A DNA stretch of 64,000 nt from PVC group bacterium (GTDB lineage Bacteria > Omnitrophota > Gorgyraeia > B26-G9). This document shows, piece by piece, positions 1-64,000 of the stretch. Where the stretch lies: contig JAAEQR010000003.1 of assembly GCA_024231215.1 (NCBI GenBank), positions 22,660 to 86,659 on the forward strand, written 5' to 3'. Made by a program: the position numbers and the translations under genes. Positions within the stretch are counted from its first letter, which is position 1, and each line of letters opens with the position of its first letter. A model generated the notes under the pieces. The model did no database searches. It saw only the letters and a program-made list of their open reading frames with translations, and was not told the origin of the DNA.

Positions 1-1
1 A

Positions 2-481
2 TTGATTGGGTTTAGAAGCGATTTCCTTGTAATGACTAGGGGTAGCGGGATTATGTACCAAAACTTTCTTGAATATCAGACCTATAAAGGCGATCTTCCT
101 ACCCGTCAAAGTGGGGTTCTTGTTTCACATGGAGCAGGTGATGCGGTGGCATACTCGCTTTTTAATTTGCAGCCGCGTGGTGAGATTTTTGTTAAGCCGG
201 GAGTGAAATTATATGAGGGAATGATTGTTGGTGTAAACAACAAGGGAGTTGACCTTGTGGTAAATGCTTTAAAGGGAAAGAAATTAACTAATATGCGTGC
301 TTCAGGAAGTGATGACACGATTTCACTTATTCCTCCTCGGCAAATGACCCTTGAGTTTGCGCTTGAGTTTATTGAGGATGATGAATTGGTTGAGATAACC
401 CCCAAACATATAAGGCTTCGGAAATTGAAATTAACAGAAGTAGATCGTAAAAGGGTGAGCCGCAGCGCTAAATCAAAATAA
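2..481 (+). CDS. typA: Translational GTPase TypA/BipA, C-terminal fragment (5' end lies outside the window)
   Basis: The ORF runs from the window edge. The translation (GFRSDFLVMTRGSGIMYQNF..LVSHGAGDAVAYSLFNLQPRGEIFV..YEGMIVG..NMRASGSDD..LEFALEFIEDDELVEITP) matches my recollection of the BipA C-terminal domain. Confidence 0.85.
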   Translation: MIGFRSDFLVMTRGSGIMYQNFLEYQTYKGDLPTRQSGVLVSHGAGDAVAYSLFNLQPRGEIFVKPGVKLYEGMIVGVNNKGVDLVVNALKGKKLTNMRASGSDDTISLIPPRQMTLEFALEFIEDDELVEITPKHIRLRKLKLTEVDRKRVSRSAKSK

Positions 482-511
482 TAGCATATTTAATATATTA
501 TTATATTTTAG

Positions 512-540
512 TTGACAAGTATTAGAAGTTAGAGTATACT
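512..540 (+). promoter_or_regulatory. Sigma70-type promoter of the cold-shock gene (TTGACA-17 nt-TATACT)
   Basis: TTGACA at 512-517 and TATACT at 535-540 with a 17-nt spacer. This leaves a leader of about 120 nt before the start codon at 665. Confidence 0.6.
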
Positions 541-578
541 TAATTTTGGTAGTAAATAAGGGAAGTAATGTCTTAGTC

Positions 579-617
579 CGCAAGGTAGAAGAATATTTGC
601 CTTGCGTTTTTTTGTTT
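579..617 (+). promoter_or_regulatory. Terminator-like hairpin plus T-run inside the csp 5' leader
   Basis: cgcaagg (579-585) pairs with ccttgcg (600-606) across a 14-nt loop and is followed by tttttttgttt (607-617). Confidence 0.45.
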
Positions 618-664
618 CTGCAATTATTTACTATTATTTTAATAAGAAGGAGGTGTAGTAAGTA

Positions 665-865
665 ATGGCAAAAGGAACAGTAAAATGGTTTAATAGTGCA
701 AAAGGTTTTGGATTTATTACTCCTGAGTCAGGCGATGATGTATTCGTACATCATAGTGCAATTCAGGGTGATGGTTATAAGTCTTTAGACGAAGGCCAGG
801 CAGTTGAGTTTGAAATTCAACAGGGCCCTAAAGGCGAACAAGCCACCAATGTAGTAAAGATATAA
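665..865 (+). CDS. cspA: CspA-family cold-shock protein (CSD, 66 aa)
   Basis: [15 protein letters not shown] (RNP1-like) and DVFVHHSAI (RNP2-like) motifs. AAGGAGG Shine-Dalgarno sequence upstream. Confidence 0.95.
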
Positions 866-878
866 TTGGTATGCAAAT

Positions 879-912
879 AAGGCCCGGCCAGAAATGTCCG
901 GGCCTTATTTAT
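879..912 (+). terminator. Intrinsic terminator after cspA
   Basis: GC stem ggcccgg / ccgggcc flanked by aa/tt, followed by a T-rich tract (ttattta). Confidence 0.7.
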
Positions 913-1082
913 AAAACCCAGAATTTACATTAGACCACAGCGAATAGCATTAATCTTTTTAGCTTAAACAAGTTCCAAAAAGCCTCGACGTACTTATGAG
1001 TATGTCTGCATTTTTTGTAACTGTTTAAACTTAAAAATTTTAGCACTTTTCGTCAGTGGTTAACGCAAAATCTAGGTTTATT
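911..1082. repeat. Imperfect palindrome of about 170 bp (arms about 911-982 and 1011-1082) with a 28-nt centre
   Basis: The reverse complement of 1011-1080 aligns by eye to 911-982, with shared blocks ACCAC, CGAA, TTTTTA, TTAAACA and CAAAAA. My rough identity estimate is about 75%. Confidence 0.5.
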
Positions 1083-1087
1083 AAATT

Positions 1088-1126
1088 CCACAGAGGTTTA
1101 GAAGCATTTACCTTGTGGTTTTTTTT
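1088..1126 (+). terminator. Intrinsic terminator-like hairpin 30 nt upstream of the ABC-F start
   Basis: ccacagagg / ccttgtgg forms 8 bp with one bulge and a 14-nt loop, followed by T8 (1119-1126). Confidence 0.6.
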
Positions 1127-1156
1127 CGGTTTAATTGTAAGGATGGATAATAGGTT

Positions 1157-2773
1157 ATGATTTCAGCTAATGGTGTGTCGCTGCAGTATGGTCAGCGGAA
1201 GCTTTTTTCAAATGTAAATATAGTTTTTAATCCGGGGAATTGCTATGGACTGATTGGTGCTAATGGTTCTGGTAAGTCTACGTTTTTAAAAATACTTTCG
1301 GGTGAAATTGATTATACAGCCGGGGAAGTTGTTGTTTCTAAGAACCAGCGGGTATCGATTTTAAAACAGGATCAGTTTGCTTTTGACGAATATACGGTAT
1401 TAAATACGGTGATTAGGGGGCATAGTAAGCTGTATGATATTATGACCGAGAAAGATGCTATCTATGCTAACGAAGATTTTACCGAAGAAGATGGGCTTCG
1501 TGTTTCAGATCTTGAGGCTGAGTTTATTGAACTAGACGGATGGAACGCTGAACCTAATGCAGCTAAATTATTAAGTAATCTGGGAATTCCTGAGAAATTT
1601 CATGCAATGCAGATGAAGCAGCTTGAGGCAGGGCAAAAGGTGCGGGTGCTTTTGTCACAAGCGCTATTTGGCAATCCTGATATCCTATTGCTGGATGAAC
1701 CTACGAACCATCTGGATGTTGAAACATGCATGTGGCTTGAGGAGTTTTTGTGTAATTTTGAAAATACAGCTATTGTTGTTTCGCATGACCGTCATTTTTT
1801 AGATAAAGTTTGTACGCATATTGCTGATATTGATTTTGGTAAGATCCAATTGTATTCTGGCAATTTTAGTTTTTGGTCAGAGTCAAGTCAGCTTGCATTG
1901 AGGCAGCGGACTGAATCTAATAAAAAGATAGGTGAGAAGAGAAAAGAATTACAGGAATTTATAGCTCGTTTTAGTGCTAACGCATCTAAATCCAGGCAGG
2001 CGACCAGCCGCAAAAAAACTTTAGAAAAACTTGCCCTTGAGGATATTAAACCGTCTTCCAGGAAATATCCATATATTAATTTTGAAGCTGAACGTGAAGC
2101 GGGTAATAATCTTTTAAGTATAGATGGCTTGTCAAAATCAGTGGATGGACAAGTTATGTTTAATGATTTGACGATACATATTAATAAGGGAGATAAGATT
2201 GCTTTTGTCGGTCAGTATAATCTTGCCAAGTCAGCGTTGTTTCAAATTTTAATGGGGGAGGAACAAACGGATGAAGGTACTTTCAAATGGGGTGCTTCTA
2301 CTAGCAGGGCATATTATCCTAAGGATAGTGCCGAATATTTTGAAGTAGATCTTAATATTGTTGAGTGGCTTAGTCAGTATACAGATAATACTGATCAGAA
2401 TTTTGTACGTGGATTTTTAGGCCGCATGTTGTTTTCCGGGGATGAATCCTTGAAAAAGGTTAAGGTATTATCAGGAGGTGAAAGGGTCAGATGTATGTTA
2501 GCGCGCATGATGTTAGTGCAGGCTAATGTATTAATCCTGGATGAACCGACTAATCATTTGGATTTAGAATCAATTACAGCTTTAAATAGAGGCCTTGAAA
2601 GATTTCCAGGGACTGTTTTCTTTTCTTCCCAGGATCATCAATTAGTGCAGACTGTGGCTAATCGTATTATTGAGATTACTCCGAATGGGTGTGTCGATAG
2701 AGCAGGGACAACATTCGATGAATATCTGTCTAATAAAAATGTTAAGCAAAAACAGCAGCAGCTCTACTCTTAA
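1157..2773 (+). CDS. ybiT: ABC-F family ATPase, YbiT-like (two ABC domains, no TM)
   Basis: Two Walker A / signature / Walker B sets (GANGSGKST, LLLDEPTNHLD; LSGGERVR, LILDEPTNHLD). The linker FSANASKSRQATSR and overall colinearity fit what I recall of E. coli YbiT. Confidence 0.85.
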   Translation: MISANGVSLQYGQRKLFSNVNIVFNPGNCYGLIGANGSGKSTFLKILSGEIDYTAGEVVVSKNQRVSILKQDQFAFDEYTVLNTVIRGHSKLYDIMTEKDAIYANEDFTEEDGLRVSDLEAEFIELDGWNAEPNAAKLLSNLGIPEKFHAMQMKQLEAGQKVRVLLSQALFGNPDILLLDEPTNHLDVETCMWLEEFLCNFENTAIVVSHDRHFLDKVCTHIADIDFGKIQLYSGNFSFWSESSQLALRQRTESNKKIGEKRKELQEFIARFSANASKSRQATSRKKTLEKLALEDIKPSSRKYPYINFEAEREAGNNLLSIDGLSKSVDGQVMFNDLTIHINKGDKIAFVGQYNLAKSALFQILMGEEQTDEGTFKWGASTSRAYYPKDSAEYFEVDLNIVEWLSQYTDNTDQNFVRGFLGRMLFSGDESLKKVKVLSGGERVRCMLARMMLVQANVLILDEPTNHLDLESITALNRGLERFPGTVFFSSQDHQLVQTVANRIIEITPNGCVDRAGTTFDEYLSNKNVKQKQQQLYS

Positions 2774-2799
2774 AAGAGCTGTAAATCTCATGATTTTAA

Positions 2800-2834
2800 C
2801 CCCTTGTAATGATATGTTTTGCAGGGGGTTTTTA
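2800..2834 (+). terminator. Intrinsic terminator after the ABC-F gene
   Basis: Stem cccctt(g) / (c)agggg with a 13-nt loop, followed by ttttt. Confidence 0.7.
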
Positions 2835-2940
2835 TTTGCTTGATATAAGATAAAAAAATGTTGTATGATTGGGGGTTTTGAAGGATAATAACGTGGTTAT
2901 TAAAAATAGGGGATTTGATTCATTGAATAGGAATAAAGCC

Positions 2941-3612
2941 ATGAGAATTTTATTAGTAGAGGATGAAAAGAAAATTGCCAGGTTCATCGAGCGCGGGTTA
3001 AGAGCAAATCGATATGTGGTAGATATTGCTTATACCGGAGAGAATGGGATGGAACTGGCAGAGATTAATCCGTATGATTTGATAATATTGGATATAATGC
3101 TGCCGGGAAAAGATGGGATAACTATTTGCCAGGAATTAAGGGAGTATAAGGTTGATGCTCCGATACTTATGCTTACTGCCAAAAGTGCAGTTGCCGAAAA
3201 AGTACTTGCTTTACAATCAGGAGCGGATGATTATCTGGTTAAGCCTTTTTCTTTTGAAGAGTTTTTGGCCAGGGTCGCGGCTTTATTGAGGCGTCAAAGA
3301 AGAGAGAAGACATCTTTTTTACAGATCGGTGATCTTGTGCTGGATCAGGTGTCGCATAAGGTTTTTAAGGCGGACAAAGAGATTGTTTTGACTCCCAAGG
3401 AGTATAGTCTTCTTGAATATATGATGCTTAATGTTGATCAGGTTGTGACCAGGGTCATGATTTCAGAGCATGTATGGAATGAGGATTTTGACAGCATTTC
3501 AAATCTAATCGATGTCTTTATCAAACATCTACGAAATAAAATTGATCCGACACGCGATAAGCAACTGATTCAAACAATTCGCGGAGTAGGATATGTCTTG
3601 AAAAGCAAGTAA
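2941..3612 (+). CDS. OmpR/PhoB-family response regulator (receiver plus winged-helix)
   Basis: MRILLVEDE..DLIILDIMLPGKDG..LMLTAK receiver motifs and a C-terminal LTPKEYSLLEYM..IQTIRGVGYVL. I prefer the ATG at 2941 over the TTG at 2869 in the ORF track. Confidence 0.9.
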   Translation: MRILLVEDEKKIARFIERGLRANRYVVDIAYTGENGMELAEINPYDLIILDIMLPGKDGITICQELREYKVDAPILMLTAKSAVAEKVLALQSGADDYLVKPFSFEEFLARVAALLRRQRREKTSFLQIGDLVLDQVSHKVFKADKEIVLTPKEYSLLEYMMLNVDQVVTRVMISEHVWNEDFDSISNLIDVFIKHLRNKIDPTRDKQLIQTIRGVGYVLKSK

Positions 3613-3614
3613 TC

Positions 3615-5096
3615 ATGAAAATCAATTCTATAAAATTTAAAATCTGCGTGCTTTATGTTGGCATATTAGGGCTGATATTGATTTCCTACCGGGGGTTGCT
3701 GTATTACAATTTATACCAAACATTATATCGAGACTCCGATAAACAGTTGATTGCAAAAGTCCGGGAAGTTCATAAAACTCTACGAATTTTTACGGTTCCA
3801 TTCGCAGAATCTAAAAGAGCTGTGATTTTTGGGGCACGAAAAATAATGGGTGTGAACGTAAACTTTCCCGATGAAGAAAAAATGAAAAAATCAGTTGCCG
3901 GATGGGAAAATAGAAGGATGCTGCTGGGGCTGAATCGGGATTATATTAATTTTTTAGATGAAAATGGGAAAACAGTAGTTAGTTCTCCGAATGTTGACCG
4001 AGGCTTAGCTAAGTTTTTGGAAGGATATGTAAGTAAAAAACCCGGCAAGAAGTCATTTTACAATATTGTTTATAAAGAAAGTTTAAATTTAAGAATTATT
4101 GTTCTGCCGGTGAATTTTGGAAAACTGGGCCGCTATACCATCCAGGTAGGAATATCTACCGATCCTATAATCTATATCTTACGCGAGCGCATTAATAAAA
4201 GTGCGATGAGTATCCCCCTGATTCTACTTCTTGCGGTTATTATCAGCTATTTTTTTGTCGGGCAGATTTTAAAGCCGGTAAAGCAACTTACAAAAATTGC
4301 GAATGATATTTCTCGCGGTAATTTAACAGCAAGAGTAAAAGTAGAGAATGTCGACGCAGAAATGAAATATCTTGCTGAATCTTTTAATGATATGTTGTCA
4401 CGTTTAGAGAAGGCTTTTACTTATGCGGGAGAATTTAGTTCATATATAGCACATGAATTAAGAACCCCTCTGACTATAATTAAAGGAGAGACAGAAGTTG
4501 CTTTAAAAACTGTCAGAAGTTTTGAAGAATGTACTAGTGTAATGGAATCGAATTTACAGGAAGTTGATAAGATTCTTGAAATCATTGACCATTTGTTATT
4601 ACTCTCAGATATTAATTTTCGCAAAGAGGCGGTAGGAGTTGAGCCATTAGATATATTAGAATTCATCAATGATATCAAAGAAAAAGCAGTACTGCTTGCC
4701 GTGCAAAAAGATATTAGTATGAAGTTTGATGTGCCGCAGGATAAAATTATGATCATGGCAAATGAAATGGAATTAAGACGATTGTTGCTTAATCTTATAG
4801 ATAATGCAATTAAGTTTACCCCCTTAAAAGGGACCATTGACCTGAGTGTTAAATGTGAGAATAAAAAAGTGTTTATTGCTATTCGTGATTCAGGTGTTGG
4901 TATTAACTCAGAAGAAATTTCCAAGATATTCAATAAATCATACCGTTCTGCTCAAGCTGAAGGAAATGCTAAGACAGGCAGCGGCTTGGGGCTGGCTATT
5001 GCACAATCTATTGCTAGAATGCACCAGGGGCATATTGAAGTGAAAAGTGTGCCTATGCAAGGCGCTGTATTCACTGTAATATTACCTATCCTCTAA
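3615..5096 (+). CDS. Sensor histidine kinase (2 TM, HAMP, HisKA, HATPase_c)
   Basis: H-box FSSYIAHELRTPL, N-box LLLNLIDNAIKFT, G1 IRDSGVGI and G2 GSGLGLAIA. The start is 2 nt after the response-regulator stop. Confidence 0.9.
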   Translation: MKINSIKFKICVLYVGILGLILISYRGLLYYNLYQTLYRDSDKQLIAKVREVHKTLRIFTVPFAESKRAVIFGARKIMGVNVNFPDEEKMKKSVAGWENRRMLLGLNRDYINFLDENGKTVVSSPNVDRGLAKFLEGYVSKKPGKKSFYNIVYKESLNLRIIVLPVNFGKLGRYTIQVGISTDPIIYILRERINKSAMSIPLILLLAVIISYFFVGQILKPVKQLTKIANDISRGNLTARVKVENVDAEMKYLAESFNDMLSRLEKAFTYAGEFSSYIAHELRTPLTIIKGETEVALKTVRSFEECTSVMESNLQEVDKILEIIDHLLLLSDINFRKEAVGVEPLDILEFINDIKEKAVLLAVQKDISMKFDVPQDKIMIMANEMELRRLLLNLIDNAIKFTPLKGTIDLSVKCENKKVFIAIRDSGVGINSEEISKIFNKSYRSAQAEGNAKTGSGLGLAIAQSIARMHQGHIEVKSVPMQGAVFTVILPIL

Positions 5097-5132
5097 ATCT
5101 CATCGCTTTATTTTTCCAAAGATTAAAAAAAA

Positions 5133-5154
5133 TTCATCTTATTTTCACCTTCTC
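5133..5154 (+). promoter_or_regulatory. Tandem 11-bp direct repeat (TTCATCTTATT / TTCACCTTCTC) upstream of a TATAAT at 5171-5176; possible OmpR-family binding site
   Basis: Two TTCAyCTT half-sites lie one helical turn apart, positioned where a -35 element would sit. They are between the two-component genes and the 845-aa secreted protein gene. Confidence 0.3.
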
Positions 5155-5230
5155 TTAATGATTGTTTAGATATAATTAATTATGAAAGAGATAAGGTATT
5201 ATTTGTGATTTCCAGGTTCAAGGAAGAAAA

Positions 5231-7768
5231 ATGGAAATAAGATATATTAAACAAGTTATTTTAGTTTTAGGAATGATAATGTGTGTGTGCGGTATCGTAA
5301 GAGATTGTACTGTTTTTGCTGCTAATCTAATGCTACCTGATAACTATTCATTTGAGATCATTATTAACCAATTTGATGACGAGGCTCCTATAGTGCAAGG
5401 GTGTGTTCCGGAAGTAAATGCCGCAGATGTTCCTCGTTCTACAAATATTCAAATGAATATTATCGATGGCAGCTCCGCAGTAGATATCAATTCCATAGAC
5501 CTTGAGGTGAACGGGGTTACAATTATTAATAATGGGATTACACAGATGTATCAGGATATTAACGGTGATATGCTTGCGTATGCGGCGGAGATCATCGAGA
5601 AAACTCCTAATGAATATATACTGATGTATGATCCAGAGGAATATCTTAATTATGAAGAAGATATTATAGTTAGTATAAGTGCAACTGATTTCGAGGGGAA
5701 TGTTCTTAATGGATACAGCTATGCTTTTAGAACGCAAAATTTCATGACCGGTTCATTTACTTCATTTGGCAGTGGCGGGACATTTGATTTTTCGATTGAA
5801 GGAGTGGAAGTGCAGACTGCGTTAACGCAATCTCTACAGGGGAATTCGTTTGTGAAAACTTCAAAGGACGGAAAATGTGTTTTTATTTGCTGGGAGCAGT
5901 TTTCTGTGAACGGGGTCTGGAATATTTACTGTGCGCGGTCAACTGATTTTGGTAAGAGTTTTGAAATGCCAGTTATGGTAAATCCTGCAGCAGTAGAATC
6001 AGAACAACGTTTTCCTGCGCTAGCGATTGATAGTGCAGATAATGTGTATATTTCCTGGCAGCAGAGATCATTGCTAGGAGATTGGGATATTTATATCTCG
6101 AAGATGGATAGTAGTGAAAGTGTGTTTGGTGATAGCTATTGTGTTTATGAAGATTTTGGGGGATCGGATCAAATCCATCCGTCAATTGCAGTTGGTCCGG
6201 CATTAACGGGGGATGGCAATCCTGCGACTTTAGAACCAGCTACTGTATATGTAGTATGGGTAGAAGATAATGGAACTGTTACGCAGATTTTTTATAACCG
6301 GACGACTGCAAATTATGGTGATCTTTGGTATGAGTTTGTACCTGTTAGCATCCGGGTGGATGATTATCGAGGGACGCAAATGCCGGCTGATCCGGAAATA
6401 AAAATAGATGACAGCGGTAGGACTTTTGTGGCTTGGAGAGGTGCAAATACCAATGATACATCGAGTCTATATTTCGATTATGCGAGTGCGATTCCCATAG
6501 ATGGCGGGGAGAGTTTTGGGTATGATGTGAGAGTTACTAGTGAGACTGCCGAAAATATTGGGGTGGATATAGCAGTATCATCTGATGGCAATAATGTTTA
6601 TCTGGTTTGGAAAGAATTAAAACAAGGGCTGAGCCGGCTTAAATTTTCTTATTACCGCTATAGTGGTTGGCGGTATGTGTTAACAGCGGATAGATATGTT
6701 AATGCTAATGCTTTAAATAATGAGGACTTGGGAGATTATGCGTTATCTATAGATAATGGTCGAGATGTATCGGTGGTATGGAGCGAGGTACGCTCAGGTA
6801 ACCGGAAGATTTGTATGGCCGGGGCATCATACAATAGTTATCAATTTTCTGAATATACCGCGCTTAGCACTCCCGGAGAACAGAAAAATCCTTCTGTGTC
6901 CATGGATGAAAATGGCGGACATTATTATGTTAGTTGGACGGATAATAGTAATGGCTATGATGCGATTTATTTTTGTCGGAATACATTTATAGTAACTGAT
7001 GAGATTACTTCTCAAAAAATAGAAAATGATATTGGTGGAACAATTACGGTTGATAGCGGAGCAATTGCCGGAACTATCCTTGATGTCCCAGCAGACGCAA
7101 TTGAAGCACCGATTACGATTACAATAACCGAAGTGGTGGGAGCCCCGGATGCTACGGCTGGTCTTATAAGGGTGGGTAGTGTCATTGATGTTGGGCCAGG
7201 GCAAACATTTTTTAATCTCCCGGCAAAAATAGAGATTCCTTATAAAGAAAATGATTTTATTGTCTCCGGCGTAAGTGATGAATTTTCTTTGCAGATTTAT
7301 TATTATAATATTGGTAAACTCTCTTGGGAAATCTTGCCTGGGAATTTGGTAGATATAGATAATAATAGTATTGCGGGTAATATATCTAATCTGTCGATGT
7401 ATATGATCGCCGGAGCCGATGCAGAGCAAATTCCGGATCCGAGTCCTCCTCCGTTACCGGATGATGGGCCTCCTCAGGGTGGAGAAGATAGTGAGAATAA
7501 CGGCAACGGCAATGGCGGAGGCGGTGGAGGAGGTTGTTTTATTGCGACCGCAGCGTTTGGAACAAAAATGGAGAATGAAGTGATCATCCTGTGCGAGTTT
7601 AGAGACCGCTATTTACTGACTAATGTACAGGGGAAGAAGTTTGTTAGAGAGTATTACCGATATAGTCCTCCGATGGCTGATTATATTGCGCAGCATGACG
7701 GATTAAGAGCAGTGAGTAGAGTTTACTTGACCCCTTTAGTGTTTTTAGCTAGAATGGTTTGTCAGTAG
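5231..7768 (+). CDS. Large secreted protein: signal peptide, Ig-like region, BNR/Asp-box-like beta-propeller repeats, Pro/Gly-rich linker, and a C-terminal CFIATAAFG module
   Basis: Repeated blade-like strings ([60 protein letters not shown]). Then [44 protein letters not shown] followed by [21 protein letters not shown]. Confidence 0.7.
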
Positions 7769-7804
7769 CATGTTGGCGTGAACCTACACATAAAGGTTAA
7801 TTAT

Positions 7805-8275
7805 ATGAAAAACTCTCAGAAAATAATGATATGGTTTCTTCCTGTAATTGTTATTGGTGGGCTATTTAATCCTTTGCTTGGTTATTTAGTCTTGGCAATG
7901 ATGGTGTTTTTATTAATCATGTCTTTTTTTAAAGGGCGATACTGGTGTTGGAATCTATGTCCCAGAGGTGCTTTTTTAGATATTGTATTATCGAAAGTTA
8001 GTGCTAAAAAGCCTTTGCCTAGGCTTGTCACAAAGCAATGGTTTCGCTGGATAATATTTGTTTTATTTATGAGTTTTTTGACGGTTCGAATTATTAGTAC
8101 CGGTGGAAATTACATTGCCATAGGTTTAGTTTTTGTGGTGATGTGCACAATAACAACTGTTATCTCAATTGTTATCGGTGTTGCCACAAAGCATAGGGGA
8201 TGGTGTATGATATGTCCCATGGGAACTCTTCAGGAGAAAATTCATAAAATAAATCAATCTTCCAAAAAACAATAA
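7805..8275 (+). CDS. Polytopic membrane protein with two C-x-x-x-C-P motifs (NapH/MauN-like 4Fe-4S-binding family)
   Basis: RYWCWNLCPRGAF and RGWCMICPMGTL motifs with 4 hydrophobic helices. I prefer the ATG at 7805 over the GTG at 7778. Confidence 0.6.
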   Translation: MKNSQKIMIWFLPVIVIGGLFNPLLGYLVLAMMVFLLIMSFFKGRYWCWNLCPRGAFLDIVLSKVSAKKPLPRLVTKQWFRWIIFVLFMSFLTVRIISTGGNYIAIGLVFVVMCTITTVISIVIGVATKHRGWCMICPMGTLQEKIHKINQSSKKQ

Positions 8276-8290
8276 TCGTTAGATTTATAA

Positions 8291-8328
8291 GGGAGGGGAG
8301 CTCAGAAAGAGTTCCCCCTTTTCTTTTG
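8291..8328 (+). terminator. Intrinsic terminator
   Basis: ggggagctc / gagttcccc stem with an agaaa loop, followed by ttttctttt. Confidence 0.75.
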
Positions 8329-8382
8329 ACTTTTCCCCCGGAACATGATACAAGAATAATATCATTTTAAATAGAAGGGATT

Positions 8383-9204
8383 TTGAAATTGGATATAATG
8401 TTAGAAGAAAAATTTGAAAAATTGAAGTCAATGCTAGCTTCGATGCAAAGCATCTTGATTGCATACTCCGGAGGGGTGGATAGTGCATTTTTGCTTAAAG
8501 CTGCGTCTTTAGTTGTTCCTGATAGTATTATGGCGGTAACTGCGGAATCTCCAACATATCCTTCCGGGGAAAAAGATAATGCGAAAGAAATTGCAAATAA
8601 TCTGGGTATCAGGCATATTTTAGTGAAGATTGATGAACTGGCTAATCCGGATTTTGTGAAAAATAATAAGGATCGGTGTTATTGGTGCAAAAAAGAGCTT
8701 TTTACAAAGTTCCTCGATATTGCTAAAGAGGAAAATTTAAAATATGTAGTCGAGGCAAGTAATTATGACGATACATTTGATTATCGTCCGGGGCTTAAGG
8801 CAGTAAAAGAGTTAGAGATAAGAAGCCCATTGATTGATCTGAAATTTACCAAGGATGAAATCAGGGAGGTGTCTAAATCGCTAGGGCTTTCAACGTGGAG
8901 TAAGCCTTCCATGGCTTGCCTATCTTCTCGATTTCCTTACGGAACGAAAATAACAGAAGAAGCTCTTAATCGTATAGACAAAGCGGAGATGTTTTTAAGG
9001 CAGGAAGGGTTTTCTCAGGTCAGGGTCCGACATTATGATGATCTGGCGCGAATTGAAGTTCCGGAAGAAGAATTGCCTAAATTACTGCAGGAACAGACAA
9101 GAAAGAAGATAATAGCTGAATTTAAAAAATTCGGATATGTTTATGTGACGATTGATATAGAAGGATATAGAAGTGGTAGTATGAATTTGGTGGATATGGG
9201 ATGA
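8383..9204 (+). CDS. larE: PP-loop ATP pyrophosphatase of the LarE (sulfur transferase) family
   Basis: SGGVDS PP-loop, CYWCK, and SMACLSSRFPYG near the C-terminal half. The start could be the TTG at 8383 or the ATG at 8398. Confidence 0.7.
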   Translation: MKLDIMLEEKFEKLKSMLASMQSILIAYSGGVDSAFLLKAASLVVPDSIMAVTAESPTYPSGEKDNAKEIANNLGIRHILVKIDELANPDFVKNNKDRCYWCKKELFTKFLDIAKEENLKYVVEASNYDDTFDYRPGLKAVKELEIRSPLIDLKFTKDEIREVSKSLGLSTWSKPSMACLSSRFPYGTKITEEALNRIDKAEMFLRQEGFSQVRVRHYDDLARIEVPEEELPKLLQEQTRKKIIAEFKKFGYVYVTIDIEGYRSGSMNLVDMG

Positions 9205-9252
9205 TGTCCTAAGACGCGATATGTCGCGTCTCTACGTATTGGATGATTGGGT

Positions 9253-10302
9253 ATGAAGAAAAAGGTTTTAGTAGCTATGAGCGGAGGAGTTGATTCTTCG
9301 GTAGCTGCTTTTTTATTAAAAGAGCAGGGATATGATATTGCCGGAGTAACCATGTGTCTTGGCATCTCTGATTCCGGCGATAGTTCCAGAGCCCAGTGCT
9401 GTGGAGTAGAAGCTATTGAGGATTCAAAGACTGTGTGTCGGAAGCTTGATATGCCTCATTATGTATTAAATTTTGCAAATGAATTAGAAGAATTTGTAAT
9501 TAAAAATTTTATTGATAATTACAAAAAAGGATATACTCCCAATCCATGTATTCGATGCAATCAATTTCTTAAATTTGAGAAGCTTTTTAACTATGCTAAA
9601 ACGCTGGGTTTTGATTATCTGGCCACAGGGCATTACGCAAAAATCATAAATTTAAATGAGCAGTATTATTTAAAACGTTCTAAAGACAAAAAGAAGGACC
9701 AGACGTATTTCCTATATTGCATAAAAAAAGATCAATTACAATCGATTCTTTTTCCGTTAGCCGATTATATGAAAGACCAAGTGCGCACCATTGCCAAAGA
9801 TGCTAACTTACCGGTTGCCGAAAAACCGGAAAGTCAGGATATTTGTTTTGTTAATGAAACAAATTATAAGGATTTCATTAAAAAACGTATTGGATTGCAG
9901 GAAGAAGGAGATATTGTCGATAAAAACGGGACGGTTTTAGGGAAACATAAGGGGATCATTAATTATACAAAAGGACAGCGTAAAGGCCTGGGAATAGCAA
10001 CCGGAAAACCATCGTATGTTATTGGAATTGATGCGGCGAAAAATCAGATTATTCTTGGAGACCGAGATGATCTCCTTCAAAAAAATCTTATTGCTTCAGA
10101 TATTAATCTTTTACTTGATGCTTTCCCGCAAAAAGGGAGCGCGCAGATAAGATATGCTCATCAGGAAGCGGATTGCAGTCTTGAATATAAGGATAATATA
10201 TTAAATGTTTCTTTTGATAACGCGCAAGACGCGGTAACTCCCGGGCAGGCAGTCGTGGTATATGATCATGAAACAGTTGTCGGTGGTGGTGTTATACAAT
10301 GA
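9253..10302 (+). CDS. mnmA: tRNA 2-thiouridine(34) synthase MnmA
   Basis: VAMSGGVDSSVAA PP-loop, NPCIRCN, ATGHYA and KDQTYFL motifs. Confidence 0.95.
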   Translation: MKKKVLVAMSGGVDSSVAAFLLKEQGYDIAGVTMCLGISDSGDSSRAQCCGVEAIEDSKTVCRKLDMPHYVLNFANELEEFVIKNFIDNYKKGYTPNPCIRCNQFLKFEKLFNYAKTLGFDYLATGHYAKIINLNEQYYLKRSKDKKKDQTYFLYCIKKDQLQSILFPLADYMKDQVRTIAKDANLPVAEKPESQDICFVNETNYKDFIKKRIGLQEEGDIVDKNGTVLGKHKGIINYTKGQRKGLGIATGKPSYVIGIDAAKNQIILGDRDDLLQKNLIASDINLLLDAFPQKGSAQIRYAHQEADCSLEYKDNILNVSFDNAQDAVTPGQAVVVYDHETVVGGGVIQ

Positions 10303-11069
10303 GTTCTGGAGATGATGTGATGAATTTTAATGAAGGACAATTGAAGCGGTATAGCCGGCATATTCTACTTCCGGAAATTGGAACTGAAGGACAGAGTAAA
10401 ATTAGCGCGGGCAAGGTCTTAGTAATTGGAACCGGGGGACTGGGCTCACCGGGATTGATTTATTTAGCGGCAGCTGGCGTGGGAACGATTGGGATTGCTG
10501 ATGCGGATAAAGTTGACCTTTCTAATCTGCAGCGTCAGGTTATTCATTTCACAGCTGATATAGGAAGATCAAAAGTTCTCTCGGCTAAAGAGAAGATAGA
10601 ACAGATTAATCCGGATGTTAATGTTATTGTTTATGAAGAGAGAGTAGTGGCTGATAATATCGCAGATATTATAAAAGACTATGATTTTGTTATTGATGCT
10701 ACTGATAATTTTTCAGGTAAGTTTTTAATCAATGATGCTTGTGTTATCGGGCAGAAACCGTTTTCTCATGCAGGGGTTTTGCGTTTTGAAGCTCAGACAA
10801 TGACTTATTTGCCGGGTAAAACCTGTTATCGATGTATTTTTAATAGTTCTCCGCCGGAAAATACTGTTCCTTCCGGAGCACAGGCCGGTATCTTTGGCAC
10901 AGTTCCAGGGGTAATCGGAACAATACAGGCAGCAGAGGCTTTAAAATTTCTTACTGGTGCCGGAGATCTGTTGACAGATCAGCTGTTGATTTTTAACGCA
11001 AAGACAATGGATTTTAGAAAAGTAAAATTTAATCAGAACAAAAACTGTCCGGTTTGTGGATATGATTGA
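10299..11069 (+). CDS. ThiF/MoeB/HesA-family adenylyltransferase (E1-like)
   Basis: RYSRHILLPEIG, the GxGGLG nucleotide loop (GTGGLGSP), and CYRC...CPVC zinc motifs. There is an ATGA start/stop overlap with mnmA. Confidence 0.85.
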   Translation: MSSGDDVMNFNEGQLKRYSRHILLPEIGTEGQSKISAGKVLVIGTGGLGSPGLIYLAAAGVGTIGIADADKVDLSNLQRQVIHFTADIGRSKVLSAKEKIEQINPDVNVIVYEERVVADNIADIIKDYDFVIDATDNFSGKFLINDACVIGQKPFSHAGVLRFEAQTMTYLPGKTCYRCIFNSSPPENTVPSGAQAGIFGTVPGVIGTIQAAEALKFLTGAGDLLTDQLLIFNAKTMDFRKVKFNQNKNCPVCGYD

Positions 11070-12930
11070 AATACGTGATATATCCAAATCATTTGGCGGT
11101 CAGGATCTTTTTGACGAGGGCTGTTTTGCTGTCGGGGCAAATGAAAAAATCGGCTTGGTTGGCCGTAACGGCCATGGCAAGACAACCTTGTTTAGTCTAA
11201 TCAACGGGACGTTAGAGCCTGATGCCGGAACCATAGTCATTCCTAAAAACTACCGCATTGGCTGTCTGGAACAAAATATTTGTTTTTCTCAAGATACGGT
11301 ACTTGCTGAAGCATGCCTGGAAATGCCGGCTAGCGAGAGTGAGGACTCCTGGAAAGCGGAAAAGGTTTTGCATGGGCTTGGTTTTTCTGTTTCAGATATG
11401 CAGAGATCTCCTTTGGATTTTTCCGGGGGATTTCAAGTACGCATTAATCTGGCAAAGATTCTGGTTTCTCAGGCAAACCTGTTGCTACTTGATGAACCGA
11501 ATAATTATTTAGATGTTGTAGCGATTCGCTGGCTGATTCGATTTTTGCGTGAGTGGAAAGGTGAATTAATGCTGATTACGCATGACCGTTGTTTTATGGA
11601 TGCGGTTGTTACGCATATAGTGGGAATTCATCGTAAAAAGATGCGTAAGATGTCCGGGACTACGAGCAGGTTTTATCAGCAGATTACGCAGGAAGAAGAT
11701 ATATATGAAAAAACCCGTAAACGTGACGAACGCAAACGTAAACATACAGAAATATTCATTAGTAAATTCCGCGCGAAGGCGCGACAGGCAGGGTTAGCGC
11801 AATCCCGATTGAAAAGTATTGCGAAATTAGAACAAAAAGATAAACTGGAAGAGATAAAGACATTTGATGTTTCATTTAATGCTGCATCATTTAGCGCGGC
11901 AACAATGATGGGTGTTAATAATATAAGCTTTTCTTATGGGGAGAAATATCCGCTATTATTTGAAAAGATCTTTTTTCAGGTTGGCCGGCGGGAACGCTTG
12001 TGTGTGATCGGGAAAAATGGTAAGGGGAAATCAACATTACTTAAGGTCCTTGCCGGAGAACTGAATTCGTTAAGCGGTACGATTAAATCACATCCTCGTT
12101 TGGAAACTGGATATTATGCGCAAAGTAATGCGGCAGAATTAAATTCAGAGCGTTCTGTACTTGCGGAAATCCTAAGTGCTGATCCGGCTGGGTTGCCGCA
12201 AAAAGCGCGTACTATTTGCGGATCACTTTTGTTTAGCCAGGATTTGGCTCTAAAACCTATCTCTGTGCTTTCTGGGGGAGAAAAAAGCCGGGTGTTGCTG
12301 GGGAAAGTTTTGATGCAGCCAAGCCATCTATTGCTTCTTGACGAACCGACAAATCATCTGGATATGGAATCAAGTGAAGCTTTATGCGAAGCGATTGATG
12401 AATTTGAAGGCTCGGTGATCATGGTTACACATAACGAATTATTTTTAGATCGGATTGCGGAGAAGTTACTTATATTTGAAGGAGATGGGGTTCGGTATTT
12501 TGACGGGACTTATCAGGATTTCTTGAGTCGAGTTGGTTGGCAGGATGAAGAAGGGGATTTGAAAGCATCTCCGGAATGCAAAACCCGGGAAAATCCTAAA
12601 ATGGATCGGCGTACGCACAGGCGGCTGGTTGCAGAATTGCGTCATGAGAAATCCAGAGTGCTAAAGCCGCTGGAAGAAAAAATAAAGAAACTGGAAACAA
12701 CGATAAATAATCAGGAAGCAGAATTGAAAAAGATCAATGAAGATCTTGTGACTGCTTCATATGAGTCTGACAGCCAGGCTATTGCTAAGCTTTCACGCAG
12801 GATTAAAGAACTGCCGTTGCAAATTGATGAGCATTATGTAATACTCGATCAGGTGTTTCAGGAATATGAATCACAGAGTGATAAATTCAGTCACAGACTG
12901 GCGGAGCTGAAAGCTCAGGAAAGTGAATGA
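11056..12930 (+). CDS. ABC-F family ATPase with a C-terminal coiled-coil extension (Uup/YheS-like)
   Basis: Two ABC cassettes (GRNGHGKTT, LLLDEPNNYLD; GKNGKGKST, LSGGEKSR, LLLDEPTNHLD). The K/E-rich tail is consistent with a coiled coil. Confidence 0.85.
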   Translation: MDMIEIRDISKSFGGQDLFDEGCFAVGANEKIGLVGRNGHGKTTLFSLINGTLEPDAGTIVIPKNYRIGCLEQNICFSQDTVLAEACLEMPASESEDSWKAEKVLHGLGFSVSDMQRSPLDFSGGFQVRINLAKILVSQANLLLLDEPNNYLDVVAIRWLIRFLREWKGELMLITHDRCFMDAVVTHIVGIHRKKMRKMSGTTSRFYQQITQEEDIYEKTRKRDERKRKHTEIFISKFRAKARQAGLAQSRLKSIAKLEQKDKLEEIKTFDVSFNAASFSAATMMGVNNISFSYGEKYPLLFEKIFFQVGRRERLCVIGKNGKGKSTLLKVLAGELNSLSGTIKSHPRLETGYYAQSNAAELNSERSVLAEILSADPAGLPQKARTICGSLLFSQDLALKPISVLSGGEKSRVLLGKVLMQPSHLLLLDEPTNHLDMESSEALCEAIDEFEGSVIMVTHNELFLDRIAEKLLIFEGDGVRYFDGTYQDFLSRVGWQDEEGDLKASPECKTRENPKMDRRTHRRLVAELRHEKSRVLKPLEEKIKKLETTINNQEAELKKINEDLVTASYESDSQAIAKLSRRIKELPLQIDEHYVILDQVFQEYESQSDKFSHRLAELKAQESE

Positions 12931-12950
12931 TGAAAGGGTGTTTAAATTAA

Positions 12951-14114
12951 ATGATTGATTACGATAAAAAGAAAAGTGTTTTGATTACTTGTGCGCGGGG
13001 AAATGTTCCTTATCTAACCCAGGAAATAGAACAATTAGGATATGCAGTTGAGTCTTCACATGAGACTGGGATAGAAATGTTTGCATCTTTACGCGATACG
13101 GAAAAACTTAATCTTTGTTTGCGTACGGCATTTAATGTTTTATATCTTTTAAAAAAATTCGCCTGTCGCAGTCCAAATGAACTTTATCGAGAGGTCAAAT
13201 CGATTGATTGGGAGAACATAATATCTCCAGAGGAGTATTTAAGCATTGTAACTTCTGCGAATACAAAAAATGTTAAAAATTCTGTTTTTGCCAGTCAGAA
13301 AACAAAAGACGCCGTTGTCGACCGGATTACGGAGAAATGTGGGAGCCGGCCGGATTCAGGTCCGGATCGGGATAATATCGTAATTAATCTTTATTGGAAA
13401 GATGACCGGTGTTGGATATATTTTAATACTTCCGGAAAAAAACTTGCAGATCGCAGCTATCGCAAACTTCCGCATAAAGCCCCTATGCAGGAGACTTTGG
13501 CGGCTGCAGTACTGAGCGCTTCCGGTTATGATGGGTCAATGTCTTTTATAAATCCGATGTGTGGCAGTGGTACTCTGGCGATTGAAGCGGCATTAATTGC
13601 TTCCCGCCGAGCTCCCGGGTTATTGCGTAGTAATTTTGGTATTATGCATCTGAAGAATTTTGATAAGGAAAGTTGGTATGCGACACGAAAAGAAGTGGCT
13701 CTTAACACTCGCAAACAATTGCCGAGCCGGATCATTGCCTCAGATATAGACAAAAAGGCGATCATTGCGGCAAAAAAGAACGCACAGACAGCTGGAGTGG
13801 ACCATTTGATTGAATTTCATGTCTGTGATTTTAGCGAGACTCCATTGCCGCACGAGAAGGGCATTATCATTATGAACCCGGAATACGGGATGAGGCTGGG
13901 CGAAGAAAAAAAACTTGGCGAGATTTATAAGCGTATCGGAGATTTTTTTAAACAGAAATGCCCTGGGTTTACCGGATATATTTTTACGGGGAATAAGGAG
14001 TTGTCAAAGCAGGTTGGTTTAAAAACTAGCCTGCGGCTGATATTCTTTAATGCTAAGATAGAATGCCGGCTTTTAGAGTATAAGATTTACGAAGGTAGTA
14101 AGGATGATAAATAG
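12951..14114 (+). CDS. THUMP-domain class I SAM-dependent RNA methyltransferase
   Basis: PMCGSGT SAM motif I, DID, NPEYG (the NPPY-type catalytic motif), and an N-terminal THUMP-like region. Confidence 0.8.
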   Translation: MIDYDKKKSVLITCARGNVPYLTQEIEQLGYAVESSHETGIEMFASLRDTEKLNLCLRTAFNVLYLLKKFACRSPNELYREVKSIDWENIISPEEYLSIVTSANTKNVKNSVFASQKTKDAVVDRITEKCGSRPDSGPDRDNIVINLYWKDDRCWIYFNTSGKKLADRSYRKLPHKAPMQETLAAAVLSASGYDGSMSFINPMCGSGTLAIEAALIASRRAPGLLRSNFGIMHLKNFDKESWYATRKEVALNTRKQLPSRIIASDIDKKAIIAAKKNAQTAGVDHLIEFHVCDFSETPLPHEKGIIIMNPEYGMRLGEEKKLGEIYKRIGDFFKQKCPGFTGYIFTGNKELSKQVGLKTSLRLIFFNAKIECRLLEYKIYEGSKDDK

Positions 14115-14123
14115 ATGTGATTG

Positions 14124-14486
14124 CTAATCACTGGTGACGATATCGATGGTGTTGGTTATTACTTTGCCGGCAGAATCTACTCCTTCTACCATTCCGTCGA
14201 TTACGCCTCTGGTTTCTCCTGCCGGCGCGCTCCAGACAGCGAACAATTTTTTTATCAGCCAGCCGTTTTTTTCCGGTTTTTCATTTCCGTAAACTTCGTA
14301 TCTATATATTTCTTTTATATTGTGCGGGCCTTTTATGAAAATGCCTTTTAGCGGTGCAAGGGGTATATTAATGAGGTTTTTTCCTATGTTTATGAGATGA
14401 TGCCGCGTTGAAAAAGCATATACCGGCTGTCCGGCTGTTGTGATTAATAAGATTAACATAATCCAGATACTAATTATTTTGCGCAT
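14124..14486 (-). CDS. Small exported hypothetical protein (120 aa)
   Basis: Signal peptide MRKIISIWIMLILLITTAGQPVYA. Its start overlaps the stop of the upstream phosphatase gene by 17 nt, suggesting an operon. Confidence 0.5.
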   Translation of the reverse strand: MRKIISIWIMLILLITTAGQPVYAFSTRHHLINIGKNLINIPLAPLKGIFIKGPHNIKEIYRYEVYGNEKPEKNGWLIKKLFAVWSAPAGETRGVIDGMVEGVDSAGKVITNTIDIVTSD

Positions 14487-15051
14487 TGATTAATTCCCTG
14501 GCTTTTTCAAAGTAAATAGTTTTATCTTTAAGTTGGTGAATGAAATTTTTCAGTTCAGGCGTTTCTCCGTAATAAGGCCAGAAACCGTATTTCTTTGCTT
14601 CTTGATAGCCCTGTTGTATGGTCATGCCGCAGGCAACCACACGGTACATTGCGATCATGACGCCGGTGCGGTCTTTACCTCCCGGGCAATATACGAAGAT
14701 TGGCTGATTGTTTTTAGTTAAAACTAATTCCAAGAACTTAAGTACTGTCCGGTCGTCCGGCCGCTGGTATAAAGTCATCGGAAGATGGTAAAATTTTATA
14801 CCTAAAGCCTTGGCTGTTTTTTGCTCTTGCAATGAATTTTCCTTATTATTTTTCAGGCTTATAACTGTTTTTATGCCAATTGTTTGTAATTTTTCCCAAC
14901 CCTGTTCATTGGGCACACTTCCTCGATAGAATTTTTCGTCAACCTGATGGAAGTTCGGAATATCGCCGCTTTGTTTAATAAAAGGCGCTAATTCAGCACA
15001 GCCCAAGAGCAAAAATAGGCTTATAATTAATAATGCGATATATTTTTTCAT
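14470..15051 (-). CDS. Lipoprotein, protein-tyrosine/dual-specificity phosphatase family
   Basis: Lipobox LLLGC. CX5R active-site loop VYCPGGKDRTG. I prefer the ATG at 15051, which has a GAGGGGA Shine-Dalgarno sequence, over 15078. Confidence 0.75.
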   Translation of the reverse strand: MKKYIALLIISLFLLLGCAELAPFIKQSGDIPNFHQVDEKFYRGSVPNEQGWEKLQTIGIKTVISLKNNKENSLQEQKTAKALGIKFYHLPMTLYQRPDDRTVLKFLELVLTKNNQPIFVYCPGGKDRTGVMIAMYRVVACGMTIQQGYQEAKKYGFWPYYGETPELKNFIHQLKDKTIYFEKARELINAQNN

Positions 15052-15175
15052 AATCCCCTCTAATATAAAGTATATCATATTTTTGGAAAAACAGCAGGGA
15101 TTGGTATAGTTTTGTTATAATATATCTGAGAACATAAAGCATTGTAGTATATGAAGTTGCAATAAAACATAAAAG

Positions 15176-15204
15176 TTGCAAATAAATAAAAACTAGTGTA
15201 TACT
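15176..15204 (+). promoter_or_regulatory. Sigma70-type promoter (TTGCAA-17 nt-TATACT) of the distal tagged-family gene
   Basis: TTGCAA at 15176-15181 and TG-TATACT at 15197-15204. The downstream TTTAAAGTCTTTTTA resembles the leaders of the 33-60 kb cluster promoters. Confidence 0.6.
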
Positions 15205-15251
15205 TTAAAGTCTTTTTAGAATAGAAGCCAATATCTAGTGGGAGGAAAATA

Positions 15252-16244
15252 ATGATTTTACAAAAAAACATAAGATTGATTAGTTATTGTACATTATTTT
15301 TGCTTTATTTAGTTTTTCTAAGTCCGGTTTATGCTTTTGAAAATAGTATTTCTAGAGGAAGTGCTGATAACATGCTAAGTCCACAGATACAGATCAGCCA
15401 TAAGGCGGTAAGATCTGAGATTATTGATATGGTTGCATTTGCTAAGAGTAATAATGTTTTCAATAAGTTTACTCCAATATTGTTTTGGCAAGTTAAGATT
15501 CTTAAAAAATTCGGAATGCAATCAGAGCAAAGCAGAACAGCCTCGTTGATAAGAAAGATAAATAAAGCATATGCAATTAAGGGTAACGTAGGAGGACGTA
15601 AAAGAAAGCACATGGATTTGACCTACTCTGATTTCAACTGGATATTTTCTCAAGCATTACTAAATGATCAGGTTACTAATGAGAAGCTGGAAGCAATTAT
15701 TAATTTGGGGCTTAATATTAAGCATAACTGGAATTGCCTGAGATATAATGTTCAGCTTTGTGATGCTTTTGATCCAGGGCCATCGACATTTGCTATAAGT
15801 GATACCAGAGAGCTTTTACTTGCTTGTGTCAAGTTTGCAAGCGATTTTTCTGATGAAGATTTTTTTGCTGTGATGAATTTTTTTGAGACGGTTGTGTCTG
15901 AGGGGTATGAGATGCATTATGCCCTAAGCATGGCCAAAGAGATTGATGCTCAGAAAGGATTGAATTCTGCTGGGTTTAGTGCTTATGCGGTTGAGGTATC
16001 TAAAGTTCTAAAGATAATGAAAGACGAGCAATATAACCGAGAGACAATAGAGGTTCGCTCAATAGTAAGCAGCCTGATTGAAGCTGTAAGTAAAGGGAGA
16101 ACATTGCGTATAGTAGAAAGTAAAAAAATACCAAAGAGAAGCTTTCTCAGCTCAGAAATTAATATGCTAGACACTTCTTCGTTTTATCGTCAGGGAATAT
16201 CTATTGAAAGTGTGGATACTAGTCTAGTAGAATATGCTATTTAA
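15252..16244 (+). CDS. Hypothetical exported protein, distal member of the leader / L-S-P box / ..YAI-COOH family
   Basis: Signal peptide ..LVFLSPVYA, then MLSPQIQIS. The C-terminus is SLVEYAI. GGGAGGA Shine-Dalgarno sequence. Confidence 0.8.
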   Translation: MILQKNIRLISYCTLFLLYLVFLSPVYAFENSISRGSADNMLSPQIQISHKAVRSEIIDMVAFAKSNNVFNKFTPILFWQVKILKKFGMQSEQSRTASLIRKINKAYAIKGNVGGRKRKHMDLTYSDFNWIFSQALLNDQVTNEKLEAIINLGLNIKHNWNCLRYNVQLCDAFDPGPSTFAISDTRELLLACVKFASDFSDEDFFAVMNFFETVVSEGYEMHYALSMAKEIDAQKGLNSAGFSAYAVEVSKVLKIMKDEQYNRETIEVRSIVSSLIEAVSKGRTLRIVESKKIPKRSFLSSEINMLDTSSFYRQGISIESVDTSLVEYAI

Positions 16245-16319
16245 GGTTAAATTCAGGAATTAATATATTGTAATTAAAGTGTTTGCAATAGGATACGATT
16301 TGGTGTAATATATTGATCG

Positions 16320-17795
16320 ATGAAAGCAATATCTTTTTGGAAGAAACTTTTATTTACTTTGTTCGGGTGTTTAATATTTCTGGCTATTCTCGAATTTGGA
16401 TTGAGGATTGGAGGCCAGATTTTTTTGTCTTTGCAGGAACATCGTAATGAAATTTCTTTAAAACAAAAGGATTCATGTCGGATCCTTTGTTTGGGGGAAT
16501 CTACTACAGCTTTAGGGGGAAATTATTCTTATCCACGTCAGCTGGAAAAAATTCTAAATCAAAGTAAAGATATAAATAAAAAATTTACAGTGATTAATAA
16601 GGGAATCCCGGCAATTAATACAGGATTGTTATTGTTGCAGCTTCAGGACAACTTAGATAAATATAAGCCGGATATTGTTATTACCATGATTGGAATAAAT
16701 GATAAATTGGGGGAAATAAGAAACAAAGAAGATAATTATTTTACTTCATTTAGAGTATATAAGTTGGCAAAATTTATTTATTCCAGCTTAAGCAATAAAG
16801 GACATAAGCCTAAGGATGTTCAGGATATAGCTGTTGCTTTGAGCGATGCACAGTTAGAATCTTTGCAGGTTATGGAAAAAGATTTGAAAAAGAAAATAGA
16901 ATCCAACCCGCAAGAGTATGAATTATATACTGATTTGGGAATATGCTATCTGGATCAAGGGAAATATTTTGAGAGTGAAAAGAGTTTAAAGCAGGCTGTG
17001 GCAATGAACCCGAAAAGTATGCGGGCATATTTTGAATTGGGAGTATGTTTACAAAAACAGGGAAAATATCAAGAGAGTGAAAAAGTTTTTGTTCGAGCAA
17101 TAGAAATTTCCGAGGATAATTGGATGCCGTATGTCCAGTTATCAGCTTGCTATAGAAGTCAAAGAAAATATGAACAGAGCCGGCAGATACTGGAAGAGGC
17201 TATTGAAAAACATCCAGAGGTACATTGGCTTTTTTCTGAGCTGGGTATGGTTTGCAAAGAACAGGGGAAAACTGAGCAAGCCAAGTTGTTTTTGCAGAAA
17301 GCAATAGAGTTAAATCAGAAAAAAGATCATGTTTGGCCATATATAGAATTGGGGCGATTGTATCGAAGTGAGGGCCGAAATGATGAAGCTAAAGAAATGA
17401 TCAAACAGGCAATTTTAATTGATCCGAAAAATAAGTGGGCTAAATTCGAAACAGATGGTTTTAATAGTAATCAGGTAAGATTGGAATCAAATAGTCCGGT
17501 TACAGCTTATAATTATCAAAAAATAGCAAAAATGATTGCAGATAGGGGGATCAGGCATTTGTGCGTGCAGTATCCCATGCGTAAAGTTAGTGATTTAGAA
17601 AGAATATTAAAATCTTATCGGAAAAACATTGTTTTTATCGATAATAAATTAGTATTAAAAGAAGCAGTTGAGAAAGACGGATATAAAGAGTATTTTACGG
17701 ATAGATTTGCCGGAGATTTTGGGCATTGTACCGCTAAAGGGAATCGGCTCTTGGCGGAAAATATTGCAAAATTCATTATTGACATAATGGATTAA
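16320..17795 (+). CDS. Membrane-anchored SGNH/GDSL-like hydrolase interrupted by a TPR-repeat insert
   Basis: Block I ILCLGESTT, block III MIGINDK and block V GDFGHCTAKGN. About 230 aa of TPR-like repeats (YTDLGICYLDQGKYFESEKSLKQAVAMNP..) lie between blocks III and V. Confidence 0.7.
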   Translation: MKAISFWKKLLFTLFGCLIFLAILEFGLRIGGQIFLSLQEHRNEISLKQKDSCRILCLGESTTALGGNYSYPRQLEKILNQSKDINKKFTVINKGIPAINTGLLLLQLQDNLDKYKPDIVITMIGINDKLGEIRNKEDNYFTSFRVYKLAKFIYSSLSNKGHKPKDVQDIAVALSDAQLESLQVMEKDLKKKIESNPQEYELYTDLGICYLDQGKYFESEKSLKQAVAMNPKSMRAYFELGVCLQKQGKYQESEKVFVRAIEISEDNWMPYVQLSACYRSQRKYEQSRQILEEAIEKHPEVHWLFSELGMVCKEQGKTEQAKLFLQKAIELNQKKDHVWPYIELGRLYRSEGRNDEAKEMIKQAILIDPKNKWAKFETDGFNSNQVRLESNSPVTAYNYQKIAKMIADRGIRHLCVQYPMRKVSDLERILKSYRKNIVFIDNKLVLKEAVEKDGYKEYFTDRFAGDFGHCTAKGNRLLAENIAKFIIDIMD

Positions 17796-17878
17796 TAAAT
17801 ATTGTTATCCAGGATGATGCTGTGGTAAAATATTATTTAATTGTTATATAATGTGGTAGAAAGGATGTAAGTTGTGTT

Positions 17879-19588
17879 ATGAAATTGTTTAAAGATTTGG
17901 GATTATCTCCAGAGATATTGGAAGTACTTAAGAGAAAAGGGTTTGAAGTGCCTACTCCTATCCAGGAACAGACGATTCCGGCTGTGCTGAGTGGAGATAA
18001 AGATATTGTTGGACAGGCTCAGACGGGTACCGGGAAAACAGCGGCTTTTGGTCTTCCAATAATCGAGTTGTTAGAGGAAAATTCAAGTGTAGTTCAAGCG
18101 CTTGTATTGACTCCGACACGTGAGTTGGCGATTCAGGTAGCAGAGGAGATATTATCATTAAAGGGTAAAAAAAAGCTGAGTGTTGTGCCGATATATGGAG
18201 GGCAATCAATTTCTTTACAGTTGAGAAGCTTGAAAAAAGGGGTAGATGTGGTTGTTGGTACTCCAGGCAGAATATTAGATCATCTTAAAAGAGGCACATT
18301 AAAGGTGAATAATATTTCTTATCTTGTCCTGGATGAGGCGGATGAGATGTTAAATATGGGGTTTCAGGAAGATGTAGAGAAAATAATGAAGAAAACATCA
18401 GAGGATAAGCGGACATTGCTGTTTTCCGCGACCATGCCTGCGGCAATAATGAAGATTGCAAAACAGTACATGGGTGAATATGATGTTTTCAAAGTAGCGC
18501 ATGGCCAGCTTACGGTAAATTCAACCGACCAGATATATTTTGAAGTTAGAATGTCGGATAAATTTGAGGCTTTGTGCCGAATTATTGATATTGAGGAAGA
18601 GTTTTATGGGCTTGTTTTCTGCCGGACGAAAATAGATGTTGATACAGTTGCCAGGCATCTTAGTGAACGAGGTTATGATGCTGAAGCTTTGCATGGTGAT
18701 ATTACTCAGAACTTAAGAGAGAAAATACTTAATAAACTTAAAAAGCGTTTGATCAATATCCTTGTTGCGACAGATGTAGCGGCCAGGGGAATCGATGTGC
18801 AGGATCTGACGCATGTTATCAACTATGCTATTCCACAGGATCCGGAGTCATATGTTCACAGGATCGGGCGGACCGGCCGGGCCGGGAAAAAAGGAATTGC
18901 TATAACTTTTGTTACTCCTTCGGAGTACAGAAAACTTCAGTTTATAAAGCAAAAAGCTAAGACAGATATACGCAAGGTGAAACTGCCGAAGGTCAAAGAT
19001 GTTATTAACGCAAAAAAACTTCGAGTTAAGACCCAGATTGAAGAAATAATGCAGACAAACCTTCAACCGGATTATCTTGCTATGTCTGAAGACCTTTTGA
19101 ATAATCATGCTCCCGAACAAGTTCTTGCGGCACTTTTACAGTATTCTTTTCGCGGAGAGTTAAGTGAAAAGAATTATGCTCCAATAGAAGAGAGAGGTGG
19201 TGGAGACGGCGGTGGGGTAGACCGGCAGGGTAAGACGCGTCTTTTTGTTCAACAGGGAAAGAATAACGGGCTGACAGCTAGAAGTCTAGTAGAGATCATT
19301 ACGGATAAATGCAATATCCGGGCAGATAAAATCAGAGATATCCAAATACTTGATGCTTTTTCTTTTGTAACTCTTCCGTTTAATGAGGCAGAAAAGGTAT
19401 TGTCTTATTTTCAGAAAAGACGGAAAGAGTCAGATTTGTTAATTGTGAAAGCTAAGACTGAAAGAACAGGGAGAAGTGATCGAAAAGGCAGAGACAGGGG
19501 AAGAGGCAGAAGTAGTAGGCCGGGCAGAAGTGGTGGTAAAGGTCGTAAAGATAGACAAAGTAAAAGTAGGAGTAGGGGAAGAAAATAA
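17879..19588 (+). CDS. deaD: DEAD-box ATP-dependent RNA helicase with a DbpA-type C-terminal domain and an Arg/Gly/Ser-rich tail
   Basis: Q-motif, AQTGTGKT, PTRELA, DEAD, SAT and HRIGRTGRAG motifs. The tail is GRSDRKGRDRGRGRSSRPGRSGGKGRKDRQSKSRSRGRK. Confidence 0.9.
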   Translation: MKLFKDLGLSPEILEVLKRKGFEVPTPIQEQTIPAVLSGDKDIVGQAQTGTGKTAAFGLPIIELLEENSSVVQALVLTPTRELAIQVAEEILSLKGKKKLSVVPIYGGQSISLQLRSLKKGVDVVVGTPGRILDHLKRGTLKVNNISYLVLDEADEMLNMGFQEDVEKIMKKTSEDKRTLLFSATMPAAIMKIAKQYMGEYDVFKVAHGQLTVNSTDQIYFEVRMSDKFEALCRIIDIEEEFYGLVFCRTKIDVDTVARHLSERGYDAEALHGDITQNLREKILNKLKKRLINILVATDVAARGIDVQDLTHVINYAIPQDPESYVHRIGRTGRAGKKGIAITFVTPSEYRKLQFIKQKAKTDIRKVKLPKVKDVINAKKLRVKTQIEEIMQTNLQPDYLAMSEDLLNNHAPEQVLAALLQYSFRGELSEKNYAPIEERGGGDGGGVDRQGKTRLFVQQGKNNGLTARSLVEIITDKCNIRADKIRDIQILDAFSFVTLPFNEAEKVLSYFQKRRKESDLLIVKAKTERTGRSDRKGRDRGRGRSSRPGRSGGKGRKDRQSKSRSRGRK

Positions 19589-19622
19589 AGCAGGACAATC
19601 AGAGATAATATGAGTTTATAGC

Positions 19623-19662
19623 AAGCCCTTACTGGTAAAAACCCGGTAAGGGCTTTATTATT
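19623..19662 (+). terminator. Intrinsic terminator after the helicase gene
   Basis: Long stem aagcccttac..gtaagggctt followed by tttattattt. Confidence 0.75.
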
Positions 19663-19716
19663 TAGTTATAAATAAATGGTTCTAAATATTAGAGAGATAT
19701 AATATAATATAAAATA

Positions 19717-19731
19717 CCGAATAATATTCGG
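19717..19731. promoter_or_regulatory. Perfect 15-bp palindrome CCGAATA-A-TATTCGG just downstream of a TATAAT (19703-19708); possible operator for the FIST gene
   Basis: Read directly from the sequence. It is located 40 nt upstream of the 19772 start codon. Confidence 0.3.
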
Positions 19732-19771
19732 GATTTTAAAATGCAAGATTAAAAAACAGAGGGGAATATTT

Positions 19772-21073
19772 ATGTTAAAGAAAATTACAATTTTAGTTTT
19801 GTTGTCTTTATTATTTTTTTCGATCAATGGGGACGGTTTGGCCGAAGAAAATAAAAACGTGTGGGTGGGAGTCGGCAGCTCGGTAAATACGGATTTAAAA
19901 GAAGCAGTAAAGGAAGCAGGAGCTCAGATAGAAGAACGGCTGGGGAAATATAAGCCAGATTATGTAATCTTATTTTCGACAATAGGATATAATCCGGTAG
20001 AGTTGTTAAAAGAAGTAAAAAATGAATTAGGTAAGAATGTCAAAATATACGGGGGGACTTCTTGTTTGGCTGTTTTTGATCAGAATGGGTTTCATCAGGG
20101 GGAGATTGCTTCTCTTTCGATGTTAGCGGTTTCGTCTGATGAAATAAAATTCGGAGTAGGCGGGGCTGATTTAGATGCAACCAGTCCTTTTGAAGCAGGG
20201 AAAACAGCGATTATAAAAGCCATGGAAAATTCAGGAAGTAAAGAGGAAAAACCTGATTTAATTCTAATTACCGCTGCTCCCGGTGCGGAAGAATTTATTA
20301 TCGAAGGGATTCAAAGTGTTGTAGGAGATGTCCCGATTACCGGGGGGTCTTCCGCGGATAATTCGATCGAAGGTCAATGGCTGCAGTATGCGAATGGTGA
20401 TTTTTTTAGCAATGGAGTTGTCTTAACAGCTATCTATACAAAATTAAAAATTGGCATTTCTTTTGAAGGAGGATATGGCCGGACGGTTAATACTGGTATT
20501 GTTACTAAAGCTGAAGGCAGGGTTATATATGAGATAAATAACAGGCCTGCGGCAGTTGTATATAATGAATGGGTTAACGGTGAATTTAAAGATGTCTTAA
20601 CGGACGGAGGAAATATTTTATCCCGGGCTACTTTTTATCCTTTGGCTAAAAGCATTAGAGGGAGCGGGGATGTCTGGTATTCTTTGACTGTGCATCCGAG
20701 TACTATAAATGCTCCGGAACAGTCATTATCCACATTTGTTAAGGTAGAAGAAGGGGACAATCTAACTCTTATGAGGGGGGATTGGGAGATACTTCTTAAT
20801 AGAGGAATGTCAACACCAAAGCTGGCTTTAAAAAACGGAGGGTTAGATAGGGATAATATTGTTTTTGGTATTTATACTTTTTGCGGGGGATCTATGCTGG
20901 CTATACCGGAAAGCGAGAGACCCAAACTGTCTTTGTTAGCAAATAGGGTATTAAAAGATATTCCTTATGTTGGAACATTTACGTTTGGAGAGCAGGGCTA
21001 TGTTTCCGGGATAGGTAACATGCATGGTAATTTAGTAAGTACAATGGTGTTGTTTAGCGATAGCGAGGAATAA
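19772..21073 (+). CDS. Exported FIST-domain (FIST_N plus FIST_C) sensor-like protein
   Basis: Signal peptide. The overall pattern fits my memory of FIST proteins (..YVILFSTIGY.., ..GGSSADN.., ..FTFGEQG..). Confidence 0.65.
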   Translation: MLKKITILVLLSLLFFSINGDGLAEENKNVWVGVGSSVNTDLKEAVKEAGAQIEERLGKYKPDYVILFSTIGYNPVELLKEVKNELGKNVKIYGGTSCLAVFDQNGFHQGEIASLSMLAVSSDEIKFGVGGADLDATSPFEAGKTAIIKAMENSGSKEEKPDLILITAAPGAEEFIIEGIQSVVGDVPITGGSSADNSIEGQWLQYANGDFFSNGVVLTAIYTKLKIGISFEGGYGRTVNTGIVTKAEGRVIYEINNRPAAVVYNEWVNGEFKDVLTDGGNILSRATFYPLAKSIRGSGDVWYSLTVHPSTINAPEQSLSTFVKVEEGDNLTLMRGDWEILLNRGMSTPKLALKNGGLDRDNIVFGIYTFCGGSMLAIPESERPKLSLLANRVLKDIPYVGTFTFGEQGYVSGIGNMHGNLVSTMVLFSDSEE

Positions 21074-21271
21074 AGGCTTCTATGTTAATGAGAAAAAGAG
21101 TTTATCCGCTTTGACGATTGTAAAGAAGATCGTACAATTCTAGCAAAAAAAGCAGCTTGACCTTACCACGGGTGAAAAAAATCACTAAAAACCAATGTTA
21201 TGTAACATGTTGAAAACAAATAAATTGATTCAGACTTCCAGCCACAATTCAAAATAAATTCAAAAAACAAG

Positions 21272-21299
21272 TTGACAAAGTAATTTTTTATGGTATATT
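21272..21299 (+). promoter_or_regulatory. Sigma70-type promoter of rex (TTGACA-16 nt-TGg-TATATT)
   Basis: TTGACA at 21272-21277 and an extended -10 TGGTATATT at 21291-21299. Confidence 0.6.
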
Positions 21300-21317
21300 A
21301 GTGAATAAATTCACAGA
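21298..21317. promoter_or_regulatory. Rex operator (TTAGTGAATAAATTCACAGA)
   Basis: The inverted repeat GTGAA-N4-TTCAC fits the known Rex box TTGTGAA-N4-TTCACAA. It overlaps the -10 and transcription start region of rex itself. Confidence 0.7.
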
Positions 21318-21334
21318 TATACTTGGAGGGGTTG

Positions 21335-21958
21335 ATGGATTTTTCGAATAACACAATTGATCGGATTTGCCGGATATTTGGATATCTTACAGTATTAGAG
21401 AAAAAAGGTATTGATTTTATTTCGTCAAAAGAGTTAGCCGAAGCTATCGGAGCTACAGAATATACAATCCGCAAGGATTTTAGTACTTTAAATTTTAAGG
21501 GATATACAAGAAGAGGGTATGCGGTTAAATCATTAAAGAATAAAATCGGCGATAAGTTTCTTTTAAATCAAAAACGAAGAGCGTGTATTGTCGGGTTGGG
21601 ACGGTTGGGAACGGCATTACTTGATTATGAAAAATTTCAGGAAGACGGATTTGAAATTATTGCCGGGTTTGATATAAGCATTAATAAAATAGAGCGTATT
21701 CAGACAGATATTGATGTATTTGCGATAAGCCGTTTGCCGGATATTGTGAAAAGTAAAAATATAGAGTTAGGCATTATTACTGTGCCAGGGGAAGCAGCTC
21801 AAAAGGTTGCGGATATTTTAATTAAGGCGGGAGTTAAAGGTATTTTAAATTTCTCTCCGGCCAAGATAAATGTGCCGCAATCTATTGTTCATCTGGATAA
21901 AGATTTTACAAGTGCTTTGCGGTTTATTGCCGCAAGGTTTATGGTGGAGAGGAAGTAA
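21335..21958 (+). CDS. rex: Redox-sensing transcriptional repressor Rex
   Basis: An N-terminal winged helix (SSKELAEAIGATEYTIRKDFS) and a Rossmann GLGRLG motif. The start could be the ATG at 21335 or the TTG at 21323. Confidence 0.9.
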   Translation: MDFSNNTIDRICRIFGYLTVLEKKGIDFISSKELAEAIGATEYTIRKDFSTLNFKGYTRRGYAVKSLKNKIGDKFLLNQKRRACIVGLGRLGTALLDYEKFQEDGFEIIAGFDISINKIERIQTDIDVFAISRLPDIVKSKNIELGIITVPGEAAQKVADILIKAGVKGILNFSPAKINVPQSIVHLDKDFTSALRFIAARFMVERK

Positions 21959-22071
21959 TGATTCCGGGCACTAAGAGAGTAGGGGGTACCCTACAGTGCC
22001 ACGGACATAATTCACGCATATAAATTACATCACTTTGTTCTGTAATTTATGCGTTCATTGAGGAGGTAGTT

Positions 22072-23160
22072 ATGACAGAGATTTATAATTTTAGTGCAGG
22101 TCCGGCAGTATTGCCGAAAGAGGTATTACAAAAAGCAGCTGATGAATTATTGAATTATAATGGATCAGGTATGTCTGTGATGGAGATGTCCCATAGAAGC
22201 GCTGATTTTAAAAACATTATTGATTCTGCGGAATCTAATTTAAGGCAGATAATGGGGATTCCGGAAAATTATAAGGTGTTATTTTTACAGGGAGGTGCGA
22301 GTTTACAGTTTGCAATGATCCCGCTTAATTTAATGAATAAAAATAAAAAAGCTGATTATGTGCATACAGGACAGTGGTCGAAAAAAGCAATAGCTGAAGC
22401 TAAAAAATTTGGAGATGTAAATATCGTTGCTAGTTCGGAAGGGGATAATTATACTAATATTCCAAAGCTTGATCCTGCTATATTTTCTGAGGATGCTGAT
22501 TACTTTTATATTGTAAGCAATAACACTATTTATGGTACTACTTATAATGATTTGCCGGATACGGGCAATGTCCCTTTGGTAGCAGATATGTCCTCGAATA
22601 TTTTATCTGAGCCAATTGATGTTTCAAAATTTGGCGTGATTTTCGCCGGAGCTCAAAAAAATATAGGCCCAGCCGGAGTAACGATTGTGATTATTCGTGA
22701 AGATTTAGTTGGTAATGCTGTGGATAATATCCCAACGATGTTGAACTATAAAACACATGCTGATGCCGGATCCATGTTTAATACGCCGCCGTGTTATTCA
22801 ATTTATATGGCTGGATTGGTATTTGCCTGGATTAAGCAAAAAGGCGGCTTGGCCCAGGTGAAAAAGATCAACGAAGTAAAAGCGAATATGTTATATGATT
22901 ATCTGGATAATTCTAAACTTTTTAGTAGTCCGGTGCAGAAAGAAAATAGATCCTTGATGAATATTCCTTTTGTTACTGGTAATGAAGAGATTGATGCTAA
23001 GTTTATTAAAGAAGCTTCGGCGCGTGGATTAAAAACACTTAAAGGTCATCGTACAGTTGGAGGGATGAGGGCAAGTATTTATAATGCGATGCCGATTGAG
23101 GGAGTTAAGGCTTTGGTTGAATTTATGAAGGAGTTTGAGAAGGAGGTTGGAAATGCATAA
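22072..23160 (+). CDS. serC: Phosphoserine aminotransferase
   Basis: NFSAGPAVLP, SHRS, GAQKNIGPAG (PLP lysine region) and GGMRASIYNAMP motifs. Confidence 0.95.
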   Translation: MTEIYNFSAGPAVLPKEVLQKAADELLNYNGSGMSVMEMSHRSADFKNIIDSAESNLRQIMGIPENYKVLFLQGGASLQFAMIPLNLMNKNKKADYVHTGQWSKKAIAEAKKFGDVNIVASSEGDNYTNIPKLDPAIFSEDADYFYIVSNNTIYGTTYNDLPDTGNVPLVADMSSNILSEPIDVSKFGVIFAGAQKNIGPAGVTIVIIREDLVGNAVDNIPTMLNYKTHADAGSMFNTPPCYSIYMAGLVFAWIKQKGGLAQVKKINEVKANMLYDYLDNSKLFSSPVQKENRSLMNIPFVTGNEEIDAKFIKEASARGLKTLKGHRTVGGMRASIYNAMPIEGVKALVEFMKEFEKEVGNA

Positions 23161-24325
23161 AGTTTTAAAACTTAATAAGATTGCGGTTGAAGGTTTGAGC
23201 ATGTTTCCGTTAGATCAGTATGAGATTGGAACAGAGACTAAAGATCCTGATGTGATATTGTTACGTAGCTATAAGATGCATGACATGACGTTGGGAGACA
23301 ACTTATTGGCAGTTGGCAGAGCCGGAGCTGGTGTAAATAATATTCCGGTTGAAGAATGTTCGAAAAAGGGAATTGTTGTGTTTAATACTCCCGGGGCAAA
23401 TGCTAACGCGGTAAAGGAAATGACTATAGCTAGTCTTCTTTTGTCTTCGCGGGATATTGTGGGCGGGGTTAATTTTACCCAAACTTTGAAAGATAAGGGA
23501 GCTGAGGTTCCGGCACTTGTCGAAGCGAATAAAAAGAATTATGCTGGGCAGGAGATAATGGGTAAGAAATTGGCTGTTATTGGTCTGGGCAAAATAGGTG
23601 TAATGGTTGCTAATAGCGCGGTTGATTTGGGCATGGAAGTTATGGGGTATGATCCGTTTATTTCGGTTGAATCTGCTTGGGGATTATCCAGAGCGGTAAA
23701 GAGAGCCGAAGGGTTGGAAGCGTTAATTGCCGAAGCTGATTATATTTCAGTACATACGCCGTTAACAGACAAAACGCGCGGCATAATCAATGTGGATAAA
23801 TTTAACTGCATGAAAAAAGGCGTGCGTATTCTGAATTTCTCCCGCGGTGGGATTGTGAATAATGATGATTTAAAAGCGGCAATTGAAAAGGATATTGTAG
23901 CACGTTATGTAACTGACTTTCCGGATGATGAGCTTTTAAACATGAAGAATATATTAACCATCCCTCATCTAGGTGCTTCAACCCAGGAATCAGAGCGCAA
24001 CTGTGCGGTAATGATTGCTAAAGAGATGCGGGATTTTGTGGAGACAGGAAAGATCAAGAATTCGGTTAATTATCCGGATTGCAAATTAGATCAGAGTACG
24101 GATTTTCGGGTTATTGTTATGCATGAGAATATTCCGAATATGGTACGTCAGGCAACGGAAATCCTGGCAGATGCAAAGATCAATATCAACGAGATGTTGA
24201 ATAAGAGTAAAGGAAACTATTCCTGTACGATTATTGACGCTTCTGATGAGCCGAGTGAGAAGCTGATAAAGGCTATATGCGCGGTAGAGGGAGTTTCTAA
24301 GGTCAGGATGTTGTGTTTTAAGTGA
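23153..24325 (+). CDS. serA: D-3-phosphoglycerate dehydrogenase with a C-terminal ACT-like domain
   Basis: GLGKIG NAD-binding motif, SVHTPLT, FSRGG and HLGAST motifs. I prefer the ATG at 23153, which overlaps the serC stop by 8 nt. Confidence 0.9.
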   Translation: MHKVLKLNKIAVEGLSMFPLDQYEIGTETKDPDVILLRSYKMHDMTLGDNLLAVGRAGAGVNNIPVEECSKKGIVVFNTPGANANAVKEMTIASLLLSSRDIVGGVNFTQTLKDKGAEVPALVEANKKNYAGQEIMGKKLAVIGLGKIGVMVANSAVDLGMEVMGYDPFISVESAWGLSRAVKRAEGLEALIAEADYISVHTPLTDKTRGIINVDKFNCMKKGVRILNFSRGGIVNNDDLKAAIEKDIVARYVTDFPDDELLNMKNILTIPHLGASTQESERNCAVMIAKEMRDFVETGKIKNSVNYPDCKLDQSTDFRVIVMHENIPNMVRQATEILADAKININEMLNKSKGNYSCTIIDASDEPSEKLIKAICAVEGVSKVRMLCFK

Positions 24326-24341
24326 TAAAGGGAGGGAAGAG

Positions 24342-25091
24342 ATGAAGAATGTTATTAGAAATACAATAGGATTATTGTTGGCCAGCCAGACTGCGGCTTA
24401 TGCATATACAAGTAAGCGTGAGATTAACTGGAATGATCAGGTTTTGCAGCCGCTTAAAAACGCATTGGTGGATGCTGTAAGTTTTATCCCGGATATTGTC
24501 TTTGCTGTGTTGATTTTGGTTTCGGGGTGGTTAATAGCTAAAATTGTGCAGTTTGTGATATCCCGTTTTCTTCTATCTATAAAATTTGATAACTTTGCCC
24601 AAAAAATGGGAATTACTGAATTATTAGGTGAAGGAAAAGAACCAATTGCGCCGCATCGCTGGATAGGTAATTTGTCGTTCTGGGTGGTTATTGTAATAAG
24701 TATTATTTCAAGTCTAAATCAGCTTCAGCTTAGGCTTGCTTCAGCCAGGTTAGATGGGTTGCTGCATTTTCTGTCTACTATTTTCAGCACTGTGGTTATT
24801 TTTATTATTGGTATGTTTTTGAGTTTTATCGCGGCAAAATTAATACGAGTAATTGCTCAAAATCTTAAGATGCAGAAACCGGAATTGTTTGCAAATTTAA
24901 CGAAGTGGACGGTTCTTGTGTTTACGGCTATGGTGTGTTTAATGGAAATCGGCTTACCTCCGCAGATAGTGCTTATTGCTATTACTATTGTTTTTGTGAC
25001 TTTGTGTATTACTTTTGTTATCGCCTTTGGTACGGGGGGCATTGGTTGGGCATCAAAAGTACTGGATAGGACTTTAGAGAAAAAAAATTAA
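24342..25091 (+). CDS. Polytopic membrane protein with a signal peptide (possibly a TM-helix-repeat or mechanosensitive-channel-related family)
   Basis: Signal-like N-terminus followed by about 5 hydrophobic helices. I recognised no catalytic motif. Confidence 0.5.
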   Translation: MKNVIRNTIGLLLASQTAAYAYTSKREINWNDQVLQPLKNALVDAVSFIPDIVFAVLILVSGWLIAKIVQFVISRFLLSIKFDNFAQKMGITELLGEGKEPIAPHRWIGNLSFWVVIVISIISSLNQLQLRLASARLDGLLHFLSTIFSTVVIFIIGMFLSFIAAKLIRVIAQNLKMQKPELFANLTKWTVLVFTAMVCLMEIGLPPQIVLIAITIVFVTLCITFVIAFGTGGIGWASKVLDRTLEKKN

Positions 25092-25114
25092 TCTAAAACG
25101 ATAATAATTTTAGA

Positions 25115-25146
25115 ACAGCCGGCAAGATATTAGCCGGCTGTTTTTA
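25115..25146 (+). terminator. Intrinsic terminator
   Basis: 9-bp stem acagccggc / gccggctgt with a 9-nt loop, followed by ttttt. Confidence 0.85.
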
Positions 25147-25175
25147 TTTATGGGGATATGGTAAAATAGCACATT

Positions 25176-25919
25176 ATGGGAAAGAAACTATTAGGGATAG
25201 TAAAAACAAAAGATAATATTAAAATATCGTATGAGCACCGGCAGAATGGATTTCCTTCGGTGGTGATCGTGTGTCCTGGTTTTTTTAACAGTAAAAAGAA
25301 CCGATGGATACGTCGGACTGTGGATATTGTCAGTGAAGAGCATGATGCGATTGTGCTTGATTTTCGCGGGCATGGAGATAGCGGAGGATTATTTACCTGG
25401 TCTGCTAAAGATTATTATGATGTTCAGGCAATAGTTGAATACGCGCGGTCTTGCGGTTATGAATCGATTGGGATTTTGGGATATTCTCTAGGTGCCGCCG
25501 CCGCAGTAAATGCGGTAAGTTATACGAAGGATATAAGGAGTATGATCCTGATTAGTGGACCGTATGATTTCTGGCAGATAAATTATCATTTCTGGGAGCC
25601 GGAGGTGATTTCGGATTTAAAGGATAATATTGATTGTGCCTGGGAGGGAAAAGGTGCGCGGGTTGATAGTTTGTTTATTCCTAAGCCAAAACCAATTACA
25701 CAGATAAAACGTATTACAGAAACACCGATACTGCTTATTCATGGTACACGAGATTGGATCATAAAAGATTATCATTCTCAGAAGTTATTTGATGCAGCGC
25801 CGGGAGAGAAAAAAATAGAACTAATAAAAGGTGGTTTGCACGCGGAACGGCTGATTCAGCAGTACCCGGAGCGGATGAAGCGGTTAATACTAGGCTGGCT
25901 GAAGAAAACAATGGGTTAG
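25176..25919 (+). CDS. Alpha/beta-fold hydrolase
   Basis: Nucleophile elbow GYSLGA, HGTRDW (Asp region) and GGLHAE (His region). Confidence 0.75.
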   Translation: MGKKLLGIVKTKDNIKISYEHRQNGFPSVVIVCPGFFNSKKNRWIRRTVDIVSEEHDAIVLDFRGHGDSGGLFTWSAKDYYDVQAIVEYARSCGYESIGILGYSLGAAAAVNAVSYTKDIRSMILISGPYDFWQINYHFWEPEVISDLKDNIDCAWEGKGARVDSLFIPKPKPITQIKRITETPILLIHGTRDWIIKDYHSQKLFDAAPGEKKIELIKGGLHAERLIQQYPERMKRLILGWLKKTMG

Positions 25920-25924
25920 TACAA

Positions 25925-28153
25925 ATGATTATTTTCCGAAGTTTATTTAAATTAAAATGTGTTTGTTGTTTCATTTGCCTGGTATTGGCTGTCCCGGTCT
26001 TTGCGCAGGAATATGTGGTAACTCGACCGAAGATTGCCTTGGTGTTGGGAGGAGGGGGAGCACGCGGAGCGGCTCATGTAGGAGTTCTAAAAGTTCTCGA
26101 AGAGCAGCGTGTTCCGGTTGATTATATTGTGGGGACAAGCATGGGGGCACTTGTGGCCGGATTGTATGTGTCTGGAATTTCCCCAGAAGAGATGGAAACA
26201 TTATTTAACGAAATTGATTGGGATAGTCTTTTTAAGGATAAACCGACCGATGATTACTTGCCGTTCCGGCTAAAAGGTGATGAACAGCGCTTTATGGTAC
26301 TTGAGACAGGTATCAAGCAAGGTAAGATTGTTTTGCCGCGCGGATTTATTGCCGGGCAAAAACTCAGTTTTTTTCTTAAAAAAATGACTCTACCGGTTTC
26401 GGATATAGAAAACTTTGATCAATTGCCGATTCCTTATCGTGCGGTAGCTGCTGATATCGGCACAGGAGATGCTTTTATATTTGATCATGGTAATATTGCG
26501 GAAGCTATGCGGGCAAGCATGACTATCCCTGGGGTATTTTCACCAGTGGAGATTGATGGGCATGTACTGGTTGATGGTGGGGTAGTAAATAATGTGCCGA
26601 TTGATGTTGCCCGAGATATGGGTGCGGATATTATTATTGTGGTTGAAGTTGGGCCGGTGCTTGAAAATACCGAAAAATTAAAATCTGCCGTAGCGATTAT
26701 GATGCAATCTCTTGATATTTTGGGCAAGGGGGATGTACAGCGTAAGCTTGCTTTACTTTCAGAGGATGATATTTTAATTCAGCCGGATGTGGGCAGTATT
26801 GAAACCGGAAGTTTTTATCAGGCCCCGGAAGCGGTTATTACCGGAGAAAAAGCTGCACGAAAGGCTGAGAATAGCTTTAGTAAGTTTGGTGTTTCGGCAA
26901 AAGAGTATGAGGCATATTTAACTAGGTTGCGTCCAGAAAAAAAAGATCCGATAACTATAGATTTTATTGAAGTGGCAAATCCTGAAAAATTAAGACCGGA
27001 AATAATTAAAGGCAGGCTTTCTGTTAAGACCGGAGAAGAACTTGATTTGAAGCGGTTACAAAAAGATCTTACGCGTGTGTATGCTATGGGTGATTTTGAA
27101 AAAGTAGAGTTTGATGTTGTTCGTCGGGATAGTCAACGGGGGTTGTATATTAAAACCAAAGAAAAAGAATGGGGACCGGATTATTTGCGTTTTGGCCTTA
27201 ATCTGAATAGTGATTCTACGGGTGATAGTGAATATACCGCACTTGCAGATTATCGCATGACCCAGATTAACTCATTGGGAGGAGAATGGCGGAATATCTT
27301 TCAGTTTGGAGCGACTACCGGACTTTTTTCTGAATTTCATCAGCCCCTGGACGTATACAATCGTTTTTTTATCGCGCCTAATTTTAGAATTGAACGGTAT
27401 TTGTCAGATGTATATGAGAATGATGATCGAGTTGCGGAATACCGGGTTGATTATCACGGAGCCGGAGTTAATTTGGGAGTGAATGTTAGTTCATATACAC
27501 AGTTTAAAATGGGATTAACACGCGGTAGTATAGAGGCAAATTCGGGCATAGGAGGGGTGGCTCTTCCTGAATTTAATAGTATTCAGGAAGGAGCTTTTAC
27601 GGCGAAATTAATATATGATCAGCTGGATAGTCATATCTTTCCGTCCCGCGGAATTCAATCGCAGTTAGCTTTATATCTTTCCGATAAAAAACTCGGAGCT
27701 GATTTTAATTATGAAAAATTGAAATTCGATCTGATGAAAGCCAGAACATATTATAGAAAGCATACTTTTGTGGCTGGTTGCGAGGCCGGGATGAGTGTGG
27801 ACGAGGATACTCCGTTTTATGATCAGTTTACATTGGGTGGTTTCTTGTCTCTTTCTGGCTATGAAGAAAACCAGTTGCGAGCTCAGCACAGCGGATTGGG
27901 AAGATTGATTTATTTTTACACGCTGGGTGACGATGCGTCCGGGGTAGCTCGCAATATTCATTTAGGTGCGGCGCTTGAGTATGGTAATGTCTGGGATGAC
28001 TTTGATGATATTGCGTTTAATGACTCGCGTTTAAGCGGCACGGTTTTTGTCGGAATGAAAACTATGCTCGGTCCATTGTATTTTGGTTATGGGCTGGCTG
28101 AGGGGTATTCTGACGGCAGGCTGTATCTTTTCTTAGGGCAGACATTCTATTGA
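25925..28153 (+). CDS. Patatin-like phospholipase fused to POTRA and an Omp85-type beta-barrel (PlpD-like, type Vd architecture)
   Basis: Signal peptide, GGGGARGAAHVG, GTSMGA and DGGVVNN motifs. A POTRA-like segment (IDFIEV..VYAMGDFEKVEFDV) is followed by a C-terminal barrel ending ..LFLGQTFY. Confidence 0.85.
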   Translation: MIIFRSLFKLKCVCCFICLVLAVPVFAQEYVVTRPKIALVLGGGGARGAAHVGVLKVLEEQRVPVDYIVGTSMGALVAGLYVSGISPEEMETLFNEIDWDSLFKDKPTDDYLPFRLKGDEQRFMVLETGIKQGKIVLPRGFIAGQKLSFFLKKMTLPVSDIENFDQLPIPYRAVAADIGTGDAFIFDHGNIAEAMRASMTIPGVFSPVEIDGHVLVDGGVVNNVPIDVARDMGADIIIVVEVGPVLENTEKLKSAVAIMMQSLDILGKGDVQRKLALLSEDDILIQPDVGSIETGSFYQAPEAVITGEKAARKAENSFSKFGVSAKEYEAYLTRLRPEKKDPITIDFIEVANPEKLRPEIIKGRLSVKTGEELDLKRLQKDLTRVYAMGDFEKVEFDVVRRDSQRGLYIKTKEKEWGPDYLRFGLNLNSDSTGDSEYTALADYRMTQINSLGGEWRNIFQFGATTGLFSEFHQPLDVYNRFFIAPNFRIERYLSDVYENDDRVAEYRVDYHGAGVNLGVNVSSYTQFKMGLTRGSIEANSGIGGVALPEFNSIQEGAFTAKLIYDQLDSHIFPSRGIQSQLALYLSDKKLGADFNYEKLKFDLMKARTYYRKHTFVAGCEAGMSVDEDTPFYDQFTLGGFLSLSGYEENQLRAQHSGLGRLIYFYTLGDDASGVARNIHLGAALEYGNVWDDFDDIAFNDSRLSGTVFVGMKTMLGPLYFGYGLAEGYSDGRLYLFLGQTFY

Positions 28154-28207
28154 AAATTATGGTTTAAAGCGCCACGAAAAGAGTATTTTTGCTTTAGCTA
28201 ATTTAAA

Positions 28208-29371
28208 GTGAAATATATGAAAACTTATAAAACAAAAATATATGATTTATCATTTGGCGGTGCCGGAGTTGGCAAGGTTGACGGTAAGGTGTGTTTTGTC
28301 CGCGGGGCTTTGCCGGAAGAAGAAGTTGTTTTTAACGTCGAGAAAGAGACCTCGAGCTATATTAAAGGTTTGGTTATTGAATTGCTTAATACTTCTTCTG
28401 ATCGCATCGAACCAAAATGTAAATATTATAATGTTTGCGGGGGATGTCAATACCAGCATCTTACCTATGAAAAAGAAATTTTCTATAAAAAACTGCAAGT
28501 TGAAGATTTAGTTCGAAGGTTTGGCGGCATCAATGATTTTAAAACCGAAATTATAGCTTCAAAAGATCCTTATGAGTATCGTAGTAGTATTACCTTGCAT
28601 AAGGCGGATAAAGGGTATGGGTTTTGTCGGTATAATTCAAATGAAATTATAGGAATAGATCAGTGTTCAATAGCATCTAAGAGTATAAATAAGTTATTGC
28701 CCATAGCCGGCGAAGGAGCGCAGAAAGATAGATTGACATTGAAGGAAGATTGTAGCGGAAGGGTTTGGCGTTCTGATAGAAAAGAAGATAAGTTTTTCAC
28801 GGATACATATGCAGATAAGGATATGGTTTTTTCTCCTCGCATATTTTCACAGTGCAATCGCTATATTGCCTTAAAAATAGCCGAAGAGTTGAAGGGATGG
28901 ATTCAGGAGACAGATAATGATTCAGCATTTTTTGATATGTATTGCGGTGCGGGATTTTTTTCGTTTCTTCTGCCGGATTTTGTTTTAAAAGTGGGAATGG
29001 ATTATGAAGGTATTGCTATTGACTGCGCAAAAAAAACATTGAAAAATGTTGGGTTTAAAAACCACAGGTTTTATAAAGGTGATGTGGATAGATTGTTCAA
29101 ATCTGTTTTCAATCGCAATAAAAAAGCTAAAAACATTTTACTTTTAGACCCGCCGCGTAAAGGATTGAGCAAAAATCTCATCAAAATATTAACAGCTATG
29201 AATGATATCGATGCGTTCTATTATGTGTCCTGCGATCCTTCTACATTAGCTAGGGATATAAAACTGTTATGTTCTGGTAGTTGTTGGCAGCTTGAAAGGT
29301 TTAAGGTTTTTGATATGTTTCCCCGTACATATCATGTGGAGTGCTTGGCAGAGTTTAAGCGTGGTGAATAG
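28208..29371 (+). CDS. TRAM-domain 23S rRNA (uracil-5-)-methyltransferase, RlmD/RumA family
   Basis: CGGCQYQH Fe-S cluster motif, a SAM fold (DMYCGAGFF, LLLDPPRKG), and the catalytic YVSCDPSTLARD. Confidence 0.85.
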   Translation: MKYMKTYKTKIYDLSFGGAGVGKVDGKVCFVRGALPEEEVVFNVEKETSSYIKGLVIELLNTSSDRIEPKCKYYNVCGGCQYQHLTYEKEIFYKKLQVEDLVRRFGGINDFKTEIIASKDPYEYRSSITLHKADKGYGFCRYNSNEIIGIDQCSIASKSINKLLPIAGEGAQKDRLTLKEDCSGRVWRSDRKEDKFFTDTYADKDMVFSPRIFSQCNRYIALKIAEELKGWIQETDNDSAFFDMYCGAGFFSFLLPDFVLKVGMDYEGIAIDCAKKTLKNVGFKNHRFYKGDVDRLFKSVFNRNKKAKNILLLDPPRKGLSKNLIKILTAMNDIDAFYYVSCDPSTLARDIKLLCSGSCWQLERFKVFDMFPRTYHVECLAEFKRGE

Positions 29372-29568
29372 GGGAGTGTTTTTTTAGGTATTGTAAAATA
29401 AAATGTTGTATTTTCGCCCAGTATTGATTCTACCCAAATTGTTCCTTTGTGCATTTGCACGATTTTTTTTACGATGGCAAGGCCTGCTCCGGTGCCTTCA
29501 GAATTCTTACGTTTTTCAAGCCTTTGGAAAATCTCAAATATTTTTGCAATTCTCGGATCATTTTGCAT
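29332..29568 (-). pseudogene. Remnant of a sensor histidine kinase (only the extreme C-terminal HATPase_c G2-box part)
   Basis: The 78-aa ORF contains GTGAGLAIVKKIVQMHKGTIWVES..GTTFYFTIP. An in-frame stop lies 30 nt upstream, there is no H-box or N-box region, and the ORF overlaps the convergent methyltransferase 3' end. Confidence 0.6.
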
Positions 29569-29892
29569 TTCATGTATCGCATTTTTTCTGGAAAGTTTTT
29601 AGCCAATTCAATGCTTCTTCTTCTGCAGTAAACATTAAATCAGACCAATATATCAAGATGTAACTTAGTATATACTGATGATTGTATCATAAGATATAAT
29701 TGGGTGCAATATTATTTCATATAGAGTTAAATATTAATATAATCTTAAAAAATCTTATAAACTTAGTAAAATTGAATTGGGCGTTACGATCAACAAAAGA
29801 AAGGTTGAAAGTTTTCAGTAAATGAAGTAACATATAAAAATAACTCTTATTTGTTCTTAGTTGCCGGGAAAAAAGGAAAATCTGACGATATA

Positions 29893-30852
29893 ATGGAGAG
29901 ATTAGTAAATACCCAAAGTGGAAAGCATAGCTTGGTTGGTCGAAGTAATTCGATGCTGACTGTCTATGAACTAATAGAAAAAATTTCTCCGGTTGATGTC
30001 GGGGTCTTATTGATCGGGGAGAGTGGAACGGGTAAAGAGTTGGCAGCACATGCAATACATGGTAAAAGCGCACGAAAAGATATGCCGTTTGTTGCTGTAA
30101 ACTGTGCTGCGATTCCGGATACTTTAGCGGAAAGTGAATTGTTTGGACATGAAAAAGGGGCGTTTACCGGTGCGCAGGCAAAACGCAAGGGGAAGTTTGA
30201 ACTTGCGGATAAGGGTACTTTGTTTTTAGATGAGATCGGGGATATGAGCCTTGAAGCACAGTCCAAGATGCTTAGGATACTTGAAGAAAAGAAGTTGGAG
30301 ACGGTTGGGGGAGAGCAGAGTATTTTAGTAGATATCCGAATTATTGCCGCTTCAAACAAAGATCTTCTTCAAAAAGTAAAAGAGAGAACATTTCGGTCGG
30401 ATCTCTATTACCGACTGAATGAAATGAGAATAGACCTGCCTCCGCTAAGAGAAAGAAAAGAAGATATCTCGTTGCTGGTAAAGCATTTCATTGAGTTGTT
30501 TAATCAAGATTTTAACAAAAAAGTAAAAGGGGTTTCTGATACTGCTTTAAGTTATCTTATTAAACATAGTTGGCCTGGTAATGTTCGGGAATTGAAAAAC
30601 GTGATTAAAAGGGCAATTGCTTTAATGGAATCAGAAGTCATTTGGCTGGAGCATCTGCCGTTTGAGGTAAGGTTGCAGGCAAAAGATTATCTTAAAGACG
30701 ATTTCTCCTTGAAACAGATAGAAAGGTGTCATATTGCCGCGATATTAAATAAAACGAAATGGAACAAGAAAATGGCGGCAATGATTCTTGAAATTTCGAG
30801 GCCAAGATTAGATCGTAAAATAAAAGAGTATAATTTGACGGAGGGTAAGTAA
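29893..30852 (+). CDS. Sigma54-dependent transcriptional activator lacking any N-terminal sensor or receiver domain (AAA+ plus Fis-type HTH only)
   Basis: GESGTGKE Walker A, GAFTGA loop (EKGAFTGAQ), DEIGDM Walker B, and a C-terminal HTH (KKMAAMILEISRPRLDRKIKEY). The AAA+ domain begins about 15 aa after the ATG at 29893. Confidence 0.85.
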   Translation: MERLVNTQSGKHSLVGRSNSMLTVYELIEKISPVDVGVLLIGESGTGKELAAHAIHGKSARKDMPFVAVNCAAIPDTLAESELFGHEKGAFTGAQAKRKGKFELADKGTLFLDEIGDMSLEAQSKMLRILEEKKLETVGGEQSILVDIRIIAASNKDLLQKVKERTFRSDLYYRLNEMRIDLPPLRERKEDISLLVKHFIELFNQDFNKKVKGVSDTALSYLIKHSWPGNVRELKNVIKRAIALMESEVIWLEHLPFEVRLQAKDYLKDDFSLKQIERCHIAAILNKTKWNKKMAAMILEISRPRLDRKIKEYNLTEGK

Positions 30853-31266
30853 GTGATTAAAAAAATAAGTATAGGTAGAGAGATTTGTGTGAGTGTTTTA
30901 AATGAAGTTGGCGTATTATCCCGGACAACTTCATTTTTAGTAAATAATGGTATAAATTTAGAGGCGGTTACCGGTTACGCGAGGAATATAGGAGAACCAG
31001 CTGAACTTATGTTTGTAACTAATGATAACCTGGCGGCAATTGATATATTGACTGAAGCTGGATATGATTCTGTGGAGGAAAACGATGTGCTTGTCGTGGA
31101 ACTTGAAAATACTCCGGGAGCATTAAAGAATATTTCTGTGCTTTTATCTCAGAACGGACTAAATATTATATATATATATGGAACTACTTGTAACAAAGGA
31201 TGTCCGGCCAAGATTATTTTAGCAACATCGGATAATCGTCGGGCTCTGGCGTTGCTGAAGAGTTAG
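30853..31266 (+). CDS. Stand-alone tandem ACT-domain protein
   Basis: Two ACT-like units (ICVSVLNEVGVLSRTTSFLVNNGINL.. and VLVVELENTPGALKNISVLLSQNGLNI..). The GTG start directly follows the activator's stop codon. Confidence 0.65.
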   Translation: MIKKISIGREICVSVLNEVGVLSRTTSFLVNNGINLEAVTGYARNIGEPAELMFVTNDNLAAIDILTEAGYDSVEENDVLVVELENTPGALKNISVLLSQNGLNIIYIYGTTCNKGCPAKIILATSDNRRALALLKS

Positions 31267-31352
31267 AATCGGCTTGAAAATAAAAGATTGTAGTAGTATT
31301 ATAAATATTGTTAATAGATAATGTTTTTTTATAACAAGAAAGGGGGCAGTAC

Positions 31353-32825
31353 ATGAGGAAGGGACGGTATGTTGTTGTCGTTGCGGTAGCGGTTGCTTTG
31401 TTGTTGGCAGGGACTCAGTCAGCTTGGGCGCTGGACAGATTTTTAATTGGAGCACGCGGCGCAGGGATGGCTGGAGCTAATGTAGCGTGTGTAAATGATA
31501 CAACCGCGCAGTATTATAATCCGGCGGCGTTTGGTTTTATGGTTGAAGAAAGAAAAAAAGATACTGATCCGGGTAATTTTGCATGGGATACTAATATGGG
31601 GCTTGGATATCGTGTCCATGAAAATCTGGGAAAACTTTTGGATGATTTATCTAAAATAGATATTACGGAATTGGGTGCAAATGATATTCAGAACGAAACA
31701 GATTTGCAGAACTTGACTAAGGCGGCTGAGTTTATTAGCCGGCTTGATGATAAGGGAAACGCGATTAGTGTGGATGGCAATGCCGGCACAGGTGTTCGGA
31801 TAAATAATTTCGCGATCGGGGTGCGTGCTATGTATCAGGCTAGCGCAAGAGTTGCCACTGTTGATATAGCCAATCTGGGAATTGGAGTTAATATTGCTGG
31901 ACTAAATACTGATATTAATGCTGTTACATTAACGGGCGATGATGGACTGACATCTCTTTTCACCGGAGCGCAGGTAACACAGCTGACAACCGCAGGTTTA
32001 AATGCGGCTTCGATTCAACAGCTTGATTTCGCGGCAAGGCAAGCAGGGGTTAGTAGCGGGTCTACTGAATTACAACAGGCAGTTGACATGCTTGGTAGCG
32101 TTGCTACGGCAACAGCCAGTGCAACTGGTGGAGAAATTGAAAATAACACCACCAGCGCTGTATTAGAAGGATTTGGAGTGTATGAGATCCCGATTTCTTA
32201 CGGACGTGCCTTGAATGAGCATGTATCTATTGGTGGAAATCTGAAAATAATGAAGGGTAAAGTCTACGGGACCGAGATGATTGTTTTTAAAAATGATTCC
32301 GGCGATATTATGAAGGAAGCGGATGAAAATTATAAAGAGACTACGACTTTTGGTTTAGACCTGGGTGTAATGGCTAAATACGGAAAATTTAGCTACGGGC
32401 TTGTTGGCCGCAATTTAAATTCTCCAAAATTTGACGGGCCTACGGTTAATGCCAGAGTGTTCAATGATGTCACTATTGATCCTCAGGTTACTGCGGGTGT
32501 GGCATATCTTCCGTGGAACGGGTTGGTCTTAGAGTGTGATTATGATCTGACCAAGAGTGAAACAGGGTTGCCGGGATATGATACAAAGAACCTGTCTTTA
32601 GGTGTGGAATGGATGCTTATGCGGATTCTTTCTTTACGTGGTGGTATGTATGATAACATGGAAGAAAGCGATATCGGTTGGGTATATACAGCTGGTGTTG
32701 GTATAAATCTGCCATGGGTAAGCCTGGAAGTAGCCGGGGCGATGTCTTCTGATAAAAGTGATTATGACGGAGATAGTATTCCAGAAGAAAGTCGTGTTAC
32801 TGCACAGCTGAGCATTGGGTTTTAA
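31353..32825 (+). CDS. Outer-membrane beta-barrel protein, TraF_2/PorV/FadL-like
   Basis: Signal peptide ..TQSAWA, N-terminal GARGAGMAGANVACVNDTTAQYYNPAAFG, alternating beta-strand patterns, and a terminal ..AQLSIGF. Confidence 0.7.
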   Translation: MRKGRYVVVVAVAVALLLAGTQSAWALDRFLIGARGAGMAGANVACVNDTTAQYYNPAAFGFMVEERKKDTDPGNFAWDTNMGLGYRVHENLGKLLDDLSKIDITELGANDIQNETDLQNLTKAAEFISRLDDKGNAISVDGNAGTGVRINNFAIGVRAMYQASARVATVDIANLGIGVNIAGLNTDINAVTLTGDDGLTSLFTGAQVTQLTTAGLNAASIQQLDFAARQAGVSSGSTELQQAVDMLGSVATATASATGGEIENNTTSAVLEGFGVYEIPISYGRALNEHVSIGGNLKIMKGKVYGTEMIVFKNDSGDIMKEADENYKETTTFGLDLGVMAKYGKFSYGLVGRNLNSPKFDGPTVNARVFNDVTIDPQVTAGVAYLPWNGLVLECDYDLTKSETGLPGYDTKNLSLGVEWMLMRILSLRGGMYDNMEESDIGWVYTAGVGINLPWVSLEVAGAMSSDKSDYDGDSIPEESRVTAQLSIGF

Positions 32826-32860
32826 GAATAAATTGTAAGTGTTTTAAAGTAGTAGATAGA

Positions 32861-32896
32861 AGAGGAATTCCCTTTATGGGGATTCCTCTTTTTTTG
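32861..32896 (+). terminator. Strong intrinsic terminator after the beta-barrel gene
   Basis: 12-bp stem agaggaattccc / ggggattcctct with a 5-nt loop, followed by T8. Confidence 0.9.
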
Positions 32897-32958
32897 AGCC
32901 TTCCTTTAGATGTATTAATACATATTTTCTTTATTTGTAATAAGATAGGATTATTGAT

Positions 32959-32987
32959 TTGCTGAGAATAGAAAAATATGGTATACT
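32959..32987 (+). promoter_or_regulatory. Cluster promoter P1 (TTGCTG-17 nt-TATACT, embedded in ATATGGTATACTT)
   Basis: Read directly from the sequence. It shares the ATATGGTATACTT block with P2-P6. Confidence 0.6.
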
Positions 32988-33020
32988 TCACTACTTTTTT
33001 TAGATCTATGTAAATTAAAA

Positions 33021-34271
33021 ATGACTGGATATGAAATGCGAAAAATATTAAAAATAACCGGATGTATTTTCCTGTTAGCGGGAGTTTTATGTAATGCGCA
33101 AATTGGGGTTTCTCAAGAAGCGTGTTCTAATAATTTACTATCTCCGCGGCTTTCATTACAGCAGGAACATTTTCTTAGGATTTTTTCTGCAGATAAAATT
33201 CCGGCTATTAGACGGACTACGGATAGTAAAACTACTTATTTACCTGCGGATTATAGTTTGGAGGTAAAGGAAATACTTGTCCAGGTGAATTATTGGGGAA
33301 CTATGGAATATGTGATAGACGAAATACATCAAAAACTTCCGCAAGATATTGCGATGGTTATCATTTTTAATGAACGCATTAAGCCGTATTTAGATTATGC
33401 TAAAAACAAGTTATCTTCTCGAAAAGTAAGATTTATAATGTCTGAAAAAATCAGCGTTTGGGCAAGAGATAATTATATCTATTCTTTTTCTAAAAACAAA
33501 CCGATAATGGTGTTTCCAGACGGAGAGTTGCTGCGTAATATGATAGAATTGACGACAGATAAAAGAGCTATCTATAAACTCGCGAAGAAGTTGAAAATAA
33601 AAATAAAACAGGCAAAGTTTCATTTTACCGCGGGTGATATTATGACGGATGAAGAAAATATATTTGTCGGTGCGGCTACTATGCAGGATAACTTTAATAG
33701 ATATAAAATGTCTTGGAAGGAAACGTCTAAAAAAATGCAGGCTTTATTTGGAAATCCGATAGAAGTTCTGCAATTAGATGTAAATGATATTGATAATGTG
33801 CTTACTCTTTTACCGGGCAAGCGGGCAGTATTGGGTAATAATGAGCAGTTTGATAGTTTTTTAAAGGGCCATTATCATGAAAAAGTTGGTGACATTAAAA
33901 AACGTTTACTGGAGTTAGGATATGCGGTTATTGATATCCCCTGGCGGCCGCATGAAATTGATCATGGCCATGCTGATACGACTACGCTGATCTCTTATAA
34001 TAATGTTGTCTTTTTAGACCGTGATAGAATACTTTTGCCTCAGTATGGAATACCGGCAGATAAGGAAGCCATAATGACTTGGGAGCAATTAGGCTATAAG
34101 GTTATCCCGGTTCAGGCATTTTGTAACGGGGAGCATGGCGGAAGTATTCGTTGTTTTACGAATATTATCAACGCTGATTTTATTAATTATGATTCCGAAG
34201 ATTCTTCTAGAATATTCTGTCCCTCAGTTTCTCTTCAGCCGTTAGAACAATTGATTGAAATGGCTATATAA
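33021..34271 (+). CDS. Tagged-family member 1: exported agmatine/peptidyl-arginine deiminase-like protein (guanidino-group-modifying fold)
   Basis: VWARDNY, FHFTAGDIMTDEENIFVG, HGHADTT and GEHGGSIRCFTN (catalytic Cys context). The leader is followed by LLSPRLSLQ and the C-terminus is QLIEMAI. An alternative start is the ATG at 33036. Confidence 0.75.
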   Translation: MTGYEMRKILKITGCIFLLAGVLCNAQIGVSQEACSNNLLSPRLSLQQEHFLRIFSADKIPAIRRTTDSKTTYLPADYSLEVKEILVQVNYWGTMEYVIDEIHQKLPQDIAMVIIFNERIKPYLDYAKNKLSSRKVRFIMSEKISVWARDNYIYSFSKNKPIMVFPDGELLRNMIELTTDKRAIYKLAKKLKIKIKQAKFHFTAGDIMTDEENIFVGAATMQDNFNRYKMSWKETSKKMQALFGNPIEVLQLDVNDIDNVLTLLPGKRAVLGNNEQFDSFLKGHYHEKVGDIKKRLLELGYAVIDIPWRPHEIDHGHADTTTLISYNNVVFLDRDRILLPQYGIPADKEAIMTWEQLGYKVIPVQAFCNGEHGGSIRCFTNIINADFINYDSEDSSRIFCPSVSLQPLEQLIEMAI

Positions 34272-34372
34272 AGTTCAGAATCCACCCCATTTTTACAAGC
34301 TACTTAAAAAATTGTCAAATCTAAGCCGTAACTAGCTGCGAGTAAAAGGGATATGTAAAACATGTCCTTACC

Positions 34373-34401
34373 TTGACAGAAGTATATACCTATGGTATAC
34401 T
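34373..34401 (+). promoter_or_regulatory. Cluster promoter P2 (CCTTGACA-17 nt-TATACT)
   Basis: TTGACA at 34373-34378 and TATGGTATACTT, with the hexamer at 34396-34401. Confidence 0.7.
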
Positions 34402-34457
34402 TTTGAGTCTTTTTATTTTACCTAATAAAAATATATAAAAAAACAAGGAGATTTGTT

Positions 34458-37400
34458 ATGATTTCAGTATTAAGTCGTAATTTTTTCTTTAGAACAACCG
34501 CAATTATTTTAATTCAAGCATTTTTATTAATAGACATATCGTGGGCCTGTGGTGGGAGGCTTAATGATATTGATGACAGTAAGGTTTTTGAAGATAACTA
34601 CCTTGCTCCTTCCTTAATTATTAATCACTCTGACTTTTCAAGTTATTTTTCTAGTCCAGAAGATATTACTGCGAATCAATTCAGTAGTTTAAGTTCTGCA
34701 GAAATCGAAACCTTAACATATAAACTTGGCCTAACTCTTACCAATGAAAAGCAAGCAGCAAGAGAGATTGAAGAGATTAAGAAAGAACAATTTAAAATAA
34801 TGGATCAGTTTAGTGAAGGGTTAGAGAACAAGGAGCAACGTGAAAAAGCTTTGAATCAGGTAGTAAGAGATACCAATAAAGCGATTGATACTTTAAGGGC
34901 TGATTTTGTTGTGCAGGAGAGGGCAAAAGCTGAGTTAAAAATTAAAGCAGAAGAGTTGAAAATAGAAGCAGAAATTGCAAAGCTAAAATTAGGCAAAGAG
35001 AGAAGAGAAAACTTTGCGAAAGAAGCTCAGCAGGCATATGATCAGGAAATCGCCAAGCTTATTAAAGAAATCAAAGATGCCGCGAAATCAAAAAAAAGAA
35101 AGGCAGAGGAAGAGTATAAGGAACGTGTTAGCAAAATTGAGGAATGTGTTAGCAAAATTAAGGAGGGACTGCTTGAAGGAATATACATATCTGATTCGCT
35201 GGCTCAGGATATTGAAAAAATCAAGCAGGATACAAATGCCAGGATCCAAAAGATAGCTGCGGATATGCGTACTGAGAAGGGCTTTTTAAGCGATACAGTC
35301 AGGGGTATTATTATTGGCGTGTTTAAAATCGCCTGGTATTGGCCAAAAGGTAAGATAGCTGTTTTAAAGATTGAATTGAGCACTCATGAAGGTTATGATC
35401 TTAGCAAGTCTCGTAGTAGATTTAAGGCAGAAGTTAAGGAAATTAATAAATCTGCCAAGGCAGAGATAGAAGCGGTTAGGGACGGAAAAGATAAAAGGAC
35501 ACATAAACTTAAAGAAGAGCTTGATCAGGCTGGTTTAAATATTGAAAAAGATAAAACGAGGCTGGAACAGCTGGAATCAGATAAGAAAAAACAGCCGGAA
35601 ACAATTAGACAAGAAGTAGAAAACGCAATAAAAGAAGCTCAGAAAGATGCAGCTTTAAAAATCCTTAGCGGTCTTCAAGGTGATGAATATGTAGAACTCA
35701 GGCTGAAGGCTTTAGAAACTGTTTTGCCGCTGGTTAAATTATACGAAGACCGCCAGTCAGAAGGCCAGATGGACATGAGAATTGAAAGTAGGGAGGAGTC
35801 CATTGCCGCTTTATTTTTACGCGCGTATCGGGAAGGGCTTAGCGCTATTTCGATTACCGATGCTAAGCAATTACCTTCTCCTGAGGCGGCTAAGGCACAG
35901 CAGATTGTGAACAGACATATCAAGCGTTCTCGAAAGAAAAATGAAGATAAAAGAAAACCGCTGAAATATATTCCGGGAATCGAATTAGTCGTGTCTCTGG
36001 ACGGAGAGAAAGTTCCGGTAATTATCTATCTGCCGGAAAATTCACGTAACTTGGCGAACGATAAGACTGTTCAGGATTTGCTGGCGCGTAGAAGACCGTT
36101 TATGTTACAGGAACTCGCCCATATTTTATACGTATATAACGGAAAGATTGCTTTAGCCGATGCTCATAAATCTCTAAAAGCAGCGCAGATATTTTTTGAA
36201 CGCATGGCGGAATTTGTAATTAAAGGCAGGATCCCGTTGCGGTCCGTATTAGGGGTCGTATATTATGAAGGAACAAAGCAAAAATCTGATGAGCCGGACA
36301 GTCCGGAGAAACAGAAGCTGATGGAGTATATCGCCCGGCTTTGCGTACACCATCCGGTTTATAAACAGAGTGAGCTTTTCTTTCTGCCGGGAACTAATTT
36401 CAGCGGTAGTGTAGATCTGGAAAAGGAAAATATGCTCGGCAGCGGAGCGGATCGTCATCCGCATGAAACGAGTTATCGAGATAGGATTTTAAAGGCAGTA
36501 AATTATAAATCGGGATTATGGGAGAAGATTGTTTATGAATATGAGGGGTTTTTAAAAAACGTTTATATTTGGGGTTTAATGATTACGGCAGGTGTAACGA
36601 TTGTTGGGACACATTCACTTATTTTGGCCGGACTTTTTGCGGTGATGTTCTATTATTTGATTGCGACATATCCTGGATCTAAAAAAAGTGCATTAAAACA
36701 ACAGGTGCAAGTAATTCCCCAGGCAGATATTGCGTCAGAGGAAATGATGAAATACAAAGATTGGAAATTTGATCCGGCTAAAATTCCTCAACCCAAACCA
36801 GAAAGCGAAAAGAGTGCTTCTAAATGGGGAAAAGTGATGGAAACCGCAGGAAATATTTTTGATAAACTGGATATATTAGAAAATCTTTTTTATAGAGCGA
36901 CAGCCGGGACTAAGTATTTTGCCGGCAGTTTGAGAGAGCATTTAAATAAAAATAAGATCACAAATAACTTTTTCAGAAACGATTTGAAGCCCTGGCAAAA
37001 ATGGACTTTCTTTATTTCCAGTTTGACAATAAGCGGAGTATTGGCCGGTTGGTTGGCCGGCAGTGCATGGCTCGGAATTAAAATAGGGGCATTAGTCTGG
37101 GGTATTGCAATAGCGTTAAAGATTTTTGTGTACATAACCGATTGGGATATGGTGCTTTTACTTTTTGGATTTGCTGGTAGTGGGATAGCCGGATGGTTCT
37201 TGGGAAAAGACTACCCGTGGCAAGGAGCTTTTATTGGTCTTACCGGGTGGACGGGTTTTTTAAATAGGAAAGGAATAATATCCTTTTTTAGAGACAGAAT
37301 AAGAAAAGAGATTGATTTTTATAAACGTTTTAGGATGCTTGGGCCCAAGGCTGTTTTTATCCGAAAGACTCTGAAATTACAGCAGGATATGGCTAAGGGA

Positions 37401-38723
37401 ATTGTATATGTGAATATGGTGGGAAAATCGTTTGGCCTGAGAAAAATAGAGGTTGTGAATGTTTTGGCTAAACATGGTTTTGAATATGTAAAGATACAAG
37501 ATGCCAGCACATTGGTATTTGCCAAAAAGGACGTGATGAGAAGGATCGGAGCGGAATTTTTGAAAACAGCTTTAGAAAAATCCGGCACTTCCTGGGAGAA
37601 GATGACCGAGACTTTAAATAAGATCACAGAACATTTTGAAAAAATGCTGGTCGAGGTAACGCTGAGCACAGGGAACGGCAGGACACGTAAAATGTTTATC
37701 CCGGATCCGAGAGAAATTGCCGATGATCAGGTTATGTATAAGCTTTACCGGATTATCGCCATGTACAAGGCACAGGGATTAGTTTTGGAAAATCCCCAAA
37801 CCCGTCTGGTGGTTGATGTAAAAGGAGCGGACGGACAAGTCAGACCAGTTACAGCAAACGAATTGGCCTTAGTTATGAATAAATATTTTGACATTGTAGT
37901 ACCCATGCCGGAGGAGGGAAGTACGCCGGTGAAATCCAGGATTAGTCAGGGGGAGGTAAGGATACTGGAAGCTACCGGACAGCTTAATGAACTTTGGGAA
38001 CAAGGGGTTAAATCTTTAGTTTCGATCAACCTTGGTTCGCAGATCAGAGTGATTGTTGCGGAATTGCTCAAAGATGAAAAAATCGGAACAATTCGGGTAA
38101 CCTCTTATCCGACAGAATTAGGGCGTGACCTGATTGATTTTAGCTCCGAGGCCGGGAAATCGGTAGAAAGTTTGATCAGTGATCAGGCAATATTGGAGGC
38201 GGCGGAAGAGATGGGCTTACTGGAAACGATTGCGCGAGAGTTTAATATGGATAAGGAGAGCGTAACCCCTGAGCATATCGGACTGATCGCTGCCGGGCGA
38301 AATCCTTTTAATCAGGAGCAAGAGTTATACCAGCCTGTAGAGGTTAAAAAGTCGACGATGCATATGGGCAGTAAATATTTTGGCGGAGACACCGGGTCTA
38401 AGCTTGAGCGATTAGAGGCTGTGGCCCAGGAGTTATGGAAAAAGATAGATCGCAAAATAGCGGATTTTATCATCAAGCTGGATGCGGATAGAGCTGCGGA
38501 ACCGGGAAAGACCTCTTATCATCTTAGCGGAGAAACAATGACTTTGGATATCGCTAAGTTAAGAACGGAAAATTTGCGCCGGTTTCTTGAAGAGAAAAAG
38601 GCTGAGCATATCGAATTTTCCTGCGGGGAAGACCCCCTATCGGGAAACGCAATAATCGACCATGATTTAGAGCGGTCTTCTGAGATTACCGAACCTGCTT
38701 TGTTGGTTGAAATGGCGATTTAG
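34458..38723 (+). CDS. Tagged-family member 2: 1421-aa protein with a K/E-rich coiled-coil region and an internal multi-TM block
   Basis: Leader IILIQAFLLIDISWA, YLAPSLIIN box, Lys/Glu-rich heptad-like sequence at about nt 34720-35700, 6-7 hydrophobic helices at about nt 36560-37265, and C-terminus LLVEMAI. Confidence 0.85.
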   Translation: MISVLSRNFFFRTTAIILIQAFLLIDISWACGGRLNDIDDSKVFEDNYLAPSLIINHSDFSSYFSSPEDITANQFSSLSSAEIETLTYKLGLTLTNEKQAAREIEEIKKEQFKIMDQFSEGLENKEQREKALNQVVRDTNKAIDTLRADFVVQERAKAELKIKAEELKIEAEIAKLKLGKERRENFAKEAQQAYDQEIAKLIKEIKDAAKSKKRKAEEEYKERVSKIEECVSKIKEGLLEGIYISDSLAQDIEKIKQDTNARIQKIAADMRTEKGFLSDTVRGIIIGVFKIAWYWPKGKIAVLKIELSTHEGYDLSKSRSRFKAEVKEINKSAKAEIEAVRDGKDKRTHKLKEELDQAGLNIEKDKTRLEQLESDKKKQPETIRQEVENAIKEAQKDAALKILSGLQGDEYVELRLKALETVLPLVKLYEDRQSEGQMDMRIESREESIAALFLRAYREGLSAISITDAKQLPSPEAAKAQQIVNRHIKRSRKKNEDKRKPLKYIPGIELVVSLDGEKVPVIIYLPENSRNLANDKTVQDLLARRRPFMLQELAHILYVYNGKIALADAHKSLKAAQIFFERMAEFVIKGRIPLRSVLGVVYYEGTKQKSDEPDSPEKQKLMEYIARLCVHHPVYKQSELFFLPGTNFSGSVDLEKENMLGSGADRHPHETSYRDRILKAVNYKSGLWEKIVYEYEGFLKNVYIWGLMITAGVTIVGTHSLILAGLFAVMFYYLIATYPGSKKSALKQQVQVIPQADIASEEMMKYKDWKFDPAKIPQPKPESEKSASKWGKVMETAGNIFDKLDILENLFYRATAGTKYFAGSLREHLNKNKITNNFFRNDLKPWQKWTFFISSLTISGVLAGWLAGSAWLGIKIGALVWGIAIALKIFVYITDWDMVLLLFGFAGSGIAGWFLGKDYPWQGAFIGLTGWTGFLNRKGIISFFRDRIRKEIDFYKRFRMLGPKAVFIRKTLKLQQDMAKGIVYVNMVGKSFGLRKIEVVNVLAKHGFEYVKIQDASTLVFAKKDVMRRIGAEFLKTALEKSGTSWEKMTETLNKITEHFEKMLVEVTLSTGNGRTRKMFIPDPREIADDQVMYKLYRIIAMYKAQGLVLENPQTRLVVDVKGADGQVRPVTANELALVMNKYFDIVVPMPEEGSTPVKSRISQGEVRILEATGQLNELWEQGVKSLVSINLGSQIRVIVAELLKDEKIGTIRVTSYPTELGRDLIDFSSEAGKSVESLISDQAILEAAEEMGLLETIAREFNMDKESVTPEHIGLIAAGRNPFNQEQELYQPVEVKKSTMHMGSKYFGGDTGSKLERLEAVAQELWKKIDRKIADFIIKLDADRAAEPGKTSYHLSGETMTLDIAKLRTENLRRFLEEKKAEHIEFSCGEDPLSGNAIIDHDLERSSEITEPALLVEMAI

Positions 38724-38772
38724 CGATAATAGTTTATAACTATCTTAAAATAAATAAGTTACATTCTATCCC

Positions 38773-38801
38773 TTGACGAAGTATGCCTTATATGGTATAC
38801 T
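38773..38801 (+). promoter_or_regulatory. Cluster promoter P3 (CCTTGACG-17 nt-TATACT)
   Basis: TTGACG at 38773-38778 and TATGGTATACTTTAC, with the hexamer at 38796-38801. Confidence 0.7.
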
Positions 38802-38861
38802 TTACTACCTATTTTTAAATAATCCAAACTATAATAATAACCTATTGGGAGAAAACAAGTT

Positions 38862-41800
38862 ATGGGTATCAATAAGAAATACCTATATCTAAGAATTATT
38901 GCATGTATTCTAATACAGGCGGTTTTGTTTGGTAACAGCGGCTTGATCGGAGTAGTGCGCGCAGAAAACTTCCTGTCGCCGGTTTTAGAAATAAATAATA
39001 AGCTGGTTAAGACTTCGTTTGAAACTCCTCAGGTAAAAAGTCGTCGTTTTGTTCATAATCTGGATGATTTATCAAAACTTTCCCGCCGCAAAAGAGATGA
39101 TCTCGAAATAAATGTTCTTAAAAGAATTAGAAATATTAATCTCAAAGGTTTTAATTTTTTATCAAGGGAGGAGCAGGAGAATTTCATTTTTGTTGATTTG
39201 GACTTTGCGGAGTATGTGTTAAAGACTATCTTTACCGATAAGATTAAAGAGGACATGTCTCAGAAGAACGTATCTTATGAAATCATAACAAGGATTATAG
39301 TAGACATGTTTATTCTTTTAAACAAGGTGTTAGAACAACAAGAAGGACAGGATAATACCTATATCGCATGCACTAATTATACTTTTTCTAAAGATAGAAA
39401 AGGACAGACATATGTACTCACGGTTAATTTTGAGAAAAAAGGAGTGGAAGCTAAAATATCAAAATTTATAGCCGAAGAAATTGATGCAGAAATGCCGAAT
39501 ATTGTCTCAGTGTCCGGGCCGATAGAAAAAATCACTGGAAATAAAAGTATAGATGTTAGTTTTTACGGGGTTTCAAAAAATAACAAAGTGCTTACCCCAT
39601 CGGAAATAACCCGAGCAGTGAAGAAGCTGCCGCCGAACGCAGAGAATATAGATATTTCGGAATTAAGAATTGCGCATAAAAGATTACTTAATTTGGCCAG
39701 AGATCGTTACGAAAAACAGGATATTTTAAAAGAAATAACCCCAGCCATAGAGAGGAAAATAAAAACAGGTATTGTTGCGGAAGGGACATCTTCTTTTACC
39801 CCGATTACTGAGAAGGCTTTTGTGGGAAAGATTATTTGCGCGGAAGTGGTAGAAAAAGAGAAAAAGCCGACATATCCTTTAGTTTCATATTATTCGGAAA
39901 CATTGAGGAAAGATCTGAGATTATTAGATAATGCTATAAATACGGCTATGTATAAGTATGAAGGTATAGATATTAATACGGTTCATCATTTTTTGCAGGA
40001 TGCCTTTGCGTTTGCAAGACATGATTCTCGGGAAACACGCAAGGCTCCGACAGCTCAATTTTTATCGCATCTTATGGATGAGCGGAAGGCAGTGCGGGTT
40101 AGAATTCGAAAGGAATTATTGGAGATTATTACATATACGCCGATGTTAAATAAAGACAATGAGCCAAGAGAGATTTCGGAAATCATGGAGGAAGAGCTAG
40201 CTGAGTTAGCGGAACTGCAAGATTACGAAGACAATATGTATATCTGGGGAGAACTGAACAGGCTTAATCAAGAGGATTTGCTATGGGATAACATCATGTC
40301 TCAAGCAAATGAAATTGTGGGTAATATATATCAATATATAGAAGGAGTGGACCCTGAACCTAAAAATGAAAAAGAGCAGATGGCTTTAGATGCGATTGAA
40401 AATGCGAGGAAGGCAGTCCCAACAGATACTCAAATTGGGTCTATGGTCGATACTGTATTACAAGATCTGCCGCGGCAGTTATTTGCCTGGTTAAGAAAAT
40501 ATGATTGTTCTTTACATGAGGCGTTTTTTCGGTCTATGCAACCTATTGTAGACCAGTTAGTTCAAGCTCAAGAACATACGTCGCAAATGAAAGGAGGGCT
40601 TTCTTTAAATCTCCATACCGAACTTTGTACTTTTGTGGATACTGTATTGTTGGAACTGGGAGAGTATGAATCGCGGCATGTAGTGGTACATAATGACTCG
40701 GAGAAGGAGCCATTTATATTATATGTGCCGGGAGACCTAGGAGGGCCGGAGGAATATTTGCGTTTTCGGCGTCTTTATCCGAATATGGTAGGGATTGTAG
40801 TTAAAGAAGGAGCTAAACATTATGCGGTAATGGCCGGAGATCACGGATTCCCGGTGATTAATAAAATTGATTTAATTGAAATGAGCGAAGGAAAATTGCC
40901 GTTAGAGCTGGTGTTAAAAAAGAAAACTAATGGAATTATGCGTATTAGCAGGGGAGGGAAAGCGTTTTTATATATAAACCCTTCATTGAGGGATACCCTT
41001 GAGGCGGAAACTATTATAAAAACAGCGCAGGCAATTAAAATATTGTGTGAAGCTAATATAGATTTAGAAGGAGAAGATGGGAAATTAAAGACGTATGATG
41101 GAGTAGAAGCGCCTGAGATAATGATGAATTTGGATATTGCCGAAGATGCGGAAGACTTGCCGAGCCGGGTAATACGGAAAATAGGTCTTTATCGTACAGA
41201 ATATGAGTATGAACGTCATGGAGAGTTAACAGAAGAAGCATGGTATAAAATTTTTAAGAAAATTGTTAAAGATTCAGAGGGCGATTTTATCGCTGTACGT
41301 TTACCGGATAGAAAAGTATCCGGAGAAGGTGGGGATATAAAAAATCCTAAAGCTTTTGGAAAAAGTAATCTTGAAGGACTTGATTTTTTGCTTGATGAAA
41401 GAGCTAAGGGCAGGCGAATCTCAACGATAATATTAAGGGCCCTTATGAGAGTATATGCAGAAGACGGAGTCGTAGGTGCTCTTTTTCCCATGGTTTCGCA
41501 AGAAAGAGCCGAAGGAATAATCGACTTTGTCGAAGAAATAAAAGAGAATTTAATCTTTGAACAAAAAAATAAAAATAAGCGGGAAGCTTTGGAAGAGGCG
41601 TTAGACAGCTTTTCCGTGGGAGCGATGTTTGAAACTCCTCAGGCTTTTGAATTTAAAAAAGAGCTTATGGAGATTTTTGATTTTGTAAGTTGGGGGAGTA
41701 ATGACTGGAAGATGGCTTCTTCCGGGAAGTCAAGAGGTGCTCAGGGAACGACCAAAGAATTGATTTCATTTACGCCTGAGGTTGTAAAAACCGCATTAGC

Positions 41801-42191
41801 GGCAGGTAAGATGAGCAGGAAGAAGGAAGTACCTTTTTCTATCTGTGGTAAGCTTGCGTCTACCCCTGAATTCATTCTATTTTCACTATATGCAAAGTCG
41901 TTGTCGCTTTTTGATATCCGACTAAGCGTTGGTAAAGATTCTATAGCGTACGTCAAAGAATTTATTCGCCATGTCGATACTAGACGCATTAAAGATATCT
42001 TTAATGATTATCGAAAAGGTTATGATCAGAATAAATTTGATGAGAAAATAGCAGATGAAATAGAAAACATAGTGCTTTCTATGGGAGAATTAGCCAAGCC
42101 TTTTCTACAGGGACAAGTTAAGATGTCGTTACAGAAGAAAAGGGGGCAGGCATCGAAGGCTCCTGTGTTAGTGCATGAGTATGCAATATAA
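38862..42191 (+). CDS. Tagged-family member 3: 1109-aa protein whose C-terminal half resembles PEP-utilising enzymes (swivel His-domain plus TIM barrel, PtsI/PPDK-like)
   Basis: GAKHYAVMAGDHGFPVI (compare GGxTSHAAIxARxxGIPAV), GLYRTEYEY (compare GLFRTEFL), LFPMVS, VGAMFETPQAF, FVSWGSNDW (compare SIGTNDL) and FSICGKLAS (compare CGEMAG). Leader ILIQAVLF, FLSPVLEIN box, C-terminus LVHEYAI. Confidence 0.8.
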   Translation: MGINKKYLYLRIIACILIQAVLFGNSGLIGVVRAENFLSPVLEINNKLVKTSFETPQVKSRRFVHNLDDLSKLSRRKRDDLEINVLKRIRNINLKGFNFLSREEQENFIFVDLDFAEYVLKTIFTDKIKEDMSQKNVSYEIITRIIVDMFILLNKVLEQQEGQDNTYIACTNYTFSKDRKGQTYVLTVNFEKKGVEAKISKFIAEEIDAEMPNIVSVSGPIEKITGNKSIDVSFYGVSKNNKVLTPSEITRAVKKLPPNAENIDISELRIAHKRLLNLARDRYEKQDILKEITPAIERKIKTGIVAEGTSSFTPITEKAFVGKIICAEVVEKEKKPTYPLVSYYSETLRKDLRLLDNAINTAMYKYEGIDINTVHHFLQDAFAFARHDSRETRKAPTAQFLSHLMDERKAVRVRIRKELLEIITYTPMLNKDNEPREISEIMEEELAELAELQDYEDNMYIWGELNRLNQEDLLWDNIMSQANEIVGNIYQYIEGVDPEPKNEKEQMALDAIENARKAVPTDTQIGSMVDTVLQDLPRQLFAWLRKYDCSLHEAFFRSMQPIVDQLVQAQEHTSQMKGGLSLNLHTELCTFVDTVLLELGEYESRHVVVHNDSEKEPFILYVPGDLGGPEEYLRFRRLYPNMVGIVVKEGAKHYAVMAGDHGFPVINKIDLIEMSEGKLPLELVLKKKTNGIMRISRGGKAFLYINPSLRDTLEAETIIKTAQAIKILCEANIDLEGEDGKLKTYDGVEAPEIMMNLDIAEDAEDLPSRVIRKIGLYRTEYEYERHGELTEEAWYKIFKKIVKDSEGDFIAVRLPDRKVSGEGGDIKNPKAFGKSNLEGLDFLLDERAKGRRISTIILRALMRVYAEDGVVGALFPMVSQERAEGIIDFVEEIKENLIFEQKNKNKREALEEALDSFSVGAMFETPQAFEFKKELMEIFDFVSWGSNDWKMASSGKSRGAQGTTKELISFTPEVVKTALAAGKMSRKKEVPFSICGKLASTPEFILFSLYAKSLSLFDIRLSVGKDSIAYVKEFIRHVDTRRIKDIFNDYRKGYDQNKFDEKIADEIENIVLSMGELAKPFLQGQVKMSLQKKRGQASKAPVLVHEYAI

Positions 42192-42202
42192 AAGAGGATA
42201 TT

Positions 42203-44296
42203 ATGGGATTTTCTGGTAAAAAAAGATCGGGCAAATCAATATCTTCACGAATTATCACCCTGATAATTCTACAGATCTTTTTTGTCTCAGGATTGTTGTC
42301 CCTAGGCAATAGCTTTGCTGCGGATACTCACCAAACCTGCCTTTCTCCCCGTGTAAATATATCTAATGCGCTAGTCAAAAATTCTTTTAGTACCTTTAAA
42401 AAGCTTAATTTAAATGATTTGTTTGAAGGATTTGCAGAGGGTATTCTAGACATCGATAAGGTAGATCACTGGTTAGTTGGTCGCAATGAATCTATCGCTT
42501 ATGAGTTTAAAACAGATTTAGTTCCTAAAATTGTACAACAACCCAATGCAAAATGGTTTTTAGAACAAATACTTGCAGAAGATAAACTTAAGCCATTACA
42601 TTTTGAAGCCCAAGCTGTTCTTTTGCAGATACGTTTTAAAGAGCTTGGATATCCTAACCATAACCCAGCCTGGAGACATTTTATATCTTCGATGAAAGAA
42701 GGGCTTCAATTCCTGGAAAACCCTGAAAACTTAGAGAATAAGGATGTAGTTATCGGCACTTGTCATGTGGCTGCGGATTCGGATTCTGTGGCTGCGGCAA
42801 TTACGTGGTATGAACGGGAAAGAATGTTAGCAGAGAATCGAGGAAAGGTTTTTATTCCTTTGATCTCTAATGAGGACAGGGATATAAATCTTGAAACAGA
42901 GAGACAATTGCATATTTGTGGGATAATAGCAGAGGATCTGATATACGCTTTTCCTAGTAAAGAGATGGAGAAAAGAGGCGAGGTTAAAAGCCTGATACAG
43001 CAGAAACTTGAGGCTATTGCTAAAACAAAATATAAGAGTAGAATAAAAATTGATTTGCTCGATCATAATGCGGTACAGGTTGACTGGTTAAAACCTTTTA
43101 AAGTACGTAAGATATATGATCATCATAACCCGGAAGTGGATATGCCGGAATTGGCCCCGGGAAATGATTATGTCCGCATTGAAGCCTCCACGACAACCAT
43201 AATTGCTCAGGAAAACATGAAAGATCGTATTTTCCATAGATCATTTCCACAGATAAAGTTTTTGACTATGGCTACCTTGCTTTCAGATACAGACTGTTTA
43301 AATTCAGATATTACACAGCAAGAAACTCTCGGGATTTTATCTCGGATGGCAAAGGATATGGGTTTTTTAAAAAAAGTGCAGTTAAATGGCGGCATAGGCT
43401 CTAGTGGTAAGATTGATTTTGAAAAAATGGAACGCTATTTTGAAATCATAGTTGATAGGGTTTATCTGAACCGGCATTCTTATGTAGAGGAATGGCTGAG
43501 GGATTGTAAGACATATAATGGGTTTGAATTCGGCCAGTCAAAAGTTATATCTTGGGAAGAGTTGTCTGAGAAAAAAGAAATGGAATTAATCGAAGGCATG
43601 AGAAATAAACTTAATGAAAACGATGACAATGAAGCTATTGTTTGGATGGTATCTTCAATGAATCCGTCTGAGTATGGCAGTAAATTTTATGCAATATGTA
43701 AAGATGACCCAGATGGGGCTAAGGCAGAACAGATTATTAGCCAGGTGATGTATCAAAGTCCGGTAAGGATCGGGCTGGTGCGGTCGATATATGTGAATCC
43801 GGCAATACATGCGTACCAGAAAGACTCTCCGGTGAATCCAGTGAGAGTTTTGAATAGAGCTTATAGACAATTTGATCTTAATCTGGATAGATCAACCAAG
43901 AAACAGATGATGGAAAAGATAAGCAATTTGATACAAGATTATGGAAGTAGATTGAAAAGGGATTTGGTTTATAGATATTATTCGTATGAAATAACCAGTG
44001 ATATAATTGAATTTCTGGAGTCAAAAGGCATATCCTGGATACATGCGGAAGTAATGAAGCCGGAAAAAATATATATCGAGGAAATAGGATTAAAAAACGA
44101 AAGAACGCGCAGGGTTCAAATGCCTGGATTTGCTTCCCGGAAGAATATAAAAAATGAGGTTGAAGGCGCAGTCGCGGAAATCATCAGAATAAATAAAGCT
44201 GAGAGGACATTGCGTTTGAACCTCCGCAATGAAATTATGGGCGCTGATGCTGCTTTTGGAATTCAAGCAAAAGAGTTAGTCTTACAGGCTATTTGA
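42203..44296 (+). CDS. Tagged-family member 4: DHH-family phosphoesterase-like protein (family II pyrophosphatase / nanoRNase-type motifs)
   Basis: CHVAADSDSVAAA (DxD), LLDHNAV, IYDHHNP (DHH) and TLLSDTDCL motifs. Leader IILQIFFV, CLSPRVNIS box, C-terminus ELVLQAI. The start is 11 nt after the previous stop. Confidence 0.8.
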   Translation: MGFSGKKRSGKSISSRIITLIILQIFFVSGLLSLGNSFAADTHQTCLSPRVNISNALVKNSFSTFKKLNLNDLFEGFAEGILDIDKVDHWLVGRNESIAYEFKTDLVPKIVQQPNAKWFLEQILAEDKLKPLHFEAQAVLLQIRFKELGYPNHNPAWRHFISSMKEGLQFLENPENLENKDVVIGTCHVAADSDSVAAAITWYERERMLAENRGKVFIPLISNEDRDINLETERQLHICGIIAEDLIYAFPSKEMEKRGEVKSLIQQKLEAIAKTKYKSRIKIDLLDHNAVQVDWLKPFKVRKIYDHHNPEVDMPELAPGNDYVRIEASTTTIIAQENMKDRIFHRSFPQIKFLTMATLLSDTDCLNSDITQQETLGILSRMAKDMGFLKKVQLNGGIGSSGKIDFEKMERYFEIIVDRVYLNRHSYVEEWLRDCKTYNGFEFGQSKVISWEELSEKKEMELIEGMRNKLNENDDNEAIVWMVSSMNPSEYGSKFYAICKDDPDGAKAEQIISQVMYQSPVRIGLVRSIYVNPAIHAYQKDSPVNPVRVLNRAYRQFDLNLDRSTKKQMMEKISNLIQDYGSRLKRDLVYRYYSYEITSDIIEFLESKGISWIHAEVMKPEKIYIEEIGLKNERTRRVQMPGFASRKNIKNEVEGAVAEIIRINKAERTLRLNLRNEIMGADAAFGIQAKELVLQAI

Positions 44297-44379
44297 TCAA
44301 TTTGTACCCAGTCGTAAACCCGCCGCAAAATTTATTTCTAACCATCTGAAAATAAAAGACTTAAAAATCTCGCCAGACC

Positions 44380-44408
44380 TTGACAGGTTGTATTTCATAT
44401 GGTATACT
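44380..44408 (+). promoter_or_regulatory. Cluster promoter P4 (CCTTGACA-17 nt-TATACT)
   Basis: TTGACA at 44380-44385 and ATATGGTATACTTTACC, with the hexamer at 44403-44408. A GC hairpin gggccg/cggccc (44436-44456) lies in the leader. Confidence 0.7.
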
Positions 44409-44480
44409 TTACCGCTTTTATAATAATTAATGTAGGGGCCGCGCTCGGCTCGGCCCGAATAGTCTATAGAAGAGGTAAAT

Positions 44481-46349
44481 ATGCTATCCAAACGAATAAT
44501 AAAAGTTGTTGCAGTTGTTATTATCCAGATGTTTTTATTTATGGATTTTGCCTGGGCAGCGGATTGTCTAAGTCCTTCTTTGAATTTTAGCGGAACTCAA
44601 TTTTCCTCTCATTACAATATTATTTCTGAGGCAATTAAGATTTTTGAAGAATTAGAAGGAGCTCAGGAACAATTTGTTATCAAATCAGGTGATAATTATT
44701 TTTACGTTTATAATCCTAATAATGCTTCAAAAACATTATTAACAAATGCAGAAGTTATTATTAATAATGAAGACGTAGCAGTTGCTTTATTGGGTGATTT
44801 TAAATACCAGAAGACAGAAAAGAAGCTAGTAGAGCCGGTGAAAAATGTAAATATTATTACGGATTTATATTCAGTTCAGCAATGGCGTTCAATATTTGAA
44901 ATGATTATTCACGGGGTTGGTCCGAATAAACCAGGATATTCTCGGGACTATATCCCGCATGTCAAACGATGGTTTAGGCTTCTTTTTAAACAGATAACTG
45001 GGGTAGAGCCTCCAGCTGAAGCTGTTTATTTTTTCGAGGCAGTATATGCGGATGTTGTTACTAGCCGGGTTAATCCTATGGTAAAAAAATACAATAAAGA
45101 AGAAGAGCGTTATGGGGTGCGTGAAATAGAATTAACTCAAAAGGCGATAGGTAATTTTGCGGCAACGCCCTACGCATACATGGATGCAGGTGTTAGAGAA
45201 GAGATGTATAAAAAATTAGATGCGGTTTTAGCAGAGATAGTAGAGATAGCTCTAGCTCAAGGAGCGACTGGCGATTGGCCGACAGCATTAAATGCAATAA
45301 TGCACAGCCAGGGAACGGTCACCGGAACTGAATGGATCCAGGACCGATTAGAAAAAGGAATGTGGCCGGATGTATTGCAGACAGATAAAATAATATTAAT
45401 TGGTGGGGTGTTATGGCTCAAATCAATTCTTAGAAGCAGACCTTTAAGTGATCCTTTAAGAGTTCAAAAATTTGGAGGAATGATTGTAAATATTAAAGAC
45501 CCGCAAGATGCAATTGGAAGATTTTTAAGGCTATTGAGCCCTGAATTTGCGGATGCGATATTTGCTGATGGGTATCTTAATGTGGGAAGTTTTTTAAACC
45601 CATTATCACATACAATTGCTTCTCATACTAAGTATTGGAATAGTCGTAGAATCGCTAAAATCAAGGCAATGATGCTTGTATTTAGCGCATTAAGGCAGAA
45701 TCCCGCGTGGTTAACCAAATACGGACGCAAGTCTTTAGATATTAATGCAGCAGAAACTGAATTCAGAAGAGATCTTCTAAAATTACTTAGAAGTGACTTA
45801 TCCTCCTTGCCCCAGCATGATCCGGAACTTATTGGGCCGGGGTATAAATTTGTGTCTAATGATGAGAATGAGGCTACGGGAGGTATCTTTGTTTTAAATG
45901 AAGCGGCTGAAAAAATTGGATTTTATGCGGACAATAAAACAGTTGCTGCAAATAATGATATCATTGAGCCGATCAAAGCAAAAGTTAAATTTACAAAAAA
46001 TCTTACAGCTAAAGTAGAAGAGTTAAATAAAATCACTCCGGATAGAGCAAATAACCAGGGGTATATGATGATTAATTCTTTGAATCAGGAAGCGGCGAAT
46101 CAAATTAGAGACAAAATTAAAGAAATCAGTTTATTTGTAGAACAGTTTCAGGGTGCAGATACACGGGAGCTTGCTGTACGGATTAAGGAAGTGCAGGATT
46201 TAGCTAGACAGAATATGGACATTTCTAAATTAGATGAAATTAAAGTAAAAATGCAGAATTTGCTTAGTACTACTATAAAGTCAATTGAAGTTTGTAAGCC
46301 TGCTTCAGGGCAGAGTTCAATTATTGCTGCAATCAGTATATCAATATAA
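44481..46349 (+). CDS. Tagged-family member 5: 622-aa protein of unknown function
   Basis: Leader VVIIQMFLFMDFAWA, CLSPSLNFS box, C-terminus IAAISISI. I recognised no catalytic motif. Confidence 0.8.
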   Translation: MLSKRIIKVVAVVIIQMFLFMDFAWAADCLSPSLNFSGTQFSSHYNIISEAIKIFEELEGAQEQFVIKSGDNYFYVYNPNNASKTLLTNAEVIINNEDVAVALLGDFKYQKTEKKLVEPVKNVNIITDLYSVQQWRSIFEMIIHGVGPNKPGYSRDYIPHVKRWFRLLFKQITGVEPPAEAVYFFEAVYADVVTSRVNPMVKKYNKEEERYGVREIELTQKAIGNFAATPYAYMDAGVREEMYKKLDAVLAEIVEIALAQGATGDWPTALNAIMHSQGTVTGTEWIQDRLEKGMWPDVLQTDKIILIGGVLWLKSILRSRPLSDPLRVQKFGGMIVNIKDPQDAIGRFLRLLSPEFADAIFADGYLNVGSFLNPLSHTIASHTKYWNSRRIAKIKAMMLVFSALRQNPAWLTKYGRKSLDINAAETEFRRDLLKLLRSDLSSLPQHDPELIGPGYKFVSNDENEATGGIFVLNEAAEKIGFYADNKTVAANNDIIEPIKAKVKFTKNLTAKVEELNKITPDRANNQGYMMINSLNQEAANQIRDKIKEISLFVEQFQGADTRELAVRIKEVQDLARQNMDISKLDEIKVKMQNLLSTTIKSIEVCKPASGQSSIIAAISISI

Positions 46350-46363
46350 AGGAAGGTAAAAAT

Positions 46364-49183
46364 ATGTTATCTAAGAGATTCGTAAAAATTATTTCAATTG
46401 TAATCATTCAGGCATTTTTGGTTTTGGACTTTGCCTGGGCCATGGGGCCTGATGCCAGATTTTTTGATGCCGGAGCACAGGAATATCTTGCTCCGACATT
46501 AACTATTAACAGCGCGCCGATTCAGGCAACTTTGCAAAATATGATGGCGCGTGAGAAATCACTTCAGGATGTTATTGATTTTGGCAAAGAAGAAAAAACA
46601 GAATTCTTTGCCGGGTTATCTAAAGAAGAAAAAATAAAACAGCTTGAACAATGGATGGCTGCGTCTTTTGAAGGCGGCGGACCCAAAGGCGCTTATGAAG
46701 CAGGGATTGGACAACTGTTTATGGAGTCATGGATGCATTTGAAAAACCAGGGCAAGGAAGATGTTACCGGGTTTGATGTTATCGGGGGTAACTCCGCAGG
46801 TGCAATTAATGCTTTGTTTTTTAGTTTAGCAATAATGTATGATCCGACTTTTGTTAAATATAATGAAATTACCTGGGTAAAACATTTAAATTTAAAGAAT
46901 TTATTAGAACCGGGCCAAAATTATAATCCTAAGAACGCAGTTTTTTCCAGCCAAATAATAGATCGCGCAATAAAAGCCATAGAGCAAAAGTTGGAAGAGT
47001 GTAAGAATAACGACAAGACTCTTTCTTATGCTCCGGAAGAGATAAGAGTTGTTTTTTCAGTAACCAATCTTAGTGGAACTCCTTATTGGGATGAAGTGAA
47101 GAATCTTCTGGATGGTAAAAAAGGTATTAGATATGACCACCAGGGGAAAATCCATTTTACAATTAAAAAGAAAGACCGCTACAGTCCTGAGACTATGGAA
47201 ATGCTTACATTGATGATGAAAGTTGCGGTAGCTTCAGCATCAATTCCAATTGTTTTTGAAGCGCGAAAAATAGCTCAGTCAGTTAGAGCTTATCCTGGCA
47301 GCATTTTGGCAAACATGGCTGTGAAAGCCGGGAAATGGCTTACCGAAAAAATCACATCAATTTTTGTCGATGGAATGCTTGTAGACAACAAGGCGATAAA
47401 AACAGTAGCAAAGCTAGCTAGGAAGAAGGATATTGAAGAGGGAATGCTGAACAGCAATTTGCGCAATAGATTGCAAGTGGCTATTTCACCGAATGTAATA
47501 GATGATACCGAAGGAGAAAGATTTGATAAACAGGATATCCCTTCTGTTGCTATGAAGAGCCTTAGTGCGGTTATGGCGCAAGTTCTTTATCAGAATGAAA
47601 AGATTGATGAGATAAATAAGAAAAACACGCTGATTACGCATTTCATACAGGATATACAGAAACAGGCTGAAAAAGTAAAGCGTTATAAATGGAGTAAGAA
47701 GCGACTAAAGCAGGAGATTGATGAGTTATTATTCGGATCAAGTTACAGTCTTATTAAACGCAAAAGTGAAAATAGAGCCAAAAGACACATTCTAAAGGAA
47801 ACAGGAAAAGAAGTGGAATATGAAGCGACCAAGGATGAAGTAGCCTGGTATATAAAAAGAAATAAAGAACGTGTAATCAGGCAGCGTTTGCTGGCCAACG
47901 GAATTATTACCGAAGCACAGCTTAACAGTCAGGATGAACGGGATAAATTGTTTATTGATTACTTGGCACTTTTTACGTTTGTCGAGGAATGCGGTCGTGA
48001 TTTAAGAGGCAGGGAAGAAGTATACGTACATCAGATTGCGCCAACTAAGCATCCTTTGGCATCTGATCTCTTGCTCGGGTTTTTGAGTGAGGATGTCAGG
48101 CAGGCTGATTTTAATCAGGGATATGAAGATGCACGATTGGCATTGGAGGCGCTTTTAGGTGTGGATCTTTCTGGTTTGCGCCGGCAGGAATCGGTTCAGC
48201 AGACGGAAGGTTATCAGTTTGCTTATAGCAATGTTTCTTTGACAGAAAGAAAAGAAATAGTAAATATGCTTATTGCCAGAGCAAAACTTATTGTTAAAAC
48301 TATCTTAAGCAAAAAACATTCGTCCTTGGTGGGTAAAATATTCGCTCAGCCGGGGATTGTGGGAAGAAATATTCTGCTTAGTGGTGCTTTAATATTTGTT
48401 AAAAAAATGCTGGCAAAACAATTTCATATTCCTCAGGATGAAAAAAATGCTAAAGCAAGAAGAGTCGAGTCTTTAAAGCTAAATATGCGTAATAATATTT
48501 TATATAAAGAGAATGAACTTTATAATTTAAAGGAAACAAAAGCAAGGCTGGAGCAAATAGCTAATTCTAAGAAGCCGGTTGCAGTTATTGTAGGTAGTGA
48601 TTTAGAAACTTCATTTGAGGCAATGTCTGTGATTAGTAGGTATAGAAAAGATATTACTATTCTTAAAGCACCACATGGAGAGACCCCTGGACAAGCTTTG
48701 CGAACAAGTTATACAAAAGGAAAAGAGACTATTGATTTACATAAATCTACCCAATATAACAGAGATGTTATTTTAAAAACTTTTATTTTAAATTCAGGAA
48801 TTTTAATTAGTACTAAAAAGATGCTGGATAAATATTCTCGAATTGGAGGTAATTACAAAATTACAGAATTGGGGGAAAAAGCAGAAGCCGAGTGGGCAAC
48901 AATTATTAATAATAAAGAACATATAATTATATTGGGAGAGACCCCGGAACAATTAAAACCGATATTAAAGGATAAGGATGTATTAGAAATAGAGACAGCA
49001 AAGCATAGGAAGGCTTTGAATAGAAAAATCCCCTTTGTCGGCAGGAATGTTTGGGAGAAATATTTTGGCAAAGATAAGCAAGCTAAAACACGTAATTTAC
49101 TGGACCTTCGTTATGTACCTAGTTTTGGTGGATATAAACAACCATTGATGATGCATAATAATCTGGTGAATATAGCAATTTAA
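46364..49183 (+). CDS. Tagged-family member 6: 939-aa patatin-like phospholipase with a long C-terminal extension
   Basis: FEGGGPKGAYEAG (oxyanion GGGxxG), GGNSAGA (GxSxG) and VDGMLVDN (catalytic Asp region). Leader VIIQAFLVLDFAWA, YLAPTLTIN box, C-terminus NLVNIAI. Confidence 0.85.
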   Translation: MLSKRFVKIISIVIIQAFLVLDFAWAMGPDARFFDAGAQEYLAPTLTINSAPIQATLQNMMAREKSLQDVIDFGKEEKTEFFAGLSKEEKIKQLEQWMAASFEGGGPKGAYEAGIGQLFMESWMHLKNQGKEDVTGFDVIGGNSAGAINALFFSLAIMYDPTFVKYNEITWVKHLNLKNLLEPGQNYNPKNAVFSSQIIDRAIKAIEQKLEECKNNDKTLSYAPEEIRVVFSVTNLSGTPYWDEVKNLLDGKKGIRYDHQGKIHFTIKKKDRYSPETMEMLTLMMKVAVASASIPIVFEARKIAQSVRAYPGSILANMAVKAGKWLTEKITSIFVDGMLVDNKAIKTVAKLARKKDIEEGMLNSNLRNRLQVAISPNVIDDTEGERFDKQDIPSVAMKSLSAVMAQVLYQNEKIDEINKKNTLITHFIQDIQKQAEKVKRYKWSKKRLKQEIDELLFGSSYSLIKRKSENRAKRHILKETGKEVEYEATKDEVAWYIKRNKERVIRQRLLANGIITEAQLNSQDERDKLFIDYLALFTFVEECGRDLRGREEVYVHQIAPTKHPLASDLLLGFLSEDVRQADFNQGYEDARLALEALLGVDLSGLRRQESVQQTEGYQFAYSNVSLTERKEIVNMLIARAKLIVKTILSKKHSSLVGKIFAQPGIVGRNILLSGALIFVKKMLAKQFHIPQDEKNAKARRVESLKLNMRNNILYKENELYNLKETKARLEQIANSKKPVAVIVGSDLETSFEAMSVISRYRKDITILKAPHGETPGQALRTSYTKGKETIDLHKSTQYNRDVILKTFILNSGILISTKKMLDKYSRIGGNYKITELGEKAEAEWATIINNKEHIIILGETPEQLKPILKDKDVLEIETAKHRKALNRKIPFVGRNVWEKYFGKDKQAKTRNLLDLRYVPSFGGYKQPLMMHNNLVNIAI

Positions 49184-49215
49184 GTGACAAGTTACGAGTG
49201 ACAGGTGAGAAGTTA
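49184..49215 (+). repeat. Short tandem AGTGACARGT-type motif block immediately after the stop codon
   Basis: GTGACAAGTTAC (49184-49195), GTGACAGGTGAG (49198-49209) and AAGTTA (49210-49215). A related block occurs at 60734-60778. Confidence 0.4.
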
Positions 49216-49217
49216 AT

Positions 49218-49255
49218 GCCCCCCTTCCGGGAATATCCGGGAGGGGGTTTTTGTT
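49218..49255 (+). terminator. Strong intrinsic terminator
   Basis: GC-rich stem ccccccttccgg / ccgggaggggg (about 11 bp) followed by tttttgtttt. Confidence 0.9.
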
Positions 49256-49380
49256 TTGTACTCGTATAGTTTGGCAATCATCCATCGCTATGTGGCGCTT
49301 AAGCCGCAGCGCATCTTTAACTCTCTGCGAATAAAACACTTAAATCTTCCATTTTTTTATAATAAAATCCCTTCTAGCTA

Positions 49381-49409
49381 TTGAAAAAAGCCAAATCATA
49401 TGGTATACT
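49381..49409 (+). promoter_or_regulatory. Cluster promoter P5 (TTGAAA-17 nt-TATACT)
   Basis: TTGAAA at 49381-49386 and ATATGGTATACTTTACC, with the hexamer at 49404-49409. Confidence 0.65.
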
Positions 49410-49475
49410 TTACCGATTTTATTTATCATTTTTTAGCAACTTTTTAAAGTGTATTTAAGAAAGAAGGAGTTTTTT

Positions 49476-52400
49476 ATGTTATCGACGAAAAATAATCAAA
49501 AAATTGGTTTCAAATTAATATCTTTTGTTCTTATCCAGGCTTTTCTTTTAATGAATGTTTCCGGTGCCTTTGCCGGACTGGCTGTGGCTCAAAACAGCGT
49601 GGAAAATCAAACTACACTCGCTCCGAATATTGCGATCAGCCATAATGCTTTGCAAGGCATGTTTATGGTTGAACAAGCTCCGGTGATCAAAGTGCCGGAA
49701 AGTTTAATCGACGTAGATTATTTTATGAAGACAGTACGTCGGGCATACTTGACTCGCAAGGTTAATGCTGTGAAAAAAGCTGAAGATTTAGAAACTGCGA
49801 TGCTGGGGATCGTGGAAAAGTATACATCTGCGGATACTGATAAAGTGCGTAGTGCGATCATTACTAAAGTTCGCAAGGCTGGTAAAGAACTTCCTATATA
49901 TAAAGAAGTGGAAAAAATGCTGACTAAAAAGTCTCTGCATATGGAAATGATAAAACATGTGCTTAAGAAAAAACAACTTGGTGAAAAGGTATTTACGGCT
50001 AATAGTGCTGGTGAGTTGTTGAAAACTTTTGGCGTGGATGAAGAGACGCAGCAGCAGGCAATAAATGATGCTAAGCAGACAATAGGTCTTGGTGTAAAAC
50101 TTACCCGTAAAGAACTCAAAAACATTTTAACCCAGATTCCAAGTAAAGAAAAAATTCCCTCTTTGGCTATAGAATATCTGGATAATAAATACAAAATTAA
50201 AGAATGGTGGGGGGTGCAGCTATTTAAAGGAATATGGATGTGTAAGATCGGACAAATGTCTTGGCCGGTGTTAGGGGTGAAAATAGTTCGCTTTGTAAAA
50301 GAGAATGATTTGCTTTCTAAATTCTGGGGAAAGTTTGTGGCTTGGTGGGAAGGCTCATTTAAAAGTTTTATTATTAACTATATAAAAGGAATAAAATTCC
50401 AGTATTCCCAGGGCTCAGGGTATAATTTCGAAACAGCGCGTAACTGGCTTGATACTTTACTTCGTCTTTATATAGATAAATCTGATCGTGAGGATGCTGA
50501 GATTGACCAGGCGCAGACAAGAGAATATATATTTGACCAAATGCGAAAAAAAGGGATTGTTCCGGAAGAGTATAAGCTTTTATTTGCGTCAATGGTTTCA
50601 AAACAGCCTGTGCCTGAAAACATCGAAGGCTTTGCTAAGACAGCAAGTGAAAAGAGATTAACAAATGAAGATATAAAAAAATTGACAATTATGCTTGATA
50701 AGGTAATTGACCGGGCAGAAATCGCGATTTCTCAATACGAATTATCAGGAAATTCCCGGACAGATGAAAAAGCCTGGGATATGCTGGATAAGCGTTTTGA
50801 AGTATATTTAAGCGTGGTTGAGAAACCGTTAATTACGGTGTTTGATATGTGTTCTAAATATCGCATTATCAGTGATATGGTATTTATGATGTTTAAAAAT
50901 TCAGGACTGCTGCTAGAGAATGACAAATATTTATTTAGCCGGATAGGCGATAAAAATATATTTGAAGATGTAAAAATACAGATCAGAGAAAGAATAGAGG
51001 ATAACCGGAAAATATTATCCGGGAAATTAGACAAAAACGATTACACCATAACTACAGCTGGCAACAACCTTAAAATAATTCTCCAGTATATTCTAATGAT
51101 AAAGCAGACAGCTTTTGCAGATGGAAAAGTTGATTTATATGAAGCTAAAAACTGGTTTGGTAAGTTATTTGATTTTTATAAGCAAAGTACTCCTGAATCT
51201 CGCAGGGATATTATTAAAAGACTGAAACGCGCGGAATTGATCCTCAGCGATAAAGATGAAGCATTGTTTAGTGAGTTGCTGAAATCAAAGCCGGGAGTTA
51301 CTGAAAAAATTATTATTGCCATGACTAAAAATGTAAAGACAAAGAGAGCCGGGGAGTCGAAAAGACAGAAATTGATAAAACAGATTCTAAGCGATAAATA
51401 TAGATATGTCTCCAAAATAAACGCACAGGTATCTGATGAGACTGTATTAAAATCAGTAGATAAAAAAGAATTAATCGGAGTTATCGATAGGTTTGTGCGG
51501 GCGCAAAACCTGATTATGGAAGCGGATAAGGTATACCTGGCCGCGGCAACCCCAGAAGAATATGCAGTCGCAGGGGAGATATTAGAAGATGTCCTAAGTA
51601 TTTATAAACTGACGAAATATCGTATGGAACGAAATATTATTTTTAAAATGCTGATAGAGGCAAGATTAGTAACGCGTGAACATAAAGGATTATTTGATTT
51701 GCTATATGCAGGTTCTGCAACCGCAGTCGAAGATATTAAAGATGCAGTTACGGCTCAAGTACAACAGCGCAAAAAAGATTTGGAAGAGTCTTTTATTGAA
51801 ATTCGTGAAGCTGTGAATAAGTCAGTAGAGCTTTATGAGAAAGCTGCGGAGTTATCTAAGGAGCAGATTGATGAATTTCTTAATGAAAAAATGGCTAAAG
51901 TTATAAGTGATTTTACCCAGGAGTATTCGTTTGAACAGGTATTAGAGAGTATCCGAAGGATGGAGACAGGAGAAAAAATAGATTTCTTAGTTGATTTATA
52001 TGAAGACGATAAAGCTAGGCCTGATCAAAAGAAAAGAATATTTGAGATATTAAAAGAAGTGGGATTGCTGGATGGTTTTTGGGTAAATGTTCACAATTTT
52101 TTCAGTAAGCTTGGGCTTACTAAGCGTTTTGCTGCAATTAAGGAACGTTTAAAAGAAACGATCCTGGGTAAAGTTTACTCTGTGCTAGGTGAAAAGAAGC
52201 TGAAGCTCGGGGGGCAGGCTATAGTTTATGCGAAGGCAGCTCAGGCTTTGGATCCGGCGTTAAAGATATATGTCAAAGAACCTTTAGCCAGGCAATTTAT
52301 AACTGAGAGACTGGAAGCGGCAAATTTAATTGATAATTCGATTCAGATGAAGGCAATGTTCTGGTTCTTAGCCGGAGCTAAGCCGTTTGAACCAACTAAT

Positions 52401-55019
52401 ATTATTATCCGGTTAATAAATATTCCGATAAGTGCAATCGGATTACTTATACAGTATCCGGCAAAATTGTTGATTAAATTCATGGTAAAAATAGTCATCA
52501 CTCATCGTCAGATACAAGAATCAGCACGGATTGAGCAGCTGATTATTGCCGCAAGGAAAAATATCGAAGAGGCTGTTAGTTTGTATTCTAAGGGTGATAA
52601 ACCAACCGCGGAAGTAAAAATAGATGCAGCTTTAGATACTTTTGGAGATGCAAAACAGACGCAGGCTAAAATTTTGCAGGCTTTTAAAGATAATGGTTTT
52701 CTTACGGAAGATGACACAGAGTTGAATAGCTTGTTTGATCAGTTGGCACAAAGCACAGATTATGCGCAAAAAGAATCTGTGAAGGCGGAGATTGTACAAA
52801 AGATAAGCATGAATCAGCCGGATCCTCTTCCGAGCGTAGACGTAATACTTGAAACAATAATTCCGGCGGCAGAGCAAGCATATATTGATAAGAATTGGGC
52901 TAGTTTGGAAGCTGCCCTGGATGTCTTTTTGAATTTTTATGAAAAGGTAAAAGAGCCTAGGGAGGAAGAGATTGTATTAAATGGTTTTGCGGGTGCTTTT
53001 CGTGAACATGATATATGGAGCGATACCCTGGATGTATTATTTGAAAAATTAAGAAGTCCGGGGCAGAATTATGAGCAGATTAGAAATGATATCAAAAGTT
53101 ACATTCAGAAAAAAATGAGTGGCACAACTCCGGAAGTGCCTGATTTAGATCAGGCACTTACTGCAATAGCAGAAGCGACGGGGTTATATGCGGATAAAAA
53201 ATATGAAGAAGCCGAAGCTGAATTACTTAAAGTATTGCAGTTTTATGCATTAAATACAGTAAGCGAACGAGAGCGTACAATTGTCATGGATAATATTAAG
53301 CCTTTGTTGCCTACAGAGGATAAGCAGTTAGAAGCGTTTTTTAGATCAATTGCCGATCAAAATACTCCGGATGAAGATAAACAAAGTTTGATAGCTGCGA
53401 TTATAGAAAAAATAACTATTTATCAGAAGTCCCAAGTTGATCCGACTCCGGAAATGCCGGATTTGAATAAAATACAGAGGGATGTGAATAAGGTCGTTAA
53501 TTTATATAAAGAAAAGCAAGATAATACTGCGGAAGAAATATTAGGATCGATACTGAATCTGGCAATAACTCACAAAGATAATGCAGAGGTTATAACTCCA
53601 ATATCCAATATGCTGGTGACTGCGGGATTATGGAATGATGCGGATAAGCAGTTGTTTTCGGAATTATTGCAGAAAAATGACTTGCAGGGGATAAAAGATA
53701 AGATTTCTGCAATCGTATTAAAACATAGAAATGAAATAAGATCAGCAACCGAATATATTAATACTGTAAAAGTTTTTTGTTACGAAAGAAAGTTTAATTG
53801 GGAAGTTGCGTCACAGTCGATTGATTCAGCCTTAACTCTTTATGAGGAAAATGCATGGGTGAGAGATTCAATAGCAGTAGCTTTAACCATGGAAAAAGCA
53901 TTGCTGGATAATGTTACCCGAAATGAATTAATTGGGAAGTTTAATAATGCGATAAAAAATAATGAAAATACAACCGGGATAAAGGGTGAGATAAAAGCGG
54001 CTATAAAAACTTATGCAACAGCGCAGTTAGAGAAAGTAGAGAAGGTAAAGCAAGTTGCGGCGAAAGATAAAGTTAGCAGTTTGACAATAATTATGCGTAA
54101 CAGCTATTACGCGAATGATCTGGATCTTCCGATACAGGCACGGGATGATTTGTTAGCAACATATGTTAAGGTTATGCCATTGCGGAGCTTAATAAAAGAA
54201 CAAATTATAGAAGCTGATTTAATGACAGAAGAGGATGTGAATAGATTATTCGGAGCTTTGGATAGGGTTTCTTCTGATGATGAAATAAAGGATGCACTAG
54301 ACGCTATCGAGAATAATATGTTAACCCATGTGTTGGAGCAACGGCTTGATAAGGCGCAGACCACTATTATACTTATAGCTGATCGTTATGAGGTGGCGGT
54401 AAAAGATGAAGACTATAAGAAAGCAGAGGATCTTTTGAATTATCCTTTGGCTGTGGCGTTAGATTGTAATGAGCATGCAGAGGCTATCTTGACGGAACTG
54501 GAAAAACAGAAATTAGTAACTACTAATGAAGTTAAAGGACACTTCCGGGACTATGTGAATTCCAGGGATGCCGGGTATCTCGATCTTTTAAAACGTAAAA
54601 TAACCGAAGCACAAAAAGCTCTTAAACAGATAGAAGAGCCGAAACAGCCGGATGATGGACAGCAGAATGATATTATTCAGTTGAAAATGAAAGTGGTAAA
54701 CTTTATTGCTGAGGCATGTGGTAATTATTATGTAACTGAAGATTTTGACGCGGCAGGAAAATCTCTTAATGAAATATTGAATGCATATATGGAACATCCT
54801 GAAATACGTGATTTTATCACTGAAATCATGGAGAAGAATGACTTGATGAACGATACTATTAAGGGGTTATTTAAAGACTTAGGAGTCTTGTCCGATAATA
54901 ATATTTCCGAACAACAGATTGATAGTATAAGAGGAAAGATACAGGATGCTGTAAAAGCAAATGTAAAAGCAGTAAAAAGAAATAAAAAGATGCTGGAATT
55001 AATTGGCATGGCGATTTAA
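49476..55019 (+). CDS. Tagged-family member 7: giant (about 1847 aa) alpha-helical repeat protein
   Basis: I prefer the ATG at 49476 (AAGGAG Shine-Dalgarno sequence 7 nt upstream) over the GTG at 49449. Leader VLIQAFLLMNVSGAFA, TLAPNIAIS box, C-terminus ELIGMAI. There are at least 12 degenerate repeats of about 90-110 aa. Confidence 0.85.
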   Translation: MLSTKNNQKIGFKLISFVLIQAFLLMNVSGAFAGLAVAQNSVENQTTLAPNIAISHNALQGMFMVEQAPVIKVPESLIDVDYFMKTVRRAYLTRKVNAVKKAEDLETAMLGIVEKYTSADTDKVRSAIITKVRKAGKELPIYKEVEKMLTKKSLHMEMIKHVLKKKQLGEKVFTANSAGELLKTFGVDEETQQQAINDAKQTIGLGVKLTRKELKNILTQIPSKEKIPSLAIEYLDNKYKIKEWWGVQLFKGIWMCKIGQMSWPVLGVKIVRFVKENDLLSKFWGKFVAWWEGSFKSFIINYIKGIKFQYSQGSGYNFETARNWLDTLLRLYIDKSDREDAEIDQAQTREYIFDQMRKKGIVPEEYKLLFASMVSKQPVPENIEGFAKTASEKRLTNEDIKKLTIMLDKVIDRAEIAISQYELSGNSRTDEKAWDMLDKRFEVYLSVVEKPLITVFDMCSKYRIISDMVFMMFKNSGLLLENDKYLFSRIGDKNIFEDVKIQIRERIEDNRKILSGKLDKNDYTITTAGNNLKIILQYILMIKQTAFADGKVDLYEAKNWFGKLFDFYKQSTPESRRDIIKRLKRAELILSDKDEALFSELLKSKPGVTEKIIIAMTKNVKTKRAGESKRQKLIKQILSDKYRYVSKINAQVSDETVLKSVDKKELIGVIDRFVRAQNLIMEADKVYLAAATPEEYAVAGEILEDVLSIYKLTKYRMERNIIFKMLIEARLVTREHKGLFDLLYAGSATAVEDIKDAVTAQVQQRKKDLEESFIEIREAVNKSVELYEKAAELSKEQIDEFLNEKMAKVISDFTQEYSFEQVLESIRRMETGEKIDFLVDLYEDDKARPDQKKRIFEILKEVGLLDGFWVNVHNFFSKLGLTKRFAAIKERLKETILGKVYSVLGEKKLKLGGQAIVYAKAAQALDPALKIYVKEPLARQFITERLEAANLIDNSIQMKAMFWFLAGAKPFEPTNIIIRLINIPISAIGLLIQYPAKLLIKFMVKIVITHRQIQESARIEQLIIAARKNIEEAVSLYSKGDKPTAEVKIDAALDTFGDAKQTQAKILQAFKDNGFLTEDDTELNSLFDQLAQSTDYAQKESVKAEIVQKISMNQPDPLPSVDVILETIIPAAEQAYIDKNWASLEAALDVFLNFYEKVKEPREEEIVLNGFAGAFREHDIWSDTLDVLFEKLRSPGQNYEQIRNDIKSYIQKKMSGTTPEVPDLDQALTAIAEATGLYADKKYEEAEAELLKVLQFYALNTVSERERTIVMDNIKPLLPTEDKQLEAFFRSIADQNTPDEDKQSLIAAIIEKITIYQKSQVDPTPEMPDLNKIQRDVNKVVNLYKEKQDNTAEEILGSILNLAITHKDNAEVITPISNMLVTAGLWNDADKQLFSELLQKNDLQGIKDKISAIVLKHRNEIRSATEYINTVKVFCYERKFNWEVASQSIDSALTLYEENAWVRDSIAVALTMEKALLDNVTRNELIGKFNNAIKNNENTTGIKGEIKAAIKTYATAQLEKVEKVKQVAAKDKVSSLTIIMRNSYYANDLDLPIQARDDLLATYVKVMPLRSLIKEQIIEADLMTEEDVNRLFGALDRVSSDDEIKDALDAIENNMLTHVLEQRLDKAQTTIILIADRYEVAVKDEDYKKAEDLLNYPLAVALDCNEHAEAILTELEKQKLVTTNEVKGHFRDYVNSRDAGYLDLLKRKITEAQKALKQIEEPKQPDDGQQNDIIQLKMKVVNFIAEACGNYYVTEDFDAAGKSLNEILNAYMEHPEIRDFITEIMEKNDLMNDTIKGLFKDLGVLSDNNISEQQIDSIRGKIQDAVKANVKAVKRNKKMLELIGMAI

Positions 55020-55048
55020 TTGGTGAATGGTTGATCGTGAATAGTTTT

Positions 55049-55070
55049 TGGGCCGGTTGAGACCGGCCCA
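55049..55070. other. GC-rich hairpin (tgggccggt / accggccca) without a downstream U-tract
   Basis: 9-bp stem with a tgag loop, flanked by T5 upstream and A3 downstream. It lies between the giant gene and the next family member. Confidence 0.4.
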
Positions 55071-55088
55071 AACTGATATATAATTAAT

Positions 55089-56639
55089 ATGAAAATAATT
55101 ACAAGTATAATCATACAGATATTTTTATTTACTACCTTGTGCTTTGGCGCGGGAGCGAATAGCTATCTTTCCCCTGAGATATCCATGGCTAGTGAAGGAG
55201 TAAAGGACAGGATATCTCAGGTATCCGAGCAAGATAATACTGCGTCTATTTTTCCTACCTATGATGTGATTAAAGAACTCAAGAAAGAAAATTATATTTC
55301 AGGTAAAATTGGCCAGCATGATTTTGCCGGAACAGTAAGACGACGGAAAGGTTTTTTATTTATCCATAATGTATATAAGCCTCAGAGCAAGAAAGATATC
55401 CGATGCTGGGGCGGTGTTTTATTTAAGGTTCCGTATGAAATAATACCTTCTGAAGACGAGGATAAAGGTGTGTTTTTGAAAATGCGTATAAAAGATGTAT
55501 CTAAAAACGGAAAGTTTTCTCTTACCTTGCAATGGCCGGAATTAAAGAATGATAGTTATGTGCGGCTTGTCTATGATACGGATAAAACAGGGGAGATCAC
55601 TATAAACTTATCTAAACTGGTTAAGGACAGAGGATTGCCGGCTGGGGATCAGTTTTATGTACAGGTATTGCCGGTTGGTCATAATGCTAAAGTAGAAATA
55701 GATGAATTTGTTTTAGAAAATATTCCGGTGCGGCAGGAAGAAAATGCTGTGTATAACCGGCATATATACCCTATATATAAAGAAGGGGAATATCCAATTA
55801 ACTTAACTTCGTATCAGGCGGAACAAATTCGCGTGTTTTTGTCTGCAATTTACTCGATTTCAGAAGAGAGCAAAAGGAAAGATGTTTCCAAAGTAGAAAT
55901 AGGTGGTGAGTTGTTTGATTTGCTTAATCAGATAATGGAAGAGCAGGAGAGTTTATGTCTTTTAATGGAATTGGGATATGAAGAGCCGCTGTTGAAAATA
56001 TTAACAGTATTAAAAAAGAAGTTTTTGCGTATGTCTAACATAGCAGTAAAGGTTGAAAAGCTAAAAATAGAAATGCAGAGTAATTCTCGAATGTTAAGAG
56101 TAAGAAGACTGGAAAAAGAGTGGTCTTATATTAATAATCAGTTCGAAGAAAAAAATGCGCAGTACACTGAGACTTTACGCCAGCATCGGGTATTTGGTTC
56201 ACCTCATCCGGGAAGCTATGATGAGATTATGTCCTTGTTTGAAATAAAGAATCATTTGTTTGGAGAATTGAATCGGACAAAAGATGAGTTATTTCGTAAG
56301 GTGGTTGAATACTATAATCATTGTCGTAACTTTTGTAAATTTAAAAGGACCTTAAAGCAGAAGATGGAAGAGATAAATACCATATTAAACAGCAAAGAGG
56401 AGGCTAATATATATTCGAATCCGGAATTATTAGCAAAAGAATTTAAAAAATATTCGTCTTTGATGGGCTCTCCTTCGAAGGCGAGCCGCCTGACTGCCGA
56501 AGATAAAAAATCTGTTATAAAGATGGTTATGTCTTATATTTCTTCGCAATCCGATAGACGCGAGGAAAATATCACTTCGGTGAAATCAATTAAAGAGATT
56601 TCTCGTCCTGCTTTATCTTTCGTGGAATCAGCAATATAG
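55089..56639 (+). CDS. Tagged-family member 8: 516-aa protein of unknown function
   Basis: Leader SIIIQIFLFTTLCFGAGA, YLSPEISMA box, C-terminus SFVESAI. There is no obvious Shine-Dalgarno sequence. Confidence 0.75.
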   Translation: MKIITSIIIQIFLFTTLCFGAGANSYLSPEISMASEGVKDRISQVSEQDNTASIFPTYDVIKELKKENYISGKIGQHDFAGTVRRRKGFLFIHNVYKPQSKKDIRCWGGVLFKVPYEIIPSEDEDKGVFLKMRIKDVSKNGKFSLTLQWPELKNDSYVRLVYDTDKTGEITINLSKLVKDRGLPAGDQFYVQVLPVGHNAKVEIDEFVLENIPVRQEENAVYNRHIYPIYKEGEYPINLTSYQAEQIRVFLSAIYSISEESKRKDVSKVEIGGELFDLLNQIMEEQESLCLLMELGYEEPLLKILTVLKKKFLRMSNIAVKVEKLKIEMQSNSRMLRVRRLEKEWSYINNQFEEKNAQYTETLRQHRVFGSPHPGSYDEIMSLFEIKNHLFGELNRTKDELFRKVVEYYNHCRNFCKFKRTLKQKMEEINTILNSKEEANIYSNPELLAKEFKKYSSLMGSPSKASRLTAEDKKSVIKMVMSYISSQSDRREENITSVKSIKEISRPALSFVESAI

Positions 56640-56667
56640 TTAATATTTATAGGAAAAAAATTAAATT

Positions 56668-57936
56668 ATGAGTAGTAGATTTGGAGTAATATTTAAAATC
56701 ATTGTAATAGTACTTGTGCAGGCATTTTTGACGTTAGATCTTGCTTGGGCTGCGCAGGGGAATCTGCGTTCGTTTCAAGCGGATGATACTATTTCTCCTT
56801 ATATCCAGGTCGAAAATATTTCTTTGCAGGCCGGATTTTCTGTTTTATTTACTAAGGTTGCTGTGAAAGATATTGCTCAGATTGAAACTATTGAGAGTAT
56901 AGAGCAAAACACTACTAACTCATCCATCCTATCTCAAATCAGAAATTGGATGGAAAGATTTTTTCTAAAAATCACATTTTCTTTAGGACAGATATTGTTA
57001 GGGTGGACTGGACTTGTTTGGGCGCAGGAGCATATAGAAGAATATAACGGCCCTTATTTTGATAACGTATGGTCGTATTGGTGGTATCGGACATGTAATT
57101 TTTTTACAAATCCAGTTGTTTTTAAGACTGTATTGGTTATCTCAGGTGTAGCAATGGTTTTTTTAGTCGCGAGTTTTGTTGTAGCTAACCTGATGACAAG
57201 TAAAAAAGATAGAAGCAATCTGGGAATGGTGATATTGATTGGTTTGATTGGTTATTTGGTTCTAAGCAGTGATATAGGCAATAAAGTACAAGACTTTTTC
57301 TTTCCCGATGTTATGCCTGATATGAAGACTTCGACACAAAAGAGTATTATGGAGCACAAATTAGGACTCCCTGGAGTAGGCATACAGACAAATGCGGTGC
57401 ATTCGGAAGTAATACAAGAATTCACCTCAAAAGGAAAAACAAGGAAAAATGTAATTATAAACGGAAAGATAGTAGGAGATAATATTCCTCAGAAGAGTTT
57501 TACACTTGATCAGAATGAGATTGTCTTGGCTGTATTGTTCATGCTTGCAGGGATTTTTTTAATTGATCATGCAATAAACAAAAATAAAAGAGGTCAGAAA
57601 ACATTAATAGATATATCTTTTGCTTTCTGGGGCCCGATAATAGAGGAGATAATTGAGATATTGAAAGCGTCATCTCAATCTGCAGGCCAGCTGGTAACGA
57701 TTAATGAATCAGACATAGCTGATTTACCATCAGAGACTGAGACTGTGTTGGATCAGTCAGGGGTGTTTTTCTCGGATAAGAATTCTGCCCAGGGAGAGCT
57801 TCAGCTTTATATGGAACAATTCGGGGCGCTTCTTTATCCTACAAACTGGGATGATTTTCGAAAAGCAGAACAGGTGCATCGTAACCGGCTGAATAATTGT
57901 AGTACATCATATGTTTTGCTGGAACAGGCTGTTTAG
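56668..57936 (+). CDS. Tagged-family member 9: 422-aa polytopic membrane protein
   Basis: Leader VIVLVQAFLTLDLAWA, TISPYIQVE box, about 4 internal hydrophobic helices, C-terminus VLLEQAV. Confidence 0.8.
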   Translation: MSSRFGVIFKIIVIVLVQAFLTLDLAWAAQGNLRSFQADDTISPYIQVENISLQAGFSVLFTKVAVKDIAQIETIESIEQNTTNSSILSQIRNWMERFFLKITFSLGQILLGWTGLVWAQEHIEEYNGPYFDNVWSYWWYRTCNFFTNPVVFKTVLVISGVAMVFLVASFVVANLMTSKKDRSNLGMVILIGLIGYLVLSSDIGNKVQDFFFPDVMPDMKTSTQKSIMEHKLGLPGVGIQTNAVHSEVIQEFTSKGKTRKNVIINGKIVGDNIPQKSFTLDQNEIVLAVLFMLAGIFLIDHAINKNKRGQKTLIDISFAFWGPIIEEIIEILKASSQSAGQLVTINESDIADLPSETETVLDQSGVFFSDKNSAQGELQLYMEQFGALLYPTNWDDFRKAEQVHRNRLNNCSTSYVLLEQAV

Positions 57937-58013
57937 CTCCATAACTTTACGCCTTCCAATAAATATCAATTGCAACCAATTGTAAATAAATAGCTTACAG
58001 AAATAGACCTGCC

Positions 58014-58042
58014 TTGACAAGCCTGCCTATATATGGTATACT
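58014..58042 (+). promoter_or_regulatory. Cluster promoter P6 (CCTTGACA-17 nt-TATACT)
   Basis: TTGACA at 58014-58019 and ATATGGTATACTTTA, with the hexamer at 58037-58042. Confidence 0.7.
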
Positions 58043-58096
58043 TTAAAACCATTTTTAATGTGTAATTTATTGGGATAATTTGAGTTATGAATTTTA

Positions 58097-60730
58097 GTGA
58101 AAAACGGGGTGCAGGTTTTGTTAGTAAAACATTCTAAAATATTGATTCTTACTAAGCTTTTTGTATTGCTTCTGGTGCAGGCGATGTTGATGACAAATAT
58201 TGTCTGGGCTGGAGGGTGGGAAGTCTTATGTCCAGATACCAGAGAAATGCTTGCTCCTACTCTTCAAATCAATAGCACTGTGATACAGGATAGTCTTGCT
58301 GCATTTAACCCTGAACATCCAACTAATCTGAAATATCTTTCCACAGAAGATGAAGTCTTTAAACTGTCCGAATATGTAAAACAACGTGTTCGGGAACTTG
58401 GATACCAGAATAGGGAGATAGATAAAATATCTAATAATTTGCTTGATCTTTTTCTATCTCAAAAAGATAACGGAGGAAGTGCAAGTTTATTGAAATTAAA
58501 GCAGCAGTTGGCAGTTTTGAAAGAATCAAAAGATAGTTTTCCGGCAGAAAGATTTGAAAATCAGGAGATGCAAATTATAATCCAGGTGATGGATATGATT
58601 ACTGCGGTTATCAAGCCTACTTATGATGAATTTGAGGGAATGTTTTTAGAAGATGTATTGAAAAATAAAAAGGCGCAGGGACTAGGCTATACGCAGTTGT
58701 TTTGTATTTTAGCCGGAGCCATCGGCTTGGAAGCATTTCCCGCATCGACAATGTATAATGTGGAAAATCTGGATAAGAAGTTTAATATGTTGAATTATGT
58801 CCGACTTATCACAGGAAAATTTGTTCGGGTCGATCTGATTAATACTCGATTACTGATAAAGGGGCCTTTTCTTTTAACGGAGGAATATTATATTAGAGAC
58901 AATTACTTTATCCCTTTGGAAAGTTCTGCAGATAAATCTTTGTACTCGTGTATTCGTATAGAGTCTTTTTCTAAACTACCAGCGTATATTTGGGATGTCA
59001 AAGGAGCTTTGGCCTATAGGAAGTTTAGCAAAGAAAAATATAAAGATGAGGAGAGTGTTTTAAGAAAGTTGGAACTTGCTAAAATAATCAAGATTTTTCT
59101 AAGAGCTAAAGCAATAGACCATGATGATTTATTAGTGCATTTACACTTAGCTAATATTTATGCTTTGACTGGAATTTATCAAAAGTCGGTTGAATACATA
59201 AGCACGGCAATTCAATTGACCAAACATATTTTTCCCCGAAAATTTGTGGCTGATTTATATCAATTTCGTGGGGAACTATATTTAGAAATGAAACGGAATC
59301 AAGAGGCAAGAAAAGACTTTGTTCAGGCGATTGAGTTAAATCCATTGTTAGAAAAGGAGATTTTAGAATGCTGGAAGGCTGAAACAAAGAAGCCATTTGC
59401 TTCGGCATTGAATAAAAACAGTAAGCCGGTAGTTAATATTGATGATTTAGTGCCGGCAATTGAACTGCCTGGCGCAAAGGGGAGGATTCTAAGCCACAAA
59501 GACAATGTACTATTGTTAGCAAAAGGTAAGATCCCAAAGGTAGGTTCCGGAAAATTTCGGGATAATGCCCTCAAACTTAAAAGGGCAAGCAGTTTTTTAA
59601 GAGAATATTATAAAAAAGAAGATAAATTTGGTGCTAAAGCTGAAATGCTTAAGAAAATCAGTATATCCGGAGTAGATATGAAAACCAATTTATTATATTA
59701 CGATCCTGTGTATAATTTATGTGTGCCGGCTCATATAGTCAGAAGAGCCCAACTGATTGAATTCTCCATGAAGTTTCTTGAACAGTGTGATGTAAAAACA
59801 GATAATGGTATTCGTCTCTTAGCTAAATATATTGACCAGGCAATTAAATTTTTTGTTAAATATGAACAACTTAAAAAAGAGGTCAGGAATAATCCGACAG
59901 ATTCAGATGCTATGTATGAAGCTTTGTTGCCCTTGACTAGGCTATATGAGAACAGGAAGCAGGGAAATATTTTTTCCAAAAAGGCGATGAGAAAAGTGCT
60001 GGCCGGCCTAATAGAAAAAGATAATATTATCGAACAGAAATTGAGCAAGAAAGTTGAGACGGCTGAACGAAAAGTAAAGAAAATGATAATGAATTTGGAA
60101 AAACAAATGCCGAACTTGCTGGGGTATCAAATCCGGGATAAGATTTTAAAAATTACTCCGTTATGTGAAAATATTGGCGAGGACCTGGACCAGGCTGGGA
60201 AGTTTGATGAAGCAAGAAAATATTATTTGGAGGTTGTACGACTGCTTAAATTATCCGAGTTGGATTTGGGTGCCTGGCCGGTAATGTGCCAGAAGAGAAT
60301 TACTTACTTTTTACTGGAACATGGGTTGTTTATTGAACTTATTGAATTGCTTGGTATATTTTGGGATCCGGATGAATTTATCCGGGACATTTCTCAGTTG
60401 CATGAAACAGAATCCGGATATTTGAAAAATATAGAGGGGAAAGAGAGAGCAGAATATTTGTTAGATCAACAGGGGCTGTGGAAAAATATTATAGAAGGAG
60501 ATCATTCTATTTTATGGAATGAGCTTTATTATCAAATGTCGGTACGGAAATCTCAAGCTAGTTTTGCTTTCGCTTTGGAAATTGAGTATCTTCAGAAAAA
60601 GGCAGAAGGATTATATGAAAAGTTATGCCGAAAATTAAGAGAATTGGATGCTCAGCATGAAAGAGGTAACGCGTGGAGAGAGAACGAGTTAGATTTATCG
60701 AATGATATCTTAGTGGAACAGGGAGTATGA
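58097..60730 (+). CDS. Tagged-family member 10: 877-aa protein with TPR repeats and a possible transglutaminase-core-like (SirB1-like) region
   Basis: Leader LLLVQAMLMTNIVWA, MLAPTLQIN box, C-terminus ILVEQGV. GLGYTQLFCILAGAIGLEA..LNYVRL..VRVDL is followed by TPR-like LHLANIYALTGIYQKSVEYISTAIQL..RKDFVQAIELNP. The true start may be the TTG at 58118. Confidence 0.75.
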   Translation: MKNGVQVLLVKHSKILILTKLFVLLLVQAMLMTNIVWAGGWEVLCPDTREMLAPTLQINSTVIQDSLAAFNPEHPTNLKYLSTEDEVFKLSEYVKQRVRELGYQNREIDKISNNLLDLFLSQKDNGGSASLLKLKQQLAVLKESKDSFPAERFENQEMQIIIQVMDMITAVIKPTYDEFEGMFLEDVLKNKKAQGLGYTQLFCILAGAIGLEAFPASTMYNVENLDKKFNMLNYVRLITGKFVRVDLINTRLLIKGPFLLTEEYYIRDNYFIPLESSADKSLYSCIRIESFSKLPAYIWDVKGALAYRKFSKEKYKDEESVLRKLELAKIIKIFLRAKAIDHDDLLVHLHLANIYALTGIYQKSVEYISTAIQLTKHIFPRKFVADLYQFRGELYLEMKRNQEARKDFVQAIELNPLLEKEILECWKAETKKPFASALNKNSKPVVNIDDLVPAIELPGAKGRILSHKDNVLLLAKGKIPKVGSGKFRDNALKLKRASSFLREYYKKEDKFGAKAEMLKKISISGVDMKTNLLYYDPVYNLCVPAHIVRRAQLIEFSMKFLEQCDVKTDNGIRLLAKYIDQAIKFFVKYEQLKKEVRNNPTDSDAMYEALLPLTRLYENRKQGNIFSKKAMRKVLAGLIEKDNIIEQKLSKKVETAERKVKKMIMNLEKQMPNLLGYQIRDKILKITPLCENIGEDLDQAGKFDEARKYYLEVVRLLKLSELDLGAWPVMCQKRITYFLLEHGLFIELIELLGIFWDPDEFIRDISQLHETESGYLKNIEGKERAEYLLDQQGLWKNIIEGDHSILWNELYYQMSVRKSQASFAFALEIEYLQKKAEGLYEKLCRKLRELDAQHERGNAWRENELDLSNDILVEQGV

Positions 60731-60733
60731 GGG

Positions 60734-60778
60734 AAGTTACAGGTAAAGAGTGGCAAGTAAAGGGTGACAAATTACAAG
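60734..60778 (+). repeat. Tandem AGTKRCAAGT-type motif block immediately after the last cluster stop codon
   Basis: AAGTTACAGGTAAAG, AGTGGCAAGTAAAG and GGTGACAAATTACAAG in tandem. GTGACAAATTAC (60764-60775) differs by 1 nt from 49184-49195. Confidence 0.4.
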
Positions 60779-60862
60779 ATTCAGCATATTTTTACTTATC
60801 CCATTGTAAATAATTTGGTTATGTAATAAAGATAGTGTTTGGTATTATAGTTAAATAAGTCC

Positions 60863-60891
60863 TTGATTTTGTATTTTTAATTAGTTATAAT
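60863..60891 (+). promoter_or_regulatory. Sigma70-type promoter of nifJ (TTGATT-17 nt-TATAAT)
   Basis: TTGATT at 60863-60868 and TATAAT at 60886-60891. Confidence 0.6.
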
Positions 60892-60979
60892 ATTTTTTTA
60901 AGTAGGTGGCTTTTTGTCTCTAATCAAAACATAAAGAGGTCCGTAGGGACCTGTTATTTTTTTATAAGGAGGGAAATAG

Positions 60980-63900
60980 ATGGCACGAAGAAAAATTGCA
61001 ATGGATGGAAATACCGCGGCGGCATATGTCGGCCACGCGACTAATGAGGTAATTGCTATTTACCCAATTACTCCTTCTTCTGGTATTGGTGAAATGGCTG
61101 ATGCTAAATCAGCTAAAGGTGAAAAGAATATATGGGGACAAATTCCGGTTGTATCCGAATTACAGTCCGAAGGCGGGGCTTCTGGAGCAGTGCACGGGGC
61201 TTTAAGTGCGGGTAGTTTGACGACTACATTTACTGCGTCTCAGGGGCTTTTACTTATGCTTCCGAATATGTTTAAGATTTCCGGAGAGCTTACTCCGGCA
61301 GTGTTTTATGTTACCGCACGTACAGTAGCATCGCATGCGTTATCTATTTTTTGTGATCATTCGGATATTATGGCTGCACGTTCTACGGGGTTTGGTGTTT
61401 TGTTTGGAGGTAGTGTGCAGGAAGTCATGGATATGGGTTTGATTGCTCAAGCGGCAACCTTAGAAGCTCGCGTTCCTTTACTTATGTCTTTTGACGGGTT
61501 CCGGACTTCGCATGAAATTCAGAAAATTGAAGAGCTTACATTTGATGATATGCGTCAGGTGATAAAAGATGAGTATGTGCAGGCACATCGCAGCCGTGCG
61601 CTTAATCCTGATTGTCCGACGATAAAAGGAACTTCTCAGAACCCGGATGTATTTTTTCAGGAAAGAGAGACGGTTAATCCGTATTATGATAAAGCAGCTT
61701 CTGTTATTCAGGGCGTAATGGATCGTTTTGCTAAAGTTGTTGGTCGTCAATATAAGTTATTTGATTATTTCGGAGCGCCGGATGCAGAGCGTGTGATTGT
61801 AATTATGGGATCCGGAAGCGGTGCAGTGCTTGAGACAGTAGAAGAGATGAATAAAAACGGAGAGAAGGTCGGGATGGTTAAAGTTAATGTATATCGTCCT
61901 TTTTGCGTAGAAAGCTTTGCCAAAGCATTACCGGAAAGTGTAAAAAAGATTTCTGTATTAGATAGAACTAAAGAACCGGGTGCAATAGGAGAGCCTTTAT
62001 ATATTGATGTTCGTTCTGCAATTGGAGAGGCTTTAGAAATTGGTATTGCTACATTTAAAGAATGGCCGGTGATTGTCGGAGGTAGATACGGTTTAGGTTC
62101 TAAGGAATTCAATCCTTGTATGGCAAAAGCAGTGTTTGACAGTCTAAAAGGTGAAAAGGCTAAAAATCATTTTACTGTTGGGATTAATGATGATGTGACT
62201 AAAACAAGTATTGAATTTGATACTTGTTTTTCAGCTGAAGATGTAGATACGTTCCGCGGGGTGTTTTACGGGTTAGGGTCTGATGGTACTGTTGGTGCAA
62301 ACAAAAATTCGATAAAAATAATCGGTGAGTTGACTGATAATTACGTGCAGGGATTTTTTGTCTATGATTCTAAAAAAGCTGGTTCACGAACGGTATCCCA
62401 TCTGAGATTTGGCAAGAAACCAATCAACAGTACTTATTTGATTCAGCAGGCTAATTTCGTTGCTTGTCATAACTTTAGCTTTTTGGAAAAGTACGATATG
62501 CTTTCCGGGGCTGATGAAGGAGCTACTTTCTTGCTGGCAAGCCCGTATGGCAAAGATGAAGTTTGGGATAAGATGCCAAAAGAAGTGCAAAAACAGATCA
62601 TTGATAAAAAGATAAAATTTTATGTTATTGCGGCATATGACCTGGCGAAAAAGATAGGGTTAGGGGCTAGAATAAATGTGATAATGCAGACTGCGTTTTT
62701 TAAGATTAGTAATATTATTCCGACAGATGACGCAGTAAAGGCGATCAAAGATGCGATTAAGAAAACCTATGGGAAAAAAGGTGATAAGATTGTAGAGATG
62801 AATAATAAGGCGGTTGATGTGGGCTTAAACGCGATGGAAGAGGTGAAAGTTCCGGCAGAGGCTACCAGTAAGATAACTATTCCAGATATAGTTCCGAATG
62901 ATGCGCCTGAATTTGTGAAGAATGTAACTTCTCAGATCATCTCTTGTCGTGGAGATGATTTGCCGGTATCCGCGTTTCCAGTAGACGGAACTTGGCCGAC
63001 TGCTACTTCTAAGTTTGAAAAGCGTAATATTGCGGTGCAAATACCGGAGTGGATCCCGGATTTGTGTATTCAGTGTGGACAATGCAGTTTTGTGTGTCCA
63101 CATGGTGTTATCCGAATGAAAATATATGATTCAGATCTGGTCAAAAGTGCTCCGGAAAAATTCAAGAGTTCTAAAGCTACAGGAAAAGGATTGGATAATA
63201 AATCGTTTACTTTACAGGTGGCCCCGGAAGATTGTACGGGTTGCGGAGTTTGTGTGAATAAATGTCCGGCTTTGGAAAAAGATGCAGATAAACAACCTAC
63301 CGGGAAAAAGGCGATCAATATGGTCTCTCAGGTTGAATTGAGAGATCAGGAAAAGAAGAATTTTGAATTTTTCTTGTCTATCCCGGATATGAAGGTAAAA
63401 GATTTACCGATTGGTATTGATACAGTAAAAGGGGCACAGCTTATGCGTCCTTTGTTTGAGTTCTCCGGTGCTTGTGCAGGTTGCGGAGAGACTCCTTATG
63501 TTAAGCTGATGACCCAATTGTTTGGAGACCGGGCGATTATTGCTAATGCAACAGGATGCTCTTCTATTTATGGGGGAAATCTACCGACTACACCTTATTG
63601 TGTGACAGAAGATGGTAGAGGTCCTACCTGGTCAAATTCTTTATTTGAAGATAACGCTGAATTCGGGTTTGGTATGAAGCTGGCAGTTGAGCAGCTTACC
63701 GAACGCGCACGTGCACTGTTGAAGGAGGTGAATTCAGATAGTTTAACTGAGGATGTTCTATCAGCTGAGCAAAAAACTCATCAGCAGATAGAAGAACAGC
63801 GTGAACGCATTGCGAAGTTGAAAGAAATACTGGCTAAGAAGTCTAATGATCCTAAAGTAAAAGAATTACTTGGCATCATAGATTATTTAGCCCAAAAGAG

Positions 63901-64000
63901 CGTTTGGATACTTGGCGGTGACGGATGGGCTTATGATATTGGTTATGGTGGACTTGATCATGTATTGGCATCTGGAAAAAATGTAAATGTTCTGGTGCTT
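60980..64000 (+). CDS. nifJ: Pyruvate:ferredoxin (flavodoxin) oxidoreductase, single-polypeptide NifJ/PFOR type; 3' end outside the window
   Basis: This ORF is not in the supplied track because it is open to the window end. My translation from the ATG at 60980 gives MARRKIAMDGNTAAAYVGHATNEVIAIYPITPSSGIGEMAD. Two ferredoxin motifs (CIQCGQCSFVCPH, CTGCGVCVNKCP) lie at about 63.07-63.27 kb and the TPP motif GGDGWAYDIGYGGLDH at about 63.91 kb. AAGGAGGG Shine-Dalgarno sequence. Confidence 0.9.
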   Translation, partial: MARRKIAMDGNTAAAYVGHATNEVIAIYPITPSSGIGEMADAKSAKGEKNIWGQIPVVSELQSEGGASGAVHGALSAGSLTTTFTASQGLLLMLPNMFKISGELTPAVFYVTARTVASHALSIFCDHSDIMAARSTGFGVLFGGSVQEVMDMGLIAQAATLEARVPLLMSFDGFRTSHEIQKIEELTFDDMRQVIKDEYVQAHRSRALNPDCPTIKGTSQNPDVFFQERETVNPYYDKAASVIQGVMDRFAKVVGRQYKLFDYFGAPDAERVIVIMGSGSGAVLETVEEMNKNGEKVGMVKVNVYRPFCVESFAKALPESVKKISVLDRTKEPGAIGEPLYIDVRSAIGEALEIGIATFKEWPVIVGGRYGLGSKEFNPCMAKAVFDSLKGEKAKNHFTVGINDDVTKTSIEFDTCFSAEDVDTFRGVFYGLGSDGTVGANKNSIKIIGELTDNYVQGFFVYDSKKAGSRTVSHLRFGKKPINSTYLIQQANFVACHNFSFLEKYDMLSGADEGATFLLASPYGKDEVWDKMPKEVQKQIIDKKIKFYVIAAYDLAKKIGLGARINVIMQTAFFKISNIIPTDDAVKAIKDAIKKTYGKKGDKIVEMNNKAVDVGLNAMEEVKVPAEATSKITIPDIVPNDAPEFVKNVTSQIISCRGDDLPVSAFPVDGTWPTATSKFEKRNIAVQIPEWIPDLCIQCGQCSFVCPHGVIRMKIYDSDLVKSAPEKFKSSKATGKGLDNKSFTLQVAPEDCTGCGVCVNKCPALEKDADKQPTGKKAINMVSQVELRDQEKKNFEFFLSIPDMKVKDLPIGIDTVKGAQLMRPLFEFSGACAGCGETPYVKLMTQLFGDRAIIANATGCSSIYGGNLPTTPYCVTEDGRGPTWSNSLFEDNAEFGFGMKLAVEQLTERARALLKEVNSDSLTEDVLSAEQKTHQQIEEQRERIAKLKEILAKKSNDPKVKELLGIIDYLAQKSVWILGGDGWAYDIGYGGLDHVLASGKNVNVLVL

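Follow-up and report, generated by a model that had tools for sequence, protein, structure and literature searches.

An insertion probably placed a sensor-less sigma54 activator directly upstream of a conserved ACT-pair gene in an Omnitrophota genome

The locus described here lies within a 64,000-nucleotide stretch of an Omnitrophota genome, hereafter the window. It opens with a gene for an RlmD/TrmA-like TRAM-domain RNA uracil-5 methyltransferase (28208-29371, plus strand), recognized by the Pfam families tRNA_U5-meth_tr and TRAM. A 78-amino-acid (aa) histidine-kinase remnant follows on the minus strand (29332-29568), with the last 15 codons of its reading frame overlapping the 3′ end of the methyltransferase gene. 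Beyond an AT-rich spacer (29569-29892, 26% GC) lie three plus-strand genes encoding a sigma54 enhancer-binding protein of 319 aa (29893-30852), a stand-alone ACT-pair protein of 137 aa (30853-31266) and, as part of the surroundings, a TraF_2/PorV-like outer-membrane β-barrel protein (31353-32825). Neighbouring genes in the window often overlap or lie no more than 5 nt apart, and Rfam and tRNA scans of it gave no matches.

The initial annotation described the activator as an AAA+ domain with a very short N terminus and a Fis-type helix-turn-helix (HTH), an architecture that holds up under profile searches. Pfam assigns Sigma54_activat (PF00158, 2.4e-70, full profile covered), AAA_lid_14 and HTH_8 (PF02954, 5e-10, residues 287-327 of the 333-aa form), and the translation contains the motifs GESGTGKE, GAFTGA and LFLDEIGDM. 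Walker A and B, the GAFTGA loop and the arginine fingers are intact, there are no frameshifts, and the C terminus is of natural length, ending at the same point as in the closest homologues. The open reading frame runs to 30852 from either a TTG at 29851 or an ATG at 29893, placing the onset of the AAA+ domain at residue 28 or at about residue 14, respectively. The ATG is backed by the NCBI call (P0098, 319 aa) and by the family alignment, leaving an unconserved N terminus of approximately 13 aa and no cis-regulatory domain. The possibility that a more distal start might reveal a receiver or GAF domain is ruled out by an in-frame TGA at 29806-29808 together with stops in every frame of the spacer (29569-29892). 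That spacer probably holds the activator's own promoter, for which TTCATA-16-TATAAT at 29716-29743 is a sigma70-like candidate by consensus match. The composition of the activator gene is host-like (GC 0.40, skew +0.31).

With AAA+, lid and HTH alone, the protein belongs among the domain-minimal sigma54 activators and, as first proposed, matches the PspF/HrpRS type in domain make-up; it is a further, ordinary case of an already known class. Proteins of this type that lack an N-terminal regulatory domain are intrinsically active and controlled in trans (PMC7057263). PspF and HrpR/HrpS likewise combine a sigma54 AAA+ domain with a C-terminal HTH and have virtually no regulatory domain at the N terminus, but the resemblance does not extend further. 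The activator scores well below the cut-offs of the PspF models (TIGR02974, 291.7 bits versus 443.55; NF008622, 251.8 versus 529), and PspF ranks under ZraR, NtrC1/4, NifA and FleQ in its PDB search. Whereas PspF has an adjacent or divergent pspA operon encoding the negative regulator PspA, neither a PspA nor an HrpV-like partner occurs in the window; PspA_IM30 is absent from the window reading frames of at least 150 aa scanned with Pfam, a set that leaves aside two short minus-strand frames at 14124-15078 and a truncated frame at 2-481. HrpR and HrpS are two tandem paralogous activators that form a hetero-hexamer under HrpV/HrpG control, whereas the window has one activator, which in a blastp search against all window reading frames matches only itself.

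By sequence, the activator is nearest to the central domains of ZraR/NtrC-type proteins. ZraR and Aquifex NtrC1 and NtrC4 are the closest relatives of its AAA+, lid and HTH (1OJL, 2.6e-110; 4L4U, 4e-107) and share its catalytic motifs. Unlike the activator, these proteins carry a receiver domain, which is missing from a whole clade of 34 short homologues that group together in a neighbour-joining tree of the top 120 matches. The 29 nearest homologues, at 51-64% identity, are all 304-342 aa long. Since these neighbours are equally short and the 34 short forms fall in a single clade, loss of the receiver must be old. The clade probably descends from NtrC/ZraR-type regulators that lost the domain long ago. 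The gene neighbourhoods of its members are varied.

A second difference from ZraR and NtrC is that no cognate kinase is present at this locus, only a decayed fragment. The remnant matches the HATPase_c profile at positions 53-110 of 111 only (4.8e-13), corresponding to the C-terminal half with the F and G2 boxes, and recognizable kinase homology spans about 29380-29600. Because it lacks the HisKA domain and the N and G1 boxes, and because a stop lies just upstream, where the sequence is decayed and closed in all frames, we regard it as a true kinase remnant, in agreement with the divergent remnant of about 78 aa originally reported. Its GC skew (-0.04) resembles that of other minus-strand genes. 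Derivation from the intact kinase at 3615-5096 was considered and rejected, as the two are only 34% identical.

A decayed kinase beside a receiver-less activator raises the idea of a dying two-component system, in which the rearrangement that destroyed the kinase also took away the receiver of the activator, leaving a newly truncated response regulator in decay. The two adjoin, the remnant lies on an unusual strand, the best structural and sequence relatives of the activator contain receivers, and in one related locus (L006) the activator orthologue is preceded by an intact, divergent kinase gene. Recent decay nevertheless appears highly improbable, given that the nearest homologues and the short-form clade share the length of the activator, that its N terminus lines up with the family start, that catalytic motifs and arginine fingers persist without frameshifts, and that its composition is fully host-like.

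The ACT gene begins with a GTG at 30853, immediately after the TAA of the activator gene and with zero spacing, as the initial annotation had noted, and its Shine-Dalgarno sequence (GGAGGG) lies within the last activator codons. Orthologues likewise begin GTG-ATT (MI-K...). The two ACT domains claimed for the product are confirmed by Pfam (ACT, ACT_AHAS_ss and ACT_8, the 'ACT domain pair'; PF19571, 28.8 bits versus a cut-off of 23.5) and by an AlphaFold2 model with two β-α-β-β-α-β units (pLDDT 92). The protein resembles BT0572 (PDB 2F06; TM-score 0.84, profile E-value 7.5e-10), and a PDB sequence search finds likeness to BT0572 and to aspartokinase β subunits. With BT0572, other ACT_8 proteins and these subunits it shares its size and tandem ACT fold. 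A T-x-C-x3-C-P loop in the second ACT domain (C113, C117), invariant in the Omnitrophota family, distinguishes that family from BT0572. The family is kept across Omnitrophota at 45-76% identity, and we take its members to be conserved stand-alone proteins that presumably bind a small ligand. Neighbour clustering found no conserved partner; the commonest arrangement, in 8 loci, places two T2SSE-type ATPases at +2 and +3.

The initial annotation had suggested that the gene pair may be a split version of TyrR. On this view the sensor-less activator would be controlled in trans by the ACT-pair protein, which would sense an amino acid or another small ligand. In TyrR and PhhR (ACT-PAS-AAA+-HTH), as at this locus, ACT domains accompany a sigma54-type AAA+ domain, and the proposal fits the lack of any cis sensor in the activator, the co-transcription implied by two abutting genes in the same frame with no terminator between them, and the precedent of trans control in domain-minimal activators such as PspF and HrpS (PMC7057263). 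It also gains from residue E96, nearly invariant in the ACT family, being V in the window copy. If the proposal were true, domain-minimal sigma54 activators would gain a new kind of ligand sensor, one that acts in trans. Comparative evidence gives it no support and points instead to rearrangement. No sigma54 activator occurs near the ACT orthologue in any of 49 distinct loci, for which flanking sequence extends at least 1.5 kb upstream in 34 and at least 1.5 kb downstream in 38. Reciprocally, none of 87 activator loci has an ACT pair. A metagenome scan with the activator as the one query returned mostly generic NtrC-type activators (43-56% identity), to the point of saturation, and its use was confined to a negative control for ACT adjacency. 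ACT-AAA+ fusions are absent among the homologues of both proteins, and a TyrR-like linkage is kept in no other genome examined. In contrast to TyrR and PhhR, the domains reside in separate proteins, PAS is missing and the ACT pair is BT0572-like; no TyrR entry appears among its nine PDB sequence matches (E up to 0.1), and the activator falls far short of the TyrR model (NF008085, 245.3 bits versus 576). The ACT gene of the closest relatives, moreover, is monocistronic and follows the methyltransferase gene. Whether conserved or newly evolved in this lineage, such a sensor-activator module is therefore very unlikely.

Gene order in the closest relatives provides an alternative account of the junction. 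The window methyltransferase shares 54-64% identity with its counterpart upstream of the ACT orthologue in L001 and L050-L056, and forms the left anchor of a synteny block comprising abhydrolase, patatin-Omp85, methyltransferase and ACT genes, the first three of which are common to the window and L001. The methyltransferase gene directly precedes the ACT gene in L050-54 (gap about 50-60 bp; ACT identity 75%) and in L055/56 (about 120-130 bp; 72%), and in L001 (64%) a secreted 253-aa gene lies between the two. In all three lineages the ACT gene is monocistronic. A -10-like box of its own lies upstream in L051 (TGGTATAAT) and L055, and a hairpin with a T-run lies downstream in L051 and L001 (two of the three lineages); neither feature is present in the window. 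The conserved methyltransferase-ACT order indicates that the segment of approximately 1.5 kb holding the kinase remnant and the activator is a recent, lineage-specific insertion. We infer the direction of the event, an insertion here rather than parallel losses elsewhere, by parsimony across the three relatives. A repeat search around the insertion revealed no target-site duplication or IS ends. A separate candidate explanation of the junction is readthrough into the ACT leader after loss of the original activator stop, prompted by a match of 14/21 nt with the leader in L051. We rejected it because the activator C terminus ends where those of its closest homologues end; the match lies mainly in the purine-rich Shine-Dalgarno region.

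We therefore favour, with a probability of about 0.75 that also covers the ancient receiver loss, the reading that the activator/ACT adjacency is a side effect of rearrangement in a genome of closely spaced genes rather than a conserved sensor/activator module. According to this proposal, a segment consisting of the divergent decayed kinase tail, the AT-rich promoter region and the activator would have inserted between the methyltransferase and ACT-pair genes and displaced the promoter region of the latter. With that region replaced, the ACT gene would most likely be co-transcribed with the activator and translated from its own Shine-Dalgarno sequence, and its product would act as it does in other Omnitrophota, where no activator is adjacent. 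The activator, like other AAA+ proteins of its kind, would presumably assemble into hexamers, contact an upstream site with its Fis-type HTH and, hydrolysing ATP, open a -24/-12 promoter by means of the GAFTGA loop; we place that promoter outside the window. Having no cis-regulatory domain, it would be intrinsically active, with its output set by the amount made or by a trans factor not revealed by the gene neighbourhood.

Given the zero spacing, the Shine-Dalgarno sequence within the end of the activator gene and the lack of a terminator, co-expression of the pair is now almost certain, and functional partnerships usually begin from co-expression. The insertion may accordingly have created a nascent regulatory operon, in which a phylum-wide ACT-pair protein, co-expressed and possibly translationally coupled, has been recruited as the trans-acting ligand sensor of the activator. 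We rate this outcome as very unlikely; were it correct, TyrR-like logic built from separate parts would have been caught at its origin. Under the favoured reading of a rearrangement by-product, the locus cleanly illustrates how an inserted segment can take the place of a gene's promoter and impose a new co-transcription unit. It also warns against reading functional coupling into a junction of zero nucleotides when the genome is compact. What remains beyond the locus is a clade of sensor-less, NtrC-lineage activators of approximately 320 aa in uncultivated bacteria.

The target of the activator was sought among -24/-12 promoters. The earlier statement that the window holds no convincing TGGCAC-N5-TTGC site proved accurate: no site reaches 5/7 on the score used, and matches with at most two mismatches number 29, against 37.6 expected from shuffled sequence. 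The only -24/-12-like match in the window sited upstream of a gene is GGGCTCTGGCGTTGCT (31241-31256, plus strand), within the 3′ end of the ACT gene and 97 nt before the barrel gene. It could make the barrel gene, together with the associated cluster of C-terminally tagged proteins, the target of the activator. The match retains GG-N10-GC and a perfect TTGCT element, an activator orthologue elsewhere (L007) lies directly upstream of its own probable sigma54 promoter, and comparative work ties sigma54 regulons to the cell exterior (PMC3162934). But its score of 4.5/7 is at chance level, nine sites in the window score as well, mostly within genes, and the GG is absent in relatives. The spacer before the barrel gene also holds a sigma70-like promoter candidate (31274-31302), with no terminator between the ACT and barrel genes. 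Control of the barrel gene and its cluster through this site is thus unlikely.

The window contains no rpoN gene, and six-frame translations of it and of 1.1 Mb of comparison loci contain no RpoN box. A literature search returned no account of sigma54 regulation in Omnitrophota, or of trans control of an activator by an ACT protein. In L007, a perfect -24/-12 site (TGGCACGCTTCTTGCA, 7186-7201) lies between the stop codon of the activator orthologue and the next gene, indicating that the promoter scan works and that members of the family can act locally. The Omnitrophota locus L013 has a well-placed near-consensus -24/-12 site. At the level of sequence, these two predicted sites show that both the phylum and the activator family use sigma54.

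Pfam and motif searches agree with the initial annotation that the sigma54 activator gene (29893–30852, + strand) encodes an AAA+ protein with a minimal N terminus and a Fis-type HTH. The open reading frame (29851/29893–30852) comprises Sigma54_activat (2.4e-70), AAA_lid_14 and HTH_8 and no other domain, with intact catalytic motifs (GESGTGKE, GAFTGA and LFLDEIGDM). Family alignment and NCBI's own call back the ATG at 29893, which yields 319 aa. An in-frame TGA lies upstream (29806–29808) and the spacer at 29569–29892 (26% GC) carries stop codons in all frames, so that shifting the start cannot uncover the receiver or GAF domain that the initial annotation had allowed for. The activator is thus without any cis sensor.

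The nearest 29 homologues (51–64% identity) are all 304–342 aa long, and receiver- or GAF-containing activators appear among the homologues only at 54% identity or below. A neighbour-joining tree built from the top 120 hits places the activator in a 34-terminal clade whose members are all shorter than 345 aa. The short clade and short nearest homologues indicate that the sensor-less form is an established family rather than a fresh truncation, making it highly improbable that the activator was recently truncated as part of a dying two-component system. The divergent histidine kinase next door is indeed a remnant: its reading frame (29332–29568, minus strand) matches HATPase_c only at positions 53–110 of 111, contains no HisKA domain and has decayed sequence upstream, and its tail runs into the 3′ end of an RlmD/TrmA-like methyltransferase gene (28208–29371).

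The central domains nearest to the activator in sequence are those of ZraR, Aquifex NtrC1/NtrC4, NifA and FleQ. PspF ranks well below these, and the activator misses the equivalog cut-offs of both PspF (292 versus 444) and TyrR (245 versus 576). Domain-minimal sigma54 activators are a known kind, to which this protein adds another member; control in trans is established for PspF/PspA and HrpS/HrpV (PMC7057263). The window activator would be intrinsically active, with its output set by its own expression or by a trans factor. Neighbourhoods of its orthologues vary between loci, including a PHP-domain gene (L004/5), an intact divergent kinase with an NtrC-type regulator (L006), a TPR protein (L139) and, beside the closest orthologues (63% identity), an upstream pyruvate phosphate dikinase gene (L137, 2–1729; L138, 2296–5004) whose 3′ end overlaps the activator gene by 4 nt.

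The ACT gene (30853–31266, + strand, 137 aa) starts, as first described, at the codon right after the activator's stop, with a GTG at 30853 directly following the TAA and GGAGGG before it. Its two ACT domains are borne out by Pfam matches (ACT, ACT_AHAS_ss and ACT_8) and by an AlphaFold2 model (pLDDT 92) containing two β-α-β-β-α-β units. The 97 homologues, nearly all annotated Omnitrophota and 45–76% identical, are stand-alone in every case and 132–148 aa long, apart from one 86-aa fragment. BT0572 (PDB 2F06, 'conserved hypothetical protein') gives a full-length profile match (E = 7.5e-10), and its structure superposes on the model with a TM-score of 0.84; aspartokinase regulatory subunits and YdjB are the next-best matches. 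However, BT0572 lacks the T-x-C-x3-C-P loop of the Omnitrophota family, in which Y-x-T-x-C-x3-C-P (C113, C117) is invariant in the alignment. Alignment and model place both cysteines in a β-hairpin loop of the second ACT domain, and this loop may serve in redox chemistry or metal binding. Stand-alone ACT pairs are likewise a known kind, of which this is another member, and TyrR is absent from the nine PDB sequence matches (E up to 0.1).

We assembled 49 distinct ACT loci, 42 loci coming from a one-genome-per-species scan and more from exact look-ups of the closest proteins; of these, 34 reach 1.5 kb or more on the upstream side and 38 do so on the downstream side. By tblastn, none of the 49 contains a sigma54 activator, and none of 87 activator-bearing loci (seven with close orthologues, 80 generic) contains an ACT pair. 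The pairing is not conserved. Clustering of the ACT gene's neighbours revealed no conserved partner, and no ACT–AAA+ fusion occurs among homologues of either protein. These results speak against the earlier suggestion of a split TyrR. A genuine partnership between the two proteins, which would necessarily be young, is very unlikely. The commonest neighbours of ACT orthologues are two tandem T2SSE-type (PilB/PilT-like) ATPase genes at +2/+3, found in eight loci (L003, L009 and six others).

Rearrangement probably brought together an activator and an ACT pair, both of known kinds; we assign this insertion or rearrangement account of the locus as a whole a probability of about 0.75. In the three lineages with the closest ACT proteins, a methyltransferase orthologue closely precedes the ACT gene, with about 50–60 bp between them in L050–54 (75% ACT identity), about 120–130 bp in L055/56 (72%) and one secreted 253-aa gene in L001 (64%). 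Abhydrolase and patatin-Omp85 genes further upstream are also common to L001 and the window, and the ACT genes of the closest relatives start GTG-ATT, as here. In the window, ~1.5 kb (roughly 29372–30852) holding the kinase tail, the AT-rich spacer and the activator separates the two genes. A −10-like box before the ACT gene in L051 (TGGTATAAT) and L055, and a hairpin with T-run after it in L051 and L001, point to a monocistronic gene in these relatives; the window gene has neither element, and no terminator follows it. Parsimoniously read, this gene order suggests that the ~1.5-kb segment was inserted specifically in this lineage and took the place of the ACT gene promoter. Co-transcription of the ACT gene with the activator would then be a side effect of the insertion. 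The host-like composition of the activator (GC 0.40, skew +0.31) implies that the event was an internal move or is old enough for composition to have adjusted. Nor is the zero-nt junction special, since neighbouring genes in the window often overlap or lie no more than 5 nt apart, and two activator orthologues share 4 nt with the gene before them. We rejected the idea that the activator lost its own stop and reads into the ACT leader, as its C terminus ends where those of its closest homologues do. In L001, the closest long contig, two paralogous secreted 253-aa proteins (7203–7964 and 8719–9480), neither with a Pfam match, flank the ACT orthologue, one on each side.

As the initial annotation reported, the window holds no convincing TGGCAC-N5-TTGC promoter: 29 matches with up to two mismatches were observed versus 37.6 expected, and no site reaches 5/7 by a GG-N10-GC-anchored score. 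Only GGGCTCTGGCGTTGCT (31241–31256) is placed upstream of a gene. From it the activator might drive the barrel gene (31353–32825) and the downstream cluster of genes whose products share a C-terminal tail, a proposal compatible with the rearrangement account but unlikely, as the site is one among nine equally weak matches and is not conserved in relatives. The scan does pick up real sites and family members can act on an adjacent gene, as L007 illustrates: a perfect promoter, TGGCACGCTTCTTGCA (7186–7201), lies 30 nt before a prepilin-like N_methyl/FecR gene. On one side of this promoter is a sensor-less activator orthologue (59% identity), on the other an operon made up of the N_methyl/FecR, CHASE2-GGDEF and GAF-HD genes, a likely target of that orthologue. 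Such a promoter has no counterpart in the window, and the window activator's target would lie outside it. A near-consensus −24/−12 site, TGGCACATATATTGCT, occurs in an Omnitrophota MAG (L013, 2394–2409, minus strand), with a 107-aa ORF 51 nt downstream of it, and provides indirect evidence that Omnitrophota use sigma54.

The window has 38% GC and a uniformly strong GC skew (about +0.24 across 1–64000). Strand bias is extreme: almost all genes lie on the + strand, with only the kinase remnant and two real genes (14124–15078) on the minus strand. The outer-membrane β-barrel gene directly upstream of the tagged cluster matches TraF_2 (1.4e-31), with an N terminus matching PorV/PorQ family models; in L013 the ACT gene is followed 2 kb downstream by an orthologue of the barrel gene (70% identity). 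An uninterrupted run of about ten + strand genes (33021–60730) shares an N-terminal hydrophobic 'IIQAFL'-type segment, and their products, some very large (1421, 1109 and 1856 aa), end in similar tails (EMAI, HEYAI, LQAI, NIAI, GMAI, ESAI, EQAV and EQGV) that look like a sorting tag. The product of a distant gene (15252–16244) ends in LVEYAI. Most tail-bearing proteins have no Pfam match, a few matching PAD_porph, PEP-utilizers_C, patatin, DHH or TPR; the PEP-utilizers_C domain, in the 1109-aa protein (38862–42191), may be compared with the pyruvate phosphate dikinase beside the L137 and L138 activator orthologues. A pyruvate:ferredoxin oxidoreductase-like ORF begins at 60979 and continues past the window end.

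What the first reader, a model, noticed from the sequence alone, without database searches (positions are those of the whole stretch)
32959..58042. Six near-identical promoters partition the cluster into transcription units, with a seventh at the distal paralog
Each unit is preceded by (C)CTTGAC(A)-17 nt-TATACT, embedded in the longer shared block ATATGGTATACTTTA(C). The hexamer pairs are at 32959/32982, 34373/34396, 38773/38796, 44380/44403, 49381/49404 and 58014/58037, with exactly 17-nt spacers.

The first 10-20 transcribed nt are also similar:
- TTTACTACCTATTTTTA
- TTTACCGCTTTTA
- TTTACCGATTTTA
- TTTAAAACCATTTTTA
- TTTTGAGTCTTTTTA
- TTTAAAGTCTTTTTA, for the 15252 paralog

The implied units are [33021], [34458], [38862+42203], [44481+46364], [49476, possibly +55089+56668] and [58097].

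One caveat applies. The rex promoter (TATGGTATATT) and the cspA promoter (GAGTATACTT) share part of the -10 context. Some of the similarity may therefore just be the organism's consensus extended -10.
Basis: seen in the sequence. Interest (0 to 1): 0.55.

Follow-up and report, generated by a model that had tools for sequence, protein, structure and literature searches.

The report
Conserved promoter-leader of tagged gene family
Seven strong, ordinary-type bacterial promoters drive a cluster of doubly tagged genes in an uncultivated Omnitrophota bacterium; their core is the phylum's generic promoter, but a short T-rich stretch at the transcript start accompanies this gene family in other Omnitrophota genomes too.

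Summary
All seven sites exist at the stated coordinates, each with TTGnnn, a 17-nt spacer and TATACT. TTG-N20-TATACT occurs 10 times against 0.66 expected. Two of the six -35 hexamers are not TTGAC (TTGCTG, TTGAAA), and the seventh site lacks a correctly spaced TG.

The window is an NCBI MAG labelled "PVC group bacterium"; relatives are Candidatus Omnitrophota. The -35/TATGG-TATACT core is not family-specific. The identical block lies upstream of CvpA, MazE, Gp49 and HTH genes in other Omnitrophota MAGs, and in many Clostridia.

The family-associated part is what follows the -10: TTAnnRCC-T(4-7)-A, with the T-run starting 7-10 nt after the hexamer.
- It occurs in 15 of 19 tagged-family promoters (7 here, 12 from other genomes) and in 0 of 18 control promoters (p = 5e-7).
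- A profile built only from the 12 foreign sites recovers exactly the seven window sites.

Only two unit boundaries carry intrinsic terminators, so the partition is leaky.

Most likely these are near-consensus sigma-70 promoters whose T-tract start region modulates initiation or escape. That mechanism is inferred, not shown. Interest is moderate: a new variant of a known kind.

The parts
32959..33002 (+). Promoter plus leader box of unit [33021]: TTGCTG-17-(ATATGG)TATACT-TCACTAC-TTTTTTTA
   Evidence: nhmmer with the foreign 12-site profile gives E = 4.9e-4.
34373..34415 (+). Promoter plus leader box of unit [34458]: TTGACA-17-(CTATGG)TATACT-TTTGAGTC-TTTTTA
   Evidence: nhmmer E = 2.1e-6.
38773..38817 (+). 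Promoter plus leader box of unit [38862+42203]: TTGACG-17-(ATATGG)TATACT-TTACTACCTA-TTTTTA
   Evidence: nhmmer E = 2.7e-5.
44380..44420 (+). Promoter plus leader box of unit [44481+46364]: TTGACA-17-(ATATGG)TATACT-TTACCGC-TTTTA
   Evidence: nhmmer E = 1.2e-5.
49381..49421 (+). Promoter plus leader box of unit [49476, probably +55089+56668]: TTGAAA-17-(ATATGG)TATACT-TTACCGA-TTTTA
   Evidence: nhmmer E = 3.8e-7.
58014..58057 (+). Promoter plus leader box of unit [58097/58118]: TTGACA-17-(ATATGG)TATACT-TTAAAACCA-TTTTTA
   Evidence: nhmmer E = 1.8e-7.
15176..15218 (+). Weaker seventh promoter at the distal paralog 15252: TTGCAA-17-(CTAGTG)TATACT-TTAAAGTC-TTTTTA. It has no correctly spaced TGn.
   Evidence: nhmmer E = 0.042, with only the -10 and leader aligned.
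32858..32899 (+). Intrinsic terminator after the TraF-like outer-membrane protein gene, isolating the first tagged unit from upstream transcription
   Evidence: A 15-bp GC-containing hairpin followed by U7.
49220..49257 (+). Intrinsic terminator after gene 46364-49183. It is the only strong terminator inside the cluster.
   Evidence: A 12-bp stem with 9 GC pairs, followed by TTTTTGTTTT.
33021..60730 (+). Ten tagged-family genes driven by these promoters: 33021, 34458, 38862, 42203, 44481, 46364, 49476, 55089, 56668 and 58097. The paralog 15252-16244 lies outside this range. Each has the N-terminal tag ..IIQAFL..AWA..L(S/A)PxLxI and the C-terminal tag ..L(V/I)ExAI*.
   Evidence: Profile search returned 274 cluster representatives.

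Best explanation
What it is: seven sigma-70 (RpoD)-type promoters with 17-nt spacers and a TRTGn-type extended -10 (TATGG-TATACT). Each stands in front of the first gene of a short unit of the doubly tagged Omnitrophota protein family.

The -35/extended -10 core is the generic optimum promoter of the phylum. It is also common in Firmicutes, so it signals strong RNA polymerase binding rather than family identity.

The family-associated part is the 12-16 nt that follow the -10: TTAnn-R-CC-T(4-7)-A.
- A purine sits 6 nt after the hexamer and is the predicted +1.
- The T-run begins 7-10 nt (mode 8) after the hexamer, at about +3/+4 of the RNA.

This promoter-plus-T-tract module recurs upstream of tagged-family genes in other Omnitrophota genomes. 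It therefore marks a co-controlled gene set.

Inferred mechanism (not shown): tight promoter binding combined with a weak rU:dA initial hybrid makes initiation or promoter escape the regulated step. This could act through UTP-sensitive slippage or start-site choice, or through a promoter-proximal pause on the T-rich non-template strand. Expression of all family units would then be tuned together.

Internal promoters, rather than terminators, define most unit starts, so transcripts probably overlap.
For: Shown:
- Sites, spacing and excess over chance.
- The core block is generic: more than 118 loci, including 10 Omnitrophota MAGs where it precedes Colicin_V/CvpA, MazE, Gp49 and HTH_17 genes.
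- The N-terminal tag profile finds 274 cluster representatives, nearly all full-length ones also ending in ..EQ(A/S)I. The source is labelled PVC group and the relatives Candidatus Omnitrophota.
- In loci found by protein homology only (L119-L129), tagged genes carry TTGcaa-17-TRTGG-TATACT followed by TTAnnRCC-TTTT.
- Position counts over 19 promoters: T17 T15 A16 n n R17 C11 C12 T17 T18 T18 T14. A T-run occurs in 15/19 against 0/18 control promoters, Fisher p = 5e-7.
- Per-gene upstream test: window 6/8 tagged against 0/14 non-tagged (p = 4e-4); other loci 8/23 against 0/21 (p = 0.004).
- An nhmmer profile from the 12 foreign sites retrieves exactly the seven window sites (E from 1.8e-7 to 0.042). 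The next hit has E = 0.4, and cspA and rex are not retrieved. Alignments extend into the leader. Generic Omnitrophota promoters with the same core align only to the end of the -10, at 9.5-18.8 bits.
- Among 118 generic promoters with the identical block, TTTTA follows in only 4.
- A metagenome scan for the core plus a T-run gave 121 sites. At least 14 are followed by a tagged N-terminus, against 0-1 of 118 without the T-run requirement.
- Spacers are unrelated and the DNA encoding the N-terminal tag is only 63-75% identical between paralogs. Conservation therefore reflects selection on the elements, not recent copying.
- The T-run is fixed relative to the -10 (7-10 nt) but lies 26-66 nt from the start codons.

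Background for the inferred step:
- Reiterative initiation at homopolymeric start regions (PMC8812562, PMC7039003, PMC12709180).
- NusG-dependent pausing on a non-template TTNTTT motif (10.1101/2022.10.28.514324, PMC11602163).
Against: - No transcription start site or expression data exist for this organism, so +1 is only predicted.
- The box is absent from 4 of 19 tagged promoters with a recognisable core. Many tagged genes with long upstream gaps (15 of 23 in other loci) show no such promoter.
- T-run promoters also occur upstream of some non-tagged genes, for example an HD-domain gene in L248 and CvpA-like genes in L132/L161.
- Two 'non-tagged' genes carrying the box were reclassified as tagged only after inspection of their protein ends. 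This slightly favours the hypothesis.
- Fourteen metagenome sites were selected with a pattern derived from the window. They were therefore kept out of the statistics.
- With a 3-nt RYC start, classical slippage (as at codBA or upp) would be disfavoured unless initiation is at the C.
- A strict TTNTTT motif is present in only about half of the window boxes.
- The PFOR promoter at about 60863 also has a T-run, though directly after the -10.
Confidence: 0.7

Rival explanations
1. Nothing family-specific is present. All seven are simply the organism's consensus housekeeping promoter, and the leader similarity is AT-rich composition.
For: The core block is generic in Omnitrophota, Clostridia and Poribacteria. 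cspA and rex share -35 and -10 features. The PFOR promoter also has a T-run next to its -10.
Against: A T-run at 7-10 nt occurs in 15/19 tagged promoters against 0/18 controls, and in only 4/118 generic promoters. The foreign-site profile picks only the seven sites in 128 kb of both strands. Positions 6-8 after the -10 (R, C, C) are conserved, and these are not A/T.
Confidence: 0.1
2. The T-tract box is a DNA operator for a dedicated regulator (repressor or activator) of the tagged-gene regulon. It would overlap +1 to +12, as the Rex box does at the rex promoter of this same window.
For: The box has a fixed position relative to the -10 and its non-A/T positions (RCC) are conserved. The rex promoter carries its palindrome GTGAATAAATTCAC at the equivalent place, 21301-21314. 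A weakly recurrent upstream AATAAGTT motif, 20-25 nt before the -35, could be a second site.
Against: The box has no dyad symmetry. No regulator gene is consistently linked to the clusters. T-run length varies from 4 to 7, which is unusual for a protein-binding site.
Confidence: 0.2
3. The box acts in the RNA. A 5'-terminal RCCUUUUUA would act as a binding site (S1, Hfq or CSP), a stability determinant, or an anti-SD-like element pairing with the ribosome-binding site.
For: The sequence would be at the extreme 5' end of every family mRNA. RCCUUU resembles part of the 16S 3' tail. In 2 of 7 window leaders the U-run pairs with the SD region in the MFE fold.
Against: The distance to the start codon varies from 26 to 66 nt, while the distance to the -10 is fixed. 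Folds are weak (-3 to -8 kcal/mol apart from an unrelated GC hairpin) and inconsistent. There is no Rfam match.
Confidence: 0.12
4. The similarity is by descent. A promoter plus signal-peptide cassette was recently duplicated or homogenised by gene conversion among the paralogs.
For: The genes are paralogous at their 5' ends and clustered.
Against: The 11-nt spacer cores and the regions upstream are unrelated. The DNA encoding the N-terminal tag is only 63-75% identical, whereas the functional positions are 100% identical. The same architecture is found in distant genomes.
Confidence: 0.04
5. The promoters are recognised by an alternative sigma factor (sigma-54 or ECF), given the sigma-54 activator gene at 29851 just upstream.
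For: A sigma-54-interaction-domain protein is encoded at 29851-30852.
Against: The elements are canonical TTGACA-17-TATAAT-like with TGn. There is no conserved GG-N10-GC or GAAC/CGTC motif. The same core drives unrelated genes.
Confidence: 0.03

Closest known systems
Extended -10 ('TGn', Gram-positive '-16 region' TRTGn) sigma-70/sigma-A promoters
   Same: TTGACA-like -35, a 17-nt spacer, TG at -15/-14 preceded by TR (TATGG/TGTGG), and a TATAAT-like -10 (TATACT). The sites are intergenic and co-oriented with the downstream gene.
   Different: C at -10 position 5 is the preferred form here. The conserved sequence continues 12-16 nt past the -10 (TTAnnRCC-Tn-A), which is not part of the general promoter model.
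Reiterative-transcription (slippage) promoters: E. coli pyrBI, codBA, upp; B. subtilis pyrG (PMC8812562, PMC7039003)
   Same: A homopolymeric tract (T4-7) in the first roughly 10 transcribed nucleotides, at a fixed distance from the -10. A choice of purine or pyrimidine start positions lies just upstream of the tract.
   Different: The genes are not pyrimidine-metabolism genes. The predicted purine start leaves a 3-nt RYC 5' leader, which in codBA-type promoters suppresses slippage. Nothing has been tested experimentally.
NusG-dependent promoter-proximal or leader pauses on non-template TTNTTT (B. subtilis; 10.1101/2022.10.28.514324, PMC11602163)
   Same: A T-rich non-template motif in the 5' leader. 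About 20% of B. subtilis NusG pauses lie in leaders. A pause about 11 nt downstream would fall at +14 to +20.
   Different: A strict TTNTTT is present in only about half of the boxes. The motif lies so close to +1 that sigma may still occupy the NusG site. It is unknown whether Omnitrophota NusG reads T-tracts.
Leader elements recruiting NusG paralogs to long operons (RfaH ops, UpxY, LoaP)
   Same: A conserved leader element shared by a set of long or giant genes. Tagged-family members reach 6,383 aa (P0096), and one of them is a SecA_DEAD-domain protein.
   Different: The ops sequence GGCGGTAG is absent from the leaders; its single window match at 4627 lies inside a histidine-kinase gene. The box lies at +3 to +10 rather than tens of nucleotides downstream. 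No NusG paralog was examined.

Membership tests
sigma-70 extended -10 promoter | -35 hexamer resembling TTGACA, 16-18 nt upstream of the -10 | tested here: met
   All seven sites have TTGnnn with a 17-nt spacer. Matches to TTGACA are 6/6 at 34373, 44380 and 58014; 5/6 at 38773 and 49381; 4/6 at 15176; and 3/6 at 32959.
sigma-70 extended -10 promoter | -10 hexamer TAnnnT resembling TATAAT | tested here: met
   TATACT (5/6) at all seven sites.
sigma-70 extended -10 promoter | TG dinucleotide one base upstream of the -10 (TGn) | tested here: met
   TGG-TATACT at six sites. Not met at 15199, which is GTG-TATACT.
sigma-70 extended -10 promoter | Transcription starts 5-9 nt downstream of the -10 | not testable with these tools
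   No transcript data are available. A purine lies 6 nt after the hexamer in 17/19 family promoters.
Reiterative-transcription-controlled promoter (pyrBI/codBA/upp type) | Homopolymeric tract of at least 3 nt within the first few transcribed nucleotides | tested here: met
   T4-7 starts 7-10 nt after the -10 (about +2 to +5) in 7/7 window promoters and 15/19 family promoters. This depends on the predicted +1.
Reiterative-transcription-controlled promoter (pyrBI/codBA/upp type) | Transcripts with extra non-templated U residues, and NTP-dependent output | not testable with these tools
   Requires 5'-end sequencing or in vitro transcription.
NusG-dependent pause site | TTNTTT on the non-template strand 6-11 nt upstream of the pause position | tested here: inconclusive
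   By inspection of the leaders, a strict motif is present at 32995, 34410 (TTATTT) and 49417 (TTATTT). It is absent as a strict motif at 38812, 44416, 58052 and 15213.
RfaH/ops-type leader element | ops consensus GGCGGTAGnnTG in the leader | tested here: not met
   The only window match to GGCGGTAG is at 4627, inside a histidine-kinase gene.
sigma-54 promoter | Conserved GG at -24 and GC at -12 (TGGCAC-N5-TTGCW) | tested here: not met
   TGG is present, but there is no conserved GC 10 nt downstream across the seven sites (alignment).
Known cis-regulatory RNA (Rfam) | Match to a curated covariance model at the gathering score | tested here: not met
   No matches in the whole window.

The most novel reading that the evidence does not exclude
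The TTAnnRCC-T(n)-A start box is the cis-mark of a phylum-wide regulon. The regulon would comprise all proteins carrying the N-terminal IIQAFL..AWAGG..LSPxLxI tag and the C-terminal ..EQAI tag, including giant SecA_DEAD-domain genes and secreted copies of 'cytoplasmic' enzymes. The box would work as a nucleotide-sensing or pausing switch at initiation. It would couple expression of this presumed effector arsenal to the physiological state (for example host contact) of these predatory or parasitic nanobacteria.
Probability: 0.15. Interest if true: 0.75.

Novelty: new variant of a known kind. Interest (0 to 1): 0.45.

Why it matters
Omnitrophota are uncultivated, and nothing is published about their promoters or gene regulation. 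Searches of the giant-gene and phylum papers found no mention of promoters or of this tag pair.

A compact sequence signature combines the generic strong promoter with a family-associated start box. It offers three things:
- A way to predict transcription units and co-regulated genes in MAGs.
- A cis-element that can be tested with heterologous RNA polymerase.
- An independent, non-coding marker for a large, unexplained protein family that includes giant genes.

If the T-tract proves to be a slippage or pausing switch, that regulatory principle would extend from pyrimidine genes and riboswitch leaders to a probable effector regulon.

Tried and rejected
- My first pattern, TTGAC-N17-TATACT, was mis-spaced and gave 0 hits. 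It was corrected.
- Looking up the source contig by exact protein failed twice. The source was identified through cluster names instead.
- A word-indexed homology search with the 622-aa protein 44481 found nothing. The exhaustive profile search with the N-terminal tag succeeded.
- Pairing of the SD region with the 5' U-run: folds are weak and inconsistent. Rejected as a general mechanism.
- A -10-like TAnnnT element after the T-run (sigma-dependent pause): by inspection of the leaders, it is present in about 8 of 14, close to chance. Not pursued.
- The sigma-54, ECF and ops readings were rejected on sequence.
- Rfam and tRNA scans were empty. Tandem repeats were irrelevant.
- A terminator function for the GTATAC palindrome plus T-run was rejected: the stems are AT-only and not adjacent to the T-run.
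- Upstream motif AATAAGTT: 6 of 33 sites against a shuffle maximum of 5, with a positional preference at -20 to -25 from the -35. This is too weak to include.
- An unbiased consensus from other promoters in the 10 generic Omnitrophota loci gave only 13 sites, too few to be informative.
- NCBIfam has no model for either tag.
Full report
**Observation**

TTG-N20-TATACT occurs 10 times against 0.66 expected from shuffles. Eight of these are intergenic: the seven reported sites and the cspA promoter at 512.

All seven have exactly 17-nt spacers. Six have TGG immediately before TATACT. ATATGGTATACTTTA is exact at four sites.

- The -35 at 32959 is TTGCTG, not TTGAC.
- The -35 at 49381 is TTGAAA.
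- At 15199 the TG abuts the hexamer, so it is not a spaced TGn.

**Context**

Every gene behind these promoters belongs to one family. It is defined by an N-terminal signal-like segment (..IIQAFL..AWA..) followed by L(S/A)PxLxI, and by a C-terminal ..L(V/I)ExAI stop.
- The window holds eleven members and no others.
- Their bodies are unrelated: PAD-like, PEP-utilising, DHH, patatin and TPR domains, or no Pfam match.
- An exhaustive profile search with the N-terminal tag found 274 cluster representatives. Nearly all full-length ones also end in ..EQ(A/S)I, and they reach 6,383 aa.
- The window's own proteins are NCBI entries of a MAG labelled "PVC group bacterium" (contig of 103,999 bp). The relatives are "Candidatus Omnitrophota bacterium".

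**Is the block family-specific?**

The core is not. Most were Clostridia, with 10 Omnitrophota and 4 Poribacteria MAGs.

In the Omnitrophota loci the identical block sits 13-47 nt upstream of unrelated genes: Colicin_V/CvpA (twice), MazE antitoxins (twice), a Gp49-like toxin, an HTH_17 protein and others. In none of these ten loci was the downstream gene a clear tagged-family member; the ORF after the L076 site gave only a weak 10.7-bit match.

The -35/TATGG-TATACT block is therefore the general near-consensus extended -10 promoter. In the window, cspA (TTGACA-17-TATACT) and rex (TTGACA-16-TTATGG-TATATT) share it in part.

**What is family-associated**

The nucleotides after the -10 track the family. 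I retrieved contigs encoding tagged proteins from other genomes purely by protein identity (L119-L129).

Their tagged genes are preceded by TTG(C/T/A)AA-17-(T/C)(A/G)TGG-TATACT, followed by TTAnnRCC-TTTT(T)A. Two genes first scored as non-tagged but carrying this module proved to be family members with mis-called starts.

Over 19 promoters (7 from the window, 12 foreign), none selected for the T-run, the positions after the hexamer read T17 T15 A16 n n R17 C11 C12 T17 T18 T18 T14. The tests gave:
- A T-run of at least 4, starting 7-10 nt after the hexamer (mode 8): 15/19, against 0/18 control promoters from the window and from Omnitrophota loci. Fisher p = 5e-7.
- Per gene, using upstream regions: 6/8 against 0/14 in the window (p = 4e-4), and 8/23 against 0/21 in the foreign loci (p = 0.004).
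- Among the 118 generic promoters with the identical core, TTTTA follows in only 4.
The next hit is the phosphatase promoter at E = 0.4. The alignments run into the leader. The generic Omnitrophota promoters align only up to the -10, with lower scores.
- A metagenome scan for the core plus a T-run gave 121 sites. At least 14 are followed within 500 nt by a tagged N-terminus. These score higher with the independent profile than the other sites that passed the same pattern (median 20.8 against 9.7 bits).

The association is strong but not exclusive. Some T-run promoters precede non-tagged genes, and many tagged genes lack the module.

**Not recent duplication**

The 11-nt spacer cores and the upstream regions are unrelated. 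The DNA encoding the N-terminal tag is only 63-75% identical between paralogs, while the functional positions are identical. The pattern is therefore selection on defined elements.

**Transcription units**

- Genes 42203, 46364 and 56668 follow their predecessors by 11, 14 and 28 nt. None has a promoter hit, so the operon assignments are reasonable.
- Only two boundaries carry intrinsic terminators: after the outer-membrane protein gene (32858-32899) and after 46364 (49220-49257).
- The gaps at 34272, 38724, 44297 and 57937 have no convincing terminator. Read-through from upstream units is likely, so the promoters add to transcription rather than cleanly partition it.
- The 69-nt gap before 55089 holds a GC hairpin without a U-tail, and a TTGAGA-16-TATAAT match ending 4 nt before the ATG. 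Its status is open.

**Mechanism (inferred)**

The T-run keeps a fixed distance to the -10 (7-10 nt) but a variable distance to the start codon (26-66 nt). This argues for a role at or just after initiation rather than in translation.

A near-consensus promoter followed by an rU:dA-rich initial hybrid is the arrangement known from reiterative-initiation promoters (PMC8812562, PMC7039003, PMC12709180). A T-rich non-template strand is also the signal for NusG-dependent leader pauses in B. subtilis (10.1101/2022.10.28.514324, PMC11602163).

I favour this class of mechanism, in which initiation or escape is the regulated step shared by all family units. The evidence is sequence only. The main alternatives are an operator for an unknown regulator and a 5'-terminal RNA element. 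For comparison, the rex promoter carries its Rex palindrome at the equivalent position.

Several readings were tested and rejected: SD sequestration, sigma-54, ops, known Rfam motifs, and a sigma-dependent pause element.

**Novelty**

The promoters themselves are ordinary. The conserved start box tied to a phylum-specific tagged family appears undescribed. The Omnitrophota giant-gene and phylum papers mention PilZ neighbours and SecA_DEAD domains, but neither promoters nor these tags.

I rate it a new variant of a known kind, of moderate interest.

Noticed in passing
window 15252-16244 and 33021-60730; proteins P0001-P0150: The driven genes form a large Omnitrophota family with paired tags. 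The N-terminal tag is K-IIS-VLIQAFL-LD-AWAGG followed 10-25 aa later by (C/T)L(S/A)PxhxI. The C-terminal tag is ..L(I/V)(E/G)Q(A/S)I-stop. There are 274 cluster representatives, up to 6,383 aa. The bodies include 'cytoplasmic' enzyme domains (PGK, PGI, PGM, PPDK/PEP-utiliser, radical SAM, patatin) and SecA_DEAD giants. Neither NCBIfam nor Pfam has a model for the tags.
   Followed up: partly
L119, L123, L124, L126, L127, L129: Small PilZ-domain genes sit immediately next to tagged genes in most foreign loci, as reported for giant genes (10.1101/2023.11.21.568195). None is present in the window cluster.
   Followed up: no
window 32939-32947, 38752-38760, about 57985-57995; L119, L170, L199, L218, L243: The motif AATAAG(T/A)T(A/G) recurs 20-25 nt upstream of the -35 in some tagged promoters. 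AATAAGTT occurs in 6 of 33, against a shuffle maximum of 5. It could be an upstream element or a regulator site, but the statistics are weak.
   Followed up: partly
window 55020-55091: Between 49476 and 55089 lies a 9-bp GC hairpin (GGGCCGGTT..GACCGGCCC) without a U-tail. A TTGAGA-16-TATAAT match ends 4 nt before the ATG of 55089, which has no Shine-Dalgarno sequence. This may be a processing or stabilising hairpin, or a leaderless internal start.
   Followed up: partly
window 49184-49218, 55020-55045, 60731-60780: C-poor stretches with repeated GTGA(C)A / AAGTTA(C) words follow the stop codons of the last genes of units. Examples are GTGACAAGTTACGAGTGACAGGTGAGAAGTTAATG and GGGAAGTTACAGGTAAAGAGTGGCAAGTAAAGGGTGACAAATTACAAG. 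Unexplained.
   Followed up: no
window 21272-21316: The rex promoter (TTGACA-16-TTATGG-TATATT) is followed directly by the palindrome GTGAATAAATTCAC. This looks like a Rex operator and suggests autoregulation.
   Followed up: no
window 15065-15110 (- strand): The divergent DSP-type phosphatase lipoprotein gene (14470-15078, - strand) has ATATGATATACTTTA as its -10 region, but no recognisable -35 and no T-run box.
   Followed up: partly
L100 5223-5254; L110 2508-2539; L052 646-677: In Omnitrophota toxin-antitoxin promoters, the generic ATATGGTAT of the extended -10 is one arm of a perfect palindrome. The other arm lies in the spacer (for example ATACCATAT-TCA-ATATGGTAT). This is probably the antitoxin operator built into the consensus promoter.
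   Followed up: no
L119 about 13270-13300, 15700-15730, 18510-18540: A near-identical GC hairpin, CTTACTTCCGCCCCCGGAGCGGAAGTAAG, is repeated after three successive tagged genes. It is a repeated terminator-like element, absent from the window.
   Followed up: no
L122 about 330-580 and 5320-5570: Two adjacent tagged genes (1,528 and 1,496 aa) share an almost identical upstream region of about 230 nt and the same N-terminus. This region lacks the promoter and box described here. It is a local duplication with a different leader.
   Followed up: no
L030 7478-7600: In one Omnitrophota MAG the generic block is followed not by an ORF but by a GC-rich structured-looking sequence, possibly a non-coding RNA gene. 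It was not checked against Rfam.
   Followed up: no

Follow-up and report, generated by a model that had tools for sequence, protein, structure and literature searches.

Tagged genes in the window

The window, the whole stretch of 64,000 nucleotides analysed here, comes from an Omnitrophota MAG and carries eleven genes whose products share signals at both chain ends. A preliminary description of this DNA had reported these shared end-tags, and all of them were found where it had placed them; the eleven ORFs likewise exist, with slightly different annotated starts for three (33036, 49476 and 58118), and the pattern extends well beyond the window. The tag set consists of one unusual signal peptide (the leader), a short box and a six-residue C-terminal tail, and is also present on hundreds of Omnitrophota proteins, giants included. 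The tagged genes of the window are:

15252–16244, + strand: 330 aa, payload of unknown fold with no Pfam or NCBIfam match (GY853_00210 in the same MAG); non-Q leader; box at aa 42–57 (nt 15375–15422); tail LVEYAI (nt 16224–16241)
33036–34271, + strand: 411 aa, PAD_porph-like deiminase payload (longest ORF from 33021); box LSPRLSL.. at nt 33138–33185; tail LIEMAI
34458–38723, + strand: 1421 aa, no domain match, internal hydrophobic segments at ~706–740 and 869–916; leader ..ILIQAFLLIDISWA; box at nt 34602–34649; tail LVEMAI
38862–42191, + strand: 1109 aa, PEP-utilizers_C payload; box at nt 38973–39020; tail VHEYAI
42203–44296, + strand: 697 aa, weakly DHH/pyrophosphatase-like payload; box at nt 42341–42388; tail LVLQAI
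44481–46349, + strand: 622 aa, no domain match; leader ..VIIQMFLFMDFAWA; box at nt 44568–44615; tail AISISI
46364–49183, + strand: 939 aa, patatin-like phospholipase payload; leader ..VIIQAFLVLDFAWA; box at nt 46487–46534; tail LVNIAI
49476–55019, + strand: 1847 aa, no domain match (longest ORF from 49449); box at nt 49617–49664; tail LIGMAI
55089–56639, + strand: 516 aa, no domain match; leader MKIITSIIIQIFLF..; box at nt 55167–55214; tail FVESAI
56668–57936, + strand: 422 aa, 3–4 internal hydrophobic helices; leader ..VLVQAFLTLDLAWA; box at nt 56791–56838; tail LLEQAV
58118–60730, + strand: 870 aa, TPR-containing payload (longest ORF from 58097); box at nt 58250–58297; tail LVEQGV

The leader is of Sec type, ..LIQAFL..D-x-[AS]-W-A. 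Its Q-containing core (..[LIV][LIV]Q[AIM][FVM][LF]..) was reproduced in nine of the eleven tagged ORFs, as had been reported, while D-x-[AS]-W-A occurs in four and N-I-V-W-A in one more. The previously described L-[SA]-P box is present in all eleven, at residues 27–49 ([LI]-[SA]-P-x-[LIV]-x-Φ), but the real motif is longer, L-[SA]-P-x-Φ-x-Φ-[NS]-x3-Φ-Q-x2-[FY]. The tail follows the consensus Φ-Φ-x-Q-[AS]-I at the extreme C-terminus, and in every tagged ORF a pair of hydrophobic residues comes before the final [AGS][IV]. The scan took in every ORF of 60 aa or more in the six frames of the window (n = 112). Within the first 120 residues the box is missing from all 101 others, of which just two, both spurious antisense ORFs, end in [AGS][IV]; none combines the three elements, which agrees with the earlier statement that no other protein joins box and tail.

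In an all-against-all BLASTP comparison of the tagged proteins, similarity was confined to the first ~60 residues. The payloads are thus unrelated, and the gene at 15252, formerly taken for a paralogue, is instead a further tagged gene. Three of the payload folds proposed before hold (PAD_porph, 4.6e-9; PEP-utilizers_C, 2.2e-23; Patatin, 2e-15), but the DHH match of the 42203 payload is weak (1.2e-4, under the Pfam cut-off).

One promoter type lies upstream of all seven tagged transcription units and nowhere else in the window; it does not figure in the preliminary description:

15176–15208, + strand: related element TTGCAA-N17-TATACTTTAA, upstream of the 15252 gene
32959–32991, + strand: sigma-70-type promoter TTGnnn-N14-TGG-TATACT-TTAC, upstream of the 33036 gene
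34373–34405, + strand: same sigma-70-type element, upstream of the 34458 gene
38773–38805, + strand: same element, upstream of 38862 (unit 38862–44296)
44380–44412, + strand: same element, upstream of 44481 (unit 44481–49183)
49381–49413, + strand: same element, upstream of 49476 (unit 49476–57936)
58014–58046, + strand: same element, upstream of the 58118 gene

Conservation of the tags across Omnitrophota

Scanning the DNA of 185,579 species genomes with the leader alone yielded 30 matches that fell into 16 loci, 15 of them of Omnitrophota type, where ΦΦxQ[AS]I terminates nearly every matched gene and neighbour. An HMM profile made from the N-termini alone and searched against 1.84e9 proteins retrieved 321 protein clusters at E ≤ 1e-3. 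The tail was present in 82 of the 107 top non-window matches of at least 300 aa and in none of 204 controls. The tag pattern of the window is far beyond chance, and the link of leader and box with the tail recurs in independent genomes. Absence of the system from Pfam models, NCBIfam models and the searchable literature bears out its earlier designation as undescribed.

Tagged payloads number in the hundreds, are mutually unrelated and range from ~150 to >6,000 aa; leader and box also open a gene of 11,887 aa. The tags are kept in relatives while the payloads diverge: P0199, 23% identical to the 38862 product over ~1,100 residues, retains all three, and P0179, a relative of the 44481 product at 32% identity, is tagged too. 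The proposed payload-independent tag at both ends thus holds across species. It is found at chain ends only, with the strict box N-terminal in 128 of 177 proteins and without an internal match in 134,147 residues. Synonymous changes occur among the tail codons, and the genes use all three stop codons. Taken together, the sequences support selection on the tag at the protein level.

That the tags lack a function, having arisen by chance or compositional bias or being left over from a duplicated gene family or from recombination cassettes, is extremely improbable. Recombination at junctions does happen, as two junctions of locus L004 share, with ~99% identity, a block of ~225 nt that spans tail end, intergenic region and leader, but this explanation is already contradicted by the conservation of tags across species on payloads diverged to 23–32% identity, by the synonymous codon variation, by the co-occurrence of the tail in a leader-only search and by the strictly terminal box.

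NbX, a conserved partner of the tagged arrays

Tagged genes are grouped in arrays, at the head of which stands a protein of ~550 aa that is conserved, exported, found almost exclusively in Omnitrophota and uncharacterised; we name it NbX. It is encoded directly upstream of tagged genes in L006, L008, L009, L010, L011, L012, L019, L020, L021, L023, L025 and L102, and of its 84 homologues, those with a name almost all carry an Omnitrophota or PVC-group MAG annotation. No NbX gene lies within the window; the same MAG has two copies, both on another contig, and this actual conserved partner was missing from the preliminary description. NbX has its own signal peptide, and its AF2 model (pLDDT 86.7) adopts the Tiki/TraB/ChaN/erythromycin-esterase fold with invariant His/Glu/His residues; the invariant positions are Q96, D97, H99, E127, R471 and G496–H499. 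Some relatives of this fold (ChaN, HopBA1) are not known to be proteases.

NbX is a separate gene at the array head in this clade; other lineages have it in a fusion, with an L-[AS]-P motif directly downstream and a large payload that ends in [SA]-[VLIA]. Among 48 analysable loci from a metagenome scan for NbX relatives, 29 encode NbX fused to a protein of 700–3580 aa. Fifteen of these 29 have L[AS]P 40–100 residues past GGFH (background 0.0055 per such interval) and 28 have the [SA][VLIA] C-terminus, while a large ORF follows immediately in 16 of the 19 loci with a separate NbX. The box HMM matches the post-NbX motif weakly (i-Evalues 0.4–30), and the two are equated by their shared L-[AS]-P core and position.

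One protein of 2986 aa with a single tag set (L006_9944) corresponds to modules that are separately tagged in L008, L011, L019 and L010, and the comparison supports retention of the tag set at chain ends through module fusion and fission. Such modules, either fused or adjacent as separately tagged genes, are also compatible with docking, by which the tail of one protein would bind the box of another, or NbX, and modules would assemble head-to-tail into equivalents of giant proteins, similar to the docking domains of split polyketide synthases. Giant genes with the same leader and box, the restriction of tags to chain ends and the co-directional arrays with one promoter type fit this as well. 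Yet the tags are nearly identical on all proteins and so could not encode module order, and the box kept directly after NbX in fused proteins suggests a role beyond joining modules; we regard docking as quite unlikely.

The array of the window adjoins a sigma-54 regulator and, at 31353, a barrel gene, both probably bystanders. The preliminary description had suggested the barrel as a candidate partner. A dedicated TraF_2/PorV-like receptor or shuttle that handles the tags, in a type-IX-like manner, would agree with the barrel's place just before the array on the same strand and with its weak similarity to PorP_SprF and to PorV/PorQ, the latter at 50.8 bits where the cut-off is 90. We consider this very unlikely, and the barrel is probably not a dedicated partner: it is a widely conserved TraF_2 outer-membrane protein, 46–49% identical in Desulfuromonadales, which gave no leader match in the 185,579-genome scan and no NbX match. 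In the closest relative, radical-SAM, TPR and PAS genes separate the barrel from PFOR further downstream and a tagged array is missing there, and no such barrel stands beside any other fetched tagged array.

Proposed export and handling of the tagged proteins

The leader consists of a basic n-region, a 13-residue h-region with L-I-Q-A-F-L (13 residues in 75 of 118 leaders), D-x-[AS]-W-A and then [GA]-G, with [AS]-W-A at Q+8 to +10 and a median predicted cleavage site at residue 29. Judged by sequence, this is how a cleavable Sec signal peptide is built, with conservation far above that of ordinary signal peptides, and the box lies 3–18 residues past the predicted cleavage site. Payload domains include SAM methyltransferases, GGDEF, radical SAM, AAA+, NDK and PEP-utilisers, in line with the earlier assignment of the payloads as cytosol-type enzymes, and the idea that they are effectors delivered elsewhere therefore stays reasonable.

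Most likely, tagged proteins would be exported by Sec and lose the leader to signal peptidase I, after which NbX would recognise the L-x-P box, in trans on many substrates and in cis where fused, and either trim or dock the N-terminus. The free C-terminal tail would be a second element to be recognised, in the step that follows, which may be outer-membrane passage, surface retention or quality control. We found no outer-membrane translocon that consistently co-occurs with the tags; PilMNO and pseudopilins lie beside one array only (L013). Their dependence on cytosolic cofactors makes it probable that the payloads work within a host or prey cell, or in some comparable compartment. In a periplasm, radical-SAM, AAA+ and GGDEF payloads would not be active, and some cargo has 1–4 internal hydrophobic helices, which makes other topologies possible.

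One such topology is an uncleaved N-terminal anchor with the payload facing the cytoplasm, the tail being a cytoplasmic element such as a C-terminal degron (ClpX recognises ..RRKKAI on MuA) or a PilZ-binding site. It would suit payloads that need ATP, GTP, SAM or reducing power and the neighbouring PilZ proteins, which are cytoplasmic. A 2026 preprint, moreover, assigned many of the long proteins of Omnitrophota to a membrane-anchored class whose domains lie in the cytoplasm. It is nonetheless distinctly improbable, since the basic residues before the hydrophobic stretch and the Asp after it orient the payload outside, that stretch, at 13 residues, falls short of the length of a transmembrane helix, and the signal peptide of NbX places NbX on the exported side.

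Unlikely too, if less so, is one-step export as in Lap or MARTX systems, where the tail would be a type-I-style signal, the hydrophobic N-terminal segment would keep the N-terminus at the inner membrane, and NbX would be a periplasmic release protease cutting at the box as LapG cuts LapA, under c-di-GMP control. The payloads are cytosol-type enzymes and very large proteins, a trait they share with MARTX toxins and RTX adhesins; hydrophobic residues, often with an acidic one before them, make up the tail, the NbX fold resembles the MARTX effector RRSP, small PilZ genes are interleaved in the L005, L020 and L021 arrays, some payloads are GGDEF, and a C39-peptidase giant gene adjoins NbX in L103. 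Against this, the leader looks like a cleavable Sec peptide (13-residue h-region, [AS]-W-A) and not like a stop-transfer anchor, NbX does not belong to the LapG type of cysteine proteases, the window and most loci lack PilZ, and neither the window nor the fetched loci contain RTX repeats, an ABC exporter, a membrane-fusion protein or a TolC gene. The classical type-I-secretion signal proposed earlier fits poorly with such a leader.

We give a probability of about 0.55 to the whole explanation, comprising the tag class, Sec export, NbX with the box, and the tail. The eleven window genes would then be members of a large class of exported proteins, nearly confined to Omnitrophota, in which membership is set by the chain-end signals, irrespective of payload. 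The tags, together with the Tiki/TraB-fold enzyme NbX, point to an undescribed protein-handling system.

Eleven genes of the window share a leader, a box and a tail

The window has a GC content of ~38% and a strongly positive GC skew, and nearly all of its genes lie on the + strand. The translations gave the following tagged genes, which we name by their start coordinates.

33021-60730, + strand: ten contiguous tagged genes
15252: eleventh tagged gene

All eleven products have a basic N-terminus followed by a hydrophobic stretch, and in nine of them this leader contains the core ..[LIV][LIV]-Q-[AIM]-[FVM]-[LF]... A box, [LI]-[SA]-P-x-[LIV]-x-Φ, begins at residue 27-49 in all eleven, and all end in a tail, [AGS]-[IV], with two hydrophobic residues before it. 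A regular-expression scan of all 112 six-frame ORFs of at least 60 aa in the window detected the box within the first 120 residues in the same eleven ORFs that the preliminary description had listed and in no other. Beyond these, [AGS][IV] ends occurred only in two clearly spurious antisense ORFs.

In an all-against-all BLASTP of the eleven proteins similarity was confined to the first ~60 residues, and the remaining parts, the payloads, are therefore unrelated. The gene at 15252, called a paralog at first, thus shares the tag but is not a paralogue in the usual sense. Three of the payload folds initially read from the translations were recovered by Pfam, namely the deiminase (PAD_porph, 33021), the PEP-utiliser (PEP-utilizers_C, 38862) and the patatin (46364), whereas the DHH match to 42203 is weak. 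Pfam also reported TPR in 58097 and no match at all for five of the tagged window proteins, and NCBIfam has no model for either tag end. The single-sequence AlphaFold model of the mature 15252 protein reached a pLDDT of 45. The public annotation places the starts of three genes slightly later (33036, 49476 and 58118). The tagged patatin at 46364 is the second of the window; in the other, at 25925-28153, the phospholipase is joined to POTRA and an Omp85 barrel (PlpD-like).

Leader, box and tail are coupled across Omnitrophota

A leader-only pattern, Q[AM]FLx[LMI]D[FIL][AS]W, was searched in one genome per species (185,579 species) and gave 30 matches, leading to 16 confirmed loci, 15 of which come from Omnitrophota-type MAGs. 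Nearly all of the leader-matched genes end in ΦΦxQ[AS]I, as do many of their neighbours, and the genes of these loci are arranged in co-directional arrays. We also built a 65-position profile from the eleven N-termini only and ran it exhaustively with HMMER against 1.84 billion cluster representatives, obtaining 321 clusters at E<=1e-3. Among the 141 non-window matches listed, 82 of the 107 with at least 300 aa carry the [AGS][IV] end (AI or SI in 76 of the 82), compared with none of 204 control proteins; matches lacking this end are mostly short fragments or repeat proteins. Such a profile scan had been suggested in the preliminary description, and it recovered the tail from the N-terminus alone. 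Loss of the tag among orthologues, which had been named as an observation that would speak against the system, was not seen in distant payload relatives: the tags are kept between 38862 and the database protein P0199 (23% identity) and between 44481 and P0179 (32%). That the tags have no function is hardly credible.

The consensus of the box in 35 tagged proteins is [T/C/Y]-L-[S/A]-P-x-[L/I/V]-x-[I/L]-[N/S]-x3-Φ-Q-x2-[F/Y], and that of the tail [L/F/I]-[V/I]-[E/G]-Q-[A/S]-I. Since the Ile, Ala/Ser and stop codons of the tail vary freely, selection acts on the protein level, and a cause at the DNA level (a terminator or coupling signal) was rejected. A strict 16-residue box was found at the N-terminus of 128 of 177 proteins and not once internally in 134,147 residues. 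Tagged proteins span from ~150 to >6,000 aa, and the start of an 11,887-aa gene (L020 14168-17076) carries the same leader and box.

The leader has the architecture of a cleavable Sec signal

Sec/signal peptidase I signals have a basic n-region, an h-region of 7-15 residues and small residues at positions -3 and -1. Positional statistics of 118 leaders agree with this layout. In 75 of the 118, exactly 13 uncharged residues separate the last Lys/Arg from the first charged residue; Asp/Asn stands at Q+6, and positions Q+8 to Q+10 are [AS]-W-A, with [GA]-G next. The predicted cleavage site lies at median residue 29, and the box begins 3-18 residues past it (median 13). By its sequence the leader is thus built like a cleavable Sec/signal peptidase I signal, with cleavage being predicted; a membrane anchor would need a longer stretch, and the conservation of the leader far exceeds that of ordinary signal peptides.

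Tags are restricted to the ends of interconvertible chains

According to Pfam, 62 non-window tagged proteins carry SAM methyltransferase, GGDEF, NDK, AAA+ ATPase, PEP-utiliser and radical SAM domains, as well as GT1/trehalose-synthase-like glycosyltransferases, HD, phosphoglucomutase and B12-binding domains and HEAT repeats. Largely the same domains make up the repertoire described for the Omnitrophota giant proteins (bioRxiv 10.64898/2026.06.07.730766). The payload enzymes need cytosolic cofactors, and some of the cargo has 1-4 internal hydrophobic helices. A cytoplasm-facing topology, in which the tail would be a degron or a PilZ site, has to be weighed against the Sec-type leader, and we judge it improbable. 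Small PilZ genes do alternate with tagged genes in some loci (L020 10197-10580 and 13302-13667; L021 2397-2765 and 6264-6626; L005 4881-5240), but the window has none; PilZ as a core component was rejected, as it occurs in only 3 of the ~20 tagged or NbX loci compared for this purpose and is missing from the window. Another array, L013, adjoins PilM/N/O and pseudopilins.

One long tagged protein of 2986 aa with a single tag set, L006_9944 (L006 9944-18904), aligns collinearly with modules tagged separately elsewhere.

Residues ~8-884: match L008_540 and L011_430
Residues ~880-1852: match L019_2711
Residues ~2400-2930: match L010_789 and L019_4637

In other genomes (L008, L010, L011, L019) three or four genes, each tagged separately, correspond to it. 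Every separate module has a leader, a box and a tail of its own, and the junctions of the fused protein bear no tags. Tagged arrays and very long proteins thus interconvert by fusion and fission. Tags solely at the ends of a fused chain are what is predicted for a targeting or processing signal, or for a chain-end docking element. Head-to-tail docking of the modules has an analogue in the docking domains of polyketide synthases, through which split modules behave like a fused giant; these are cytoplasmic, with unrelated sequences and machinery, and we regard docking here as an unlikely explanation.

In L004, a ~225-nt block is ~99% identical at two junctions of one array (9740-10065 and 18103-18428). 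It runs from the last tail codons through the 100-nt intergenic region into the next leader, of which it covers the first ~37 codons. This near-identity shows recombination at tag junctions, and suggests gene conversion or cassette duplication.

NbX is linked to tagged proteins by position and by fusion

Directly upstream of the tagged genes, six leader-selected loci encode an untagged protein of ~550 aa with its own signal peptide, which we call NbX. It is 62-80% identical between species, a conservation much above that of the cargo. All 84 database relatives are hypothetical proteins, and the named ones come nearly all from Omnitrophota or PVC-group MAGs. The MAG of the window itself has two NbX genes (GY853_03295 and GY853_03705) on a 708-kb contig. 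In the close NbX subfamily, tagged genes follow NbX wherever the context could be seen (L019, L020, L021, L023, L025, L102); in L019, the nearest relative, read together with L004, NbX is followed by at least seven of them. Giant Omnitrophota genes also share loci with NbX, namely the 11,887-aa gene of L020 and, in L103 (1-5738), the end of a 7,803-aa C39-peptidase gene. The main NbX/tagged array occupies a conserved chromosomal position (L006 423-2962, L016 6062-8624, L102 6078-9121), preceded by SMC, a TPR-Peptidase_MA_2 protein and a HemN-like radical-SAM gene; of these, the MA-clan peptidase, which is secreted, is a further candidate for the processing enzyme. Just past a tagged gene, L009 2663-2854 holds a second copy of the last ~64 NbX residues (69% identical), which looks like a remnant of a duplicated NbX.

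The AF2 model of NbX (pLDDT 86.7) has the core fold of the Tiki/TraB/ChaN/erythromycin-esterase superfamily. In an alignment of 39 sequences Q96, D97, H99, E127, R471 and G496-G497-F498-H499 are invariant; H99, E127 and GGFH were set against the His/Glu/Gly-x-x-His motifs of the superfamily, their catalytic equivalence being judged by eye. NbX differs from the Tiki/TraB/PrgY/ChaN/erythromycin-esterase superfamily in a ~300-residue helical insert, in its occurrence almost only in Omnitrophota and in being fused or adjacent to large tagged proteins. Against PF04187 only 3 of 39 members touched the model, not significantly (best E 0.011), and NbX had no NCBIfam match and no PDB match by sequence; EF-hand matches in a PDB profile search were spurious and lay in the helical insert. 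Behind its signal peptide NbX has a conserved segment, S/G-F-L-x-T-[KR]-Φ-x-x-Φ (L006 4637, L019 839, L021 150, L102 10001, L103 10001; SFLAPKTREI in L103), which looks similar to the box of the cargo and has no ordered structure in the model. Possible roles of this segment are those of a pseudo-substrate or of a site for autoprocessing.

A metagenome scan with an NbX profile recovered at least 478 relatives and 48 analysable loci. In 29 of the 48, NbX forms the N-terminal part of a protein of 700-3580 aa. Fifteen of these 29 fusions have [MLTFI]-L-[AS]-P 40-100 residues past GGFH (background 0.0055 per such window), 28 end in [SA]-[VLIA] (e.g., ..WSV, ..RSL, ..WAA), and several begin with the same leader (e.g., L032, ..FVSFILLQAFLF). 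Where NbX is separate, a large exported protein follows it directly in 16 of 19 loci, mostly at gaps of -22 to +40 nt, often with L-[RK]-P past its signal peptide. The box HMM scored weakly on the fusions, its best matches clustering 56-74 residues past GGFH, and the case for equating these motifs with the box is therefore the common L-x-P core and where it lies. The order leader, NbX, L-x-P box, payload and small/aliphatic tail thus appears to be widespread, and the clade of the window has a split version with one or two NbX genes for many tagged proteins. It is probable that NbX is functionally tied to the box; that it is the protease for the box is a tentative and rather doubtful proposal.

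Promoters and surroundings of the array

One sigma-70-type promoter with a near-consensus extended -10 element, TTGACA-N14-TGG-TATACT-TTAC, was found at all seven tagged transcription units.

32959-32991: shared promoter, upstream of a tagged unit
34373-34405: shared promoter, upstream of a tagged unit
38773-38805: shared promoter, upstream of a tagged unit
44380-44412: shared promoter, upstream of a tagged unit
49381-49413: shared promoter, upstream of a tagged unit
58014-58046: shared promoter, upstream of a tagged unit
15176-15208: promoter variant, upstream of 15252

The exact string TGGTATACTT has six copies in the 64 kb, every one upstream of a tagged gene, and the same element precedes tagged genes and NbX in other Omnitrophota loci.

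On its upstream side the array is flanked by genes for a sigma-54 activator (29851), an ACT protein (30853) and a TraF_2-type outer-membrane barrel (31353). The activator consists of AAA+ and HTH domains only (333 aa, no receiver or sensor domain) and is followed by the stand-alone double-ACT protein (29851-31266). A scan for sigma-54 promoters (TGGCAC-N5-TTGC) gave fewer matches than shuffled sequences and none detectable near the array, so that control of the array by this activator has no support.

Downstream of the array is pyruvate:ferredoxin oxidoreductase (PFOR). In the closest relative, which has a barrel of 74% identity, only radical-SAM, TPR and PAS genes stand between the barrel and PFOR, none of them tagged (L001 11488-16659). 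Relative to this genome the ten-gene array is thus an insertion, and tagged arrays behave as variable islands. The adjoining barrel had been proposed as a partner of the tags. It is 100% identical to a protein of a 'PVC group bacterium' MAG with the locus-tag prefix GY853. Its close relatives are from Omnitrophota, but Desulfuromonadales have barrels 46-49% identical to it, which argues against a dedicated partner, and on synteny and taxonomic spread this role was rejected; that the barrel is the receptor for the tags is very unlikely.

Comparison with known systems

Sortase, exosortase, rhombosortase and myxosortase systems likewise mark dozens of unrelated exported proteins in a genome with a short terminal signal restricted to one lineage, and LPXTG, PEP-CTERM, GlyGly-CTERM and MYXO-CTERM are also paired with a Sec signal peptide and with a dedicated conserved protein present once or twice. 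Their signals, however, consist of a motif, a transmembrane helix and a basic cluster and are cut by membrane transpeptidases or proteases, whereas the Omnitrophota tags have a six-residue tail with no helix, an extra N-terminal box and a conserved signal-peptide core, and the linked protein has a Tiki/TraB-type fold. No hydrophobic helix was found at the C-terminus of the tagged proteins, which end directly in ΦΦxQ[AS]I, and none matched the CTERM models of NCBIfam. Such a model, CFI_box_CTERM (NF041770, 1.7e-28), does match the end of an 845-aa exported protein at 5231-7768, a different and already catalogued C-terminal domain in the same genome.

Type IX secretion resembles the present system in the bipartite N-/C-terminal targeting of diverse cargo, and a PorV-like barrel happens to adjoin the array. 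The type IX C-terminal domain is an Ig-like fold of ~70-100 residues, compared with six conserved residues here; neither Por_Secre_tail nor T9SS type A or B domains were found in the eleven proteins (Pfam, NCBIfam). No type IX components were detected, the barrel scoring 50.8 bits against the PorV_fam cut-off of 90 (NCBIfam) and not being linked to tags in other genomes.

In LapA/LapG/LapD, other giant adhesins secreted by type I systems and MARTX toxins, too, very large proteins of many domains carry a signal at the extreme C-terminus and a conserved site at the N-terminus, on which a dedicated periplasmic protease acts; c-di-GMP-linked neighbours are common to both, and MARTX carries a Tiki-fold effector (RRSP). 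A type I route of this kind, with NbX as the release protease, is nevertheless an unlikely alternative, somewhat ahead of docking or a cytoplasmic topology. Substrates of that route lack a Sec signal peptide and depend on an ABC exporter, a membrane-fusion protein and TolC, and LapG is a cysteine protease, whereas the leaders here are composed of n-, h- and c-regions, with 13 residues in the h-region, and contain [AS]-W-A. No exporter genes were seen nearby: ABC exporter, membrane-fusion protein, TolC and RTX repeats were found neither in the window nor in the annotated loci.

YSIRK/GS, the ESPR of autotransporters and the Tat RR motif also mark an exported subset by a conserved motif in or beside the signal peptide; the leader motif LIQAFL..D.[AS]WA differs from all three and is coupled to a box and a C-terminal tail. 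The peroxisomal signals PTS1 and PTS2, very short, payload-independent and at the extreme C-terminus or near the N-terminus, are an analogy only, being eukaryotic and unrelated in sequence and machinery. No PDZ proteins were seen in the loci examined. Pfam and NCBIfam have no models for the tags or NbX, and the literature searched, including papers on Omnitrophota giant proteins, does not mention such motifs, although the latter papers report signal peptides, PilZ genes and type II-like loci in the vicinity (one of them bioRxiv 10.64898/2026.06.07.730766). As the system does not agree with the testable defining features of the sortase-like, type IX and Lap systems, and neither models nor the literature searched cover the tags, we conclude that they belong to a real, undescribed system with no homologous known counterpart.

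Discussion

The end-code described here has three parts, is independent of the payload, is restricted to chain ends and is linked to NbX both in genomic position and in protein architecture. In the mechanism that we propose, tagged proteins would be exported by Sec and then lose their leader. NbX would recognise the box, in trans here and in cis where the two are fused, and would either trim the N-terminus or dock it. The free C-terminal tail would be the second element to be recognised, at a later step that might be passage through the outer membrane, retention or quality control. The payloads would act where nucleotides and SAM are supplied, most plausibly in a host or prey cell in view of the lifestyle proposed for Omnitrophota. 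For this overall picture, comprising Sec export, NbX at the box, the tail as second element and payload action elsewhere, we estimate a probability of roughly 0.55. A wider proposal, which in our view falls somewhat short of even odds, is that these features reflect a hitherto unknown pathway by which Omnitrophota deal with the proteins that they export, the giants among them. In it, each chain would be marked by the three-part code of specialised signal peptide, L-S-P box and ..Q-A-I end, NbX would read or cut the box, and the tail would direct a further step, for instance outer-membrane passage or delivery to host or prey, with no component homologous to known secretion or sorting machinery.

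Omnitrophota are abundant, tiny and mostly uncultured bacteria, presumed predators or parasites, whose genomes encode the largest bacterial proteins known. With a simple sequence code on hundreds of such proteins and their companion enzymes the 'exported arsenal' of the phylum can be listed from sequence alone, and the code and its candidate cognate enzyme make export and processing testable and give a handle on the missing translocon. If the mechanism holds true, the code would be a new type of protein-sorting signal, and this branch of the Tiki/TraB fold would gain, through NbX, its first physiological role in bacteria.
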